Below are positions 1-53,510 of a DNA stretch of 53,510 nucleotides, one piece after another (positions within the stretch are counted from its first letter, which is position 1; each line of letters starts with the position of its first letter). Both the position numbers and the translations under genes were made by a program. Under the pieces are notes generated by a model. The model saw nothing but the letters and a program-made list of their open reading frames with translations, did no database searches and was not told where the DNA came from. The stretch covers positions 1-53,510 of the forward strand of contig JACRCE010000013.1 in the NCBI GenBank assembly GCA_016213015.1, given 5' to 3'. Source of the stretch: Deltaproteobacteria bacterium. Lineage in GTDB: Bacteria > Desulfobacterota > GWC2-55-46.

Positions 1-1100
1 ACAATCGGCGTTGGCGAGCCAGTGCCGCTCGTGGCGTCGTCCCACCTGCCAGAGGCGAGGTGCGGGTTATGACAGGTGGTGCACTCGACGGCGTAATGAA
101 CGTTTATAGGCGTAGCCGCGTCTGCATGGTAGTATGATGTCTTGCCGGTCTGTTCAGAGTCTTTTACCGGATGATGGCAGGTCTGTTCGAAGGCGGCCTT
201 TATACTGGTCTGGCCCGCATATCCATTATAGGTGGCAAGGTCGTTGTTAATAACCGGACTTCCGTCATGGCAGGTGAAGCACAGGTCTTCCGCGTCAACC
301 GGGTCCCGGCCTGATACGTTGGGCCATGTCGTTATCGGCGAGGTGGAGGGGTTTTTGTTGTTTATGTCCGCAAGCTCGACAAGTTGTTTGGGATACGGCG
401 TACCCGTTGACGCGGTTACTTCGCTTGAGCTGTACGGATAGCCATGAGGCGTGTGGCAGTTTACGCAGGTTCCGGCCTCCCACGAGGACTTTGCCGGATA
501 GGTCGAGCCGTATTGTCCGCCGGGCCACTGGACCGGGTTACGGCCCCCGGGCGGCGCAAAGTGCGCGGTTCCTTGGAACTTGGTTACGCCCTTGAAGCTG
601 TAGTCAAAAGGCGTGTCTCCTGTTATCCCGTTGGCGTCCGGGTCTGTTTCATTATGACAAAAACCGCACAGTTCGGTCCTTGTCCACTTGTCGTCATAGT
701 CTTTGAACAACAGATACTTGTCAGGGCCTGCCCCGGTTGCGCCGTGCGAACCCCAGTTCGGCACTGGTTCGTCTCCGCCGAACGAGGCGTGCGGCTCGTG
801 GCAGTGGTTACATTCGCCTGAAAGGTATTTGCCGGCTTCGTAGTTGGACGGGTCTTCGTAGGAGCCGGAGTAGTAAGGCGTGATCCTGCCGCGGTTGACG
901 CCTGTTACTCCGTCGGGGGAGTTGCCCGCGCCCGGGGCCGTGGTGCTCGATGCGCGATCAGGATACTGCGCGTCGGTTCCGCCATGCTCGGTTTGAGGAA
1001 AGACCCCGCCCGTTGCGTCAGCGTGTAATGGAAAAAGGATAATGACGGACAGGCTGAGAAGGATGCCTGAGAACAATGACCGGATGTTTAGAAGGTGCAT
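1..1100 (-). CDS. Multiheme c-type cytochrome, 3' end truncated by the window; paralog of 13527..15662
   Basis: Not in the ORF track. Manual minus-strand translation from ATG 1100 gives MHLLNIRSLFSGILLSLSVIILFPLHADA (signal peptide-like), then GKYLSGECNHCHEPHASFGG, and in-frame CGFCH, CVNCH, CFTCH and CTTCH (5 CxxCH within the window). An in-frame upstream ATG lies at 1214. Confidence 0.9.
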   Translation of the reverse strand, partial: MHLLNIRSLFSGILLSLSVIILFPLHADATGGVFPQTEHGGTDAQYPDRASSTTAPGAGNSPDGVTGVNRGRITPYYSGSYEDPSNYEAGKYLSGECNHCHEPHASFGGDEPVPNWGSHGATGAGPDKYLLFKDYDDKWTRTELCGFCHNETDPDANGITGDTPFDYSFKGVTKFQGTAHFAPPGGRNPVQWPGGQYGSTYPAKSSWEAGTCVNCHTPHGYPYSSSEVTASTGTPYPKQLVELADINNKNPSTSPITTWPNVSGRDPVDAEDLCFTCHDGSPVINNDLATYNGYAGQTSIKAAFEQTCHHPVKDSEQTGKTSYYHADAATPINVHYAVECTTCHNPHLASGRWDDATSGTGSPTPI

Positions 1101-1105
1101 TGCCG

Positions 1106-1123
1106 GTGTGTGTGTGTGTGTGT
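1106..1123. repeat. (GT)9/(AC)9 dinucleotide simple sequence repeat
   Basis: Directly visible tract gtgtgtgtgtgtgtgtgt just upstream of the ATG at 1100. Confidence 0.95.
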
Positions 1124-1152
1124 TGCAAGACCAATGCCACGGAGGACACCAC

Positions 1153-1320
1153 CTCCCCCTTGACCGCCTCAAGAGCAACCTTCGCCTTGAACGCCCGTCA
1201 AGCTTTTTCTTCATCTGTCACACCTCCTTTACGGATTCGGGGCGCCCGCCATTATGGCGGGTCGGGCTATCCTGCACCAAATACCCTTGTCTGAATTTCG
1301 GGGAGTATTATACTCCCCGA
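1153..1320 (-). mobile_element. IS3-family remnant (left end plus frameshifted start of OrfA)
   Basis: The minus strand reads AAAGGAGG-8nt-ATG AAG AAA AAG. In a shifted frame it encodes AFKAKVALEAVKGE, the typical IS3 OrfA N-terminus. Upstream are TACTCCCCGAAATTCAGACA (IS3 IR-like) and a hairpin TCGGGGAGTA-TTA-TACTCCCCGA at 1298-1320. Confidence 0.6.
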
Positions 1321-1375
1321 CGGGCTGCTTATTGCCCGCTGTCATATCCCGAAAAACCAACGTAGGTTAAAAAAA

Positions 1376-1891
1376 CTATCTTTGAAGGTCTATGCCCGCA
1401 TGTTCTCCGCTCGCCTCGTCGGTTAAGGCCAGAAGATTTCCGGTAAGCTCCGTAACCCTGTAGCCGTCCAGCTTATCGCCCTTCTTCACGATGAATACGT
1501 CATTGCCCTTGCTCAAAAACGCGGTCTTGTTGTCCTCTTTTTCAAGGAAACCGAGGAACTTGAGCCCGGAGGCGAATGTCTTGAATTTTGAAGGAGGCGG
1601 GGGGAGTTCAGGGAGCGTGGGCGCCGGCAAGGCTGTCGCATCAGGTTTCTTGACCTCTTCCCTCAAAGTGGCGAATATGTCCTTTACGACCCCTTTGTAC
1701 GCTGGACGGGTCTTGTCAAGCAGGCGAAGCTCTATCCCCGGTCCGGCCCCGGCGCGCTCTTTTTTGATCCCGGCGGGTCTTGCCTGAGTCTCCGGTTTTT
1801 TATCGCTCCCGCTGAAAAACAGCAGGTCGTACAATATTACAGCCGCGAATACCAGCGCCAGCATTATCAAAAGCCGTTTTTTATCACCCAC
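1376..1891 (-). CDS. T2SS-associated bitopic protein (PilP/GspC-like)
   Basis: N-terminal TM helix, Pro-rich linker and C-terminal LKFLGFLEKEDNKTAFLSKGNDVFIVKKGD motif; last gene of the Gsp/Pil operon. Confidence 0.7.
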   Translation of the reverse strand: MGDKKRLLIMLALVFAAVILYDLLFFSGSDKKPETQARPAGIKKERAGAGPGIELRLLDKTRPAYKGVVKDIFATLREEVKKPDATALPAPTLPELPPPPSKFKTFASGLKFLGFLEKEDNKTAFLSKGNDVFIVKKGDKLDGYRVTELTGNLLALTDEASGEHAGIDLQR

Positions 1892-1939
1892 TGTCCGTCC
1901 TCTTTGTCCGCGATAAAACCGTTTGGCGCCGATGCGAAG

Positions 1940-2470
1940 CTACATGAAATATATCGTCGCCTTCACCTTGAGGGATATGTCGCCGCCCTCCTTCGCCCCT
2001 GTAAGGGATATATCCTCTATTACAATCGGGTATTTCGACGACTCGAGGCCGTAGATGAACCTCTTCAACTGAGCGTAGCCGCCTTCCATGGGAAACGAGA
2101 ACGTATACCTTGAGATGTCGGTGTCCTTTCCCGTCTCGGGCTTGTAATCACCCGAATCTATCTTGAGTCCGTTTCCTCTGGCCATGCCGAATATTTCGCC
2201 GAGTATTTTTGAAATGGCCTCTCGCTCCGGGAGCGTCTTTTTGAAGGCCGCCACTCCGACAGCCGCCCTCTCCGGAGACTTGGCCTTGCCGATTGATGAT
2301 CCCCTGAGTCCGTCTATGCGCTCTTCCAACGACGCTATCAGCGACTTCTGATGGTCTATGACCGTAAGCATGAAGACGACGTTCGCGGCGATAAGCGCCG
2401 CGGATACGACGAAAAGGAACAGCGTCAAAGGCTGCACCGACCTCTTTATGGATAAAAAAAGGCCGGTCAT
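1940..2470 (-). CDS. PilO/GspM-like alignment protein
   Basis: N-terminal TM helix, coiled coil, and FPMEGGYAQLKRFIYGLE motif typical of PilO. Confidence 0.8.
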   Translation of the reverse strand: MTGLFLSIKRSVQPLTLFLFVVSAALIAANVVFMLTVIDHQKSLIASLEERIDGLRGSSIGKAKSPERAAVGVAAFKKTLPEREAISKILGEIFGMARGNGLKIDSGDYKPETGKDTDISRYTFSFPMEGGYAQLKRFIYGLESSKYPIVIEDISLTGAKEGGDISLKVKATIYFM

Positions 2471-3021
2471 TGCCCCTCTTTCATGGAGTATCCCGCCGAA
2501 ACGGTAAAGAGCACCATCCCTCCCTTGTCCTCGGAATGTTTAAGGAGAAATACGTCCTTGAACCTCTTTGCTCGCTCCATCGTCTCCACCATCGCCAGCA
2601 CGTCGCTCATCTTCTTTGCCCGGCCGCCGACGGCCACCGAGCTTTTTTCGAAAACAGGGCTTATCCTCAGTATCTGTACGTTCCGCGGCACTCCGGCCTC
2701 GAGGTCGGTCAATAGCCCGGTCCATGACAAGGTCTTTCTGAGAATCAGTTCGTTTATGAACTCTATGTCTTTTGCAAGCATCTTCGGGTCAACGGGTTTA
2801 AGCGCCGCATGGTCTTGCTTGGCGGTTTTTTTTTCAAGGAGGTTCAAGTGAGCGTTGAGCCTTGTGATGCTTGCGCCGTTTGTCCTGTATGCGTCTATGT
2901 TGCCCCATGTGAAAAGAAGGGACAGGGCCAGGAGTATCGGCGCGGCTGTTTTAGCGGCCTTGCCTCCAGCGCCCATGCGCGTTGCGAGGTTTATGTTCGC
3001 GGGTATCTTCTTGTCTTTCAT
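2467..3021 (-). CDS. PilN-like alignment protein
   Basis: INLA motif, TM helix, and SWTGLLTDLEAGVPRNVQILRI; overlaps both neighbours by 4 nt. Confidence 0.8.
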   Translation of the reverse strand: MKDKKIPANINLATRMGAGGKAAKTAAPILLALSLLFTWGNIDAYRTNGASITRLNAHLNLLEKKTAKQDHAALKPVDPKMLAKDIEFINELILRKTLSWTGLLTDLEAGVPRNVQILRISPVFEKSSVAVGGRAKKMSDVLAMVETMERAKRFKDVFLLKHSEDKGGMVLFTVSAGYSMKEGQ

Positions 3022-3890
3022 ATCCCTGCACCGAGAGCGGCCAAAACCGCCACTTGGCTTTCTACATCGAGACTGAAGGCGTCGAGGCTTAAAAAGGCCG
3101 ATGCCTGCACCTCCTCCAACTCCGTATCGAGCGCGCTTTTTACCAGTTCCTTAAAGCCGTCCGTCGCGCCGAAGAGGCGGACCTTTTCAAGAGGCGAGCA
3201 TGATCTTTTTCCAATATGCGCCCTGTACGATAGAAACGACGCGCTGAGTTCCCTTGCCGCCCCGGAGGCCGGCGACTCCTTGCACCTGTAGTAGTCGAGA
3301 TGAGCGCCTGAGCAGATCATCACCGTGAAATGATCGTCTATGAACGTTATCACGGAAATATCCATGTTTGACTCCTTGCCGGCCAAAAGAAGGTTGAGTA
3401 GGTTTAAGGAATGTATGTTGATCCTCTCCGCATATAGACCGAGCGACCCTAAAGCGTCCTCGATCTCCCCGATGATATCCCTTTTGACGGCCACGGCAAG
3501 CACCTTAACGGTCTTGTCCCTTGACAGCGTATGATGGCTCAACTTGAAGTCGAGGAGGCTTAAGTTCAAGAACCTCCCCGCCTTGAGCCTTATCATCTCG
3601 TCCGCCTCGCTTTCCTTGGCGCTCAGATCATCGAGTTCCAGTATGACGACGTGCGCGAGATAGTCCGGTATCGAGACGGCTATGCCGCCTTTTTTTATCC
3701 CGGCCGCTATAACCGCTCTTTTCGCGCAATCGGCTAAGCCCGCGCCGGCGCGGGTATGCACACCGTGAGCCTTGCCTAATCCGGTCAAGACCCAGCCCGA
3801 CGAGCGTTTTTCCGCCGTAATGGCAACGGCGGCGCCCCCGAGGTAAAATCCAGCGGTTTTTTTTCCGGAGCCGTACATTGCCGTATTCAC
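3018..3890 (-). CDS. PilM/GspL-like cytoplasmic platform protein
   Basis: IAVSIPD and VLAVAVKRDII motifs; lies between the ATPase and pilN. Confidence 0.7.
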   Translation of the reverse strand: MNTAMYGSGKKTAGFYLGGAAVAITAEKRSSGWVLTGLGKAHGVHTRAGAGLADCAKRAVIAAGIKKGGIAVSIPDYLAHVVILELDDLSAKESEADEMIRLKAGRFLNLSLLDFKLSHHTLSRDKTVKVLAVAVKRDIIGEIEDALGSLGLYAERINIHSLNLLNLLLAGKESNMDISVITFIDDHFTVMICSGAHLDYYRCKESPASGAARELSASFLSYRAHIGKRSCSPLEKVRLFGATDGFKELVKSALDTELEEVQASAFLSLDAFSLDVESQVAVLAALGAGI

Positions 3891-5605
3891 TCCACGAATG
3901 TAACTCTGTTGATGTCCCTTAACGTAGTATCGCCCTTGATGACGCTTGCGACGGCGGCTTGCCTCAGCGTCAACATTCCGGAATCAACCGCCTTTTTCTT
4001 AAGAACGGACATGGGCGCCTTTGCGGCGATCATGTCCCTTATCTCGTCGTTTAAGTCGAGGAGCTCCACTACGGCCTTCCTGCCCCTGTAGCCGGTATTG
4101 TGGCACTCTGAACAGCCCGCGCCTTCAAAAAACGTCGCCTTGCCGCACCCGTCAGAGGAGATGCCGGATTTGTCAAGCTCCTCGGCGCTCAACTTGACGG
4201 GCCTTTTGCAGTTGTTGCATATAAGGCGTATGAGCCTCTGCGCGAGCACGCAGTTGAGCGAAGAAACGAAGTTGTACGGCTCGATCCCCATGTGTATGAA
4301 CCTGCCTATGACGTCGAAGACGTTGTTTGCGTGTACCGTCGTGAATACAAGATGCCCTGTGAGGGCCGCCTGTATCGCTATCTGGGCGGTCTCGGGGTCG
4401 CGTATCTCGCCGACCATTATCTTGTCCGGGTCGTGTCTCAGTATGGATCTCAAGCCCCTGGCAAAGGTAAGCCCCTTTTTCTCGTTCACCTGTATCTGGA
4501 CTATCCCCTTCAACTCGTACTCCACGGGGTCCTCGATCGTTATGATCTTGTCCTCGCCGGTGTTTATCTCGGATACCGCGGCGTAGAGGGTCGTGGTCTT
4601 GCCGCTCCCTGTGGGGCCGGTAACGAGGACCATGCCGTAAGGCTCCTTTATCATCCTCCTCAGGCGGGATACCTCCTTTTCGCCGAACCCGAGGCTCTCA
4701 AGCGTGAGACCCTCGACGTCCTTCGCGATATGCTCCTTGTCGAGTATCCTTATCACCGCGTCCTCGCCGTGAACGCACGGCATGATGGAGACCCTGAAGT
4801 CCGTGGTCTTGTTCTTGAACCTGACCTTGAACCTTCCATCCTGCGGGATCCTTCGCTCGGATATGTCAAGCTCGCTCATCACCTTTATCCTCGAGATGAT
4901 GCTCGCCTGGAATCTTTTGTCAACCGGATCCATCACCCTGTGCAGCACACCGTCTATCCTGTATTTGACGTTCAGGCCGTCTCTTCCGGATTCAAGGTGT
5001 ATGTCGCTGGCCCGTTTCGAGATGGCGTCGTAGATGATCGTGTCCACGAGCTTTACCACGGGGCTCGCGTCCTCGGCTATCTTTTCTATGGTCAGCGCCT
5101 CGTCGCTTTCCTCAACCTCAGTAAGTACCTCGGCGTTGAAGCCGTCGGCCGCCTCTTTCAATATCTTTACGGAGCCGCGGCCGCTGTTTAAGAGAGCGTC
5201 TATCGCGCCGGAAGATGCAACCGCCGTCCTTCCGGGGATCAGCCCGTTGCTTTTTATTATCCGCTCGACGTTGTCGAGCATGAGGACGTCCGTAGGGTCC
5301 GAGGTCAGGATAAAGGGTTCGCCGCCGCGTCTGACGGGTACGAGCCTGAACCTGTGCATGAGTTCGGACGGGATAAAATCAAGCATCTCCTCGTCTATCG
5401 CGACGCCCTCCTCGTCCACGGCGTCGAGGCCGTACTGAAGGGCAAGCGCTTTGGCAAGTTCCTTGCCGCTTATGAGCCCGAGCCTTATGCATGCCTCGCC
5501 GAAACGCACCCCCTCTTTTCCGGAGAAGGTCAAGACCTCTTCGATCTTGTTTTCCTCCAGCGCCGCCATGCCGACGAGTATCTCTCCTATTTTTTTAAAT
5601 GTCAT
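3887..5605 (-). CDS. gspE: Type II secretion/pilus assembly ATPase (GspE/PilB family)
   Basis: ASDIHLE, Walker A GPTGSGKTT, TIEDPVE, LRHDPDKIMVGEIRD, and CxxC...CxxC zinc site. Confidence 0.95.
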   Translation of the reverse strand: MTFKKIGEILVGMAALEENKIEEVLTFSGKEGVRFGEACIRLGLISGKELAKALALQYGLDAVDEEGVAIDEEMLDFIPSELMHRFRLVPVRRGGEPFILTSDPTDVLMLDNVERIIKSNGLIPGRTAVASSGAIDALLNSGRGSVKILKEAADGFNAEVLTEVEESDEALTIEKIAEDASPVVKLVDTIIYDAISKRASDIHLESGRDGLNVKYRIDGVLHRVMDPVDKRFQASIISRIKVMSELDISERRIPQDGRFKVRFKNKTTDFRVSIMPCVHGEDAVIRILDKEHIAKDVEGLTLESLGFGEKEVSRLRRMIKEPYGMVLVTGPTGSGKTTTLYAAVSEINTGEDKIITIEDPVEYELKGIVQIQVNEKKGLTFARGLRSILRHDPDKIMVGEIRDPETAQIAIQAALTGHLVFTTVHANNVFDVIGRFIHMGIEPYNFVSSLNCVLAQRLIRLICNNCKRPVKLSAEELDKSGISSDGCGKATFFEGAGCSECHNTGYRGRKAVVELLDLNDEIRDMIAAKAPMSVLKKKAVDSGMLTLRQAAVASVIKGDTTLRDINRVTFVE

Positions 5606-5674
5606 AGGCTCAAACCTTTTACATGTCTTTCCGTCCCGCCGCTTTGACGCAAAATCAAGCCGTCCGTCCGGTTC

Positions 5675-6874
5675 TCATACCCTCGACCCGAGTTGGAATA
5701 TGGGCAGGTACATGAGCACCACGATAGCGCCTATGATAAGGCCCATGATCAGCATCAGGGCGGGCTCAAGCAGGTCGGTAAGTATCCCTACCCTGTGGCT
5801 TACCTCCTGCTCATGAAAGTCCGCAATTGCCTCGAGGATGCCCGGAAGACCGGCCGACTTCTCCCCGACGCTGAACATCCTCAGGGTTATATCAGGCAAC
5901 AGCCCCTCTCTCGATATCGCCTCGGTGACGGACTCTCCCTCCTTCGTCTTTTTTATCGCCCTGGAGAGCTTCTCTTCCATAACCGCGTTGTTCAGCACGC
6001 CCTTTGCCGTCTCAAGGCTCTCTATGAGCTGAATGCCTGAGTTGAGCACCATGGCGAGCGTCCTTGCGAACTTGGCTATCGCGTATCCCGTGTATATATA
6101 GCCGACCTGCGGCATCTTGAGCTTGATGCCGTCGATATAGAATCTAGCGGCCCGGTTCCGGTACGCATAACGCGCAATGAACGATAGAGAGGCTGTAAGC
6201 ACGACTATCCACAGGAGATTGCGCTTCAAAAACCACGAGAGGTTTATCAATATCCGCGTGGGAAGCGGCAGTTCTCCTCCGGTCTCCATGTATATCTCGG
6301 TAAAGGAGGGCACCACGTAACTTAGGAGAAAACCGATTACGACCATGCTCGCCGTTGCAAGCACGGCCGGATATATGGCCGCTGACACTATCTTCTTCCT
6401 TATCGCCTCGGTTTTTTTCTGAAACTCGATATAGCCCTTTATGGACGGGACAAGGTCTCCAGTGCGCTCTCCGGCGGCTATTGCCGCGGTATACATCTCT
6501 GGAAAAACCGACGGGTTTTTCCTCATGGCCTCCGAGAGGCTCTGCCCGTTCTTTATCCCGGCCGCGGCGTCCGCTATGGCCGATGCAAGATGCGCATTCT
6601 TCTGGCTTTTCATCAGAGTCTCAAGGCCGTCCAACACGGGCAATCCGGCCTTAAGGAGGGTGAAAAACCCGTAATTAAAGACAAGGAAGTCCCCGGACTT
6701 AACCTTTCCGGCGCGCTTGAGAACCGGAAAAGAAAACCCCTTCCGACTTACCGATATAGGGAACAGGCCCTCTTTTTCAAGCTCTATCAGGAGGGCTTCC
6801 CGTGTAGACGCCTCGATATGTTTCCGAATGATCTTGCCGTCAAGCGTGCCCGCCCTTACCTTGAATGTAGTCAT
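5675..6874 (-). CDS. gspF: Type II secretion inner-membrane platform protein (GspF/PilC)
   Basis: Two T2SSF repeats (AGERTGDL; VGEKSAGL), AAIYP, and LEPALMLIMG...MYLPIF. Confidence 0.95.
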   Translation of the reverse strand: MTTFKVRAGTLDGKIIRKHIEASTREALLIELEKEGLFPISVSRKGFSFPVLKRAGKVKSGDFLVFNYGFFTLLKAGLPVLDGLETLMKSQKNAHLASAIADAAAGIKNGQSLSEAMRKNPSVFPEMYTAAIAAGERTGDLVPSIKGYIEFQKKTEAIRKKIVSAAIYPAVLATASMVVIGFLLSYVVPSFTEIYMETGGELPLPTRILINLSWFLKRNLLWIVVLTASLSFIARYAYRNRAARFYIDGIKLKMPQVGYIYTGYAIAKFARTLAMVLNSGIQLIESLETAKGVLNNAVMEEKLSRAIKKTKEGESVTEAISREGLLPDITLRMFSVGEKSAGLPGILEAIADFHEQEVSHRVGILTDLLEPALMLIMGLIIGAIVVLMYLPIFQLGSRV

Positions 6875-6886
6875 GGCCAGTCGCCT

Positions 6887-7402
6887 CTACTTCTTTTCCG
6901 CCGGCCTCGCAGCCGGCGCCGCAACAGGCACGTAAATGAACGCCCATTCGCTGTATTTCGTCTTGCCCTCAAGTCCCTGAAGCGCCTGTGAAAAGCCTTT
7001 CCTCTTATATGCGTGCCTTGCGCTCCTGCTCTTTACGCCCATGATCCCCCCGTCAGCGGCCTTTATAAGCTCCCAGTCGGCCTTGCCTGTCATGGGGTCC
7101 GTATAGAGCTTCCTCAAATGCTTTTTTACAACCGGCCACCTTTTGTCGTTAATGAGGTCTTCAAGCGTCCTTGGGTAGGTCTTCGCCCCGGGGCTCTCCT
7201 CGTAATAACCGCCTATGGCCTTTCTTATCTGATCCCCCTTGAATAAAAGCTCCGCCTCCTTCTCCCTCTTGGCGGCCGTGCTCCACACCTGCCCCGCCGA
7301 GGCGAGGGCTATCCCCATTACCGTTATCATGAAGAGCGCCGTCAGGTACGTGAACCCGCCGTTGTCCGATAAGCTGCAAGCGCGTCCCATCTGTTTTACC
7401 AC
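6887..7402 (-). CDS. Minor pseudopilin
   Basis: GFTYLTALFMI prepilin-like N-terminus, KREKEAELL, YPRTLEDL and LRKLYTDPMTG. Confidence 0.85.
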   Translation of the reverse strand: MVKQMGRACSLSDNGGFTYLTALFMITVMGIALASAGQVWSTAAKREKEAELLFKGDQIRKAIGGYYEESPGAKTYPRTLEDLINDKRWPVVKKHLRKLYTDPMTGKADWELIKAADGGIMGVKSRSARHAYKRKGFSQALQGLEGKTKYSEWAFIYVPVAAPAARPAEKK

Positions 7403-7842
7403 TCGTTATACGGCGTACCGTTGTTGCCTGTAAGGGCGCTCCCGCTCTTTACGTCAAAGACGCCGGTCTCGCCCTCGGCAGGTACCTCCACCCACGTGTC
7501 CTTGGATCTGGTGAACGGGTCCGCGGGAACCGAACGTATATACTTCTTCTCAACGAGGCTGATGAGTCCCTGAGGGTACTCCCCCGCGTCGGCGTAGTAT
7601 TTGTCTATCGCCTCGCGCATCTGGTAGAGGTTTTCCTTGAGCGCCGCCTCCCGCGCGCTTACGACCGATTTATGATAGAGCGGAGCGGCTATTCCGGCAA
7701 CTATCCCGATGAGGGTAAGGACTATCAACAGTTCAATTAAGGTAAACCCTCTTGTTGCCGCGGCAATGCCCCTGCTCGCATCACCATGTATTGTAAGCGG
7801 TCCCGTCAAGGGCTGTCTCCGTGCTCTTCGAATAGACGTCAA
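7396..7842 (-). CDS. gspG: Pseudopilin GspG (OxpG-like); start uncertain
   Basis: GFTLIELLIV methylation site, AREAALKENLYQMREAIDKYYADAGEYP and YIRSVPADP. The expected coupled ATG at 7787 is out of frame (see findings). Confidence 0.85.
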   Translation of the reverse strand: MTSIRRARRQPLTGPLTIHGDASRGIAAATRGFTLIELLIVLTLIGIVAGIAAPLYHKSVVSAREAALKENLYQMREAIDKYYADAGEYPQGLISLVEKKYIRSVPADPFTRSKDTWVEVPAEGETGVFDVKSGSALTGNNGTPYNEW

Positions 7843-8254
7843 AGATATCGTCGCCTTCTTTCGGATCGTCGGGGTCGCTCCGGTAGCTTCTCAACCCCCA
7901 TGTCTTCTCCGGCGCAAGATCGGCGTCGGGGTTCATGGGATCCCTTGGGATTCTGCGGAGGAATCGTATCTTTTTTCCGGCCTCGGGGGAAGAAGCGTCG
8001 TCAACCCCGCTTACCAGCGACGCAAGGTCCGGCGGATAACCGGACTCTCCGATGTTTTTTTTGATCTTGTCGTTGTCCCATGCCGTCTTGTACGCGTCCA
8101 AGGCGTTGCGCATCGCCCTCAGATCATAGCGCAGTTCCATCTCCTTCGATCTTTTAACGGACGTTTTGGACAACGGGATTACCATCGAGGCCAGTATGGA
8201 AATTATCGCTATCGTGATGACAAGCTCGATAAAGGTAAAACCTTTTTTCCCCAT
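7781..8254 (-). CDS. Pseudopilin (GspG-like)
   Basis: KKGFTFIELVITIAI, KRSKEMELR and FLRRIPRDP. Confidence 0.9.
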   Translation of the reverse strand: MGKKGFTFIELVITIAIISILASMVIPLSKTSVKRSKEMELRYDLRAMRNALDAYKTAWDNDKIKKNIGESGYPPDLASLVSGVDDASSPEAGKKIRFLRRIPRDPMNPDADLAPEKTWGLRSYRSDPDDPKEGDDIFDVYSKSTETALDGTAYNTW

Positions 8255-8271
8255 GGTGTAACCTTTAAGCC

Positions 8272-10161
8272 TCAGCGCGCGGGCACGGCGTCGGGTAATA
8301 TCGGCGGAGGAGGCGGCGGGATAGGATACGGCATGGTCTGAGGGGACTCCTGCCCAACGGCGGGTGAGACGTCCTTGACCGCTCCATGCCGCTCGATCGC
8401 CTCGGGGAAAAACCCCTCAAGCAAAGGCTTTACCGACGGAGAGTCGTCTCGGCCGGAAAAAAACCCGGAAGACGCCTCCTCAGGCAATTCGAGTTTTCTC
8501 AATATGTGCGGGGTTATGGACATGAGTATCTCCGTCTTTACCTTGCTGCTGTCAACATTGGAGAAAAGCCTGCCTATGACCGGCACATCGCCAAATAGAG
8601 GTATCTTGGCGGTAGTCGTTCTCTCTTCGTCGTTCATAAGGCCGCCTATGATCTGGGTCTGTCCGTCATGGAGCCTCAATAACGTTTCGGTATTCCTCGT
8701 GCCTATCTGATAAACGACGCTGCCGTTGGTCGTGGTCGTTTTTGTTCCCAAAGAACTCACCTCGAGGCCGAGTTTAATGTCAACGTCGTCGTTGTGCCTT
8801 ATGGCAGGCTCTACCGAGAGTTTGAGCCCGACATCCGTGTACTGAACATTTTCGGTTGAAACGCCTTGGTTCACCGTCGTCGTTATTATCGGCACCCTCT
8901 CTCCGACGTGTATTTTGGCCTTTGCGTTGTTCCTCACGCGTATCCTCGGGTTGGCCAGTATATTGGCGTCGAGGTCTTGCCTTTTGATGTTCAGGGCGGC
9001 GGAGGGCAACCCTATAAGAAGGTCCCCGCTCGACAGAGATCCTAAATTTCTCAGGGATATGGTGCCCGCGCTAGTCGGTATGGCCGCCGTAACGGCGTCT
9101 GGGGAGAAGTCTATGCCGAGGTTGGAGGCCTTGTTCCTGTCTATCTCCATTATGGTTACTTCGAGCATTACTTCCGAGTCGGCCAGGTCGGTGGCGGCGA
9201 TTATCTTCTGCGCGAGGTCGAGGGCGTCGGGTTTTGAACGCACCACTATGGCGTTGAGTTCCTCCTGCACCGCGATGTCCCTGGCCTTTATCATCGTCTT
9301 GAGCAGATTAGCGGTCTTCTTTGCGTCGCTGTTGGTAAGGTAGAAGACCTTTATCATCAGCTCATCGTACTGCGAGATCTTTTGCGGCGTGGCCGGGTAT
9401 ATGATGATGCTGCTTTCGTTCGCCACCTTTCTGCCGAGTTTGTTTGTGACGAGTAATAGTTCGACGGCCTGCTGAAATGTGGCGCCCTTGATGAAGATAG
9501 ATGTCTTTTCGTCCCTCATGTCGGAATCGAAGACAAAGTTTATTCCAGACAGCCTGGAGAGCACCTCGAACACCTTTTTCACCGGCGCGTCCTTGAACTC
9601 AAGGGTTATCGGGGCGGCTGATTTGATGTCGAGCTCATAGCCGTCCATTACTACTTTCTGTTGTTTTCCGAGTTTTTCAAGCCCCTCGGCCGCCGCAAGG
9701 TTGTCGCGGTCGAGGTCAACGGCCTTTTTGAACGCGGTCTTCGCGCCGGATTCGTCTCCTTTTTTCAAGGACTCAAGCCCCTTGGCGTAATAATAAAGCG
9801 AGTCCATGAGCCTCCGGGTCTTTTTAAGAGCGGCCTGCGCCCTATCGTAGGCGGGGTCCATGATGAGGGCGGCCTGAAACTCAAGGGCGGCCATGTCGTG
9901 GTTACTTTTGCCGAGGCTGTCCATGCCGCGATTATAGTGTATCCGGGCGGCCTCCTGCCGGGCGCGGGTGTACCCCATCTTGTATTCTAAATTATGCGGG
10001 CTTTCCCTGTACGCGTCACGGTACCTTAAAACGGCCTCGTCCCACTCTCCGGCCGCAGCCAATTCATCTGCCTCGCGCGCCGCCTGCATGGACGCACAAC
10101 CGCTGATAATGAACGCCGTTATCAGAAGCGCAACAAGCGACATATATGACGATTTGAACAT
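8272..10161 (-). CDS. gspD: Secretin GspD with lipoprotein signal and TPR repeats
   Basis: Lipobox ISGC, TPR-like helices, STN/N domains, secretin motifs ILANPRIRV and IPLFGDVPVIGRLF, and a Pro-rich tail. Confidence 0.95.
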   Translation of the reverse strand: MFKSSYMSLVALLITAFIISGCASMQAAREADELAAAGEWDEAVLRYRDAYRESPHNLEYKMGYTRARQEAARIHYNRGMDSLGKSNHDMAALEFQAALIMDPAYDRAQAALKKTRRLMDSLYYYAKGLESLKKGDESGAKTAFKKAVDLDRDNLAAAEGLEKLGKQQKVVMDGYELDIKSAAPITLEFKDAPVKKVFEVLSRLSGINFVFDSDMRDEKTSIFIKGATFQQAVELLLVTNKLGRKVANESSIIIYPATPQKISQYDELMIKVFYLTNSDAKKTANLLKTMIKARDIAVQEELNAIVVRSKPDALDLAQKIIAATDLADSEVMLEVTIMEIDRNKASNLGIDFSPDAVTAAIPTSAGTISLRNLGSLSSGDLLIGLPSAALNIKRQDLDANILANPRIRVRNNAKAKIHVGERVPIITTTVNQGVSTENVQYTDVGLKLSVEPAIRHNDDVDIKLGLEVSSLGTKTTTTNGSVVYQIGTRNTETLLRLHDGQTQIIGGLMNDEERTTTAKIPLFGDVPVIGRLFSNVDSSKVKTEILMSITPHILRKLELPEEASSGFFSGRDDSPSVKPLLEGFFPEAIERHGAVKDVSPAVGQESPQTMPYPIPPPPPPILPDAVPAR

Positions 10162-10231
10162 GGCGCAACTTCCTTAGTCATAATCGGGAAAACTATCTGA
10201 TTTTTAGAGGCAGCCTCCGTTGATATTATTA

Positions 10232-10259
10232 ATAATACTATATTGAAGCCGAAAGTCAA
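10232..10259 (-). promoter_or_regulatory. Putative sigma70 promoter for the T2SS operon
   Basis: Minus strand TTGACT-16nt-TATTAT, overlapping the AT palindrome TATTATTAATAATA (10224-10237). Confidence 0.45.
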
Positions 10260-10486
10260 TTAATAACTGTCTCCATCCTTTCACTCCTAACCGGCATTAA
10301 AACTTGCTATATCATTTGCCTGCCACTCTTGTAATTCTTGTTTCATCAAATTGCTGAAATTATGTCTTGCCGAACCCCATATCCCAAGACGGGTTTTATG
10401 TTTTTTGTGAATCAATCGCTATTGTTATTTTAGAGTAGTACCGATTGTTCCGAATTGTCTGTCGCCGCCAAAAAATAAAATTTGAT

Positions 10487-10515
10487 TTGACAACGGTGCC
10501 GGAAAGGAGGACAAT
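10487..10515 (+). promoter_or_regulatory. Putative sigma70 promoter for the rightward cytochrome operon
   Basis: TTGACA-17nt-GACAAT with an A/T-rich UP-like element upstream. Confidence 0.55.
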
Positions 10516-10534
10516 AATCACAGCTGTAATCTCT

Positions 10535-10633
10535 CCGCACGCTGCGGCTAAAAACATCCGGCTATAGCAGCCGATGCGAGGTAATGACGCCTCTGTCCCT
10601 TGCAGACAATGGCTTGGAAGCGTTTTTTATTTT
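10535..10633 (+). promoter_or_regulatory. Structured 5' leader ending in a terminator-like hairpin
   Basis: Hairpins CCGCA/TGCGG and CATC(C)GGCT-ATAGC-AGCCGATG, then GACGC...TGTC/GACA...GCGTT followed by TTTTTTATTTT. Confidence 0.5.
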
Positions 10634-10657
10634 CTGGGCGATGGCGAGCGCTTTATT

Positions 10658-13540
10658 ATGAAAAAGGTTCTTTCGATAATAGCGGTTCTTGCCTTAATTT
10701 TTGCCGCCTGCGTGGAGCCGGCAAAGGCATGGGCGTTTTCGTCCGCCGGGGAGATACAGAGGGAGATAGTGGCGCAGGGCATCTCGATCATGACCATCCC
10801 TTTTATCGCTAACAAGGGTCAGGCCGAAGAATCCGTCAGGTTTTATGCGAGGACGTTTTTCGGCGGCACGGTCTTTGTCACGGGGAATGGGGAGATCGTC
10901 TACTCCATACCCAAGAAGGACGACGGCGGGGACGGCGTCAAGGTCATCGGTTTTAAGGAGGTATTCGCCGGAGGCAGGGTCAACGAGGCCGAGGGCGAGT
11001 CCATCTCCTCTACGGCTATCAACTCCTTTACCGGCAAGTACCCGTCGGCATGGAGGGGCAATATCCCGACCTACGGCTCTGTGAGCATGGGAGAGGTCTA
11101 TGACGGGATAACGGTGAGGCTTGCGGCAAAGGGGAACAACGTTGAGAAGCTCTTCTACGTGAGACCCCAGGCCGACCCGAGTCTCATCAGGATGGAGATG
11201 GAAGGCATCAAGGGCTTGTTCGTCAACTCGTCCGGGGAGCTTGAGGCTGAAACGGAACTCGGGGCGGTAAGGTTCACCAAGCCGGTCGCATATCAGGAAA
11301 TAGGGGGCGCGAGGAAAGAGGTAAGCGCGGAGTATGAAATCAAGCCCTCGGTTGCCGGACGGCACGCGTACGCCTTCAGGCTCGGCGAATACGACGCTGC
11401 CGAGGAATTGGTCATAGACCCGCTCCTTGCGTCCACCTTCATCGGAGGCGGCAGCTATGATTACGCATACGGGGTCGCGGTAGATTCCTCCGGCAACGTC
11501 TACGTGGCCGGCGCAACGGCCTCGCCGGACTACCCCTCGGCTTCATCAGGAGCGGGGCGCAAGCCGGGCGGCTACGACGTGTTCATATCGAAGTTCAACG
11601 CGGGTCTTACGACGCTGATTTCAACGGCCTTCATCGGGGGCTCGGGCGAGGACTATGCCTATGCCGTCGCCCTTGACCCGTCAGGCAACGTCTATGTCGC
11701 TGGCGCTACGGCCTCGCCGGATTTCCCCGTATCCGGGACGCCTTACGACAAGAGCCACAACAACGGCTACGACGCCTTCGTGTCCAAGTTCACCCCAGAC
11801 CTTTCCACGCTTGAGGCTTCATCCTTAATAGGCGGCGCGGGCGACGATTTCGCATACGCGCTGGCAATAAACTCGACGGGCGGCGTCTATGTCGCCGGGA
11901 GGACGGGCTCATCCGACTATCCGGTATCATGGATGCCTTATGACGGGAGATACAACGGCGGCTACGACGCCTTCGTATCCAAGTTCACCCCAGACCTTTC
12001 CACGCTTGAGGCATCGTCATTCATCGGCGGGGCCGATTATGACAGGGCCTATGCCCTGGCCATTGACCAGACAGGTTCCGTGTACGTGGCCGGCAGGACC
12101 GCTTCGGCCGATTACCCCACGACAGTCGCGTCCTTTGACAAGAGCTACAACGGCGGCTCCGACGCCTTCGTGTCCAAGTTGGACGGCGCGTTGTCCAATC
12201 TGATCGCCTCTACCTTTATTGGAGGAGGCGACAACGATTACGGCGCGGCCATAGCCATAGACAACGCAGGGAACGTCTACGTCGCCGGCGCTACCGCCTC
12301 GTCCGATTATCCGTCGTCCGGTGCGCCTTACAACGGCACGTTCAACGGCGGTTACGACGCTTTCATATCCAAGTTCGACGCCGGACTGGCCTCGCTCCAG
12401 ACCACAACTTTCTTGGGAGGGAGCGGCTACGACTACGCGACAACGATAGCCATAGACCGCAATGACGAGGTGATCGTCGCCGGATATACCAACTCATCGG
12501 ATTATCCAACCACGGCCGACTCCTATGACTCAAGTCACAACGGCGGCTACGACGTCTTCATCTCCATGCTCGACAACCGCCTCTCAACCGTCAGCGCCTC
12601 CACGTTCATGGGCGCAAGCGGCTACGACTACGCGGCGGCAACAGCCATAGACGTTAACGGCGACGTATACATCGCGGGGTATACCTATTCACCGGCTTAT
12701 CCCGTTGCCGACGGCGCTTACGGACAAGGGTTGAACGGCGACTTAAACGACGTTTTCGTTTCAAAGCTCGCCCGCAACCTTGCGCCGGCGATAGACGGAG
12801 CGCGGGGCGCGGACTACGACGAAACCGCTTCAGTCATCATAGCCAATGACGCCGGTTACGATACGGCCCCGGCAACGACGGACATTGCAACGACCTTGCC
12901 TGCAACTCCGGGTACCGTCGGCACATCGGCAATGTTTACCGCTTACGCCTACGCCCCCCGGATAGTCATTGACGCAAACGGCAATGCAATCGCGGTATCG
13001 TATCGAGATGACGGCGCCGGGTATTGCAGCTATTACACCAAGGGCGCGCTCTGGACAGCGGCAAGGCTCATGGAGATCGGAAACGCATACCTTCCCAGGA
13101 TAGCCTTTGCTCCAAACAACAACGCAATCGCGGTATGGCATCAAGATGACGGCACGGGGCGTTACGGCATATATGCCGGCCATTACGCCGCCGAGGGCGC
13201 GCTTTGGGGAACGCCGACGCTCATAAATACCGGCGTTGCAAACGCATACCTGCCCCAGATAGCCTTTGCTCCAAACAACAACGCAATCGCGGTATGGCAT
13301 CAGGATGACGGCACGGGGCGTTACGGCATATATGCCGGCCATTACACCGATGGCACGGGTTGGGGAACGCCGACGCTCATAAATACCGGCGTTGCAAACG
13401 CATACCTGCCCAGGATAGCCTTTACTCCAAACGGCAATGCAATCGCGGTATGGTATCAGGATGACGGCGCCGGGTATTACAGCTATTACACCGAGGGCGC
13501 TGGTTGGGGAGCGCCGGGACCTATAAATGCGCCTCAATAA
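10658..13540 (+). CDS. Secreted SBBP (beta-propeller) repeat protein with C-terminal tandem repeats
   Basis: Likely start MKKVLSIIAV (signal peptide). Contains the FIANKGQ...ELVIDP N-domain, ~7 repeats of STFIGGxxxDYAYxxAxDxxGNVYVAGxTxSxDYP, and C-terminal AYLPRIAFAPNNNAIAVW repeats. Confidence 0.9.
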   Translation: MKKVLSIIAVLALIFAACVEPAKAWAFSSAGEIQREIVAQGISIMTIPFIANKGQAEESVRFYARTFFGGTVFVTGNGEIVYSIPKKDDGGDGVKVIGFKEVFAGGRVNEAEGESISSTAINSFTGKYPSAWRGNIPTYGSVSMGEVYDGITVRLAAKGNNVEKLFYVRPQADPSLIRMEMEGIKGLFVNSSGELEAETELGAVRFTKPVAYQEIGGARKEVSAEYEIKPSVAGRHAYAFRLGEYDAAEELVIDPLLASTFIGGGSYDYAYGVAVDSSGNVYVAGATASPDYPSASSGAGRKPGGYDVFISKFNAGLTTLISTAFIGGSGEDYAYAVALDPSGNVYVAGATASPDFPVSGTPYDKSHNNGYDAFVSKFTPDLSTLEASSLIGGAGDDFAYALAINSTGGVYVAGRTGSSDYPVSWMPYDGRYNGGYDAFVSKFTPDLSTLEASSFIGGADYDRAYALAIDQTGSVYVAGRTASADYPTTVASFDKSYNGGSDAFVSKLDGALSNLIASTFIGGGDNDYGAAIAIDNAGNVYVAGATASSDYPSSGAPYNGTFNGGYDAFISKFDAGLASLQTTTFLGGSGYDYATTIAIDRNDEVIVAGYTNSSDYPTTADSYDSSHNGGYDVFISMLDNRLSTVSASTFMGASGYDYAAATAIDVNGDVYIAGYTYSPAYPVADGAYGQGLNGDLNDVFVSKLARNLAPAIDGARGADYDETASVIIANDAGYDTAPATTDIATTLPATPGTVGTSAMFTAYAYAPRIVIDANGNAIAVSYRDDGAGYCSYYTKGALWTAARLMEIGNAYLPRIAFAPNNNAIAVWHQDDGTGRYGIYAGHYAAEGALWGTPTLINTGVANAYLPQIAFAPNNNAIAVWHQDDGTGRYGIYAGHYTDGTGWGTPTLINTGVANAYLPRIAFTPNGNAIAVWYQDDGAGYYSYYTEGAGWGAPGPINAPQ
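12950..13520 (+). repeat. Four intragenic tandem repeats (~156-159 bp for the central units)
   Basis: aaacgcatacct..cc.agatagccttt recurs at ~13081, 13240 and 13396; a divergent first unit lies near 12950. Confidence 0.85.
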
Positions 13541-15662
13541 AACAGAAATATATATAGTTGCCATGATATTCACGACCATTCTTTTTATGAAGGGTATCAG
13601 GTTGGTTTACGCAACAAACGGCGCATTCCCGTATTCGAAGCACGGCGGAGGCACAACCGATGGAGAGACCCCATGCGCCGGAGGCGTCAACAGGGGCCTT
13701 GGAACCGATTACGGCGGAAACTGCACAAACGCCGTCTACTATAACGATCCCGATGCCGGCAAATACGTCTCCGGCGAGTGCAATCACTGCCATGAGCCGC
13801 ATGCGAGTTTCGGAGGCGCCGAACCCTCTCCTTCGTCAAGCGGCGACGCGGGCCCTGATCCATATCTTGTATTCAAGCAATACGGAACATCGGCCGGTTA
13901 TAGCGAGCTGTGCTGGTACTGCCATGAGAATATATCCAACATAAACGGCTCCGGCTCTCAACCGACCATGGGCAGATGGGGTTTTTATCAGGGCAAGGCG
14001 ATTTATCAGGCGTCGAGCCATTATAGTCCGCCGGCGGGCGAGTTTTACTGGCCCGGCGACGGGAGCGGCTCGCCGATATGGCCGAGGACAAACAGGAACG
14101 GCCTTCCCACCGGCAATAAGGGAAGCTGTCTTAACTGCCATACCCCGCACGGCATAAGGGCGCTTGACGCGCCAAGCGCATATGACGCCGCTTCACCTGA
14201 CGGAACCGGCGGCGTGCCGGCCTCAATGCAGACCGTTGCAAGCGGCAACCCGTCGGTAAACGCGGACTACCTCATACCAAGACAACTCATCGCTTGGGAG
14301 GAGACCCTTTGCGAGAGATGCCACGACTCATCAGGCCCTTCGACGCGGGACATACAAACCGAGATAAACAAGAGGGGCGCCGGTCCGTTCAGCGGAAGCG
14401 GCCACCCGGTTGACGATACGACGCTTGCCGGAAGACACGTCGCAAGCGAGGCCGTGCCCGTTACGACAAAGCACGTGGAGTGCTACGACTGCCATAATCC
14501 TCATGCCGCCAAGGCCCCCACCAACGTACAGGGAGACGGCGACGGCGGCAGGGTCAAGGGCATGAAGTATGTGGATATCGACGGCATTACCCGCGATCCC
14601 GCGGTCGCGGACAGGCAGCCCTACGTTTACGAGATTTGCCTTAAATGCCACGGCAACACGTTTGCAACGTTCATACCGGCCGACAAGTACGCTTCAGCCT
14701 ACAACCAGCCCACGTTGCCGCTTCGCGCCACTTCAGGCTCTCCGGCCTCCTCATACACCTACGGTAGCAACAAAAGGCTTGAGTTCAACGCATCGAGCGT
14801 CGGGACTCAAACCGCGTGCGGGTCATATCCGGCTTCGGATTGCAACCCGAGTCTCAGCCAGAACATGGCGTACCATCCGGTGAGCCAAGCCGGGAGGAAC
14901 GCAACCGCCGCCATTTCATTGGGGCTGCTTGCCGGACTCTCGTCCGCGAGCACCATCCACTGCACCGACTGCCATAATAACGACGCAACCGCTGCAACGA
15001 GCGGTCCTGTAACCGGGTCCAATATCAGGGTTACGGACAGGCCGAGTTCATACGTCGGACTAAGCCCGGTCGGGCCGCACGGCTCCAGCCCCGCGCCGGT
15101 TTCAGGATACTATACGGCCAGACTCCTCAGGGCCAACTACAATACGACCCTTGGGATATGGAACGGGACGTATTGGGACAAGCCGTTTTCAACCTTCGAC
15201 TCCAACAATTTCGCGCTCTGTTTTTTGTGCCATGATCAGGACGCCTTCACCTGCCAGCCGGCCACGGAGGCCTGCAACTGGACGTCCGGGCCGAAAACCA
15301 ACTTTTACTCCGCGGCGTATGACATCAACCTGCATGCGTCCCACCTGGCCGGTAAACCCGGCCTGTCCGCGGCCGGGACATTTACCACCTGCGCCAACTG
15401 CCACTATAACGTCCATTCCAACGTAGAGGCGGCAAATACCATGTATGAAGACAGCAATGACGCCACGTGGAACAGGTCCACCGACGGCGCCAGACTGGTG
15501 AATTTTTCACCCATTGTGGGGCCGAGCACATGGTGGAATTACAGCAGGCCTTTTTGGGGGTGCGTGTACTGGTTCTCCCAGAGGAAGGGGTGCGACTTCA
15601 ACTGCCACGGGTTTGATCAGGAGTTGTTTTACGCGCCGCCGGATATGAGCGGCTGCCAGTAA
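13527..15662 (+). CDS. Multiheme c-type cytochrome (9 CxxCH + 1 CX3CH)
   Basis: Signal peptide; CNHCH, CWYCH, CLNCH, CERCH, CYDCH, CLKCH, CTDCH, CFLCH, CANCH and terminal CDFNCH. Confidence 0.95.
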   Translation: MRLNKTEIYIVAMIFTTILFMKGIRLVYATNGAFPYSKHGGGTTDGETPCAGGVNRGLGTDYGGNCTNAVYYNDPDAGKYVSGECNHCHEPHASFGGAEPSPSSSGDAGPDPYLVFKQYGTSAGYSELCWYCHENISNINGSGSQPTMGRWGFYQGKAIYQASSHYSPPAGEFYWPGDGSGSPIWPRTNRNGLPTGNKGSCLNCHTPHGIRALDAPSAYDAASPDGTGGVPASMQTVASGNPSVNADYLIPRQLIAWEETLCERCHDSSGPSTRDIQTEINKRGAGPFSGSGHPVDDTTLAGRHVASEAVPVTTKHVECYDCHNPHAAKAPTNVQGDGDGGRVKGMKYVDIDGITRDPAVADRQPYVYEICLKCHGNTFATFIPADKYASAYNQPTLPLRATSGSPASSYTYGSNKRLEFNASSVGTQTACGSYPASDCNPSLSQNMAYHPVSQAGRNATAAISLGLLAGLSSASTIHCTDCHNNDATAATSGPVTGSNIRVTDRPSSYVGLSPVGPHGSSPAPVSGYYTARLLRANYNTTLGIWNGTYWDKPFSTFDSNNFALCFLCHDQDAFTCQPATEACNWTSGPKTNFYSAAYDINLHASHLAGKPGLSAAGTFTTCANCHYNVHSNVEAANTMYEDSNDATWNRSTDGARLVNFSPIVGPSTWWNYSRPFWGCVYWFSQRKGCDFNCHGFDQELFYAPPDMSGCQ

Positions 15663-15682
15663 GCGCCGGAGGCAATAGGCTG

Positions 15683-15946
15683 ATGAAAAAGTTGTCCGTT
15701 ATAGTTCTGATATGCGTTTTTTTCAGCGCAGGGGCGTCCTTGGGCGGCTCTCAATATCAAGCGGGCGGCGCACAGGGCGCGTTCGGTCAGGCAAAAAGAA
15801 ACAGGTGCAAGGAGTGTCATCAGGCCAGAGGACAAGGCAGGGGCGCGCCTCTTGCACAGGGTTTTTTACCCGAGGACCATACCTTTTTGAAAAAAAGAAA
15901 AGACGGCAACCCCTCTCATATGCCTTTGCAACGGCAAAAGAGGTAA
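15683..15946 (+). CDS. Small putative monoheme cytochrome c (possibly degenerate)
   Basis: GGAGG RBS, signal peptide MKKLSVIVLICVFFSAGASLG, a single CKECH, and a basic low-complexity tail. Confidence 0.55.
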   Translation: MKKLSVIVLICVFFSAGASLGGSQYQAGGAQGAFGQAKRNRCKECHQARGQGRGAPLAQGFLPEDHTFLKKRKDGNPSHMPLQRQKR

Positions 15947-15955
15947 GAGGCGGAC

Positions 15956-17239
15956 ATGAAAACGAATAAAACCATGGTGAAAAAGATCACGCTCGCGGGT
16001 TTCCTGTCCCTGTGCCTCAACGTATTTCTTTATATCACCTTGTCGGACGCCGCTTCAGCCCCTCAAGCAACGTATCTTAACGGCATCACGGACGGGATGC
16101 ACTCGCCGGCGAGGATAGCGGTCGGCCCAAACGGCGATATATACGTTACCGACCCAAGGAAGGCGAAGATACACGTCTACCGGCCGACAGGGGAGTTGAT
16201 GCGCTCACAGGCCGTTGGGGGCGCGCCATTGAGCGTCGCCGTTGACAACGCCGGCAATGTCTACGTCGGCGACGCAACGGCAAAAACCATAAAGGTTTAC
16301 GACACGAACTGGCTGTATCTGCGCGTTATAGGGGCGGGTAACGGCGAGTCGGACGACATTTCCATAAGTTCTTCCACGGGCAAACTATTCGCTACGGACG
16401 GCAAAAACAACGTTATCAGGATATACAACTCCGACGGAACCCTTTACAAGACGGTCGGGGGCATGGGCAGCGCAACGGGCAAGTTCAATTTTCCCACAGG
16501 GGTAACGGTCAACGACGCGGCAGGGGATGTCATTGTCGTCGACCAGATGAACAACAGAATACAGATATTCGACCTCGATGGAAATTACAAGTCCGCCATA
16601 ACCCCTCCGGCCTCCACGAGGAGCGGCTCTTACAGCAATGGCGCCCTTGCGAGCGGACAGGGCCTGGCGGTTGACGGCCAGAGGAGGATATACGCGGTAG
16701 ACGCCTTCCTTGGCACGGTGCACGTATATGACGGCAACGGCGCGTGGCTCAAGTCGATAGGCTCATTCGGAACTGGCCCAGGGCGACTTAACGTCCCTCT
16801 CGACGTTGTCATAGACGGCTACAACAGATTGCTTATCACGTCATCCAATACCAGCGCGGTCGAGATATACGGGATAGACGCCTACACCGTGCCCACGACG
16901 GACCCTTCGGCGCAAAACCAAACGCCGTCTTCATACGCCCTTTCCGGCGTCCAATGGGAGTCGGGTACCATAGACCTCGCGAGCGCCGACCTTTTTGTAG
17001 GCGTCATTATAACCGACACTGAGATACTCGACATTGACGTTGCCAGCGTCAGGCTCAACGCCGCTGTGCCGGTAGAGGCTTTCACCATAAAGGGAGACCT
17101 GTTGACCTTGAGGTTCAACAAGGACAAGGTGCGGGCAACGCTGACGGTATCGGCTGACGGGGACGCGACCGTGGCCATTACAGGGAACATGCGCGCGGGC
17201 GGCTTCTCTTACGCGGGAACGGTTAAGGTAATACGATAA
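15956..17239 (+). CDS. Secreted NHL-repeat beta-propeller protein with C-terminal Ig-like domain
   Basis: Signal/TM N-terminus, NHL repeats (GKFNFPTGVTVN, NNRIQIFDLDG, GRLNVPLDVVID), and C-terminal DIDVASVRLN...LTLRF...ITG domain. Confidence 0.9.
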   Translation: MKTNKTMVKKITLAGFLSLCLNVFLYITLSDAASAPQATYLNGITDGMHSPARIAVGPNGDIYVTDPRKAKIHVYRPTGELMRSQAVGGAPLSVAVDNAGNVYVGDATAKTIKVYDTNWLYLRVIGAGNGESDDISISSSTGKLFATDGKNNVIRIYNSDGTLYKTVGGMGSATGKFNFPTGVTVNDAAGDVIVVDQMNNRIQIFDLDGNYKSAITPPASTRSGSYSNGALASGQGLAVDGQRRIYAVDAFLGTVHVYDGNGAWLKSIGSFGTGPGRLNVPLDVVIDGYNRLLITSSNTSAVEIYGIDAYTVPTTDPSAQNQTPSSYALSGVQWESGTIDLASADLFVGVIITDTEILDIDVASVRLNAAVPVEAFTIKGDLLTLRFNKDKVRATLTVSADGDATVAITGNMRAGGFSYAGTVKVIR

Positions 17240-17264
17240 ATGGCCGAAGAGAGGAGGAGCGAGC

Positions 17265-18731
17265 ATGAAAAACGATATAAATATTGCGGGAAAGGCGGCC
17301 ATGTTTATCGCCTTGTTGTGCGTTGCGGTTTATCTCGCCGCTCCTCCGGCGGTCCATGCCTCGGACCCTCCGCACAGGTCGGATTCGGACCCGAACTGGT
17401 GCGCCAACTGCCACAAGCAGCATAACGCCCCTGGAGGGGACGTAACCGCGGCCGAAGGCAACCCGAACCTCTGCATGAGTTGCCATAACGTCGCGGGCAT
17501 TGCCAAGAACAAGCCCTTTGCCTCGGCTGATCTGGCGGTGCCGGGGACATCAGGCATATCCCACAGGTGGGATTCCGGGCCGGCAGGGTATGTAACATCA
17601 GGAGGAACAAACACGTCCACCGGCAAGGTCATATCCGGTCTGGTCGTATCAGGAGGACAGCCCGCTTACTTTACCGGACAGTCGGTCAGACTCTATGAGA
17701 TAAAAATAACATCACAGGGCGACGTCTCCTCGGCCGCGTTCGACTGGAAATACTCCGACGACGACGGCTCCGCATGGACGGTCGGGGGGTCCGGCGTTTT
17801 AACCGGCCAGGGCATAGTCTTGAACGACAACCTCAAGATGCTTTTCGTCAACGGCTGCACGTCTATCCCGTGCAGCCCGGCGTCATTTATTTTGAACGAC
17901 ACGTGGACGATAAAGGTGAGGCCCGGCATTACGTTCCCTGCTACGTTGGATCTGAGCAAGAGGATGTTCAAGGACCCGAACGCCCCCTATGACATACCGG
18001 ACATGGACACCGGCATAGGGGTGGTGCAGGGATCCACTTACGGGAAGGTGGTATGCTCTACCTGCCACAACCAACACCTCCAGACCAACGCGCCGCTTGA
18101 TCCGCTTGCGCCTTCGACATACGCGGGGGCGGGCACGAGCGCGGGGCGGCACTTCCAGAGGATCACCAACAGTTCCAACCAGATGTGCCTTGACTGTCAT
18201 TCGCCGAGGAGGATAAACAGCGTCAGGACGTGGACAGGCTCCAGATTGAGCCATCCGGTGGAGGTTGCCTTCCCAAGCTCCAATACCCCGACCCATTCCG
18301 TTCCAAAGGAGCCGGGCGGGGCCGCTGCACAAAGCTCCAAGACCGTATCGGGAAGCGCCACGTCCGCAGGCTCCACGACAACGCTTGCGGATACAAGCAA
18401 AAGCTGGGCCGATAATGAATTAGTCGGCATGACCGTAACCTTTACCTGTTGGTGCGCGAACGCCTCGTGCGCCAATACATCCTGCGTCAACAAGGGAGAG
18501 CAGAGGCAAATCACCACCAATACGGCCAATCAGATTACGTGGGCGAGCGCGCTTCCGAACGCGGTATCGCAAAACGACCGTTACACGATAGACGCTGACG
18601 GGAACCCGACCAACAACTTTCGCTACGACGACAACGGAACACCGAGTTTCACTCAAGGCAAGGTGCTCTGCATGAGTTGCCACAGTCCTCACTGGGCGGA
18701 CTCGAACCAAAACACCTATGACGGCTTATAG
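17265..18731 (+). CDS. Pentaheme c-type cytochrome with inserted non-heme domains
   Basis: Signal peptide ending AVHA; CANCH, CMSCH, CSTCH, CLDCH and CMSCH, with the paired CxxCHxxH...(L/M)CxxCH pattern. Confidence 0.93.
   Translation: MKNDINIAGKAAMFIALLCVAVYLAAPPAVHASDPPHRSDSDPNWCANCHKQHNAPGGDVTAAEGNPNLCMSCHNVAGIAKNKPFASADLAVPGTSGISHRWDSGPAGYVTSGGTNTSTGKVISGLVVSGGQPAYFTGQSVRLYEIKITSQGDVSSAAFDWKYSDDDGSAWTVGGSGVLTGQGIVLNDNLKMLFVNGCTSIPCSPASFILNDTWTIKVRPGITFPATLDLSKRMFKDPNAPYDIPDMDTGIGVVQGSTYGKVVCSTCHNQHLQTNAPLDPLAPSTYAGAGTSAGRHFQRITNSSNQMCLDCHSPRRINSVRTWTGSRLSHPVEVAFPSSNTPTHSVPKEPGGAAAQSSKTVSGSATSAGSTTTLADTSKSWADNELVGMTVTFTCWCANASCANTSCVNKGEQRQITTNTANQITWASALPNAVSQNDRYTIDADGNPTNNFRYDDNGTPSFTQGKVLCMSCHSPHWADSNQNTYDGL
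18683..18723 (+). repeat. 41-bp direct repeat, copy 1
   Basis: cagtcctcactgggcggactcgaaccaaaacacctatgacg, identical to 19598-19638. Confidence 0.97.
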
Positions 18732-18760
18732 ACGCAATCAATAGTTGAAAAGAGACTTTT

Positions 18761-19009
18761 ATGATAAACGATCCTGAAAGAAAGATTACAAAGGAAGATG
18801 CACAGGCGTTCAAAAAACGCTGGGAAGAGGTCAACGCCTTTGAATTGGAAGAGTTGAGGAACACCCCTCCAAGCCGCAAGATAAAGCAGCTTGCGGCATT
18901 GATGCGCTGGGGGAAGGACTTCGGATGGCACAATGCCTTGAAGGAAGGCGAGGATGTCGTAAGAGAGCGCTGGATCAAGCTAAACAGGATTTATCATGGC
19001 AGAAAATAA
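18761..19009 (+). CDS. Small hypothetical protein, probable partner of the adjacent nucleotidyltransferase
   Basis: 82-aa helical protein overlapping the downstream NTase gene; visibly more AT-rich than the flanks. Confidence 0.75.
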   Translation: MINDPERKITKEDAQAFKKRWEEVNAFELEELRNTPPSRKIKQLAALMRWGKDFGWHNALKEGEDVVRERWIKLNRIYHGRK

Positions 19010-19580
19010 TATTTTTGTCCCGCCATTTGATGTGTTACGAGACATCGCGGCATGGTTCAAGGAGGCGAATGTCCCCGGTATAGTGATCGGCGGCATAGCC
19101 GTATCTATATTGTCCCGTCCTCGCGTTACGCGGGACGTGGATAGCCTCATTCTATTGAACGATGAGGAGTGGGAAGGTTTTATAAAGTTAGGAGCAAGGT
19201 TTGGCTTTGTTCCACGGCTTCAAGGCGTTATGGATTTTGCCCGCAAATCAAGGGTGCTTTTGATGAAGCATTCCAAGGCTGACATTGATATTGATATCTC
19301 CGTCGGCGCCCTTCCTTTTGAAGTGGAAAGTGTCGAACGAGCCGTTTGGATTGACGTGGGCGGGGTTTCTCTTCCCCTCCCATCACCGGAAGATTTGATC
19401 ATCATGAAGGCGATTGCCCATAGGCCGATAGATATGACGGATATCCATTCAATCCTTGATGTGCATCCTGATATTGATTTCAGTAGAATCAGGCGGTGGG
19501 TCGGGGAGTTCTCAGCCATCCTCGAAATGCCTGAGATATATGACGATCTTGAAAGGATTTTAATCCAGAGGAAGAAATGA
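18996..19580 (+). CDS. Nucleotidyltransferase (AbiEii/DUF6036-like; TA-type)
   Basis: VIGGIAV...RVTRDVD Pol-beta-type motif and PEDLIIMKAIAHRPIDMTDI. Confidence 0.85.
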   Translation: MAENNIFVPPFDVLRDIAAWFKEANVPGIVIGGIAVSILSRPRVTRDVDSLILLNDEEWEGFIKLGARFGFVPRLQGVMDFARKSRVLLMKHSKADIDIDISVGALPFEVESVERAVWIDVGGVSLPLPSPEDLIIMKAIAHRPIDMTDIHSILDVHPDIDFSRIRRWVGEFSAILEMPEIYDDLERILIQRKK

Positions 19581-19597
19581 CTCCAAATTAGCCGCCG

Positions 19598-19638
19598 CAG
19601 TCCTCACTGGGCGGACTCGAACCAAAACACCTATGACG
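19598..19638 (+). repeat. 41-bp direct repeat, copy 2 (contains the ATG of the giant gene)
   Basis: Identical to 18683-18723. Confidence 0.97.
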
Positions 19639-22600
19639 ACGTGTAATACCCACATAAAAGGATACCTTCTCCTTTCGATTATCTTGGCCGTCTGCCTCAT
19701 GGGGCTTTACCATGCCTACGCTGACGACGGTAATATCTTAAGGAGGACCAACAAGGGGGATGACACCTGCGGCGGCGCGGCCAACGCCTGCCACAACGTA
19801 AAGGTGCACAACAGCGTAAATACCGGCTCCCTCAAATGGAGCGGGTCGGGCGGTTGGGGCATCGAGGGAGGCAGGTACGGCAAGTTCGTGTGCCAGACCT
19901 GTCATACGCCTCATAACACCAATAACATCTACCTGATAAGGGAGAAGATAAAATTTCCCGACGCCAGCGTCATGCCGTCGGGCCAGGTGGAAACCCCGGT
20001 TGATTATAGATATAAGAGCGCCACGGTAGGCACGCCTGAGGCCGACTATGCCAAAGGCAACGACGATGTCTCCGCATCGGGCCGCACGGCGGGCAACGGA
20101 CAGCCCGCCACATCATCCAGACCCTGCGAGGTCTGCCACAGCCAGACCAAGTACCACAGGTATAATACCGAGAGTCAGACCGGCGGATACAACCACAACA
20201 ACGCAAAAGACTGCGTAAAATGTCACAGCCACCAAAAGGGATTTGCCCATGCTTATGGCGCGGGCGGCGGCAAACTTGACGTCTGCATCCAGTGCCACGG
20301 CCATGACCCGGGGTATACATTTTCATACACGAGCATGGACGGCACGACGACGTCCACCATAACGAGCGAGGGCAGAGGAAACTATAGAGTCCACTCCACG
20401 CATACGGAAAACGACGCGGACGACAAGAGAGGCCCTAACGTCTTCTGCACCACCTGCCACGACCCGAACAACATGCCGACCTTCAAATCAGGCACGGATA
20501 TGGACGGCAACGGTTTATTCACCCTTAACGAGACCGATGTATGCGCCCAGTGCCACAGCGAGGGGGGGTTCTATAACGGCGTGAACTCCGACGCCGCCAC
20601 CGGCTCTGTCGGCGTTAAGGAGAACTTCAAGGCAACGAACGGGGACTATGCAAGGGGCGGGGTATACGACACGCTCTCCACCTATACTACCTACACGGGA
20701 AGCGCTGGCCTGCCGCCGGTTATTGTTTACGACTCGGACGGCACGCTCAAGACCGGCAAGGAGAAGTGGTGCGCCGGATGCCACGACGACGCGCCGCCGA
20801 CCATCAACGGCAAGACCGCGCCGATCATAGCCGGCGACAGTTCAACCTACGGCTTCTTTGTCAACGGCCACGGCAAGGAGAGCGGCAACTACAACAAGCT
20901 TTCATGGCAGGATTCAGCGGCAACCGGCAACCCGGCGGCGCAGAGGAAGTGCTACCAGTGCCACGATACGACCTTCACGCATATAGGCAACTCCGACTCC
21001 GGCACGCCTCGGAACAAACGCCTCAAGTGGTGGGATACGACTGAGTACAACAACAAGACCTGCAAGCAGTGCCATGACGACGAAAACGCCGGCGCCGTGG
21101 CAACGGCTGAACCAAAATGGTATACAACGTATGCCGGGTGGCAAAGTTCCGCGCATGGGTCAACGGCCAAGGGGAACCTTGAATGTACCAAATGCCATGA
21201 GCCCCACGGCATGGGCGGGACTAATAAGCCAGCCATGACCAGGGAGCTGCGCGAGAACCTGTGCTACAACTGCCACACCGGCGACACAGGATCATGGATG
21301 AACGTCGTGAACAACGCGATATCAGGGCCCACGACCGCCACGAGCATCGAGCAGGCCTTCGGTCTCGCGGGCACCAAGCACCCTGTGGCCGAATACAAGG
21401 CTTTCCAAAAGGACGGCCTGACCTACAACCTCACCTGCATCTCCTGCCATAACGTGCATCTTGTTACAGGCAGGTACTGGGAGGCTGACCAAGGAAAAAG
21501 CCCTCTTACGAGGTTTTCCAATAAGACGGCCGTATGGGGCGACAAGGCCGGGGAAAAGATGTCCGATTTTGCCGGAAGCGGGACCTACGAAACGCCGCTC
21601 TATGACGTTGAGTTAGGCTCAAACTTCAGGGCAAACGTCATGCCGGACTATCCGTCCTTCTGCCTGGACTGCCACTCAAGCTTCGGCGGGTCGGGGTACG
21701 AGACCAGCGGCATAGAGTGGAACAACAACCCCCACGGCAAGGGACAGGCCGGCGTCCCCAACCAATACGGCGGCCACAACTACTGGACGGTCGGGATGCA
21801 GGGGTTTGACGCCATAACGCCGGGTTTCAAGGCCAAGAGAGGCAGAGGCGGCAGGGACTTTAACTATGCCCCGTGGGATCCGGAGAGGCGCTACGCCGGT
21901 GCCAACTTCACACTGGCCTGCGTCAACTGCCACGAGGTTCACGGCAGCAATCAAAACAGGATGCTGAGACCGGAGATCGGCTCCGGCAACCCCTGTATAG
22001 AATGTCATTTTGATAAGAGCGAAAACATGGGCGGCGGCCTGTTCGGGTGCGGCTCCGCCTCATGCCATCAGACCACGGACATCCACCGGCTCGCCGTGGG
22101 GCAGAACACATCAGGCGTAACCGCGATCTTCGACCGGGAACATACGGTGGACATCAGATTCGAGTCGGTCCGCGGCGGCTCCGACGGGGCAAACGGCTTT
22201 GCCGATGCCACCACCTCGTTCTCCCACGCCAGGTTATTAGACATGGGGAACAAGTCGCCCCTCATCATGGTGAGCGCCACGGGGTCCATAGGAAGCGACC
22301 AGGTTACCGTGATATTCTCGAAAGGGGTATACACGGACATGGGCTCAACCGGGGCCTTGGTGGCTTCGGACTTTACCCTCACCGATACCGATAATTCAAG
22401 GACAATAACGGGCGTGTCCCATACGGCAGGGGGAACAACGGCCGTATTGACATTGAGCGCGCCCCTCGACGACGTGAGCGACATAGGTGTGGATACAATA
22501 GCCGCCGCAACCGGAACCTCGATTTACGATGAATTGGATATCCCCATGTCCGCCACAGGTGTCATAATAACCGCTACATCTCTTGCCATAAAAAGCATCG

Positions 22601-25600
22601 TTGCAAGCGACTCCGCCGGGGCCGACGGCATCCAGGCCGGGGATAAGGTGGTCTTAACGTTCTACCAGCCCACCCAGGGGAACGCCATTAACGCGTCGAA
22701 CATAGACACCGCCCTTGCCCTTTGGCCATTCCATACGTGGAAAGACGGGAGCGGCAATATCGGCAGCGCCGCATGGAACAACCCCACCAACGACACCCTG
22801 ACCATAACCCTCAGCGCCGCCGGCGGGGTCCCGACGGTAGCCTCCGCCGACGCGGTCACCATCGACGGAACCATCAAGACTTTGGCGGGCGCGGGTATAA
22901 CAGAATCCGCCCTCATATCCGGGACGTTTGACGTAGCAGGGAGCTTCGGCGGGTTGCTGGCCGGCGGCAGTGCGTGCTATGCCGGCGGCTGGTCCTGCGA
23001 GACATGCGACTGGCTGTCAACGGTCGCGTCGGTGCAGGCCAGGGTTGTCCCCGGCAAGGTCGGCAACGCGGTGCAGTTGGACGGGAACCAGTGCGTGGAA
23101 GTAGGCACGGATTCGTGCTACTCATCCACCGGCACCGCGCGCGCGACCGCCTCGGCTTACGAGTGGAAGAAGACCGGCACGGTAGAGGCATGGATATACC
23201 CGACGGAACTGACGGCAACGAGGTACGTCATTGCCTCCAACGAGCTGGATAACTACTATAACTACAGCCTTGAGATCACCAACGACTCAACCGACACAGA
23301 AAACGGACAACCGGCCGTATTTACGGACTACAGGCTGGTTTTCCGGTTCCACACGCCCACTGCGAGGGCGGTGTACAGCAGCCTGACCGTGCCGGTGAAC
23401 CAGTGGACCCACGTGGCTGCGGTCTATGACGCGGACGCCTATGACGGCAAGGTGGTAAAGATATACATGAACGGCAAGGACGTGACCGGGGTAACGACAT
23501 ACAGTTACGGCAGATTATTCTCCCAGCCTCCCAGTGGGACACTGCTGTATCCATCGTCGGGCGCCAACTCGTCCAACACGCAGGAGTTAATGATAGGCTG
23601 CGACCCCGGCATCATTGACTATAGACCCGGCTATAGCTACGGTTTGAGGCCCTTTGCCGGGTTCAAGGGCAAGATAGACGAGTTCAACCTGTGGAACATC
23701 GCCAGGACGCCGGACCAAATCGCCCAGGACTGCGGCGCGCCGAGGATAGTCAGCGCAACCGGCGCCATAGGGAGCGCCCAGGTCACGGTGACCTTCTCGG
23801 AAGGGGTATACACGTCCACGGGCGCAACCGGGGCCTTGCTCCCTTCGGACTTTGCCCTCACCGATACCGATAATTCAAGGACAATAACCGGCGTGTCCCA
23901 TACGGCGGGGGGAACAACGGCCGTATTGACATTAAGCGCGCCCCTCGACGCCGTGAGCGACATAGACGTGGACACCCTCGCCGCCGCAACCGGAAGCTCG
24001 ATTTACGATGCCGGGGATATCCCCATGGACACCAGGGCCACGGTAATAACCGGCGTTTCTCCTTCCATAAGGAGCGTCATTGCAAGCGACGCGGGCGGGG
24101 CCAACGGCATACAGGCCGGGGACAAGGTGGTCATAAAGTTCTACCAGGCCACCCAGGGCAACACCATTGACAATGGGAACATAAACACCGCCCTTGCCCT
24201 TCCGAACGGCCATACATGGAACGACTGGAGCGGCAATATCGGTAGCGCCTCATGGAACAGCCCAACCAACGACACCCTTACCATAACCCTCAGCGCAACC
24301 TCCGGCGTCCCGACCGTGGCCCCCGGCGACATGGTCACCCTCGGCGGGACCATAAAGAGTTCGGGGGGCGCGGACATGATAGACGCCCACGTCATATCCG
24401 GGACCTTTGACGCTGGGAACTTCGGCGGGCTGCCGTCCGGCGCGGTCGCGTATTACAACATGGTCGAAGGCGCCGGGCTTACTGCCCACGACACCAGCGG
24501 AAACGGCAACGATGCAACCCTGAAAAACGGGGTCGCCTGGACGGGGGGCCGCGCGGGCACGGTCCCCAACAACGCTGTCTCCCTTAACGGCGGCAACAAT
24601 TTCCTGGAGGCTCCCGACTCCAATTCCCTCGACCTGACCGACCAGGGGACCATAGAGGTCTGGGCAAAGAAGAACTCCAACAGGACATACCAGGCATATG
24701 TCGGCAAATACGCCTTCTCCGGGAGTCCCCTGGACTATTACGGCTACATGCTCGGTGACGCCAACGGCCAGATATCGCTGCGATGGGGCAGGCCACAAAT
24801 AAGCGAGAGGGACCCCTGGGTTTCCGGGACTGACTATTACGAGCCGGAGGTAAAGGGCGCGGACTACAGGTATTATAAAGCCGGCCCCGAAGACTCGCTT
24901 ATAAGCGATTGCGAAACCGCACCCGTGGGGCAATGGAACCATATCCTCGCCACCTACGACGGGGCAACGATGAAGATATTCCTGAACGGCCGCCTGATAA
25001 AGACCGGCAGCTACGTTAAAGCGGCCGTCGCCAACCCCTATCCCTTGAGGATCGGCGCCAGCGGCAGCGGAGGCGATTCATCCTATGAAAACGCCCTTGA
25101 CGGTGCGGTGGACGAGGCCGTTGTCTACAACCGCGCGCTTACCAACGACGAGGCCAGGGAGAGGTTCGGCGCGGCCGTACAGCCGAGCGGCGCCATTGCC
25201 TCCGACGTCGGCGGGGCTGACGGCATCCAGACCGGGGACAAGGTGGTGGTCAAGTTCGACGGCCCGACCAACGGGGCGGTTACAACGGCGAACATCGGCA
25301 CGGTCTTGTCGTTGAACAACGGCCATTCATGGGGCGCGGTACAAAGCGCTGTATGGTCAACCAAGGTATTCAGCAACGACACGCTTACGGTTACCCTCTC
25401 GTCGGGCGCCACGATCGACAAGGGAGACGTCATCACCACGGACGGCACGGTCATCAAAGACCGCAAGGGGAACGCCATAAGCGCCACGGTAAGCGTGAGC
25501 GGCAGGTTCAGCCCGTTGTCGAGCGGAGTGGTTGCCTACTATGACTTCAACGAGGGCACGGGCAACGTTGTCCATGACCTGACACCGAACGGGCTCGACG

Positions 25601-28600
25601 GCATCGCAATCGGCGGGGCTTCATGGATACCGGGCAGGAACGGCCAAGGCTATGCCCTTGATCTGGACGGCTCCAGCGGCTACGTGAGCGTGTCCGAGTG
25701 CGGCGACACCCCTCTTGACCTGATCAACAAAGGCACCTTCGAGTTCTGGCTGAAGAAAGACAGCCAGCCATGGAGTACCACGCGCATTGTCAGCAAGGGG
25801 GATGGGACTGTAACACCCGACTATCCGCGCGGCACATTAGGCTACGATTTCTATACGTACAGCAGCAGTGGCGTGGGGCTGAGTCTGACATGGGGCGGCG
25901 AGGGCGGCTCCAGCTCTACCTACAGCGATCCCTATCTGGACATTAACGGCGAGTGGAGGCACGTCGTTGCAACTTATGACGGAGGAAACGCCAGGTTCTA
26001 CGTGGACGGCCAACCGGTCGGCGCCGGCGGCATGTCAGCAGGCGGAGTGAAAAGCAATGCCCCGGTCCTGTTCGGCGTTGACAGCGGCCTGACCAGCTAT
26101 CTGGACGGCGCGATAGACGAGGCCATCATTTACAACAGGGCGCTTACCGGCGACGAGGTGAGGGAGAGCTCCGGAATCCCCTGGAAGATGAAGACAGCGG
26201 TTGCCTACGACATGGGCGGCGCAAGCGGCATACAGACAACGGACAAGGTCGTCATAACCTTTGACGGCCCGACCCAGGCAAACAGCATAAACGCGGGCAA
26301 CATAGACGCCGTATTGAGCCTGTCAAACGGCCATACGTGGAAGAGCGGCAACGGCGGCCTGGGAAACGCGGCATGGAGCACAAAGACGTTCACAAACGAC
26401 ACATTGACGATTATTTTCAGCGATGCTGGCGGCGCGCCGAATGCAGCGGTCGGCGACACCATCACCCTTGACGGCGTTACCATAACCGACCACAAGGCCC
26501 GTCCGGTCCCGGTCGGTTCGGTCGTCGTTTCAGGCACATTCGGCCCGCTCTCCGCTGATATTGTCGGTTACTGGAACTTTACCGAGGGGAGCGGCACAGC
26601 CGCCAACGACTCTTCCGTCTACGGCAACCACGGCGCTCTCAGGGGTGACGCAGGCTGGACAACGGGCCAGGCCGACGGCGCCATATCGCTTGACGGCAGC
26701 GGCGCTTACGTCAACGTCAATGACTCCAATTCATTAGATCTCTCGACACGCGAGTACTACGCCATAAAGGCGCTTTCATCCACAAAGGCCTGGGCCGTGG
26801 GCCAGAGCGGCGCCATTGCGGAAGGCACGCGCACGGGCACGGACTTTAACCTGAACTGGACGGCTTCTTCCTCCAGCCCGACTACGAACCATCTCTATTC
26901 AATAGACTCGGCCTCGGCCACGGAGATGTGCGCGGTCGGCATGAACGGCACGATACTCTGGTACAACGGCTCGTCGTGGGGGGCTTCGTCTTGGACGAGC
27001 CCGGTCACGACAGACCTCTATTCAGTAGATATGCTCTCGGCTACGAGCGGCTGGGCCGTGGGCAAGAACAACGTCATCATCCGGTTCAACGGCTCAACAT
27101 GGTCGCAGGTATCCATAAGCTCGCCCACCGCTACGTGGTCGCTCAAGTCCGTGAAGATGCTGTCCGCCTCCGAAGGCTGGGCGGTCGGCGGCGACAACAT
27201 CGCCACGGCAGTAATCCTCAAGTGGAATGGAACCAACTGGACGGAGTTCTATACGACCACGGCCATCAACATGCTCAATTCCATTGACATGCTCTCATCC
27301 ACCGAGGGCTGGGCAGTGGGGATCAGCGGCAAGATATTGAAGTTTGACGGGACAAGCTGGACGGAATTCACAAGCCCGACGCCTTATGACCTCTATTCAG
27401 TGAAGGCAATCTCAACCACGGAGGCGCTGGCCGTGGGGGCGAACAGGACCATCCTGAAGTTCAAGGACACGGCATGGACAATCAACTCCAATATCGCCGA
27501 GGTTACAGGCTATCCTATTCTCAGGTCGGTGGAATCGTATATCCTGAACCCCACAGAGATATACTACTCTGGAGGCATCCCATACATTGAAGAAAAGAGA
27601 TGGGAGTACGCGGCCGGAGACGCCAGCACGATAATAGAGCACAGCGCAGGGACATTCCTGTCCGGCTCCCAGGCGGGGCAGGATACAGATTATTCATGGC
27701 ATGGCCGCGACGCAGGCGGCTACGGCGGCGCGACCTTTGAGGTATGGGCGTGGAAGAACTCCAACAAGTACGACCAGACCTATCTGGCCAAGCAGTACCC
27801 TGACTCCACCGCCGCCGCCCCGATAAACTACAGGGTCAAGGACGAAGGCAGCACGGGCAAGCCCGCCTTTACAGTGGGCAGGGATTCGAACCAGGCAAAC
27901 CCGGTTGTCTGCTCCGACGTTGCTCCGGTGGGTCAGTGGAACCATATCGTCGCTACAGGCACATCCACCCTGAAGATATACCTGAACGGCCAGCTCTGCG
28001 GCACGGGTACAGCCGGTCCGAGAGGCACGAGTTCTACATACCCGCTGGTGATAGGCACGGGGTATTACGGAGGCGCTGATTTCGACGGCAAGATAGACCA
28101 TGTAACCATCTATAACCGGACGCTCTCCGGGGACGAGGTGTGGGCCAAATACGGCTCCAACTCCGTAAGCTTCAAGAGCGCCGTGGCGGACGACAACAGC
28201 AGCGGCGGCTCCGGCATACAGGCCGGAGACAAGGTAATCATAACCTTTAACGGGCCCACACAAGGTACAGCCGTCTCCTCCGCCAATATCAACACAGTCC
28301 TGAACGCGGCTGGCAAGACATGGCTTGACGGGAACGGCGGCGTTTCAGCCGTGTGGAGCACAACCGCCTTCACCAACGATACCCTGACCATAACGCTAAG
28401 CGCCACAGGCGGGGCGCCAACCGTAGCCGTGGGCGATACCATAACCTTGAGCGGCCTATATGACTCCCTCGGCAGGGCCATGACCGGCACGATTGCCGTA
28501 GCCGGAAGTTTCGGGACCGACACCTACGGCTGGACACTCGACACCTACTCGGAATGGACGGCAGGGTCCCTCATATCCGCAAAGCCCGCCAAAGACAACT

Positions 28601-31600
28601 GCGTGGAGCTTCAGAACTGGGACGTCCACACCCGTGAGATCAGGGGCGTTGACATGCTTTCGCCGACCGAGGGGTGGGCAGTGGGCGCAAATGGCGCTAT
28701 CCGCAGGTGGGACGGCACGAAGTGGAAGGTATTCCCAAGTCCCATAGACTCCTCCGTCGGTTCCACGACGTGGCCCGCCGGTCTCTACGGCATAGACATG
28801 CTCTCATCCACGCTCGGCTGGGCGGTCTACGCCAACACGTCGTCCGGCTTGGGTAAGATGATCAGGTTCGACGGGACCAGGTGGTCCGAGGAGACAATCC
28901 CCTCTGGCACACCATCCCTCTATGTGGTGAAGATGTTATCGTCTACCGACGGCTGGGCCGCTGGAGCCAGCGGCACGATGCTCAGATATGACGGCGCGAG
29001 CTGGACCGCAGCCACCAGCCCGACGACCAGCGCCATTTATGCCATAGACGGCGTCTCTTCAAACGAAATATGGGCGGCAGGCTCAACCGGGACATCGATC
29101 TTCAAGTGGAACGGTTCAAGCTGGACGACCTACACGCTCCCCGCCTCGGCGAGCATCCGCTCCATCCACATGCTCTCTGCCTCCGACGGCTGGGCAGTGG
29201 GGAGCGGCGGCAAGATATTCAGATACAACGGCTCAAGCTGGTCTTCCGTAACCAGCCCGACGACGACCGCCCTCTACTCTGTGCGGATGGTCTCGTCCAC
29301 GGATGGATGGGCAGTGGGCGGCGTAGCAGGCAGCGGCAGCGTCATCCTGCGCTGGAACGGCTCTACATGGAGTACTTACAACACGTACGCGTCGGTGAGC
29401 TATCTCTATGCGGTCAACATGCTCTCCACAACCGAGGGCTGGGCCTTGGGCTATGATGGGGCAATATTCAGATGGAACGGAAGCGCGTGGTCGGAATACG
29501 CCGGGGTCTACAGCGATTACATCTGGGATATGGTGTTTGCCTCAGACACCGATGGATGGGCAATCAGTCAGAGCGGAAAGATGCTCAGGTACAACGGCGC
29601 GGAATGGACCACTTACGCCAGCCCGACAACCAATTTGCTTTTTGCCATAGACACGGTCTCGGCCAACGAGGCCTGGTTCGCTGGGCCGAACGATTACTTC
29701 TGGAAATACCTCAACGGCTCATGGACGTCCGTTGCCAACGGGAGCGGCAAGTGGATGTTCGGCATTGACATGCTCTCCTCCTCCGCGGGATGGGCAGTCG
29801 GCTACGGGATAGCCAGGTGGGACGGCGCGAGTTGGTCGGGCGTCGCAAGCCCTACGGCCAACGTCCTGAATTCCGTCAAGATGTTGTCTTCCACCGAGGG
29901 GTGGGCGGTCGGCAACAGCGGCACTATCATCAAGTGGGACGGCGCGAGCTGGACAACGGTTGCAAGCCCCACAACACAGACTCTCACGGCCATTGATATG
30001 GTTTCTTCAACAAAGGGCTGGGCGGTTGGATACGACAATGCTACCAATAACGGGATCATGCTTGAATATAACGGCGTATCGTGGTCAATGCTTACTCTCC
30101 CAACTCCGACGACAACGACGATCGGCGCGCTGAGAGACATCAGGATGAGGTCGTCCACAGAGGGCATCGCGGTCGCAGGCAGCACAATGCTGGCCTATGA
30201 CGGGACGTCATGGAAATATAGCCAAACTCCGACGGACGCCTCATACGCTGTTGCCTATACGCCTTCGGGCACGCCGTGGACCGCTGGATACGCTACCTTC
30301 ATGGAAAGGGTCGATTACTTCCCAACAGGCACGGTTACCAACAGCCTTGACGCGGGGTCAGCGGTCTACTGGACAAACAGCAGCTTCTCAGCGACCCAGC
30401 CCGCCGGGACATCGGTCGCCTTCAGATGGGCCACGTCCGACGATAATGTCAACTGGTCGGCATGGACAACCAATTTCGCTTCACTTGCAAGTAGCAGGTA
30501 CATAAGGCAGGAGGCGACCCTCTCCACAGCCAATGCAACTGTCACCCCGTCGTTGTGCAGTACAACGGTAGGATATAACACAACACTGTCCCCACCCAAT
30601 CCGCCGACCATCGGGGCGGCGACAGGGTTGTCGGCCACATCCATCCGGTGGAACTTCACGGACACCGCCAACAATGAAACCGGGTTCAAGCTCCATGACG
30701 CAGACCATGCGGTCAAGGCAAGCTCCGCAACGCCGAACCTGACATACCTCGACGAGACGGGGCTTACGGCCAATACCCAGTATACGCGGCACGTGCATGC
30801 GTACAATGCTGTAGGCGATTCAGCGGGAAGCGGCGATGCGACAGGATATACCCTCGCGGCGTCACCGGATGTGACGCCGAGCAGGGCTGCTTCCTCATGG
30901 TCGAACAACGCGAACCTGACCTTTATGAACGCAGCCGGGTTCGGCGCGGGGGGTGTTCAGTACTACCGTTACGCATGGGATCAGACGGCTGCCCATACCT
31001 TTACCGGCGCTGAGACCCAGTGGACGAGCGGGACACTCACGACCGCTGCAACCGTGTCAGGAGGCTGGTATCTCCACCTCAAGTCGTATAACGCCGCAGA
31101 CGCGGGGGGCAGCGCCCAGGATTACGGGCCGTTTAACTACGAGACAACCGCCCCTGGTCAGGTAACGGGGTTGTGGTCTTCCCCGGCCTCGCCAACCTCC
31201 GCCAACATGGGCTGGACCGCTACTTCCGACACGGGCGGCAGTGGATTGGCCGGGTATAAGGTGGAAAGGGCCATTGACATAAGCGGCAGCCCGGATACGT
31301 TTGCCCAGGCAGGGACAACAACCTCCAACACCTGGTCCGACACTGTGCTCCTTGCCAACGCCAGGTTCTGGCACAGGGTAAGGGCCTACGACAACGCCGG
31401 AAACAACGGGGCATATTCCACCGCCGTTTCCGTCATGACCCTCCCCGTGACTCCGAATGTGACATCCGACAAGACGGCTTCGACATGGTACAACACAACA
31501 GATGTGGTATTCACCAACGCCGCCGGGTTCGGCGCAGGCGGGGTGCAGTATTACAGGGCGGCATGGGACCAGAGCGCAACCTATACCTTTACCGGGACCG

Positions 31601-33930
31601 AGACCCAGTGGAGTTCCGGGACATTGACGGGAACAGCCACAGCGGACGGAAGTTGGTATCTGCACGTCAAGTCGTTCAACGGCGACAATATCGCAAATGG
31701 AACACAGACCTACGGGCCGTTCTATTACGACGGTACCGCTCCGACCGGGCATGGAAATTCATCCCCTGCCGACGGCGCCACGGGACAGGCAACCACAACT
31801 ACGCTAAGCTCCACCATTGCCGTTGACGGCGTCAGCGGCGGGGTGCAGTATTACTTCCAGTTGGCCGCAAACAGCGGCTTTACCACGGGCGTCCAGACAA
31901 GCGGATGGCAGGCGGGCACGAGTTTTACCCCGGTTCTCGCGGGCAGTACGACCTACTATTGGCGCGTAAAGGCAAGGGACGCGGCGCTCAACGAGACGGC
32001 CTACACGGCCACATGGTCGTTTACCAGCGTCATCTTTGTGATCCCCGCAACCCCGACAATAGGCGCGCCTGCGGCATTGTCCGCTACGTCAATCAGGTGG
32101 AACTTCATTGACAACGCCACTGACGAGGAAGGGTTCAGACTCCACGATTCGGGCCACGTAGTTAAGGCAAGCGCGGCAACGCCTAATCTTACTTACCTCG
32201 ACGAGACAGGGCTTACGGCCAACACCCAGTACACGCGGCACGTACATGCTTATAATGCCGCAATGGGGGATTCCATAGGGAGTCTCGACGCTTTGACGTA
32301 CACCTTGTCGGCGTCTCCGAATGTAACATCCGACAAGACGGCCTCGACATGGTACAACACAACGGACGTGGTATTCACGAACGCCGCCGGGTTCGGAGCG
32401 GGCGGTGCGCAATACTACCGTTACGCATGGGATCAGAGCGCGACATACGCCTTTACCGACGCGGAAACCCAGTGGACGACCGGGACATTGACAATGACCG
32501 CAACGGCCGAAGGCGGTTGGTATCTGCATGTCAAGTCGTTCAACGGCGACAATATCGCCAATGGGATCCAAACCTACGGGCCGTTCTATTACGATATAAC
32601 CGCTCCGACAGGGCTTGCCAATTCTTCCCCTGCCGACGGAGCGACCGGTCAGCCGACCGGCGCCGCCGTAACTTCCACCGTCGCGGCCGACAGCGGCAGC
32701 GGCGGGGTGCAGTATTACTTCCAGTTGGCCGCGGACAGCGGCTTTACCTCAGGCGTCCAGACAAGCGGATGGCAGGCGGGCACGAGCTTCGCCCCGGTCC
32801 TCGCGGCCACTACGACCTACTACTGGCATGTGAAGGCACGAGACGGCGTTCTCAATGAGACGCCCTATACCGCCGCGTGGTCGTTTACCACAGTAGCAGC
32901 AACAACGACACAGATGGGCGGGGCCATACAAGGCGTGTCCCTTAGCCTTACAACCGCTGTAACGACCCTTGCGGGATCGGCGGGACTCAATGGTTCAACG
33001 GACGGGACAGGTTCCGCCGCATTGTTTAATTACCCAGCCGGCATAACCACTGACGGGACAAACCTTTATGTGGCTGATTTCAGTAATCGCACAATCCGCA
33101 AGATAGTTATATCGTCCGGCGCTGTAACGACCCTTGCGGGCTTGGCCTTGACTTCCGGCTCAACGGACGGGACAGGTTCCGCCGCAAGGTTTAATTTCCC
33201 TTTCGGCATAACCACTGACGGGACAAACCTTTATGTGGCGGATAGATCTAATAGCACAATCCGCAAGATAGTCATATCCACGGGAGTTGTCACGACCCTT
33301 GCGGGCACAGCCGGGAGCACCGGTTCAGCGGACGGGACAGGTTCCGCCGCAAGGTTTAATAACCCTTACGGCATAACCACTGACGGGACAAACCTTTATG
33401 TGGCGGATACCCTTAATCGCACAATTCGCAAGATAGTCATATCTACGGGAGTTGTAACGACCCTTGCAGGCACAGCCGGGAGCACCGGTTCAGCGGACGG
33501 GACAGGTTCCGCCGCAAGGTTTAATCGCCCTTACGGCATAACCACTGACGGGACAAACCTTTATGTGGCCGATACCTATAATTACACAATCCGCAAGATA
33601 GTCATATCCACGGCCGTTGTAACGACCCTTGCAGGCACGGCCGGGAGTTCCGGTTCAACGGACGGGACAGGTTCTGTTGCTCGGTTTTATTACCCTCAAG
33701 GCATAACCACGGACGGGACAAACCTTTATGTGGCCGATACCTATAATATGACAATCCGCAAGATAGTCGCATCAACGGCCGTTGTCACGACCCTTGCGGG
33801 ATCGAGCCCCGGTTCAGCGGACGGGACAGGTTCCGCCGCAAGGTTTTATAACCCTACCGGCATAACCACGGACGGGGCAAGCCTTTATGTGGTTGATACC
33901 GATAATTTCACAATCCGCAAGATTCAGTAG
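19633..33930 (+). CDS. Giant (4765 aa) secreted multiheme cytochrome with LamG, beta-propeller, FN3-like and NHL modules
   Basis: Signal peptide ending AYA. The first ~815 aa carry 15 CxxCH plus CX6CH and CX4CH. Then 4 LamG domains (W(T/N/R)HxxAxYDG, DEx3YNRAL), 5 GIQAGDKVV repeats, MLSSTEGWAVG propeller repeats, FN3-like TYYWRVKARD modules and 6 terminal NHL repeats. Confidence 0.95.
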   Translation: MTTCNTHIKGYLLLSIILAVCLMGLYHAYADDGNILRRTNKGDDTCGGAANACHNVKVHNSVNTGSLKWSGSGGWGIEGGRYGKFVCQTCHTPHNTNNIYLIREKIKFPDASVMPSGQVETPVDYRYKSATVGTPEADYAKGNDDVSASGRTAGNGQPATSSRPCEVCHSQTKYHRYNTESQTGGYNHNNAKDCVKCHSHQKGFAHAYGAGGGKLDVCIQCHGHDPGYTFSYTSMDGTTTSTITSEGRGNYRVHSTHTENDADDKRGPNVFCTTCHDPNNMPTFKSGTDMDGNGLFTLNETDVCAQCHSEGGFYNGVNSDAATGSVGVKENFKATNGDYARGGVYDTLSTYTTYTGSAGLPPVIVYDSDGTLKTGKEKWCAGCHDDAPPTINGKTAPIIAGDSSTYGFFVNGHGKESGNYNKLSWQDSAATGNPAAQRKCYQCHDTTFTHIGNSDSGTPRNKRLKWWDTTEYNNKTCKQCHDDENAGAVATAEPKWYTTYAGWQSSAHGSTAKGNLECTKCHEPHGMGGTNKPAMTRELRENLCYNCHTGDTGSWMNVVNNAISGPTTATSIEQAFGLAGTKHPVAEYKAFQKDGLTYNLTCISCHNVHLVTGRYWEADQGKSPLTRFSNKTAVWGDKAGEKMSDFAGSGTYETPLYDVELGSNFRANVMPDYPSFCLDCHSSFGGSGYETSGIEWNNNPHGKGQAGVPNQYGGHNYWTVGMQGFDAITPGFKAKRGRGGRDFNYAPWDPERRYAGANFTLACVNCHEVHGSNQNRMLRPEIGSGNPCIECHFDKSENMGGGLFGCGSASCHQTTDIHRLAVGQNTSGVTAIFDREHTVDIRFESVRGGSDGANGFADATTSFSHARLLDMGNKSPLIMVSATGSIGSDQVTVIFSKGVYTDMGSTGALVASDFTLTDTDNSRTITGVSHTAGGTTAVLTLSAPLDDVSDIGVDTIAAATGTSIYDELDIPMSATGVIITATSLAIKSIVASDSAGADGIQAGDKVVLTFYQPTQGNAINASNIDTALALWPFHTWKDGSGNIGSAAWNNPTNDTLTITLSAAGGVPTVASADAVTIDGTIKTLAGAGITESALISGTFDVAGSFGGLLAGGSACYAGGWSCETCDWLSTVASVQARVVPGKVGNAVQLDGNQCVEVGTDSCYSSTGTARATASAYEWKKTGTVEAWIYPTELTATRYVIASNELDNYYNYSLEITNDSTDTENGQPAVFTDYRLVFRFHTPTARAVYSSLTVPVNQWTHVAAVYDADAYDGKVVKIYMNGKDVTGVTTYSYGRLFSQPPSGTLLYPSSGANSSNTQELMIGCDPGIIDYRPGYSYGLRPFAGFKGKIDEFNLWNIARTPDQIAQDCGAPRIVSATGAIGSAQVTVTFSEGVYTSTGATGALLPSDFALTDTDNSRTITGVSHTAGGTTAVLTLSAPLDAVSDIDVDTLAAATGSSIYDAGDIPMDTRATVITGVSPSIRSVIASDAGGANGIQAGDKVVIKFYQATQGNTIDNGNINTALALPNGHTWNDWSGNIGSASWNSPTNDTLTITLSATSGVPTVAPGDMVTLGGTIKSSGGADMIDAHVISGTFDAGNFGGLPSGAVAYYNMVEGAGLTAHDTSGNGNDATLKNGVAWTGGRAGTVPNNAVSLNGGNNFLEAPDSNSLDLTDQGTIEVWAKKNSNRTYQAYVGKYAFSGSPLDYYGYMLGDANGQISLRWGRPQISERDPWVSGTDYYEPEVKGADYRYYKAGPEDSLISDCETAPVGQWNHILATYDGATMKIFLNGRLIKTGSYVKAAVANPYPLRIGASGSGGDSSYENALDGAVDEAVVYNRALTNDEARERFGAAVQPSGAIASDVGGADGIQTGDKVVVKFDGPTNGAVTTANIGTVLSLNNGHSWGAVQSAVWSTKVFSNDTLTVTLSSGATIDKGDVITTDGTVIKDRKGNAISATVSVSGRFSPLSSGVVAYYDFNEGTGNVVHDLTPNGLDGIAIGGASWIPGRNGQGYALDLDGSSGYVSVSECGDTPLDLINKGTFEFWLKKDSQPWSTTRIVSKGDGTVTPDYPRGTLGYDFYTYSSSGVGLSLTWGGEGGSSSTYSDPYLDINGEWRHVVATYDGGNARFYVDGQPVGAGGMSAGGVKSNAPVLFGVDSGLTSYLDGAIDEAIIYNRALTGDEVRESSGIPWKMKTAVAYDMGGASGIQTTDKVVITFDGPTQANSINAGNIDAVLSLSNGHTWKSGNGGLGNAAWSTKTFTNDTLTIIFSDAGGAPNAAVGDTITLDGVTITDHKARPVPVGSVVVSGTFGPLSADIVGYWNFTEGSGTAANDSSVYGNHGALRGDAGWTTGQADGAISLDGSGAYVNVNDSNSLDLSTREYYAIKALSSTKAWAVGQSGAIAEGTRTGTDFNLNWTASSSSPTTNHLYSIDSASATEMCAVGMNGTILWYNGSSWGASSWTSPVTTDLYSVDMLSATSGWAVGKNNVIIRFNGSTWSQVSISSPTATWSLKSVKMLSASEGWAVGGDNIATAVILKWNGTNWTEFYTTTAINMLNSIDMLSSTEGWAVGISGKILKFDGTSWTEFTSPTPYDLYSVKAISTTEALAVGANRTILKFKDTAWTINSNIAEVTGYPILRSVESYILNPTEIYYSGGIPYIEEKRWEYAAGDASTIIEHSAGTFLSGSQAGQDTDYSWHGRDAGGYGGATFEVWAWKNSNKYDQTYLAKQYPDSTAAAPINYRVKDEGSTGKPAFTVGRDSNQANPVVCSDVAPVGQWNHIVATGTSTLKIYLNGQLCGTGTAGPRGTSSTYPLVIGTGYYGGADFDGKIDHVTIYNRTLSGDEVWAKYGSNSVSFKSAVADDNSSGGSGIQAGDKVIITFNGPTQGTAVSSANINTVLNAAGKTWLDGNGGVSAVWSTTAFTNDTLTITLSATGGAPTVAVGDTITLSGLYDSLGRAMTGTIAVAGSFGTDTYGWTLDTYSEWTAGSLISAKPAKDNCVELQNWDVHTREIRGVDMLSPTEGWAVGANGAIRRWDGTKWKVFPSPIDSSVGSTTWPAGLYGIDMLSSTLGWAVYANTSSGLGKMIRFDGTRWSEETIPSGTPSLYVVKMLSSTDGWAAGASGTMLRYDGASWTAATSPTTSAIYAIDGVSSNEIWAAGSTGTSIFKWNGSSWTTYTLPASASIRSIHMLSASDGWAVGSGGKIFRYNGSSWSSVTSPTTTALYSVRMVSSTDGWAVGGVAGSGSVILRWNGSTWSTYNTYASVSYLYAVNMLSTTEGWALGYDGAIFRWNGSAWSEYAGVYSDYIWDMVFASDTDGWAISQSGKMLRYNGAEWTTYASPTTNLLFAIDTVSANEAWFAGPNDYFWKYLNGSWTSVANGSGKWMFGIDMLSSSAGWAVGYGIARWDGASWSGVASPTANVLNSVKMLSSTEGWAVGNSGTIIKWDGASWTTVASPTTQTLTAIDMVSSTKGWAVGYDNATNNGIMLEYNGVSWSMLTLPTPTTTTIGALRDIRMRSSTEGIAVAGSTMLAYDGTSWKYSQTPTDASYAVAYTPSGTPWTAGYATFMERVDYFPTGTVTNSLDAGSAVYWTNSSFSATQPAGTSVAFRWATSDDNVNWSAWTTNFASLASSRYIRQEATLSTANATVTPSLCSTTVGYNTTLSPPNPPTIGAATGLSATSIRWNFTDTANNETGFKLHDADHAVKASSATPNLTYLDETGLTANTQYTRHVHAYNAVGDSAGSGDATGYTLAASPDVTPSRAASSWSNNANLTFMNAAGFGAGGVQYYRYAWDQTAAHTFTGAETQWTSGTLTTAATVSGGWYLHLKSYNAADAGGSAQDYGPFNYETTAPGQVTGLWSSPASPTSANMGWTATSDTGGSGLAGYKVERAIDISGSPDTFAQAGTTTSNTWSDTVLLANARFWHRVRAYDNAGNNGAYSTAVSVMTLPVTPNVTSDKTASTWYNTTDVVFTNAAGFGAGGVQYYRAAWDQSATYTFTGTETQWSSGTLTGTATADGSWYLHVKSFNGDNIANGTQTYGPFYYDGTAPTGHGNSSPADGATGQATTTTLSSTIAVDGVSGGVQYYFQLAANSGFTTGVQTSGWQAGTSFTPVLAGSTTYYWRVKARDAALNETAYTATWSFTSVIFVIPATPTIGAPAALSATSIRWNFIDNATDEEGFRLHDSGHVVKASAATPNLTYLDETGLTANTQYTRHVHAYNAAMGDSIGSLDALTYTLSASPNVTSDKTASTWYNTTDVVFTNAAGFGAGGAQYYRYAWDQSATYAFTDAETQWTTGTLTMTATAEGGWYLHVKSFNGDNIANGIQTYGPFYYDITAPTGLANSSPADGATGQPTGAAVTSTVAADSGSGGVQYYFQLAADSGFTSGVQTSGWQAGTSFAPVLAATTTYYWHVKARDGVLNETPYTAAWSFTTVAATTTQMGGAIQGVSLSLTTAVTTLAGSAGLNGSTDGTGSAALFNYPAGITTDGTNLYVADFSNRTIRKIVISSGAVTTLAGLALTSGSTDGTGSAARFNFPFGITTDGTNLYVADRSNSTIRKIVISTGVVTTLAGTAGSTGSADGTGSAARFNNPYGITTDGTNLYVADTLNRTIRKIVISTGVVTTLAGTAGSTGSADGTGSAARFNRPYGITTDGTNLYVADTYNYTIRKIVISTAVVTTLAGTAGSSGSTDGTGSVARFYYPQGITTDGTNLYVADTYNMTIRKIVASTAVVTTLAGSSPGSADGTGSAARFYNPTGITTDGASLYVVDTDNFTIRKIQ
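32959..33927 (+). repeat. Six 165-bp intragenic NHL tandem repeats
   Basis: gt(a/c)acgacccttgc recurs at 32959, 33124 and onward with a 165-bp period (55 aa). Confidence 0.95.
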
Positions 33931-34153
33931 AAGTCGAAAGAACAAAGGAGGCTGGATTGCGCGCCGTGAGAGGATTATTTGATCAGGGGTGAGATATCTT
34001 CCGCGGCGTCTCTGTGCCGGAGAAGGACGCAAAGAAGTTCATTGTTACGCAGTCAGGAGTTTCCTCGCCGTATCAGGGAGACACGCCATTGGGCAAATAA
34101 GCCTTTGCTTTGCGTCAAGATTGAAAGGCCTATGTCTGCTTGTTACCCCTTGA

Positions 34154-34591
34154 GCCTTATTTGTATCAAGAACCAGATCGGACGGGCAGATAAAAGAAAG
34201 GACGAAAAGCAAGGTAGTCCGACCCCGCGCCATAAATCCGGCCATTATAGGGTTGTTACGGAAGCAGTGCCTGAATAAACACCCAGAGGCGTTTGTCTTT
34301 ACGAACCCGCGCACAAAACAACCTTATTCAGATAGCGCCATGTGTCGGCTATGGCAGGCCGTAAAAAAGCAGGGCTACGATATTACGCTATACCAAGCGA
34401 CGCGACACTCACTTGCAACACGGCTCTTAAAAAACGGCGCAGAACTCAAGAGCATCGGGGACATCCTTGGGCATACCGACATCATCACTACCCTTAAATA
34501 CGCACACAGCGATATAGACAACCAGCGTGCAGCCTTTAGCCGCAGCAACCCCAAAGTAGCCACAATTTTCAGGATTGTCAAAAAACACTAA
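34154..34591 (+). pseudogene. Tyrosine recombinase/integrase C-terminal remnant
   Basis: Open frame after a TGA at 34151 reads LFVSRTRSDGQIKERTKSK...LYQATRHSLATRLLKNGA...ILGHTDIITTLKYAH. The N-terminal half and a credible start are missing. It abuts the tRNA 3' end. Confidence 0.85.
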
Positions 34592-34607
34592 CAAAAACGG
34601 ATAGATA

Positions 34608-34685
<78 letters not shown>

Positions 34686-34693
34686 TTTGTGAG

Positions 34694-35068
34694 TTAAAGT
34701 GAAACAAGCATCTCCCTTATTGAACACAACTCCTTTTTAATATCCCTGATGGTCTTCCTGTACGCCTCTTCGGTAAACGGAAGGGCCAACTGGCTCGTCT
34801 TGCCGCTCCTCGCATCGGGCCGTGTTTCCCTGACCTTGCGCTTCGCGCCGTCAAGAGTGAATTTTTCCTTGTACAGCAGGTTCTTTATCTCAAGTATCAG
34901 ATCAACGTCTTTCCTTGTATAAACCCTCTGCTTTGCGAGCGACTTTTTCGGACTGATAATCTTAAACTCGCTCTCCCAATATCTTAGCACGTAAGGCTTC
35001 ACGCGGGTTATGCGCGCAACCTCGCCTATCTTGAAGTAGAGTTTGTCTGGTATCTTCGTATTTGTCAT
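34694..35068 (-). CDS. MerR-family HTH regulator
   Basis: [13 protein letters not shown]...VLRYWESEF; conserved position downstream of ihfA. Likely start MTNTK. Confidence 0.92.
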
Positions 35069-35119
35069 GCGTCTGGACTCGGCATACATGGCGCATGTCC
35101 CTTTGCGGACGGATAAGCC

Positions 35120-35428
35120 TCAGGCCGTCTTTGCAACCGTCTTCACGGCCGTCTTTTCGTTAATGGCCTTTTTAAGAAGGGCGGACGCCTTGAAGGTCAT
35201 CACCCTGCGCTCTTCAATGGTTATCTCGGAGCCTGTCTGCGGGTTTCTACCGCGTCTTGCGCGCTTCTCCCTGACGTTGAAGTTGCCGAAGCCGGATACC
35301 TTTACCTTGCCGCCCTTTTCCAGTTCGGTCTTTATGCACTCGAAGACCTCTTCGATGACCATTGCCACGTCCTTTTTGGAATAGCCCACCTTCTGAAAAA
35401 CGCCCTCTACGATATCAGCCTTTGTCAT
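35120..35428 (-). CDS. ihfA: Integration host factor subunit alpha
   Basis: MTKADIVE...VKVSGFGNFNVREKRARRGRNPQTG; follows pheT. Confidence 0.95.
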   Translation of the reverse strand: MTKADIVEGVFQKVGYSKKDVAMVIEEVFECIKTELEKGGKVKVSGFGNFNVREKRARRGRNPQTGSEITIEERRVMTFKASALLKKAINEKTAVKTVAKTA

Positions 35429-35449
35429 CCGTAGCCTCCGCGCTTTAAC

Positions 35450-35695
35450 TAACAGGCCGCTGAAAAACGCCCATCTGCGGCGTTGGCAGCAAAGCTCCTC
35501 ACTGCGCCCAGCACCACTTTGGATTACGAAAGCATGTTGCTTGACAAATTCCTTCGTGTAGCAAAGTGGTGCTGGGCTCATTCGTCGCTCCTTGACGCCT
35601 TGCATCTGGCTGGGTTCCCATTGCGTCTTTTCTTCTATTGCAATGGGAAGATTTGAGCGGCCTTCGTCAACTTTGGGTTTTTCAGCAGCCTGCTA
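35450..35695. mobile_element. MITE-like element (family A) with nested 70-bp element (35507-35576) and nested hairpin (35615-35649)
   Basis: Terminal IRs TAACAGGCCGCTGAAAAAC / GTTTTTCAGCAGCCTGCTA; related to 40353-40502. Confidence 0.8.
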
Positions 35696-35696
35696 A

Positions 35697-38132
35697 TCAG
35701 GCGCTTTTCGTCCCGGCTCCCCTCATCTCAACGCCAAACCGTTCAACCGCAACTCCAACGACCTTTGCGTGAACAGCATCTACCTCATCGTTAGTAAGCG
35801 TGCGTCCCGATGCCCTGTAAACGATCCTTATCGCCATACTGCGCTTGCCGACAGGGATGCCTTTACCGTAGTATACATCAAACAGTTCAACCCTTTCAAT
35901 AAGTTTCGTGTCTATTTCTTTTATCAGCGCGATTATCTCCTGATACGCTATCTTCTCGTCCGCTATGAAGGCAACGTCCCGCGTGGACTCCGGAAACCGA
36001 GCAATGGCGCTGTAACGCGGTTTCTCCCTTTGCGCGTCGAGCATGGCGTCAACGTCAAGCTCGAAGACGAACGAGGGTCTTTTAAGATCAAAGGCCGTTG
36101 CCATAGCGGGATGCACCTGTCCTAAATATCCGATGTCGCCGCCTTTGCCCATAAGGCGCACAACGGCAGACCTGCCGGGATGGAACATCTGGTTAGCCTC
36201 TTGAGGGACAAACGTTGCCTGATGTTCAGGCATCAAACCGGAAAGCAACCCCTCGACAACGCCCTTGATGTCGTAGAAATCAACGTCTTCCTTTGGGCTG
36301 TTCCATGCGTTGTTGCTGCGTGCTCCGTGAAGGAGACCGGAGAGCCGCCAGTTCTCCTTCACCGGTTGCTTTTCCGCGTCTCTTGAAAACACGGCGCCGA
36401 ACTCGAATATCCGTACGTCGTCGTTTTTATGGGCAAGATTATATTTAAGCGTATTAAGGAGCGACGGGATAAGACTCGTCCGCATCACGGCTTGGTCCTC
36501 GGAAAGCGGATTGAGCAAGGCGGCTGCTGCGCCCGCCTGATGAGCGGGGAAGTCAGCGAACCTGCGCGGCACAAAGGCGTAGTTGATGGCTTCAAAAAAA
36601 CCCGCGCCGACAAGATGGCCGCGCGCGCGCGCGGCTATAGATGTAAGCCTTCCGTGTTTGCCCCTTTTAAGTCCGGCGCTGACAGGAGAGGCCGGGATGT
36701 CGTCGTACCCGGACTTGCCGCACCTTGCCGCCTCTTCAACAAGGTCGATCTCAGTTAGTATATCCATCCTCCATGACGGCGGGACAACGGTTATGACGCC
36801 TTGCCCTGATGACAAGACCCTCATGCCGAGTCTTTCAAATATAGCGACGCACTCCTTTTCATCGAGGCTCAAGCCGAGTATCGCCTCCGCGCGTTTTACC
36901 CTGAAGGAGATCGGCGCAACATCCGGCCCTTTCCTATGGACGGCAACGTCTATCATGCCCTTTGCGACGGAACCACCGGCAAGTTCGGCTATCATCGCGG
37001 TTGCCCTGTCGAGCGCGTGAGACACGCCGTTAAAGTCAACGCCTCGCTCAAACCTGATAGACGCATCGGTCGAGAGGCCGGTCTTTTTGGACGCGCTTCT
37101 GACCGTCGCGGGGTCAAACCATGCGGCCTCAAGGAGTATGTTCTTGGTCGCGTCCGAGACCTCTGTGCCCTTGCCGCCCATGACCCCGGCGAGCGCAACC
37201 GGAGATGCGCCATCCGCGATCACAAGCATGGATGGATCGAGGGTGCGCGTCTTTCCGTCAATGGTAATAATGGTCTCGTGCTCAACGGCGCGGCGCACGA
37301 CTATCTTTTTACCGCTCAGTTTGTCCAGATCAAAAGCGTGAAGAGGCTGGCCATATTCAAGGAGCACGTAGTTGGTAACGTCAACGATATTATTGATCGG
37401 CCTTACTCCGTGCGCCTCAAGTCTGCCCTTTAACCATTCGGGCGAAGCGTGTACCTTGAGCCCGGTTATGACGCGGCCCGCATATCTGCCGCAGGCAACG
37501 GTATCAAGCACGCTCACGGATACAAGGGACTCAACCGGCTCTCCAGTATCAGCGAGGCTTAGAGGTTTATCCTTCAGAGGCTCTTTGGTGAGCGCGCTTA
37601 TCTCCCTTGCAACGCCCCTGACGCTCAAAAGGTCGGCCCTGTTGGGCGTTACGCCAAGCTCGAACATGTAATCGTTAAGGCCAAGCGCTTCCTTCAGGTC
37701 AACGCCAAGCGGCGTGTCATCAGGCAGTATCATTATGCCGTCGGAAGCGTCCTTCAAGCCAAGTTCAACCTCCGAACACATCATGCCCTGAGACTCTACC
37801 CCGCGTATCTTGGACGCCTTTATCTTAAACCCGCCCGGCAACTCAGCGCCGATACGCGCCAAGGCAACCTTGTCCCCGGGCTTCATGTTCTTTGCCCCGC
37901 AAACAATGGAGACCGTCTCGCTTCCCGTGTTGACATCGCAAAGACTCAGCCTGTCGGCATTCGGATGCTTGGCAACGCTCAACACCTCGGCAATAATGAC
38001 GCCGGAAATGGCAGGGGCAAGCGAAGCGACAGACTCCACCTCTGTCCCTGACATGGTGAGCAAACGCCCGAGCGCGTTAGGCTCAGGCAGATTGCCGACG
38101 TATTCTCTTAACCAGTTGCAGCTGACTCGCAT
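35697..38132 (-). CDS. pheT: Phenylalanine-tRNA ligase beta subunit
   Basis: KHPNADRL, TPNRADLLS, RFERGVD, LNPLSED and C-terminal FDX-ACB domain. Confidence 0.98.
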   Translation of the reverse strand: MRVSCNWLREYVGNLPEPNALGRLLTMSGTEVESVASLAPAISGVIIAEVLSVAKHPNADRLSLCDVNTGSETVSIVCGAKNMKPGDKVALARIGAELPGGFKIKASKIRGVESQGMMCSEVELGLKDASDGIMILPDDTPLGVDLKEALGLNDYMFELGVTPNRADLLSVRGVAREISALTKEPLKDKPLSLADTGEPVESLVSVSVLDTVACGRYAGRVITGLKVHASPEWLKGRLEAHGVRPINNIVDVTNYVLLEYGQPLHAFDLDKLSGKKIVVRRAVEHETIITIDGKTRTLDPSMLVIADGASPVALAGVMGGKGTEVSDATKNILLEAAWFDPATVRSASKKTGLSTDASIRFERGVDFNGVSHALDRATAMIAELAGGSVAKGMIDVAVHRKGPDVAPISFRVKRAEAILGLSLDEKECVAIFERLGMRVLSSGQGVITVVPPSWRMDILTEIDLVEEAARCGKSGYDDIPASPVSAGLKRGKHGRLTSIAARARGHLVGAGFFEAINYAFVPRRFADFPAHQAGAAAALLNPLSEDQAVMRTSLIPSLLNTLKYNLAHKNDDVRIFEFGAVFSRDAEKQPVKENWRLSGLLHGARSNNAWNSPKEDVDFYDIKGVVEGLLSGLMPEHQATFVPQEANQMFHPGRSAVVRLMGKGGDIGYLGQVHPAMATAFDLKRPSFVFELDVDAMLDAQREKPRYSAIARFPESTRDVAFIADEKIAYQEIIALIKEIDTKLIERVELFDVYYGKGIPVGKRSMAIRIVYRASGRTLTNDEVDAVHAKVVGVAVERFGVEMRGAGTKSA

Positions 38133-38178
38133 TGTGGCGCCTTATTTATGTAGTGCCGATGGATTTTGCGGCCCTTGA

Positions 38179-38270
38179 CTATCCGACTTCGCCATTCAAT
38201 CCACCCAGTATCTTTTCAACCTCCGCCTTCAGCAACGGCAGATTCTCTATTATCGTGTCCCAGACTATCT
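38179..38270 (-). pseudogene. C-terminal fragment of a HepT/DUF86 (HEPN) toxin
   Basis: IVWDTIIENLPLLKAEVEKIL matches the DUF86 C-terminus; cut by a MITE. Confidence 0.7.
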
Positions 38271-38453
38271 TAAGGAAGCTCTGATTAATTCTTATTTTGT
38301 CATTGCGAGCCCAGCACCACTTTGGATTACGAAAGCATGTTGTTTGATAAATTTTCTCGTGCAACAAAGTGGTGCTGGGTTGATTTCCTTGAAGACGAGA
38401 TTGCTTCGCGTTGCTCGCAATGACTGGTTGGCGAATTAATCAGAGCTTCCTTA
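38271..38453. mobile_element. MITE-like element (family B) containing a GTCATTGCGAG/CTCGCAATGAC REP and a nested 70-bp element (38310-38379)
   Basis: Perfect 21-bp IRs TAAGGAAGCTCTGATTAATTC / GAATTAATCAGAGCTTCCTTA; a second copy starts at 53367. Confidence 0.85.
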
Positions 38454-38505
38454 GATAAAGTAGTTCATTGCCGAGTATCCTCAATACCTCTTCCTTTGTC
38501 TTCAA
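38454..38505 (-). pseudogene. N-terminal fragment of a minimal nucleotidyltransferase (MNT) antitoxin
   Basis: AGGAG RBS, TTG start, MKTKEEVLRILGNELLYL, then interrupted by the MITE. Confidence 0.6.
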
Positions 38506-38656
38506 CGTCCTTCTCCTGCTCCGCGGATTATAGTTTGCAATCCAAAGCCCGTTTATTTCATAACTCGACGAGCGTGCATCATCGCCTGCTTCAGTTTCGC
38601 AACAAGGCAATAATCAAAACCGCAAGCCTTGGTTTTTCTCATCTTACATATACCCT

Positions 38657-39688
38657 CTAAAACTGCCTCAAAAACCTCAGATCATTCTCGTAAAAAAGCC
38701 TTATATCGTCAATGCCGTACTTGAGCATAGCTATCCGCTCTATGCCGAGGCCGAAGGCAAAGCCGGTATACTCTTCCGGGTCGTAGTTAACGGCCTTGAA
38801 TACGTTCGGGTGTATCATGCCGCAGCCGAGTATCTCCAGCCAGCCGGTCTCCTTGCAGACGCGGCAACCATTGCCAGAGCATATAACGCAGGTGATGTCC
38901 ACCTCCGCGCCGGGTTCGACGAACGGGAAAAAACTCGGCCTTATGCGAATGCCTACTTCGCCGAAGAGTTGTCTTAAAAAATCCATAAGCACCGACTTGA
39001 GATTTGCAAACGATATGTTCGTATCCACCATGAAGCCCTCGAGCTGATGGAACATGGGCGTGTGCGTAATGTCCGAGTCCCGGCGAAAGACCGCGCCCGG
39101 GGCTATGGCACGAATAGGCGGCTTTACCGACTCCATGACGCGAATCTGCACGGGCGAGGTGTGGGTGCGGAGGAGGAGATCGTCGCTGAAATAGAAGGTG
39201 TCCTGCATGTCCCTTGCGGGGTGGTTTTTAGGGATGTTGAGCGAAGCGAAGTTGTAGCGGTCAAGCTCGACCTGAGGCCCCTCGGCTATGTCGAATCCGA
39301 GGCCAAGGAATATATCCTCCACCTCGTTCATCACCTGCGTGATTGGATGAAGCCGTCCCGGCTGGATAAACCTTCCGGGCAGGGTTACGTCAAGCCGCTC
39401 TTTGGCAAGAGAGGCTTTTGCCCGGTCTGCGGCAAGCGCAGCCGAGCGGCTTTCCAGAGCCGCCTCGATCGCCTCCTTGGCGTTGTTTATGGCCTCGCCG
39501 ACGGCGCCTCGATTATCTGGGGCAAGTCCGGGAAGTTCTTTGAGGAGGGAGGCGATAAGCCCCTTCCGGCCCGCGTACTTGGACTTCAAGAGTTGCAGGA
39601 CATTCGCATCGTCTGCGGATGTTATCTCTGAAAGCGCTTCGCTCAGGAGCGATGAGAGCTTGTCCTGTACGCCGCCGGAGTCCGTCAT
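38657..39688 (-). CDS. pheS: Phenylalanine-tRNA ligase alpha subunit
   Basis: [31 protein letters not shown] and [13 protein letters not shown] 39688 overlaps the rplT stop. Confidence 0.98.
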
Positions 39689-40044
39689 GCGGCAAGCGAT
39701 AACTTTGCGGTTGAGGCAACCTTTGAAAACCCTGCCGGGTCGTTTACCGCCATGTCGGCAAGGCACTTTCTGTCAAGCGCCACGTTTGCCTTCAAAAGAC
39801 CGCTCATAAGACGACTGTAGGTGATACCGTTCATCCTTGCGGCCGCGTTTATCCTCGCGATCCACAGGCTCCGTATCTCTCTCTTCTTGGACTTCCTGTG
39901 GGCAAAGGCGTAAGCCAAGGCCCTGTCAACGGCCTCGCTCGCTATGCGATACAAGTGCCCCCTGCCGGCCCTGTAACCCTTGGCGGCCTTCAGGACGCTC
40001 TTTCTTTTCTTCTTGGCGTTTACGCCACGTTTAACCCTCGGCAT
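39685..40044 (-). CDS. rplT: 50S ribosomal protein L20
   Basis: MPRVKRGV...[13 protein letters not shown]. Confidence 0.98.
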
Positions 40045-40065
40045 CTCGCGTCTCCCTTTGATTGA

Positions 40066-40103
40066 AGGTTGCCTCTAAAAATTGCTATTTTTAGAGGCAA
40101 CCT
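40066..40103. repeat. Perfect palindrome; minimal copy of MITE family C
   Basis: AGGTTGCCTCTAAAAAT-TGCT-ATTTTTAGAGGCAACCT, with the same ends as 41137-41363. Confidence 0.85.
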
Positions 40104-40137
40104 GAAAAATCATCATTTTATCCGCTGTATAAGAAAC

Positions 40138-40332
40138 TTAAGCGAGCAACAGCTTCTTTATCGAGGCCTCGTGCGTCTTTGAGATATAGGCGGCCTTCCT
40201 AAGGCTCCTCTTGTTGCCCTGAGACTTTGGCGTAAGTATGTGCCGCGTCCCGGCCTTCCTGCGCTTGACCTTGCCGCTTGCCGTCAGCTTGAACCGCTTT
40301 GCGGCGCCCTTATTTGTCTTCATCTTTGGCAT
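40138..40332 (-). CDS. rpmI: 50S ribosomal protein L35
   Basis: [21 protein letters not shown]. Confidence 0.97.
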
Positions 40333-40352
40333 ATCTATCACACCTCTTGGTT

Positions 40353-40502
40353 AGGCCGCTCAAAAAACCGCATCTGCTTTGTTGTCTCGTCGCTCAGAAC
40401 TGCGCCCAGCACCACTTTGGCTTACTGAAGTATGTTGCTTTGCAGATTCTCTCATACAACAAAGTGGTGCTGGGCTCGCATCTGGGGCTTTTTGAGCGGC
40501 CT
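40353..40502. mobile_element. MITE-like element (family A) with nested 70-bp element (40405-40474)
   Basis: IRs AGGCCGCTCAAAAA / TTTTTGAGCGGCCT; internal CATCTG motifs shared with the 35450 copy. Confidence 0.8.
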
Positions 40503-40531
40503 TAGCGTTTTCGGGCTTTACACCCTCTTTA

Positions 40532-41113
40532 TTATTTACTCTCAGCTACAGCCTGTTGCGGCGCGGCAGACGCCGGCGCAACCGTTGTAGTCTGCGGCTT
40601 GATCGCCGAAGGGGCCACCAGCATGGTCATGGCGCGCCCTTCCATCTTGGGCGGCGCCTCTATGACGGCCGTTTCCTTCAACTCCTCGGCCACGCGCTTC
40701 AACATGCCCATGCCCAAACCGGTATGGGTAATCTCGCGGCCTTTGAAGGTTATCGTAACCCTGACCTTGTTGCCCTCGGCAAGGAATCGCTTTACGTTCC
40801 TCAGTTTGAACTGGAAATCATGCTCCTCGGTCTTGCCGCGAAGCTTCATCTCCTTGACCAATACGACCGTCTGCTTCTTCTTCGCGTCCTTGGCCTTCTT
40901 GCTCAACTGGTACTTGTACTTGCCATAGTCCATCATACGGCAGACCGGCGGGTTGGCCGTCGGGGATATCTCCACGAGGTCAAGCCCCGCGCCCTCAGCC
41001 GCTTGAAGCGCCTCCCGCGTGACCATTATTCCGAGCTGGTTGCCGTCAACGTCGAGCACGCGCACCTGCGGCACGCGGATCATCCTGTTAATCCTGATTG
41101 TTTCTTTAGCTAT
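40532..41113 (-). CDS. infC: Translation initiation factor IF-3 (non-canonical ATA start)
   Basis: LDLVEISPTANPPVCRMMDYGKY. The frame extends upstream of the ORF-track ATG to ATA GCT AAA (IAKETIRINRMIR) behind a GGGGTGG RBS. Confidence 0.95.
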   Translation of the reverse strand: MAKETIRINRMIRVPQVRVLDVDGNQLGIMVTREALQAAEGAGLDLVEISPTANPPVCRMMDYGKYKYQLSKKAKDAKKKQTVVLVKEMKLRGKTEEHDFQFKLRNVKRFLAEGNKVRVTITFKGREITHTGLGMGMLKRVAEELKETAVIEAPPKMEGRAMTMLVAPSAIKPQTTTVAPASAAPQQAVAESK

Positions 41114-41136
41114 GAGGAACCACCCCTTCCAGTATT

Positions 41137-41363
41137 AAGGCTGGCTCTAAAAATCGCTATTTTTCCCGACCGTTACGTTACGGGCGTCAGGGCGAAAATA
41201 AAAAGTTCACGGATCAACTATATGTTCCGTTTTTTATTTTCGCTTCCATCGCCCAGCACCACTTTGGATTACGAAAGGATGTTGTTTTGCAAATCTCTTC
41301 GTGCAACAAAGTGGTGCTGAGGCTCGACCTCGGAAAAAATTTCTAATTTTTAGAGGCAGCCTT
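41137..41363. mobile_element. MITE-like element (family C) with nested 70-bp element (41252-41321)
   Basis: IRs AAGGCTGGCTCTAAAAAT / ATTTTTAGAGGCAGCCTT. A solo right end also lies at ~10184-10216. Confidence 0.8.
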
Positions 41364-41393
41364 CAACGTTAAATGCCTTTTCACAACCTTGCA

Positions 41394-43337
41394 TCACGAA
41401 AGCGTATTGCCCTGCAATCCTTCCCGCGCGACAAGCGGACGATTCTCGTCCTTTACGCGGCTTAAAAACTCATCTATGGTCATGGGCTCAAATGTCTTTG
41501 ACCCCATCGCCCTTGGAGCCGCCTTCCCGTCCTTTTCCTCGGCGTCGCCTATGACGAGCTGGTACGGAATCTTTCTAAGCTGGGCCTCGCGTATCTTGAA
41601 GCCCAACTTTTCATTCCTCATGTCAAGCTCGACGCGGATGCCGCTTTGCTTGAGCCTTGCGCGCACCTTTTCGGCGTAAGCGTTGTTCCTATCGGTTACG
41701 GTCATGACTATGGCCTGCACCGGCGCAAGCCACAACGGAAACGCTCCGGCGTAATGCTCTATAAGACAACCGAAGAACCGCTCAAGAGAACCCATGAGCG
41801 CCCTGTGTATCATTATGGGACGCTTTTCGGCTCCGGTCTCGTCGCGGTATGTTACGTCGAAACGTTCAGGCAGATTGAAGTCCACCTGTATGGTGGAACA
41901 CTGCCATGCCCTGCCGAGCATGTCCTTTATCTTTACGTCTATCTTGGGGCCGTAGAATACGCCCTCGCCCGGATCAATCGCATAAGCAAGGCCGGTCGAA
42001 TCAAGCGCCTTTTTTAAGGCGTCCTCGGCCAATGCCCAATTCTCCAACTCTCCAACGTACTTATCGGGCCGGGTGCTGAGATAGATGTCGAACTCATTAA
42101 AACCAAAAGCCTTGAGAATGTAAAGCGTAAAATTCAGTACGCCCTTTATCTCGTCCTTCAACTGAGCCGGGGTCATGAAGATATGCGCGTCGTCCTGCGT
42201 AAAGCCCCTGACCCTTAAAAGCCCGTGAAGCGCGCCTGAACGCTCGTACCTGTACACGGTGCCAAGCTCCGCGTATCTTATCGGCAGGTCCCGGTAACTC
42301 TTCAAACCGCTCTTGTATATCTCAATATGGAACGGGCAGTTCATGGGCTTGACTATGTAGTCTTGCCCCTCCACGTCCATCGGGGAAAACAGATTCTCCC
42401 TGTAAAAATCCCAGTGCCCGCTCGTCTTCCACAAGCCGACCTGTGCGATGTGCGGCGTGTAGACCAAGCTGTAATCGTTGGCGACGTGCTCGGCCTTCCA
42501 AAAATCCTCTATAACGCGCCTGACCGTTGCCCCGGCCGGGTGCCAAAGGGTGAGTCCCGCGCCTATGTCGTCGGAGGTTGAAAAAAGACCAAGCTCGCGC
42601 CCAAGCTTTCTGTGGTCTCTTTTTTTAGCCTCTTCAAGCCTCGTTAGGTGCGCTTCAAGCGCTTGCTTCGATGCAAAGGCCGTTCCGTATATCCTCTGGA
42701 GCATACGGTTCTTTTCCGAACCCCTCCAGTATGCCCCGGCAAAACTCGTGAGCTTGAACGCCTTTATCCAGCCGGTTGACGGAACGTGCGGCCCGCGGCA
42801 CAGGTCGATAAAATCGCCCTGTTTATAAACGCATACCTCGTCCGCCTTTAATTCCTCTATAATCTCCTTCTTGTACGGCTCACCCATGCGCTCGAACAAC
42901 GCGAGCGCGTCGCTTGAGGAAAAGGTCTCGGCCACGAACGGATAATCGGCCTTGATTATCTCCTTCATCCCGGCTTCTATTGCAACAAGGTCTTCTGGAG
43001 TGAACGGCCTGTCAACGTCGAAGTCGTAATAAAAGCCGTCTTCAATGGCCGGGCCTATGGCAAGACGCGCATCCTTACGGAGCGACTTGACCGCCTGCGC
43101 CATTACGTGGGAGGCGGAGTGTCTGAGTATCTCAAGACCTTCCTTCGTGTCAGAGCCTATCGGCTCGATAACGGCCTCGCCGTCCTCAAGCACGTCCTTG
43201 AATCCCCTTGCCCGTCCATTCACCTTTACTGCAACCGCGTTCTTCAACGCGGCCTTGTCAATATCCTTGATAACGTCAAGTACGGTTGTCCCTTGAGCGT
43301 ATTCGCCTTCTTTACCGGCCAGTCTTGCGCGTATCAT
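41394..43337 (-). CDS. thrS: Threonine-tRNA ligase
   Basis: RHSASHVMA, DLCRGPHVP, KPMNCPFH, GLLRVRGFTQDDAH and HRALMGSLERF. Confidence 0.98.
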   Translation of the reverse strand: MIRARLAGKEGEYAQGTTVLDVIKDIDKAALKNAVAVKVNGRARGFKDVLEDGEAVIEPIGSDTKEGLEILRHSASHVMAQAVKSLRKDARLAIGPAIEDGFYYDFDVDRPFTPEDLVAIEAGMKEIIKADYPFVAETFSSSDALALFERMGEPYKKEIIEELKADEVCVYKQGDFIDLCRGPHVPSTGWIKAFKLTSFAGAYWRGSEKNRMLQRIYGTAFASKQALEAHLTRLEEAKKRDHRKLGRELGLFSTSDDIGAGLTLWHPAGATVRRVIEDFWKAEHVANDYSLVYTPHIAQVGLWKTSGHWDFYRENLFSPMDVEGQDYIVKPMNCPFHIEIYKSGLKSYRDLPIRYAELGTVYRYERSGALHGLLRVRGFTQDDAHIFMTPAQLKDEIKGVLNFTLYILKAFGFNEFDIYLSTRPDKYVGELENWALAEDALKKALDSTGLAYAIDPGEGVFYGPKIDVKIKDMLGRAWQCSTIQVDFNLPERFDVTYRDETGAEKRPIMIHRALMGSLERFFGCLIEHYAGAFPLWLAPVQAIVMTVTDRNNAYAEKVRARLKQSGIRVELDMRNEKLGFKIREAQLRKIPYQLVIGDAEEKDGKAAPRAMGSKTFEPMTIDEFLSRVKDENRPLVAREGLQGNTLS

Positions 43338-43405
43338 TACAGCGACTTACCTCTTAGTAACCGCGATGCGCGATGAAGTAATATTTTTTGCAGGTCTTCT
43401 GTTTT

Positions 43406-43440
43406 TTCACGGTCACGGTTCACGGTCGCGGTTCACGGCC
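43406..43440. repeat. Short 6-7-mer tandem repeat (T)TCACGG x5
   Basis: ttcacgg tcacgg ttcacgg tcgcgg ttcacgg; a related array lies at 43919-43940. Confidence 0.75.
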
Positions 43441-43446
43441 TTATGA

Positions 43447-43521
43447 TGGTAGGCACGGGCGGTTTCGAACCGCCGACCTCTACCGTGTCAAGGTAGCGCT
43501 CTACCCCTGAGCTACGCGCCT
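43447..43521 (-). tRNA. tRNA-Val(GAC)
   Basis: AGGCGCGTAGCTCAGGGGTAGAGCGCTACCTTGACACGGTAGAGGTCGGCGGTTCGAAACCGCCCGTGCCTACCA. Confidence 0.97.
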
Positions 43522-43692
43522 GTCGTAAGCCTTGTGCTTTCAAACCTTAAAGCCGTGGTAACGTGGCAAGCGCTTGAAAGAATATGGAATATTATCATAA
43601 CCGGACATGGTGTCAAGCGGAAAATGTCTGAAAATGCCGACGGAAGATGCCTGTAGCGGTTTTTTCAGAAGTGGCGGTGAATATGACGCGCT

Positions 43693-43899
43693 TCATTCTT
43701 CCCTGAATACTTCCTCCATCGGGATGCCTTCCAGTTTTCCTTCCCGATATGCCTTGAGTCTCCTTTCCGCTTCCTCGGCCCAGATTTCATCCAACTTCTT
43801 GTCCGGCTCATCCAAGCTCTTTATCAGGCCCTCGACCAAGGTAAACCGTTCATCTGGTTTTAGTTTCATCGCCTCATCCAACAACTCTTTCATGCTCAT
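43693..43899 (-). CDS. Putative addiction-module antitoxin (TIGR02574-like)
   Basis: ELLDEAMKLKPDERFTLVEGLIKSLD...WAEEAERRLKAYREGK; GGAGG RBS before ATG 43899. Confidence 0.88.
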   Translation of the reverse strand: MSMKELLDEAMKLKPDERFTLVEGLIKSLDEPDKKLDEIWAEEAERRLKAYREGKLEGIPMEEVFREE

Positions 43900-43941
43900 C
43901 GCAAAAGCGCCTCCAATCTTCACGGTCACGATTCGCGGCCT

Positions 43942-44184
43942 TCAAACAGACAGCGTGGCGACCTCGACTAAATTATGCTTAACGCGGGCGTCGTCAACTA
44001 TCTTTTCTAACTTCCCGGCGACGTCGTCACCTATCCAATCCGCGCCGCACTGAGGGCATACGGCGGCAGGCACGTCTCTTACCACCACCACCCCAAAACC
44101 CAATTCAACGGTAAACGTGGTCTTTCCGTCTTTCTTTGCCCCCCCGCAAAACGGGCAGATATCAGGCGCGGGCGATCCCTTCAT
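43942..44184 (-). CDS. YgiT-type zinc-finger protein (MqsA-like)
   Basis: CPFCGG...VVVVRDVPAAVCPQCG. Confidence 0.88.
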   Translation of the reverse strand: MKGSPAPDICPFCGGAKKDGKTTFTVELGFGVVVVRDVPAAVCPQCGADWIGDDVAGKLEKIVDDARVKHNLVEVATLSV

Positions 44185-44495
44185 GTCCGCCTCCTTGTCT
44201 TATAATCGGATTCAAAACAATCTAAATCCGGATTATAGGCCGTAATAATAAAAGACCATCCGGACACATGGTCGAGCGCAACGACAACGTGAAGAGGCTC
44301 AAGCCCAAGCCAACCGAAAAATAACGCGCTTGGATACGGCTTGTCGTCGGAATACTCTTCTATAATCTCTCCACACAATAAAACGTCTTTAACGGCCTTC
44401 CTTGAAGGCCTTCTCTCCAACATCCGTTCCAAGGCATGACGATGCCATACGATTTTGCTATTTTTTATGGCACTGCCAAGTAAAACCCTGTCCAT
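44181..44495 (-). CDS. DUF4258 protein (putative toxin partner)
   Basis: HALERMLER, GEIIEEYSDDKPYPSAL and LHVVVA...IITAYNPD; 4-nt overlap with the YgiT gene. Confidence 0.85.
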   Translation of the reverse strand: MDRVLLGSAIKNSKIVWHRHALERMLERRPSRKAVKDVLLCGEIIEEYSDDKPYPSALFFGWLGLEPLHVVVALDHVSGWSFIITAYNPDLDCFESDYKTRRRT

Positions 44496-44597
44496 TAGCA
44501 CAAATATACTTTATATTAAGCCTATCCGCAGCGTCAAGACAAAAAAGTCTTATAAAAATCTTAACGGACTATTCCGAGAGCAAAAGGTGTCAAAAAT

Positions 44598-44668
44598 GGG
44601 TCAGGTCTACTTTATTGCCATCTTCATAATTATTCAATGTCAAGAAAATAGACCTGACCCCTTTTGCT
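44598..44668. repeat. REP-like palindromic element, copy 1
   Basis: GGGTCAGGTCTA...TAGACCTGACCC; 71 bp, 5 mismatches to 46957-47027. Confidence 0.9.
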
Positions 44669-44827
44669 CCGTAGAGATATTGATTATTATTTAGGCATGT
44701 TTTGTCGTGAGGTAATTATCCCAAGCCAGTATCCTTGGTTTTTCGCCACGATAGATACTTGGCACGATAGTTGCATACTTAATATAGCAATAGATGAAAA
44801 CATAAAAGAGAGGCGCGGCGCAAATCA

Positions 44828-46816
44828 ATGAAGAAATTCTCGTGTCCGTACTGCGGCGTAGGATGCGGTCTTGCCTACGCAAACGGGCGTATAATTGGTG
44901 ACAAGAAACATCCGGCGTCGTTTGGCGACGTATGCAAAAAACCGCTTTACTACCATAAGGTCATTGACAAGGGCAGGATACCATATCCCATGTACAGGGA
45001 GCATAAAGGCCGCGACTTCCAAAGGATAAGCTGGGAACGCGCCTATGGAATAATCGCCGACAAGCTCTCGACCCTAAGCGCAAAAGAGCTGTATTTTTAT
45101 CTGTCCGGCCAACTACTCACTGAGGATATATACGTCATAAACAAGTTCGTCAAGGGCTGTCTCAAGACAAACAACATAGACGCCAATTCCAGACTCTGCA
45201 TGGTATCCGCAGTGGCGGCGTACAAGATGGCCTTCGGCTCAGACGGGCCGCCCGGTTCATATGAGGATATCGACGACGCCGACTCCTTTGTGTTCATAGG
45301 CTCGAACGCGAAGTGGACATTCCCTGTCTTGTTCAAAAAAGTCATGAAAAGGAAACGGGCATTCCCTGACGCCAAGGTGGTAACCATCGACCCGGTGAGA
45401 ACGGAGACGGCAGGGGATTCGGACCGCTTCATACAGATAAACGCAGGCACGGACGTCGTGTTCTTGAACGCGGTGCTTAATATCCTTTACAGGGGGAATG
45501 CCCTTGATCGCGAATTCATCGCGAGCTGCACGGAAGGCATCGAGGCCGCGCTGGAAGAGGCCGGCAAGCACACCCTTGCGACCGCGATGAACATCTGCGG
45601 GGTGAGGGAGGAAGAGTTCCATTACGTCGCCGATTTGTTTGCACATAGCGGCAAGCTCTTGTCCTTTTACTGTCAGGGGGTAAATCAATCGTCGAACGGC
45701 ACCATGAAGAACCTCGCGCTGCTGAACCTCCATCTCGCAACCGGCAGGGTCAACGCTGGAGGAACCCCCTTTTCTTTAACTGGCCAATCCAACGCAATGG
45801 GCGGCAGGGAGGTCGGGTATCTAGTCTACGGCCTCCCTGGGTACAGGGACGTAAGGAACGCCGAGGACAGGGAGTACATGGAGCGATACTGGTCCATCGG
45901 CAACGGGAGCATAAGCCCAACGCCTGGCAGGAGCATACTACAGGCCGTAACGTCGGATCGCACAAAACTTTTCTGGGTTACCGGCACGAACCCGGCGGTC
46001 TCCATGCCGAATCTCAGAGAGGTGAGAGGCGCGCTCGGCGAGAGTTTCCTTATAGTTCAGGACGCTTACTTCAATGACACTGCGGGCCTCGCCAATCTCC
46101 TGCTACCGGCCGCCCAGATCGGCGAAAAGGATGGCGTTATGACAGGCTCCGACAGGCTTGTAACGCTGTGTGAAAGGTTTATCAAGCCGCACGGAGAATC
46201 CAAGCCGGATTGGCTGATATTTTCCGAGTTGGCAAGGCGCATGGGCTTTGCCCGCCAGTTCTCGTACGAGCGCTCCGAGCAGATATTCATGGAGTATAGA
46301 GGCGCAACGGAGGGGAGGCTGTGCGACATATCCGGCTTTGGATATCACGACCTCCCGAGGAGGTGGGGCGGAAAATGGCTTTACAAAGACCTGAAGTTTC
46401 CAACGCCGTCCGGCAGGGCGCGTTTTGTGCCCGCTGAGTTTCTTCATCCCATTCATGAAGGCGCCTTCGTTATGCTGACGGGAAGGAGTAAGAACCAGTG
46501 GCACACCATGACGAGAACAGGGAAGAGCCATGAGCTTTTATTGGGTGAAGAGCCTTATTTGCTTATCAACCCTCATGACGCCGATGAGTTGAGCATAAGA
46601 GAGTTAGACACGGTGTCCATAAGGTCGGCCAACGGCGTCGTGGAGAGAAAGGCGCTGCTCGGCGACGTGAAGAAGGGGCATCTGTTCGTCCCCTTTGGAT
46701 TCCCTTCCGAATACGGAAAACCTGTCAACGTCGTTGTCAGCGACAGACAGGACCATGTATCGGGACAGCCTGATTTGAAGTTTACCTACGTCCACCTTTC
46801 CAGAGCAACGGCATGA
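44828..46816 (+). CDS. Molybdopterin oxidoreductase, assimilatory nitrate reductase (NasA/NarB)-like
   Basis: CPYCGVGCG...C [4Fe-4S] motif, NNIDANSRLCM, SLTGQSNAMGGRE and QWHTMTRTG. No Tat signal. Confidence 0.88.
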   Translation: MKKFSCPYCGVGCGLAYANGRIIGDKKHPASFGDVCKKPLYYHKVIDKGRIPYPMYREHKGRDFQRISWERAYGIIADKLSTLSAKELYFYLSGQLLTEDIYVINKFVKGCLKTNNIDANSRLCMVSAVAAYKMAFGSDGPPGSYEDIDDADSFVFIGSNAKWTFPVLFKKVMKRKRAFPDAKVVTIDPVRTETAGDSDRFIQINAGTDVVFLNAVLNILYRGNALDREFIASCTEGIEAALEEAGKHTLATAMNICGVREEEFHYVADLFAHSGKLLSFYCQGVNQSSNGTMKNLALLNLHLATGRVNAGGTPFSLTGQSNAMGGREVGYLVYGLPGYRDVRNAEDREYMERYWSIGNGSISPTPGRSILQAVTSDRTKLFWVTGTNPAVSMPNLREVRGALGESFLIVQDAYFNDTAGLANLLLPAAQIGEKDGVMTGSDRLVTLCERFIKPHGESKPDWLIFSELARRMGFARQFSYERSEQIFMEYRGATEGRLCDISGFGYHDLPRRWGGKWLYKDLKFPTPSGRARFVPAEFLHPIHEGAFVMLTGRSKNQWHTMTRTGKSHELLLGEEPYLLINPHDADELSIRELDTVSIRSANGVVERKALLGDVKKGHLFVPFGFPSEYGKPVNVVVSDRQDHVSGQPDLKFTYVHLSRATA

Positions 46817-46836
46817 CCGCGCGCGCCGCAAAAAAC

Positions 46837-46877
46837 AACCCCTGTGCCGTTTCATTGCACGGGGCACGGGGGTTTTC
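46837..46877 (+). terminator. Possible intrinsic terminator (possibly bidirectional)
   Basis: aacccctgtgcc...ggcacgggggtt(tt) stem with an upstream A-run, between convergent genes. Confidence 0.5.
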
Positions 46878-46956
46878 TACGGTTAAGAGAGGCGTTGAAC
46901 CTCTCTCTTCAGGCGGCCTTCTTGCCCTCTTTGATGCCTTCCTCGGTCAGCATAGG

Positions 46957-47027
46957 GGGTCGGGTCTGCTTTATTGCCATCTTCATAATTATGTAATGTC
47001 AAGAAAGTAGACCTGACCCCTTTTGCT
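46957..47027. repeat. REP-like palindromic element, copy 2
   Basis: Direct repeat of 44598-44668. Confidence 0.9.
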
Positions 47028-47043
47028 TTTATCAATGCCTTAG

Positions 47044-50000
47044 TCACGGCCTTATCGCCCGCTTTACGCCCCTCAGGTCGTCGAACAACGAATAGACCAC
47101 CGGCACGACAAGCAGGGTTACCAGCAGGCACATCGCCTGACCGCCGACTATTACTATGGCCATTGACGCCCTTGACATGGCGCCGTCGCCCCTTGCAAGG
47201 GTTACCGGCAGCATACCCGCGATGATCGCAAGCGTCGTCATGAGTATGGGCCTCAAGCGCACCTTGTTTGCCTGCATCTGCGCCTCCATGCGCTCCATGC
47301 CGCGCCCTCTGAGCGTGTTCGTGTAGTCGATCTGAAGTATGGCGTTCTTCTTCACCACGCCTATGAGCACGAACATGCCCATTATGCTGTAGATATTCAG
47401 GGACGAACCCGCGACTATCACGCTCAGGATGCCGAACGGGATGGAGAGGAATATCGAGACCATTATCGTTATGGGGTGGACGTAGCTTTCAAACTGCGCC
47501 GCAAGCACCATGTAGATGAAGATGAGGCTCAAGACGAACGCGATCATGAAGTTGAAGAACGCCTCCTTCATGAGCTTTGCCCTGCCGAGATAACTCGTCG
47601 AATACCCTGACGGCATGTTCATCTCCTTTACAATCTTGTCGGCCTTGACGGCAGCGTCGCCGAGCGCCATATCGTGCAGGTTGGATATGACCGTTATCTG
47701 CCTCTCCTGTCCGTACCGGTCTATCTGCCCGGGACTGGCCCCCTCTGCAAACGTCGCCACGTTGGAAAGTTTTACGAGCCCGCCTCTGGCCGACGGGACG
47801 GTGAGGTCTTCAAGTCCCTTTGCGTCTTTTCTGTGCTCCGGAGAGAGCCTGAGCCTTACGTTGTACTGATCCGCGCCCTGTCTGAAGAGGCCGACCTTCT
47901 CGCCTCCCACCATCGTCCTCAGGCTCGACGCTATGGTCTCGGCCTTTATGCCGAGATCGGAGGCCCTGCTTCTGTCAAGACGCACCTCTATCTCGGGGCG
48001 CTTGTATGCCTGACCCGTGTCCACGTCTACAAACCCGGGTATGGCCTTGAATCTTTTTACGAGTTCGGTTGAATATTCATCGAGCTTTTTAAGCTCCGGA
48101 CCGCGTATGACGAGATTGAAAGGCGTTGACTTGAATCCGCCGCCGGAGATCATGCCTATGTTCTGAACGCCTATCCTCAACCCCTTGAATCCCTTCAATG
48201 CGCCCCTTGCCTCCTGCATTATCTGGGCCTGACCTCTCTTGCGCTCGGACAGATGCACTAACCCGACGTAGATTGAGGCGTCCGTAACGTTCGTCTGGTA
48301 CTGGCCCCTTACGCCGATGTTGGTGAATATGCGCTCGACCTCGGGTATCTTTTTCAACTCCGCTTCAACGTCTTTAAGGAGCGCGTCGCTCCTTAAAAGA
48401 GACGACCCCGGCGGTGTCTCGACGATAACCTCGAACTCGCTCATGTCGTCGTCAACCACGAACTCGAACTTGGCCATCTTGCCGAGAGGCGCTATCGACA
48501 ACAAGATGGCGGCGGAGGCCAGCACGACGATAAGCCTCTTTCGCAGACACCAAGCAAGGAGTTTCAGGTAAACGCCCCGCAGGCACAAGTACAGGCGGCT
48601 GTCTTTCGCATGGCCAAGAGAGCGGGACCGGCCTATAAGCCTTGATGAAAGCATTGGCGTAAGCGTGAACGAGACGAGCAGGGAGATCATTATCGCAAAG
48701 GCCGCCGTCAGCCCGAAACTCTTCCAGAACCTGCCCACGAGGCCGGACATGAAGGCAACCGGCAGGAAGATGACCACGAGGGAGAGCGTTGTCGCCATGA
48801 CGGCGAGCGCGATCTCCCGCGTGCCCTCTATGGCCGCGTCGAACGCGCTCTTGGCCTCGTCTTCGGCGTGCCTGAAGATGTTCTCAAGCACTATGATGGC
48901 GTCGTCAATGACTATGCCCGTGCATACGGAAAGGGCAAGCAGGGTCATGTTGTTGAGCGTAAAACCCATATAGCGAAGGACTGTAAATGTGCCGATAATC
49001 GAGGCGGGGATGGCGAGGGCGGCCACTATGGCGGCGCGTATATTCCTTATGAAGAAAAGTATTATGAGGCTTGCAAGGAATGCGCCCTCTATAAGGTGCT
49101 TTTGCACCTGCGAGACGGCGAGCTTGATGAATCTGGATTGATCCGTTACCACCTGCACGGAAACGTCGGGCGGCAGGGACCGGCGTATCTCGTCAAGGCC
49201 GGCCTTCACGCCGTCAACGACCTTTACCGTATTCGTCCCGGACTGCTTGCGTATGAGAAGAGACACCGCGTTTTGCCCGTCAAGCCGCGATATGGTCCTC
49301 GGCTCTTCCTCGGCGTCGAGGGAGGCGCCGATATCCTTGATACGCACCGGCGCGCCCTTGTAATCGGCCACGATGAGGTCTGAAAAATCATCGATAGTCT
49401 CAAGGCGCGCAAGGGTGCGAACTCCTGTTTCGCTCTCTCGCCACGTGAGACGGCCTCCCGGGACCTCGGCGTTTTGCCGCCTTATGGCGTCCTTGACCAG
49501 GGCAATGGACAGGCCGTAAGCCTTGAGCCTTTCCGGGTCTATTACAATCTGCGCCTCGCGCACCCGTCCGCCCACGACGGTGATAGCCCCTACGTCCTTT
49601 ACGACCTCAAGCTGTTTTTTAAGCCTCTTGTCCGCAAGCTCGGTTATCTCCCTCTGACTCCTCTTGCCGCTCACCACGAGGCTCATGACGGCGGAGGCGT
49701 CCGGATCGAACTTTTCTATCACCGGCGAATCCGTGCCCGGCGGAAGCTGGGCAACGATGGCGCCGACCTTTTCCCTTACCTCGTTGGCGGCGACGTCGAT
49801 GTTTTTTTCAAGCAGGAACGTCGCAAAGACCTGCGACTGGCCCTCTATCGTCGTGGAGCGCAGTTCGTCCATGCCGGCGATGGTGTTTACGGCCTCCTCG
49901 ACGCGCTTGGTTATCTGCGTCTCCATCTCCTCCGGACTTGCGCCTTCAAGCCGCGTCGTGATGGTTACGGTGGGCAGGTCCACCTTCGGAAAAAGATCGA

Positions 50001-50100
50001 CGCCGAGTTCCATGTACGAGGCAAGGCCGAGCACCACGAGGCTCGCTATGAGCATCGTGGCGAAGACCGGCCTTCTTATACATATCTCATAAAGCGACAT
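47044..50100 (-). CDS. RND efflux permease (AcrB/AcrD/AcrF family)
   Basis: CIRRPVFA, GIVIDDAIIVLENI and RLRPILMTT; 1018 aa. Confidence 0.96.
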   Translation of the reverse strand: MSLYEICIRRPVFATMLIASLVVLGLASYMELGVDLFPKVDLPTVTITTRLEGASPEEMETQITKRVEEAVNTIAGMDELRSTTIEGQSQVFATFLLEKNIDVAANEVREKVGAIVAQLPPGTDSPVIEKFDPDASAVMSLVVSGKRSQREITELADKRLKKQLEVVKDVGAITVVGGRVREAQIVIDPERLKAYGLSIALVKDAIRRQNAEVPGGRLTWRESETGVRTLARLETIDDFSDLIVADYKGAPVRIKDIGASLDAEEEPRTISRLDGQNAVSLLIRKQSGTNTVKVVDGVKAGLDEIRRSLPPDVSVQVVTDQSRFIKLAVSQVQKHLIEGAFLASLIILFFIRNIRAAIVAALAIPASIIGTFTVLRYMGFTLNNMTLLALSVCTGIVIDDAIIVLENIFRHAEDEAKSAFDAAIEGTREIALAVMATTLSLVVIFLPVAFMSGLVGRFWKSFGLTAAFAIMISLLVSFTLTPMLSSRLIGRSRSLGHAKDSRLYLCLRGVYLKLLAWCLRKRLIVVLASAAILLSIAPLGKMAKFEFVVDDDMSEFEVIVETPPGSSLLRSDALLKDVEAELKKIPEVERIFTNIGVRGQYQTNVTDASIYVGLVHLSERKRGQAQIMQEARGALKGFKGLRIGVQNIGMISGGGFKSTPFNLVIRGPELKKLDEYSTELVKRFKAIPGFVDVDTGQAYKRPEIEVRLDRSRASDLGIKAETIASSLRTMVGGEKVGLFRQGADQYNVRLRLSPEHRKDAKGLEDLTVPSARGGLVKLSNVATFAEGASPGQIDRYGQERQITVISNLHDMALGDAAVKADKIVKEMNMPSGYSTSYLGRAKLMKEAFFNFMIAFVLSLIFIYMVLAAQFESYVHPITIMVSIFLSIPFGILSVIVAGSSLNIYSIMGMFVLIGVVKKNAILQIDYTNTLRGRGMERMEAQMQANKVRLRPILMTTLAIIAGMLPVTLARGDGAMSRASMAIVIVGGQAMCLLVTLLVVPVVYSLFDDLRGVKRAIRP

Positions 50101-50139
50101 ACCTAGTTAGGGTTGACTACGGTTCATGGTTAACGACGA

Positions 50140-51285
50140 TTAGAGACGGTTCAGGGTTGACCTTGAACCGTCTTCAACCTTCTTCTCAACGCTTACCGGC
50201 GCGCCGTCATATAGATTGGAGAGATTCGATATTGCCACGGTCTCGCCGGCCTTCACGTCTCCGATTATTTCAATCATACCGGGCGCGCCGGACGCGGCCT
50301 GCCTTGGGATGATCTTTACAAGTTTCTCTTGCGCGACGGCGCCCCGTATGACGAACACCTTAACAACGCCAGCGGACGAATATACCGCGGCCTCCGGCGC
50401 AAAAACGGCCGAGGCCTTATCATCGGTAATGATCGCAGCCTTTGCGAAGTAACCCGGCTTCAATGAGCCGTCTTCGTTGGGGCTGATTGCCTCGACCTCA
50501 AGCGTGCGCGTATCGATATCCACCGACGGACTTACCCGTTCAAGCGTCGCGCCAAACCGCCTGTCCTTGAAGGCGTCAACCGTTATCCGAACCCTGAGCC
50601 CCTTTTTAATATCCGGCGCGGCCTTTTCCGCCACTGTCCCTCTGAACTTGACCCGTCCCTTTGAAACTATGGTAAAAAGGATCGCCTTATCCCGCACCGA
50701 CTCGCCTTTGGAGACGTGCCGCTTTCTTATCACGCCGCTTATCGGCGCGGCTATCATCGTATCATGCAGACGCTTCTTCATAAGCTGCGCCCGCGCCTCG
50801 GTCTGCTTCAAACGCGCCTGAGCCTCGCTTGCGCTCGCAATTGCCACGTCATGCTCTCTTTCGGATGTCATGCCGATTTTGAAGAGCTGCTCATATCTCT
50901 TGAGGCTCGCCTCTTCCTTTTCAACGGTCTTGATCGCCGTATTGCGAGCGGCCTCGGCCTCGGCAAGATTAAGACGCGCCTCTCTATCGTCCAATACCGC
51001 CAGCACGTCCCCGTCCTCCACCACGTCGCCGAGGTCGGCCAGCATCTTGTCCACGGTTCCGGCGGTCTCGGAACTTACCGTTGCCTCGTCAAACGGATAT
51101 ATGCTGCCGATTGCCTGAACGCTCCTCTCGGAGCGATGAGCCTCTATCGAGGCCGTCTTGACCTGCATTACCCGCTCGGTCGCAGGCGCGGCCCCTTTTT
51201 TCTCAACATCGCCTGAACACCCGACGCTCGAAATAACGACGGCGACAACGAACGGATAAAAATGAATATCTCTAAAACCGCGCAT
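50140..51285 (-). CDS. RND periplasmic adaptor (MFP) lipoprotein
   Basis: SVGC lipobox, lipoyl half-motifs, IAAPISG and LKPGYFAK. Confidence 0.93.
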   Translation of the reverse strand: MRGFRDIHFYPFVVAVVISSVGCSGDVEKKGAAPATERVMQVKTASIEAHRSERSVQAIGSIYPFDEATVSSETAGTVDKMLADLGDVVEDGDVLAVLDDREARLNLAEAEAARNTAIKTVEKEEASLKRYEQLFKIGMTSEREHDVAIASASEAQARLKQTEARAQLMKKRLHDTMIAAPISGVIRKRHVSKGESVRDKAILFTIVSKGRVKFRGTVAEKAAPDIKKGLRVRITVDAFKDRRFGATLERVSPSVDIDTRTLEVEAISPNEDGSLKPGYFAKAAIITDDKASAVFAPEAAVYSSAGVVKVFVIRGAVAQEKLVKIIPRQAASGAPGMIEIIGDVKAGETVAISNLSNLYDGAPVSVEKKVEDGSRSTLNRL

Positions 51286-51296
51286 ATAACTATCCC

Positions 51297-52604
51297 CTAT
51301 TTTTCAAGCTCCTCGAGAAGAGAGCCTATTACAACCTTGTATTCCAACTTCGACAACTCATAGTCATACGTCGAATTCATTAAGGAACTCTGCGCCGATA
51401 TCAGCGTCGCGTCCGCGTCTATTATATCCACCGTGGTTGCAAGACCGTACTTGAACTGCTCGAAGACCATCTTGTAATCCTCCTCGGCAAATGCGTTCTG
51501 CCTTTTGTAAGACTCGATAACCGCCTTTGCGGTATTCATGCGATTTACGGCCTCGGTGATCTGCAAGGCGATGTCGCGCTTCAAGGCAAGCCGCTTGAAG
51601 TCCGCCTCCCTTGCCTTGCTCCTTGCCTCGGAGACCTCGGCAATCCTCAACCCCCCCTCGAATATCGGAAAGGTCAGCACGGCCGCGCCGTATACGCTCT
51701 CCTTCTGGAAGAAGGTCGTGTGAGGCTCCTGTTCCTTCCATGAGTATGCGCCCTCAAGCCTGAGCGACGGATAATAACCGCTCTCCGCGTAATCAACGCC
51801 CGCTTCAAGGGCGTCCTTTTCAAGGATGCTTTGCCTGTAATCGAGCCTGTCGGCATACGCCGCCTTTATGGCGTCCTCATGACTATGAATCGGCAAGGGC
51901 TTCAAGGGCGGTTCAACCGGATCGAAATCCTCGGTTATGCCTACAACCCTTTTAAGAAGATTTCGCGCATTCACGGCTTCACCGTCGGCTTTAATAAGGT
52001 CGGCCTCGGCTCCGGCTGCCACGGCCTCCGCGCGAAGCGCCGCGGACTTGGTAAGCTCTCCAACCTTTAGCCGCGCCGTGGCCACCTTCCTTCTTTCATC
52101 GGCCCTTTTAAGCGCCGCCTTCTTTATCTCCACGTCCTTCAACGCCTTCAGCGCCCCGAAGTAGGCGCGGGCAACGGCGCGCATCACGGCCTCCCGCGCG
52201 GCATTGAAACCAAGACGCATCTTGTCGAGGGTCGAAGCGGCTTGGCGTCTGGCCGCCCATTCGCGCCCTCCTGAATATAAAGGCTGAGTAAGTTTGACGT
52301 CGATGCGGGAGGAATCATCAGGCTGGATGGTGAACGTTCCCGACTTGACCTCTTTTGAATAAGCGGTATAACTTCCCTCGGCGTTGAGTTTCGGAAGGAG
52401 TTGAGAGAACGCCTTGTCATAATTGGCGTCGGCCTGAACAATCCCCTCTTCGGCCATCCCGACGTATTCATGGTTTTCGACGGCAAGGCGGTATGCCTCG
52501 GCCAGGGTTACGACCCTTTTCGAGCCGTCCGCGACGCTCGGCGACGGAAAGACTAAAAGTATAAGCGCGGCAACTACGGTTGACAAAAGAGCGCCAGGCG
52601 TCAT
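51297..52604 (-). CDS. TolC-family outer membrane efflux protein
   Basis: LTQPLYSGG, PIFEGG and FKYGLATTVDIIDA. Confidence 0.93.
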   Translation of the reverse strand: MTPGALLSTVVAALILLVFPSPSVADGSKRVVTLAEAYRLAVENHEYVGMAEEGIVQADANYDKAFSQLLPKLNAEGSYTAYSKEVKSGTFTIQPDDSSRIDVKLTQPLYSGGREWAARRQAASTLDKMRLGFNAAREAVMRAVARAYFGALKALKDVEIKKAALKRADERRKVATARLKVGELTKSAALRAEAVAAGAEADLIKADGEAVNARNLLKRVVGITEDFDPVEPPLKPLPIHSHEDAIKAAYADRLDYRQSILEKDALEAGVDYAESGYYPSLRLEGAYSWKEQEPHTTFFQKESVYGAAVLTFPIFEGGLRIAEVSEARSKAREADFKRLALKRDIALQITEAVNRMNTAKAVIESYKRQNAFAEEDYKMVFEQFKYGLATTVDIIDADATLISAQSSLMNSTYDYELSKLEYKVVIGSLLEELEK

Positions 52605-52605
52605 A

Positions 52606-53229
52606 TCATCTCCTCCTCATGCCTTCAAAGAATATATCTACGAACGCATCTACCGCCTTTGCGTTGGGCCTTTTGTAGTACCGCTTCAATCCGTAGACCT
52701 CCTGAGAAAAGCTGTAATGGAGCACCATGCCTACGAGCGCCCTCGCCGCAAGGGATGCGTCCGTTTTCCTGAAAACACCCTGCTTTATGAGCGCCTTGAT
52801 TTGCGCCTCCAGAAACTCTATGAACTCAAGCCCCTTTGTCTTTATGAATATCTCGGACAGGTCGTGGCCTTCAAGCGCGCTGTAGGTCAGGAGGCGCAAA
52901 AAAGCGCTGTCCTTCTGATGTTCGGATATGAGATATGAGGCCACCGTTGAAAAGACCTCCCTGCCTTCGACGCCCTTTAGTTTGCCGTACAGGATCGACT
53001 CGCCCTGTTTATCGTTGCAACGGGCGTCTATGATGGCTGTGTACAGGTCCTGCTTCCTTGCGAAATGCCTGAATATGACCGCCTCGCTGATTGACGCCTT
53101 TTCCGCTATCTCCCGCGTGGTGGTGCCCTTGAAGCCCTTCTTGGCAAAGAGCCGCATCGCCACCTTGACTATCTGGGAGCGCCTGTCCGGCCCGCTCATC
53201 CTTGTCTTTCCGATATCGTCGTTTTTCAT
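52606..53229 (-). CDS. TetR/AcrR-family regulator
   Basis: LFAKKGFKGTTTREIAEKASISEAVIFRHF. Confidence 0.95.
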   Translation of the reverse strand: MKNDDIGKTRMSGPDRRSQIVKVAMRLFAKKGFKGTTTREIAEKASISEAVIFRHFARKQDLYTAIIDARCNDKQGESILYGKLKGVEGREVFSTVASYLISEHQKDSAFLRLLTYSALEGHDLSEIFIKTKGLEFIEFLEAQIKALIKQGVFRKTDASLAARALVGMVLHYSFSQEVYGLKRYYKRPNAKAVDAFVDIFFEGMRRR

Positions 53230-53253
53230 GCCCGCCTTTTGGACGCCTATGTA

Positions 53254-53293
53254 AGTAAGCGCTTACTCTACACCATGTTCGAACGGACGTCAA
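53254..53293 (-). promoter_or_regulatory. Efflux operon promoter with overlapping palindromic operator
   Basis: TTGACG-17nt-TAGAGT on the minus strand; perfect palindrome AGTAAGCGCTTACT (53254-53267) overlaps the -10/+1 region. Confidence 0.7.
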
Positions 53294-53366
53294 GAGGTTC
53301 AACGCGGAAAAATATCCTTTTCAAGGGCGCCTGCTGAAGATTCCCGGCAAAACGCCGATCGCTCGT

Positions 53367-53510
53367 TAAGGAAGCTCTGATTAATTCGCCGACCCGTCAT
53401 TCTCGCGCAGCGTAGAATCTCGTCTTCAAGGAAATCAACAACTTAGAGATTGCCGCGCCCAGCGCCACTTTGTTGCACGAAGGAATTTGCCAAGGAACAC
53501 GCTTTCATAA
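53367..53510. mobile_element. MITE family B copy with nested 70-bp element (from 53458, reverse orientation), truncated by the window
   Basis: TAAGGAAGCTCTGATTAATTC end; AATCTCGTCTTCAAGGAAATCAA shared with the 38271 copy; CCCAGCGCCACTTTG. Confidence 0.8.

Follow-up and report, generated by a model that had tools for sequence, protein, structure and literature searches.

A T2SS-like secretin cassette and a divergent cytochrome/propeller operon beside a tRNA-Pro gene: probable neighbours of different history

The secretin cassette and the divergent operon

The DNA analysed here (hereafter the window) is one entire contig of 53,510 nt from an uncultured groundwater bacterium. Its left-hand, minus-strand unit consists of a 10-gene secretin/pseudopilin cassette and then a multiheme cytochrome, and a plus-strand run of cytochrome and beta-propeller genes diverges from it. 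An earlier sequence-only reading had listed a left T2SS-like operon, a right cytochrome/propeller run and a TA-like pair, and all of these genes are present.

The cassette reads from a secretin gene (8272–10161, minus strand; PF00263), whose product is a lipoprotein by its lipobox (...ISGC) and carries TPR, STN, Secretin_N and Secretin domains. Three prepilin-type genes follow on the same strand, encoding 157 aa (7781–8254), 148 aa (7396–7842) and 171 aa (6887–7402); the last has T, not E, at mature position 5. Two of the three matched the N_methyl profile PF07963 and the remaining one was recognized by eye, while the GspG match was weak. The first pseudopilin has 1,838 homologs, and the best 120 of these 1,838 bear only GspG/GspH-type names. 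Further along the minus strand are a GspF/PilC-type platform protein (5675–6874; PF00482, 5.7e-52) and a GspE/PilB-type ATPase with an N-terminal MshEN domain of the c-di-GMP-binding type (3887–5605; PF00437, 1.4e-130; PF05157, 1e-11). PilM-like (3018–3890; TIGR01175 pilM, 7e-04, under its cut-off), PilN-like (2467–3021; PF05137, 2.1e-05) and PilO-like (1940–2470; PF04350, 1.1e-06) genes come next, with overlaps of 4 nt each. The tenth gene (1376–1891, minus strand) encodes 171 aa with an N-terminal membrane helix and stands where PilP stands in pilMNOP operons. It has no Pfam or NCBIfam match, and its homologs hold the same position in six of the eight relatives that carry the cassette, including G036 on locus L012.

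A secretin, N-methylation prepilins, a PilB/GspE-type ATPase and a PilC/GspF-type platform protein thus lie in one operon, as in the type IV filament superfamily. The components did not reach the NCBIfam equivalog cut-offs of a canonical Gsp T2SS: the secretin scored under those of GspD (168 versus 351 bits), PilQ and MshL, the ATPase under those of both PilB and GspE (GspE, 524.5 versus 630 bits), the platform protein under that of GspF (TIGR02120, 305.6 versus 424 bits), and the pseudopilins under that of GspG (48.9 and 44.7 versus 88.85 bits). A GspC/GspL/GspM platform was not found (GspM, 17.5 versus a cut-off of 60 bits), and PilM/N/O-like genes are there instead. Judged by its genes, the cassette is a predicted type-IV-filament machine of an atypical T2SS kind.

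The multiheme cytochrome after the cassette (3–1214, minus strand) runs off the contig, so that only its N-terminal 404 aa with five CxxCH motifs are present; its true start is likely M39, at about position 1100. It is a distant relation within the family of the 10-heme cytochrome described below. The first ~1.1 kb of the window is a repeat, of which contig C86 carries a paralog with 93% identity at the amino acid level. Nt 1–141 are identical to the ends of contigs C21 and C13, which would extend the reading frame to 1027 aa or 485 aa, respectively. An independent Logan contig over the T2SS genes begins only at position 1131. Another Logan contig of 6,988 nt, probably from the same sample, spans 4825–11812 and bridges the junction between the cassette and the right-hand cargo genes, and the possibility of an assembly chimera at this divergent junction was dropped.

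The two units are separated by an AT-rich intergenic region of 493 nt (10162–10654) that contains a single sigma-70-like site for either direction (10487–10515 on the plus strand, 10259–10232 on the minus strand). Rfam detected nothing in this region, and elsewhere in the window only two tRNAs. No sigma-54 -24/-12 site was found in the divergent region; the six such sites across the window, versus 3.6 expected, are at chance level.

The right-hand run, all on the plus strand, starts with a DUF7948 and SBBP beta-propeller protein (10655–13540, alternative start 10574; PF25778, 2.3e-46; PF06739, 5.5e-28). Its signal peptide ends in ...IFAAC; hence it may be a lipoprotein. It scored 72.6 bits, under the cut-off, with the LipL53-type SBBP lipoprotein model. 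A 711-aa cytochrome gene with nine CxxCH motifs and one CxxxCH motif (13527–15662) shares 14 nt with the SBBP gene. It is followed by an 87-aa monoheme protein (CKECH) with a signal peptide (15683–15946; weak PF00034, E 0.0035, under cut-off), a 427-aa six-bladed NHL propeller with an extra C-terminal domain (15956–17239; PF01436, 4.2e-16; PF17170, 4.8e-14), and a 488-aa cytochrome with five CxxCH hemes (17265–18731). The TA-like pair, an 82-aa ORF (18761–19009) and a 194-aa nucleotidyltransferase of the DUF6036/AbiEii kind (18996–19580), belongs to the families PF19502, PF09970 and PF08843. It is bracketed by a 59-nt direct repeat (18672–18730 and 19587–19645) that copies the 3' end of the 5-heme gene, and its GC content is 0.47 versus 0.58–0.59 in the adjoining genes.

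The last gene of the run encodes a secreted fusion protein of 4765 aa (19633–33930) with 15 CxxCH motifs and one CxxxxCH motif, all 16 inside residues 87–811. A 16-heme domain (aa 1 to ~830) is followed by four Laminin_G_3 domains, unassigned propeller-like repeats (~2440–3560), fn3/Ig-like domains and, at the C-terminal end, an NHL propeller (about aa 4440–4765), such that ~3,900 of the 4,765 residues belong to non-heme, adhesin-type domains. Its heme domain has 799 representative homologs, the best at 51% identity, fused to passengers as diverse as Big_5, beta-helix and GEVED; its propeller-like middle (aa 2440–3600) had no sequence match in the PDB.

Gaps between the right-hand genes range from -14 to +52 nt. 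The operon holds 32 heme motifs in total, and its heme domains are of the paired-CxxCH type. We judged leaders by eye, as a positive charge, then a hydrophobic stretch, then an A-x-A-type site, and this examination of the N-termini bore out the earlier statement that every right-hand product except the TA-like pair has a Sec-type leader. Likewise, Pfam scans of the window ORFs agreed with the earlier statement that no porin or quinol oxidase is encoded in the window; the only outer-membrane channel proteins that they detected were the secretin and an RND-efflux OEP (51297–52604). Collectively, these observations support a single right-hand operon whose cytochromes and propellers are exported by Sec, in a window that lacks a porin gene.

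Conservation of the linkage and the tRNA-Pro edge

The cassette is present in 8 of 40 relatives, with secretin identities of 50–67% whose ranking follows taxonomy. Its gene order is kept in five complete and two contig-cut relatives, and where the flanks are readable they hold housekeeping or defence genes (CysN-like GTPase, Rho, GcpE, MmeI). The divergent cargo operon was found in none of these eight. The 10-heme cytochrome has paralogs on contigs C7, C17, C95, C89 and C86 of the same genome, and its family occurs in 10 of the 40 relatives, eight of which lack the secretin (three of the eight are 98–100% complete). The heme domain of the giant protein was absent from all 40 relatives; it was found in 3 of 400 genomes of a phylum sample, with no T2SS near its homologs at the five loci retrieved from those three genomes. 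The 5-heme protein was found in 2 of the 400, and contig C36 of genome G066 repeats the NHL-then-cytochrome pair, where the gene for a 340-aa homolog with four hemes (50% identity) comes after that for a 917-aa NHL protein. The synteny check over the relatives thus gave no conserved linkage of the T2SS with the divergent cytochrome/propeller operon, an outcome that the sequence-only reading had itself named as refuting it, and the terms "dedicated", "co-regulated" and "machine plus cargo", which it had applied to the locus, lack support.

At the other edge of the cargo lies a decayed tyrosine integrase, in two overlapping frame fragments on the plus strand (33979–34278 and 34253–34591). The second matches PF00589 (2.9e-12), the match covering only profile positions 86–169, and a RHSLAT...LGH stretch is visible. 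This integrase remnant adjoins the 3' end of a tRNA-Pro(GGG) gene (34608–34684, minus strand), as at one edge of a tRNA-linked island, and beyond the tRNA gene the order is MerR-IHF-pheT-pheS. Relative G020 has the same frame, with the cassette on one side and tRNA-Pro-MerR-IHF-pheT on the other, and its slot holds a DUF389 gene and an MmeI restriction-modification gene; a differently filled slot was seen in this one relative only. In G001, of the same genus, the contig stops at pheT, short of the site. The integrase remnant could also come from another, vanished element. No copy of the tRNA-Pro end longer than 10 nt, as an att repeat, was found in the window or at the far island edge. The composition of the cargo is not atypical: its GC3 of 0.70–0.73 lies inside the genome's range (0.674 ± 0.066). 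Since this GC3 is ordinary, any transfer would be old, or the cluster could be ancestral and have been lost elsewhere.

The relatives without the cargo, the integrase/tRNA-Pro edge and the slot in G020 lead us to read the cargo as a tRNA-linked accessory island. We think it probable that the locus joins two units of different history, a vertically inherited cassette and an accessory cargo island at tRNA-Pro(GGG), made adjacent by integration. Integration at a tRNA hot spot best accounts for the pairing of the T2SS with the cargo.

Searching the genome contigs with the secretin alone gave only two loci, and 80 loci of the cassette family came from an alignment-based metagenome scan. A script placed a multiheme cytochrome within 2 kb of the cassette family at 4 of the 80 (L032, L089, L094 and L107). 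At L094 and L107 the cytochrome comes 431 nt after the secretin. At L042, read by hand, an NHL protein and two multiheme cytochromes directly precede GspF-GspE-...-secretin on one strand. In G036 and L032, two species with secretins 80% identical, a cytochrome follows the cassette, and large beta-helix/fn3 and Ig-like proteins precede it. Over the 40 relatives and the 80 loci together, four lineages besides that of the window (G036/L032, L042, L094/L107 and L089) therefore have a cytochrome beside the cassette family. No multiheme cytochrome was seen in the available flanks of 72 of the 80 loci; only 45 of the 80 have a flank of at least 2 kb on at least one side.

The terminal cytochrome of our window is only ~31% identical to the one in G036, so recruitments of cytochromes beside the cassette in different lineages look independent. 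An ancestral association of this cytochrome with the cassette was considered and dropped, given this low identity versus that to its own-genome paralog (93%). Nevertheless, the repeated adjacency of cassette and cytochrome may reflect a real functional tie, one that a "mere neighbour" reading underplays.

Comparison with known systems

In Shewanella, MtrC and OmcA are exported by Sec, receive their hemes in the periplasm, and are transferred to the surface as folded multiheme lipoproteins in a T2SS-dependent manner. There the docking site of these cytochromes is the MtrAB porin complex, and their genes are not linked to the gsp genes. The Shewanella route (Sec, periplasmic heme attachment, T2SS) is the mechanism that we infer here. 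By Pfam, the window has no barrel gene of a porin-cytochrome conduit (MtrCAB/Pcc), only the secretin and the efflux OEP, and MtrA/DmsE-family decahemes were not recognized (TIGR03508, 19.4 and 20.7 versus a cut-off of 192.2 bits).

The cassette resembles the atypical Pul T2SS of Geobacter, for which the available text of PMC3543383 gives the pseudopilins PulG, OxpG and TklG: both are non-canonical T2SSs with three pseudopilin genes by the secretin, GspF and GspE genes, a match in count only. Both have cytochrome-rich deltaproteobacterial hosts and, as described for Geobacteraceae in the same partial text (PMC3543383), the genome carries a second, Gsp-like system. According to Mehta et al. 2006, as cited in the accessible parts of PMC3543383, PMC10599522 and 10.1101/668343, both the secretion of OmpB, a multicopper protein, and the reduction of Fe(III)/Mn(IV) oxides depend on the Pul system. 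Unlike in Geobacter, there is no multicopper oxidase gene in the window, the platform of the cassette is PilM/N/O-like, and its components all score under the NCBI GspD/E/F/G equivalog cut-offs. The available portion of a preprint (10.1101/668343) sets aromatic thresholds under which OxpG is predicted to be conductive. Our second pseudopilin, with 10.3% aromatic residues and no aromatic-free gap over 22 aa, reaches two of these; its position 27, however, is not aromatic.

In gene content, the right-hand operon is like several cytochrome/propeller clusters. The omcE-type nanowire clusters of Desulfuromonadia combine multiheme cytochromes and beta-propeller (lipo)proteins in a variable insert between housekeeping genes, as far as the accessible text of PMC13712944 describes them. 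Unlike those clusters, the window has three cytochromes without a PDB match, no barrel, and an added 4765-aa fusion. A phmmer search of all PDB chains, a sequence-only comparison, found no cytochrome (E ≤ 1) that matches the 10-heme protein, the 5-heme protein or the giant's heme domain, and thus no sequence match to an OmcE/OmcS/OmcZ-type nanowire subunit. Neither the heme-wired appendage that had been proposed nor a nanowire finds support. The three cytochromes that we compared resemble no solved cytochrome in sequence. Complex prediction for the NHL propeller (aa 40–330) with four hemes and the 5-heme protein (aa 33–488) gave 0.01, 0.35 and 0.00 in three runs, values that count neither for nor against such a complex.

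Clusters DFE_0448-0451 and DFE_0461-0465 of Desulfovibrio ferrophilus IS5 likewise encode multiheme cytochromes and NHL propellers, with no porin gene, and their authors proposed that the propellers stabilize the cytochrome complex instead of a beta-barrel (available text of PMC5815863 and PMC9769857). In contrast to the window, that text does not describe them beside a T2SS or with a giant fusion protein. Fe(III) oxide reduction by IS5 persisted after deletion of cytochromes or pili, according to the same part of PMC9769857. The Uet cluster of "Ca. Tenderia electrophaga" and Gallionella comprises, in the accessible text of 10.1101/2022.05.06.490989 and PMC10734462, an undecaheme and smaller cytochromes, two NHL proteins and a PPIase; a PPIase also lies in the C13 cluster of our genome. 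The beta-barrel UetC, the triheme c7 proteins and the cupredoxin described in those texts are absent from the window. By these comparisons, the window is a porin-less variant of known cytochrome/propeller clusters.

Candidate exporters and possible function

We picture the left cassette as an old, vertically inherited component of the order, usually found among housekeeping genes, and the right-hand unit as an accessory island, inserted between the cassette and tRNA-Pro(GGG), whose single operon would encode proteins exported by Sec. Hemes would be attached to the cargo proteins in the periplasm. Elsewhere in the genome there are genes for a NapC/NirT tetraheme and for c7-type cytochromes, and electrons may reach the 10-heme, monoheme and 5-heme cytochromes from a quinol dehydrogenase of the NapC/NirT type and small cytochromes of the c7 type. 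The cytochromes would have the SBBP and NHL propellers as scaffolds, a role suggested by the cytochrome-propeller pairing in other clusters of the same genome (C7, C13, C17 and C89), by the G066 counterpart of the NHL/5-heme pair and by the heme-NHL fusion in the giant protein. Such a fusion lends "Rosetta stone" support to the frequent but unexplained association between multiheme cytochromes and NHL propellers. The giant protein may attach the cell to a surface by its lectin-like, fn3 and propeller domains, its 16-heme end serving as electrical contact.

In Shewanella and Geobacter, heme-loaded proteins bound for the cell surface need a T2SS-like route. For folded holo-cytochromes here, the only known way across the outer membrane would be a T2SS-type machine, of which the genome offers at least two candidates. 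It holds four secretins, with GspE/GspF paralogs on C71, C46 and C115; besides this cassette there is a second complete-looking, Gsp-like secretin/GspE/GspF set on C71, and further secretins are on C30 and C46. The adjacent cassette would be a reasonable exporter, and export of the cargo by it is plausible, the adjacency having arisen through island integration, not co-evolution. We infer the electron path, the exporter and the localization of each protein, the last by prediction throughout.

The C71 set and the extra secretins, together with the relatives that retain the 10-heme family without the cassette, would fit a cassette uninvolved in export. The cargo would then leave through the C71 Gsp-type T2SS, or the cytochromes would stay periplasmic or on the inner face of the outer membrane and pass electrons to conduits elsewhere, a candidate being the C13 cluster with its 26- and 16-heme proteins, SurA-like PPIase and NHL propeller. 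Against this, the 4765-aa protein, full of lectin-like, fn3 and propeller domains, is difficult to imagine in the periplasm, and the sporadic yet repeated cassette-cytochrome adjacency in other lineages points the other way; we hold this explanation to be unlikely.

Another reading, on which we would place equally little weight, is that the cassette family is a specialized exporter of huge or heme-loaded surface proteins that has repeatedly captured cargo genes (in this window, G036/L032, L042 and L094/L107), here replacing the beta-barrel of nanowire- or porin-type clusters and displaying the 4,765-residue cytochrome-adhesin. If true, this would be a porin-free electrical contact at the cell surface.

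Taken to its full extent, the sequence-only reading would make the cassette an exporter dedicated to the divergent operon, evolving and regulated together with it, its secretin replacing the porin of classical conduits, and the two building a heme-wired surface structure. Direct divergent adjacency across a shared 493-nt control region and the lack of a porin in the window speak for it, as do the cytochrome after the cassette both here and in G036/L032, an arrangement kept across two species, the NHL and two cytochrome genes before the L042 cassette, and the cytochrome after the L094/L107 secretin. However, the operon accompanies the cassette in none of its eight bearers among the relatives, most relatives with the 10-heme family (8 of 10) lack the secretin, and an integrase and tRNA mark a boundary whose slot is filled otherwise in G020. 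In addition, at 72 of the 80 metagenome loci the available flanks are free of multiheme cytochromes, the three cytochromes that we compared have no sequence homology to nanowire or MtrC-type cytochromes, and the promoter-like sites are separate, with no shared riboswitch or sigma-54 site in the divergent region. We regard such a dedicated exporter as very unlikely.

It is more improbable still that the operon is non-respiratory, the giant protein being mainly an adhesin or matrix protein and the hemes serving redox sensing, oxidant or metal detoxification, or iron or heme storage: its ~3,900 adhesin-type residues, the operon's lack of a quinol oxidase or porin, and the very different passengers of its heme-domain homologs would fit, but the operon has 32 heme motifs, with heme domains of a paired-CxxCH type that is typical of electron-transfer chains, and the available texts of PMC5815863, 10.1101/2022.05.06.490989 and PMC13712944 link cytochrome and NHL clusters to extracellular electron exchange.

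Our preferred reading remains that of a vertically inherited cassette and an accessory cargo island of different history, and its main lesson is one of caution, as adjacency alone misled. There is still debate over how multiheme cytochromes, once folded, pass through the outer membrane; a 2026 paper on Geobacter nanowires, in its accessible text, opposes a type-IV-pilus/T2SS-like route to a porin-like one (PMC13712944). A barrel-free cytochrome/propeller operon beside a T2SS-like cassette is a natural test case for this debate, and the other lineages with cytochromes inside or adjoining the same cassette are further ones.

Gene content and soundness of the assembly

The window is one complete contig (C53) of a 2.27-Mb genome in 117 contigs, with a completeness estimate of 98.7%. 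ORF listing and Pfam/NCBIfam scans bore out the gene observation of the sequence-only reading, that T2SS-like genes read left and end in a cytochrome, and that secreted cytochrome and propeller genes read right. The left-reading (–) cassette consists of a secretin lipoprotein (8272–10161) that combines TPR and STN domains with Secretin_N and Secretin, three prepilin-type genes (7781–8254, 7396–7842, and 6887–7402), GspF (5675–6874), a GspE/PilB-type ATPase with an MshEN domain (3887–5605), PilM-, PilN-, and PilO-like genes (3890–1940), and a 171-aa gene with no family match in these scans (1376–1891). A cytochrome ORF (3–1214, –), cut by the contig end, follows 161 nt further on. In the NCBIfam scan, no cassette component reached the NCBI equivalog cut-offs for GspD/E/F/G or PilB/PilQ; the cassette is therefore an atypical T2SS-like machine of the type-IV-filament class and not a canonical Gsp system.

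The label 'OxpG-type' would be tentative, as the likeness to the Geobacter OxpG-type T2SS is limited to the count of three pseudopilins. By locus numbering, GSU1785 and GSU1787 presumably adjoin the Geobacter pul genes. Both are termed c-type cytochromes in two reports (PMC7962754, PMC10063792). We noted that the mature second pseudopilin (7396–7842, –) contains 10.3% F/Y/W, has no aromatic-free gap longer than 22 aa, and carries aromatics at positions 1, 24, 50, 51, and 57. It thus falls within most of the 'e-pilin' thresholds of 10.1101/668343, which flags Geobacter OxpG likewise.

The right-reading (+) cargo operon opens with a DUF7948+SBBP propeller (10655–13540, Pfam), followed by a 711-aa protein with 10 heme motifs, an 87-aa monoheme protein, a 427-aa NHL propeller, a 488-aa 5-heme protein, a toxin–antitoxin (TA)-like pair (18761–19580; an 82-aa ORF and a DUF6036/AbiEii-type nucleotidyltransferase), and lastly a giant 4,765-aa ORF (19633–33930). 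Intergenic spacing along this run is –14 to +52 nt, and signal-peptide-like leaders were read by eye at the start of every product outside the TA-like pair. The heme motifs of the giant protein (15 CxxCH and one CxxxxCH) all lie within residues 87–811; beyond them are four Laminin_G_3 domains, propeller-like repeats with no family assigned, fn3/Ig-like domains, and an NHL propeller at the C-terminus. Its heme domain belongs to a sparse, mostly metagenomic family of 799 representative proteins at E ≤ 1e-3 (best match 51% identity, 1,941 aa); many of these span 1,000–4,000 aa and carry Big_5, LamG, or beta-helix domains in fusion. The TA-like pair has a GC content of 0.47, versus 0.58–0.59 in neighboring genes, and is bracketed by a 59-nt direct repeat (18672–18730 and 19587–19645; 88% identical) that duplicates the 3' end of the 5-heme gene and whose second copy includes the ATG of the giant gene. 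The pair is a later insertion, before which the 5-heme and giant genes probably overlapped.

Elsewhere in the window lies an ordinary TetR–OEP–HlyD-type adaptor–AcrB RND efflux operon (47044–53229, –). A perfect sigma-54-type TGGCAC-N5-TTGC motif (44760–44774, +) is found 54 nt upstream of a cytoplasmic-type molybdopterin oxidoreductase gene (44828–46816). A dispersed repeat of ~145 nt ends the contig (53366–53510; also 38379–38453, 35524–35577, and 41269–41323) and has well over 100 copies genome-wide, many at contig ends.

Independent assembly yielded a 6,988-nt contig (covering 4825–11812) that bridges the junction between the T2SS and cargo genes. This contig came from a sequencing run that holds 97% of the window and may be the source sample, hence it tests the assembly and not the biology. 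The leftmost 1.1 kb is less secure than the rest: depth is raised and variants occur, the contig of that assembly which covers the T2SS genes begins only at 1131, and the first 141 nt are identical to the ends of contigs C21 and C13. The reading frame of the terminal cytochrome stays open in both candidate continuations (1027 aa into C21, 485 aa into C13), and a 1,008-aa paralog on C86 shares 93% identity with its product over 354 aa.

Linkage in relatives and the tRNA-Pro slot

The sequence-only reading had proposed a dedicated, co-regulated T2SS together with its cargo; the synteny check does not support this, from either the cassette or the cargo side. A secretin at 50–67% identity is present in 8 of 40 relatives of the same genus, family, or order (G008, G016, G020, G024, G026, G032, G033, and G036), and a ninth match, in G010, is 38% identical. 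Within the 20 kb fetched around each secretin, the 10-gene cassette is complete in G008, G016, G020, G032, and G036 and interrupted by contig ends in G026 and G033; at this site G024 has the secretin and three pseudopilins only. The SBBP/cytochrome/NHL/giant operon was found beside the cassette in none of these eight 20-kb surroundings. Genes upstream of the cassette encode a CysN-like GTPase (G016), Rho (G033), GcpE (G026), or DUF389 and MmeI proteins (G020). G036 alone has a different setting: upstream of its secretin are a beta-helix/fn3 protein of 1,304 aa and an Ig-like protein of 454 aa (Pfam), and past the cassette lie two FGE-sulfatase-domain genes and a 708-aa cytochrome with 9 CxxCH motifs.

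From the cargo side, the 10-heme family occurs in 10 of the 40 relatives, eight of which lack the cassette secretin at E ≤ 1e-30, including G025, G027, and G039 (98–100% complete); in G032, 167 kb separate the secretin from the 10-heme homolog. The best GspE match in G001, of the same genus, is 42% identical, versus 63–72% in cassette-bearing relatives. SBBP relatives (31–43% identity) occur in seven of the 40, beside the cassette in none. The 830-aa heme domain of the giant protein went unmatched in all 40 at E ≤ 1e-15. Of 400 genomes sampled evenly across the phylum, three matched it at E ≤ 1e-25, with no T2SS genes at the five loci fetched from them, and two had the 5-heme protein.

Directly past the giant gene are two overlapping frame fragments (33979–34591), the second of which matches the C-terminal half only of the phage-integrase family (PF00589, E 2.9e-12). 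The 3' end of a tRNA-Pro(GGG) gene (34608–34684) faces this fragment, and MerR, IHF, pheT, pheS, rplT, infC, and thrS lie beyond. In G020 (same family, other genus), we found a matching order and orientation of cassette, DUF389 and MmeI, tRNA-Pro(GGG), MerR, IHF, and pheT. Given this shared frame with other contents, the cassette-to-tRNA-Pro interval is a variable slot. In the window it is occupied by a cytochrome island of 24 kb, whose tRNA edge bears a dead integrase. In the G020 locus (13251–17275), the slot is taken up by a DUF389 gene and a restriction-modification gene of MmeI type.

Collectively, the cargo is a tRNA-linked accessory island adjoining an old, conserved atypical T2SS. A cargo operon that was ancestral and lost in all 40 sampled relatives is the less parsimonious explanation. 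The integration of the island would itself be old: an att repeat for the tRNA-Pro region was not found in the window, and cargo GC3 (0.70–0.73) falls inside the genome's 0.674 ± 0.066, both of which count against a recent transfer.

Cytochromes beside the cassette family in metagenomes

The first pseudopilin has 1,838 homologs, reaching Betaproteobacteria, and the machine is therefore widespread. An alignment of eight secretins was used to query metagenome contigs; 99 stretches encoded a relative. We retained 80 loci, with flanks of at most 10 kb, of which only 45 have at least 2 kb on at least one side and at least one repeats an already examined genome (L041 is G032). Eight of the 80 loci have open frames with at least three CxxCH motifs somewhere in their available flank, and in four (L032, L089, L094, and L107) the script placed such a frame within 2 kb of the cassette, L094 and L107 carrying the same cytochrome protein. 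A further locus, L042, was added by hand reading: on a single strand (1539–12304) it encodes an NHL protein, 4-heme and 7-heme proteins, GspF, GspE, and, after four small genes, a TPR secretin of the cassette family (785 aa); here the cytochromes lie within the cassette operon. The density of multiheme frames is 0.026 per kb near the cassette (script), versus 0.018 per kb in far flanks and ~0.010 per kb in the window's genome, where 2.27 Mb contain 22 such ORFs. The excess is weak, and the numbers behind it are small and in part dependent on one another.

L032 belongs to a sister species of G036, with cytochromes (89% identical) better conserved than secretins (80%). In L032, a protein of at least 1,526 aa (cut by the contig start) and a 437-aa protein precede the cassette, and a 9-CxxCH cytochrome follows before the contig is cut. 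The window's terminal cytochrome is only ~31% identical to that of G036 and L032, hence the recruitments of cytochromes beside this cassette family look independent, which mildly favors a functional attraction between the two.

Propeller pairing and a possible export route

On contigs C7, C17, C89, and C95 of the same genome, members of the ~710-aa 10-heme family keep fixed partners, often with secreted proteins of 1,300–1,700 aa adjoining. On C7, the 10-heme paralog is accompanied by two ~330-aa YNCE/lactonase-type propellers (Pfam). On C17 and C89, it is followed by 277–306-aa genes, FGE-sulfatase-like by eye (VPAGEFVMG-type N-termini), adjoining proteins of 1,498–1,667 aa. Matching two-gene tails lie behind 10-heme family genes in relatives G001, G002, and G029. 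C13 (1892–8426) encodes 26-heme and 16-heme cytochromes, a SurA-like PPIase, an NHL propeller, and a 3-heme protein; no barrel was recognized in this cluster by Pfam, and its make-up resembles that of the Uet cluster.

A role as scaffolds or anchors for cytochromes is the best-supported one for the propellers, given the repeated pairing in this genome, the NHL-then-5-heme gene pair that also occurs among unrelated genes in a distant genome (G066), and the giant protein, a single chain that joins a heme domain to an NHL propeller. Earlier proposals for D. ferrophilus and for the Uet cluster name such a role (PMC5815863, PMC9769857, and 10.1101/2022.05.06.490989).

Electrons could be fed to the cytochromes by a NapC/NirT tetraheme protein (C115) and c7-type cytochromes (C62 and C102). 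Shewanella MtrC and OmcA need a T2SS-type machine to cross the outer membrane. The Geobacter Pul system exports OmpB, according to PMC3543383 and PMC10599522. Given these precedents, the cytochromes here would also need such a machine. The genome has four secretins, one of them in a Gsp-like set on C71, and export of the cargo via the neighboring cassette is possible, with the balance close to even.

The 10-heme, 5-heme, and giant heme-domain sequences matched no solved cytochrome structure in a PDB sequence search. The window shares with omcE-type clusters, as described in PMC13712944, cytochromes and propeller proteins as a variable insert; unlike them, it has no barrel gene in Pfam scans. 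We class the cluster with known cytochrome/propeller clusters, as a variant that lacks a porin and includes a cytochrome-adhesin-NHL fusion of unusual size.

Follow-up and report, generated by a model that had tools for sequence, protein, structure and literature searches.

A 4765-residue multiheme cytochrome with a long heme-free tail of surface-type modules, apparently the extreme member of a widespread protein family

What could a cytochrome gain from almost four thousand residues that bind no heme? This question is raised by a gene located near the middle of the stretch of DNA analysed here (hereafter the window, 53,510 nt in its whole length), whose product carries all its heme motifs at the N-terminus and is otherwise made up of modules that are usually met with in surface proteins. 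In the following sections, the integrity of this gene, the composition of its product, its relatives and neighbours, and the way in which the protein might work are examined in turn.

The giant gene and its assembly

The gene and its start are defined as follows.

19633..33930, + strand: whole giant gene, open frame with an ATG start, 4765 residues plus stop
19633..19722, + strand: signal peptide, about residues 1-30; residues 6-31 are the sole hydrophobic window above 1.6

The frame is uninterrupted over its 14.3 kb. The public gene call starts at M23 and gives a protein of 4743 residues; the longer start has been preferred here because the M23 start would delete a signal peptide that is present in the relatives, which open in a like manner ahead of a common 'DGN(I/L)LRR' motif. 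As read by eye, cleavage probably takes place after AYA (AYA/DD). In a hydrophobicity scan of the 4765-residue protein, residues 6-31 constitute the only stretch of transmembrane strength, and a canonical lipobox is absent, the residues before C21 being LAV. No anchor or sorting tail has been found at the C-terminus, since the protein terminates inside an NHL blade. Two claims of an earlier, sequence-only reading of this DNA are thereby borne out, namely the presence of a 4765-residue cytochrome-adhesin frame (open, with an ATG, and with the motif count and the domain matches given below) and the lack of a C-terminal anchor. The giant gene has a slightly higher G+C content than its flanks (0.59-0.61 vs 0.51-0.58), and scans for promoters and terminators near it performed no better than on shuffled sequence.

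An open frame of this length could be produced by an assembly artefact that joins a normal cytochrome–LamG gene of ~1500 residues to one or more unrelated surface-protein genes. This explanation, which we regard as very improbable, draws on the many repeats that fill the giant gene and on the existence of paralogues of its NHL tip elsewhere in the genome. The assembly has been checked against the Logan contig set of one groundwater metagenome run, in which 99% of the sampled words were found; the contig itself was probably derived from this run, and the set is therefore to be taken as a second assembly and not as independent data. When aligned to the giant gene, the Logan contigs leave no bin uncovered; of the 28 bins over the gene, 27 have a depth of 10-20 and the remaining one, in the NHL region, reaches 64, against about 12 elsewhere. 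One contig (19609-22405) crosses the junction between head and tail with 0 mismatches, and another (33817-34634) runs from the last blade through the stop codon into the flank, although the interval 32726-33817 is bridged by none of the long contigs listed. The contig set does break inside the repeats, at 22380-22405, 23859-23884, 31862 and 32726, but at each of these breaks the gene has a duplicated 31-mer, and a word present twice on a linear path leaves a single possible order. Moreover, only 3 repeated 55-mers are found in the gene, the longest exact words in common with the NHL paralogues of the same genome measure 24-41 nt and none of them lies at a domain junction, the G+C content is even, and the junction formed by an Ig-like domain, the motif QMGGAIQ and the NHL domain recurs in a 437-residue protein of another genome of the genus (G001). 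One contig joint, from 31967 to 32813, would skip 845 nt; it has been rejected as a repeat artefact, with 20 letters on one side, within the FN3 repeats. The numbers of NHL blades and of FN3 repeats rest on short-read assembly. Misassembly had been named in the sequence-only reading as an outcome that would refute it; with the head/tail junction inside one zero-mismatch contig, the breaks on repeats and a mostly even depth, a misassembled fusion is unlikely.

Composition of the head and the tail

The N-terminal part of the mature protein is the only one with heme motifs.

19723..22092, + strand: multiheme head, residues ~31-820, with 15 CxxCH, a CX6CH at residue 46 and a CX4CH at residue 806

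A regular-expression count gives 15 CxxCH motifs in the giant protein, with their first Cys at residues 87 to 788, together with two variant motifs, CGGAANACH (CX6CH) at residue 46 and CGSASCH (CX4CH) at residue 806. All 17 motifs lie before residue 812, in agreement with the earlier placing of every heme in the N-terminal ~815 residues. The head contains 36 Cys, none of them beyond residue 811; 34 make up the 17 motif pairs and the other two, C4 and C21, are inside the signal peptide, which means that every Cys of the mature head belongs to a heme motif. The first Cys beyond the head is residue 1115, and the remaining ~3950 residues contain 14 Cys and no heme motif. Such a division of Cys and heme motifs between head and tail cannot be chance.

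The head is recognised by Paired_CXXCH_1 (PF09699; 66.2 bits, cut-off 20.6) and by TIGR01905 (49.4, cut-off 25.2), matches that indicate a c-type multiheme cytochrome of the paired-CXXCH class. Across the 55 rows of an alignment of the head, conservation is complete or almost complete at most of the heme motifs, C806, C811 and H812 of the CX4CH motif among them, and likewise at eleven His outside the motifs, which fit bis-His hemes. The CX6CH motif appears in the form 'CGGxxNACH' in 4 relatives, at a place where others have CHACH, and is thus read as a conserved variant, not as decay. Three heme-attachment loci of the CcsA type (PF01578) have been found above cut-off in the genome, and heme would be attached at the 17 sites of the head, CX4CH and CX6CH included.

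The structure of the head offers little guidance. Its AlphaFold2 model, built on the 55-row alignment, has a mean pLDDT of 53, and a Foldseek search of the PDB with this poor model gave nothing at E<=1e-3; phmmer found 0 PDB matches. A profile made from 19 head sequences produced short, motif-level matches only, the best one being 9yuq_N (E 1.4e-7, ~35 residues), and an MtrA chain (E 1.8e-7) is also among them. NrfA-type nitrite reductases were reached at E 9e-4 to 0.02 by the profile and at E 4-6 by Foldseek, none of these values being significant, and a search of the ESM Atlas returned generic cytochrome clusters only. A wire-like chain of hemes within the head is assumed here.

The rest of the protein, ~3950 residues, is acidic, its net charge being about -122, and has a high content of Thr, Ser, Ala and Gly. 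Its map is based on self-comparison, in which segments of the protein were matched to its full sequence, and on Pfam.

22267..26478, + strand: Ig-like/LamG array, residues 879-2282, with IgA-IgB-LamG twice, then IgB-LamG, then IgB
residues 879-1370 and 1372-1830, + strand: the two copies of IgA-IgB-LamG, from internal repeats and Pfam
residues 1840-2282, + strand: IgB-LamG, then IgB, from internal repeats and Pfam
26476..28152, + strand: fourth LamG with a Ycf48-like seven-blade propeller apparently inserted in it (propeller residues ~2370-2700)
28150..30582, + strand: IgB5 (residues 2840-2960), a 14-blade block (residues 2960-3560) and a small beta-rich segment
30580..32922, + strand: FN3/Big_5-like repeat array, residues 3650-4430 (fn3 E 2.6e-6, Big_5 E 5.3e-4)
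32926..33927, + strand: six-blade NHL propeller tip, residues 4432-4765, as six 165-nt repeats (55-residue blades)

The Laminin_G_3 family is matched in 4 stretches of the giant protein (E 1.9e-67). Internal repeats in the Ig-like/LamG array have identities of 25-73%, and the two IgA-IgB-LamG copies are about 70% identical in their IgA-IgB part and about 25% in their LamG parts. The Ig-like units are defined only by their size, by the pattern of internal repeats and by a weak match to SWM_repeat (E 0.02). In the region of the fourth LamG (residues 2282-2840), the two halves flank a propeller of ~300 residues and align to LamG3 on either side of it; the propeller is thus apparently inserted in this LamG domain. 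This first propeller block matches PSII_BNR/Ycf48 with an E-value of 6.6e-10 and has 6 blade motifs of the 'GWAVG' type. A single-sequence fold of residues 2282-2850 was confident for propeller residues 2421-2616 only, and its best match was Ycf48 (5oj5_A, E 2.1e-11, 296 columns). The second block, with 14 blade motifs, matches PSII_BNR at E 1.6e-13; 6 plus 14 motifs suggest one plus two seven-blade propellers, and the 14-blade block is probably a pair of Ycf48-like propellers. It is followed by ~90 beta-rich residues (~3560-3650) to which no domain has been assigned. Repeats within the FN3/Big_5 array are 35-79% identical to one another, and the same module recurs at 50-63% identity in three related loci (L012, L020 and L021), and also in the related protein P0004. 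Searches of PDB sequences with the 14-blade block, the IgA-IgB-LamG unit and the FN3 array yielded nothing useful, and no RTX or other calcium-binding repeat family was found by Pfam in the giant protein. The tip matches NHL in Pfam (E 4.8e-24) and the NHL domain of SOQ1 in the PDB (E 3.4e-37).

The earlier description of a heme-free stalk of binding modules has therefore held for the LamG, Ycf48-like, FN3/Big_5 and NHL parts, all of them matched by families; as for its Ig-like units, the repeated units are there, but they lack a significant family match.

Relatives, neighbours and origin of the gene

The head has been compared with 1.84 billion cluster representatives, of which 799 matched at E<=1e-3, 497 at E<=1e-10 and 164 at E<=1e-30. 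The longest representative among the best 150 of the 799 matches has 3956 residues. Relatives of a length similar to that of the giant protein are three, besides its own gene call (3117, 3456 and 2734 residues), and another 121 are shorter, mostly of 1400-1550 residues with Laminin_G_3. In typical relatives (for example P0006, P0010, P0072 and P0088), homology extends over 80-97% of the head, with 32-51% identity and the same motifs, CX4CH among them; in databases they are named 'LamG-like jellyroll fold domain-containing protein' or 'cytochrome c3 family protein'. Those with a named source are proteins from metagenome-assembled genomes (MAGs) of Nitrospirae/Nitrospirota, Nitrospinae, Thermodesulfobacteriota, Eisenbacteria, Chloroflexota and others; relatives of the head have also been found in MAGs labelled Sideroxydans, Sedimenticola and Thiodiazotropha, and all 79 related loci come from MAGs.

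Long tails are frequent on this head. Among 246 relatives, a sample biased to the best matches, the heme-free tail after the last CxxCH has at least 500 residues in 155, at least 1000 in 52 and at least 2000 in 7, and the longest measures 3091 residues, vs ~3950 in the giant protein. Other tails found on the same head are Calx-beta with GLUG and CBM96, a right-handed beta-helix and PKD; FN3, Big_5, GEVED and filamin domains occur as well. Some of the relatives of the head match PF22113 (MtrC/MtrF domains II/IV) with E-values of 1e-12 to 9e-18; the giant protein has no match to this family at E<=0.01. Among the 42 loci with a strong head match, homologues of IgA are present in 38 and LamG in 24. 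Given its head homology, followed by IgA and LamG modules, the giant protein belongs to this family of heads with LamG/Ig tails. It differs from the typical members in its size (4765 residues, against 1400-1550) and in the addition of the Ycf48-like propellers and of the C-terminal NHL domain. Ycf48-like propellers occur in none of the 79 related loci. When tail residues 2282-3650 were searched among giant proteins, 24 others were retrieved in which only the propeller modules are common (15-40% coverage); no cytochrome family is found in any of the 24, and they carry surface-protein domains such as Big_2, dockerin and PF18962, which we take to be a T9SS sorting domain.

In the part of PubMed Central that was covered, no report was found on multiheme cytochromes or CXXCH proteins together with LamG, and broader searches of the same scope returned nothing on the head family. 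Searches for names of non-heme domains in two papers (PMC11492766 and PMC12977616) returned no occurrence. According to the sequence-only reading, its claim would fall if well-characterised proteins already shared the architecture. None has been found, but the class itself turns out to be common in metagenomes, as illustrated by the 155 of 246 relatives with a long tail. On the strength of these comparisons, the giant protein is best described as an extreme member of a widespread, unstudied family and not as a one-off chimera, and it is the largest member, with the longest tail, among the relatives examined.

Several neighbouring genes deserve attention in connection with electron transfer and secretion.

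3..1214: multiheme cytochrome gene, following the type IV filament cluster
1376..10161, - strand: type IV filament (T4F)/T2SS-like cluster, all of its proteins below the NCBIfam curated cut-offs
10574..15662, + strand: DUF7948/SBBP propeller protein (988 residues) and nine-CxxCH cytochrome (711 residues), in ORFs that overlap by 14 nt
15956..17239, + strand: secreted NHL propeller protein, 427 residues (NHL E 4.2e-16)
17265..18731, + strand: five-heme cytochrome, 488 residues, between the NHL gene and the giant gene
47044..52604: RND pump of the AcrB type, not T1SS, from family matches

Upstream of the giant gene and on its strand, the order is SBBP propeller, nine-CxxCH cytochrome, NHL protein, five-heme cytochrome and a small nucleotidyltransferase. 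Part of this order is found elsewhere. Of the 42 strong head loci, the 22 with 3 kb or more of DNA ahead of the head gene are testable for an NHL neighbour; in 10 of them an NHL homologue is encoded on the same strand no farther than 6 kb upstream, and in the other 12 it is missing. The NHL gene directly abuts the cytochrome gene in L028, L031, L040 and L041. In another locus, L006, a single frame carries a homologue of the five-heme cytochrome joined to the N-terminus of the head, and the order NHL, five-heme cytochrome, head is kept; therefore, the nucleotidyltransferase gene of the present locus looks like an insertion into a conserved string.

The T4F cluster is placed divergently upstream of this string and encodes a lipoprotein secretin with TPR, pilin-like and GspF-like proteins, an MshE-type ATPase and PilM/N/O-like proteins. 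Its NCBIfam scores remain below the cut-offs (GspD 168 vs 351, GspE 524.5 vs 630, PilB 549 vs 676), and no protein of the cluster qualifies for a named GspD/E/F or PilB/C/Q assignment. Homologues of its ATPase and platform protein have been found in 1 of the 79 related loci. What would link the cluster to the giant protein is adjacency only, and the view of the giant protein as a T2SS substrate is a guess drawn from this neighbour; to our knowledge, T2SS substrates bear no sequence signal. The window also encodes a TolC-like OEP protein that, together with the lipoprotein secretin, points to an outer membrane in this cell. No ORF of the window matches a porin family in Pfam, and none is an MtrA equivalog; a divergent barrel could still be encoded by one of the unassigned ORFs.

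Regarding the origin of the gene, the head was not found in G001 (96% complete, 240 contigs), and 29 other genomes of the family or order gave only partial matches to its last ~100-140 residues, with E>=4.8e-14. In G001 the right flank is conserved, with pheT, pheS, infC, thrS and the RND pump at 85-89% DNA identity, and the left 20 kb is represented there by no more than fragments of one cytochrome gene and of the gene for the ATPase. An integrase fragment and then a tRNA-Pro gene are located downstream of the giant gene. The last bin of the depth profile, which lies outside the giant gene and covers the tRNA, has a depth of 7804. Both this genome and G001 encode small NHL proteins of about 370-440 residues (some are cut by contig ends) whose C-termini share 72-82% identity with the NHL tip, and the common region includes both the QMGGAIQ junction and the 'RKIQ' ending. 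The 437-residue NHL protein of G001 shows a lipobox-like 'LFSC'. A recent copy of the neighbouring 427-residue NHL gene was also considered as the source of the tip and was rejected (25% identity, E 0.002-0.006). From these comparisons, acquisition or remodelling of the giant gene seems to be recent in this lineage; it may have arrived or grown by recombination, with the tip taken from the resident family of small NHL proteins.

The MtrC and OmcA proteins of Shewanella, decaheme lipoproteins of the outer membrane that are exported by T2SS, act as terminal reductases at the cell surface. Unlike them, the giant protein lacks a canonical lipobox and neighbours of the mtrAB type, and its head has no significant match in the PDB. 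Likeness to the nanowire subunits OmcS, OmcE and OmcZ was sought with the same tools and the outcome was 0 PDB matches by phmmer, motif-level matches by the profile and none by Foldseek with the model at pLDDT 53. The protein is also unlike the giant adhesins secreted by T1SS (LapA, SiiE and the ice-binding adhesin), as it has no RTX repeats, its C-terminus is an NHL blade and the RND pump nearby is of the AcrB type.

Closer parallels come from archaea and from other cytochrome clusters. Very large multiheme cytochromes fused to heme-free domains have been described in ANME archaea as MHC-A, MHC-B and MHC-C, and the pectin-lyase-like domain of MHC-C has been suggested to recognise the cell wall of a partner (Chadwick et al., 2022; PMC9012536); the joining of a cytochrome to a binding module is therefore an idea that has been published before. 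As described there, however, the ANME proteins are archaeal, have 20-86 hemes, and their non-heme part is N-terminal or an S-layer domain; MHC-A and MHC-B have C-terminal membrane helices, which by this comparison of descriptions the giant protein lacks (PMC9012536). Another parallel is the link between NHL proteins and extracellular cytochrome clusters, which has been reported for Uet of Ca. Tenderia and Gallionella, PCC3 of Sideroxydans, Gmet_0556 and Desulfovibrio ferrophilus (10.1101/2022.05.06.490989; PMC10734462). The present locus resembles the Uet and PCC3 clusters in that multiheme cytochromes stand beside NHL beta-propeller proteins and smaller cytochromes. Those clusters include an outer-membrane porin of 26-28 strands, whereas the window has no porin-family match, and their cytochromes are without a long heme-free tail, whereas here there is a tail and a fused NHL domain.

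Possible working of the protein and its meaning

The reading that we favour, with a probability of roughly 0.6, is that the giant protein is exported by Sec and that its 17-heme head serves as an extracellular electron-exchange module positioned by a heme-free binding tail. According to this reading, 17 covalently bound hemes would be chained in the N-terminal ~790 residues, and the head would be the terminal or outermost electron-exchange module of a gene cluster for extracellular electron transfer, whose other products include the smaller multiheme cytochromes and the separate propeller proteins encoded just upstream. It is probably the position of the head that the tail would determine, either through attachment to a mineral surface, to a matrix polysaccharide or to another cell, or by fastening the head into the surface layer of the cell itself. 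Tethering to a mineral, a matrix glycan or a partner cell appears reasonable from the modules present, and a location beyond the outer membrane is suggested by the domain types only. Two orientations can be envisaged: in one, the head would dock near an outer-membrane conduit and the tail would reach out to the solid, glycan or partner; in the other, the tail would be fastened into the own surface or matrix and would present the head. As the tail has no hemes, it cannot conduct through hemes. From typical domain sizes, an extended tail would measure on the order of 100 nm, as a rough estimate; the head could touch the target of the tip only if a heme-free tail of such length were flexible or lay flat.

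Two other readings accept the protein as encoded and assign it a different role. The head could be a multiheme enzyme, a reductase or oxidase of a soluble or polymeric substrate, with the CX4CH or the CX6CH heme as active site and a tail that binds the substrate or a carrier surface. Multiheme enzymes are known to hold their catalytic heme at non-standard sites (CXXCK in NrfA, CX15CH in MccA), both variant motifs of the head are conserved, and the LamG and CBM-type tails of the relatives are typical of carbohydrate-active enzymes. The matches to NrfA-type reductases would point in the same direction, but they fall short of significance, as noted above, and no multiheme enzyme family is matched significantly in Pfam, NCBIfam or the PDB; furthermore, the eleven conserved His outside the motifs fit bis-His electron-transfer hemes, and the neighbouring genes encode cytochromes and propellers, not enzyme subunits. 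We consider an enzymatic head quite improbable. It is also conceivable that the protein never reaches the outside and works within the periplasm or cell envelope, as a scaffold or capacitor whose tail binds envelope polymers. A recognised signal for outer-membrane export or anchoring is indeed missing from the giant protein, the adjoining T4F machine cannot be assigned to T2SS, and propellers of the Ycf48 and NHL types occur in non-secreted proteins too. Nevertheless, an array of 3950 residues with Ig-like, FN3, LamG and propeller modules is typical of surface proteins, the 24 giants that share the propellers carry surface-protein domains, and relatives of the head have beta-helix, PKD and CBM tails, so that retention in the envelope seems improbable as well.

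Beyond this single protein, the extracellular electron-exchange reading might be extended to the family as a whole, although we propose this only tentatively and would sooner doubt it than rely on it. The family could represent a general means of targeting electron transfer, in which a constant head is combined with tails that are swapped by recombination and aimed at solids, polymers or partners; the present protein would then have a tail of record length and a cap captured from the small NHL lipoproteins of the cell, and would act as a tether and not as a wire. If so, the distance from its head to its tip would exceed any known heme path within a single protein, and the tether would gather redox-active particles or partner cells, or would fix the heads in a matrix, building up a conductive layer.

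Extracellular electron transfer has been explained mostly by porin–cytochrome conduits and by cytochrome filaments. The family described here consists of one conserved multiheme head, present in at least 799 sequence clusters from many phyla of uncultured bacteria and carried, among others, by MAGs labelled with the names of iron- and sulfur-oxidiser genera (Sideroxydans, Sedimenticola and Thiodiazotropha); mostly, this head is joined to tails of the lectin, Ig, propeller or beta-helix type. This suggests that the placement of a cytochrome may matter as much as the distance over which it conducts. The protein of 4765 residues is the extreme case, 83% heme-free and with tail modules that were probably recruited locally. 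The role of the binding tails in contact with minerals or partners could be tested if a member of the family were expressed or deleted in a tractable host, and the pattern of heads and tails offers a route to reading the target specificity of these cytochromes from sequence.

Repeats, integrase remnant and tRNA gene

Two stretches of the window, at about 35450-35700 and 41135-41365, are short dispersed repeats that probably represent MITE families. Dozens of copies, with 85-98% identity, are present in G001, a genome of the same genus, where they are spread over multiple contigs. Immediately 3' of the giant gene lies another feature:
34253-34684, phage-type integrase fragment of 112 aa, by tRNA-Pro(GGG)
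The profile match of this fragment covers only positions 86-169 of 172. Fragment and tRNA gene may mark the eroded border of an integrated element with which the cytochrome cluster arrived.

Paralogues of the left-edge cytochrome and of the NHL tip

The window opens on its left side with a further cytochrome gene, which lies downstream of the type IV filament cluster:
3-1214 (-), left-edge cytochrome
A paralogue with 93% identity over 354 aligned residues is found on C86 of the window's own genome (G000), and a further short match, with 100% identity, on C21. The tip of the giant protein shares 72-85% identity with the C-terminal domains of a family of small NHL proteins:
G000: C49:14958-15668; C71:8395-9330; C41; C33
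G001: C231:142-1455; C88; C103
A 437-aa member from G001 contains a lipobox-like LFSC, and the copy on C49 of G000 has a CcsA-type heme-attachment gene (C49:11264-11947) at a distance of about 3 kb. Within the giant gene itself, the LamG domain encoded at 26476-28152 seems to be interrupted by an inserted seven-blade propeller.

A fused relative of the five-heme cytochrome and the head

One gene of the window separates the five-heme cytochrome from the giant gene:
18996-19580, DUF6036/AbiEii-like nucleotidyltransferase
In L006, a related locus from a groundwater deltaproteobacterial MAG, five-heme cytochrome and head form a single protein in one fused frame:
L006:5139-10088, relative of 1649 aa with 20 CxxCH motifs
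Because of this fusion, the nucleotidyltransferase gene looks as if it had been inserted into a conserved series of genes. The L006 protein thus ties together two genes that stand apart in the window.
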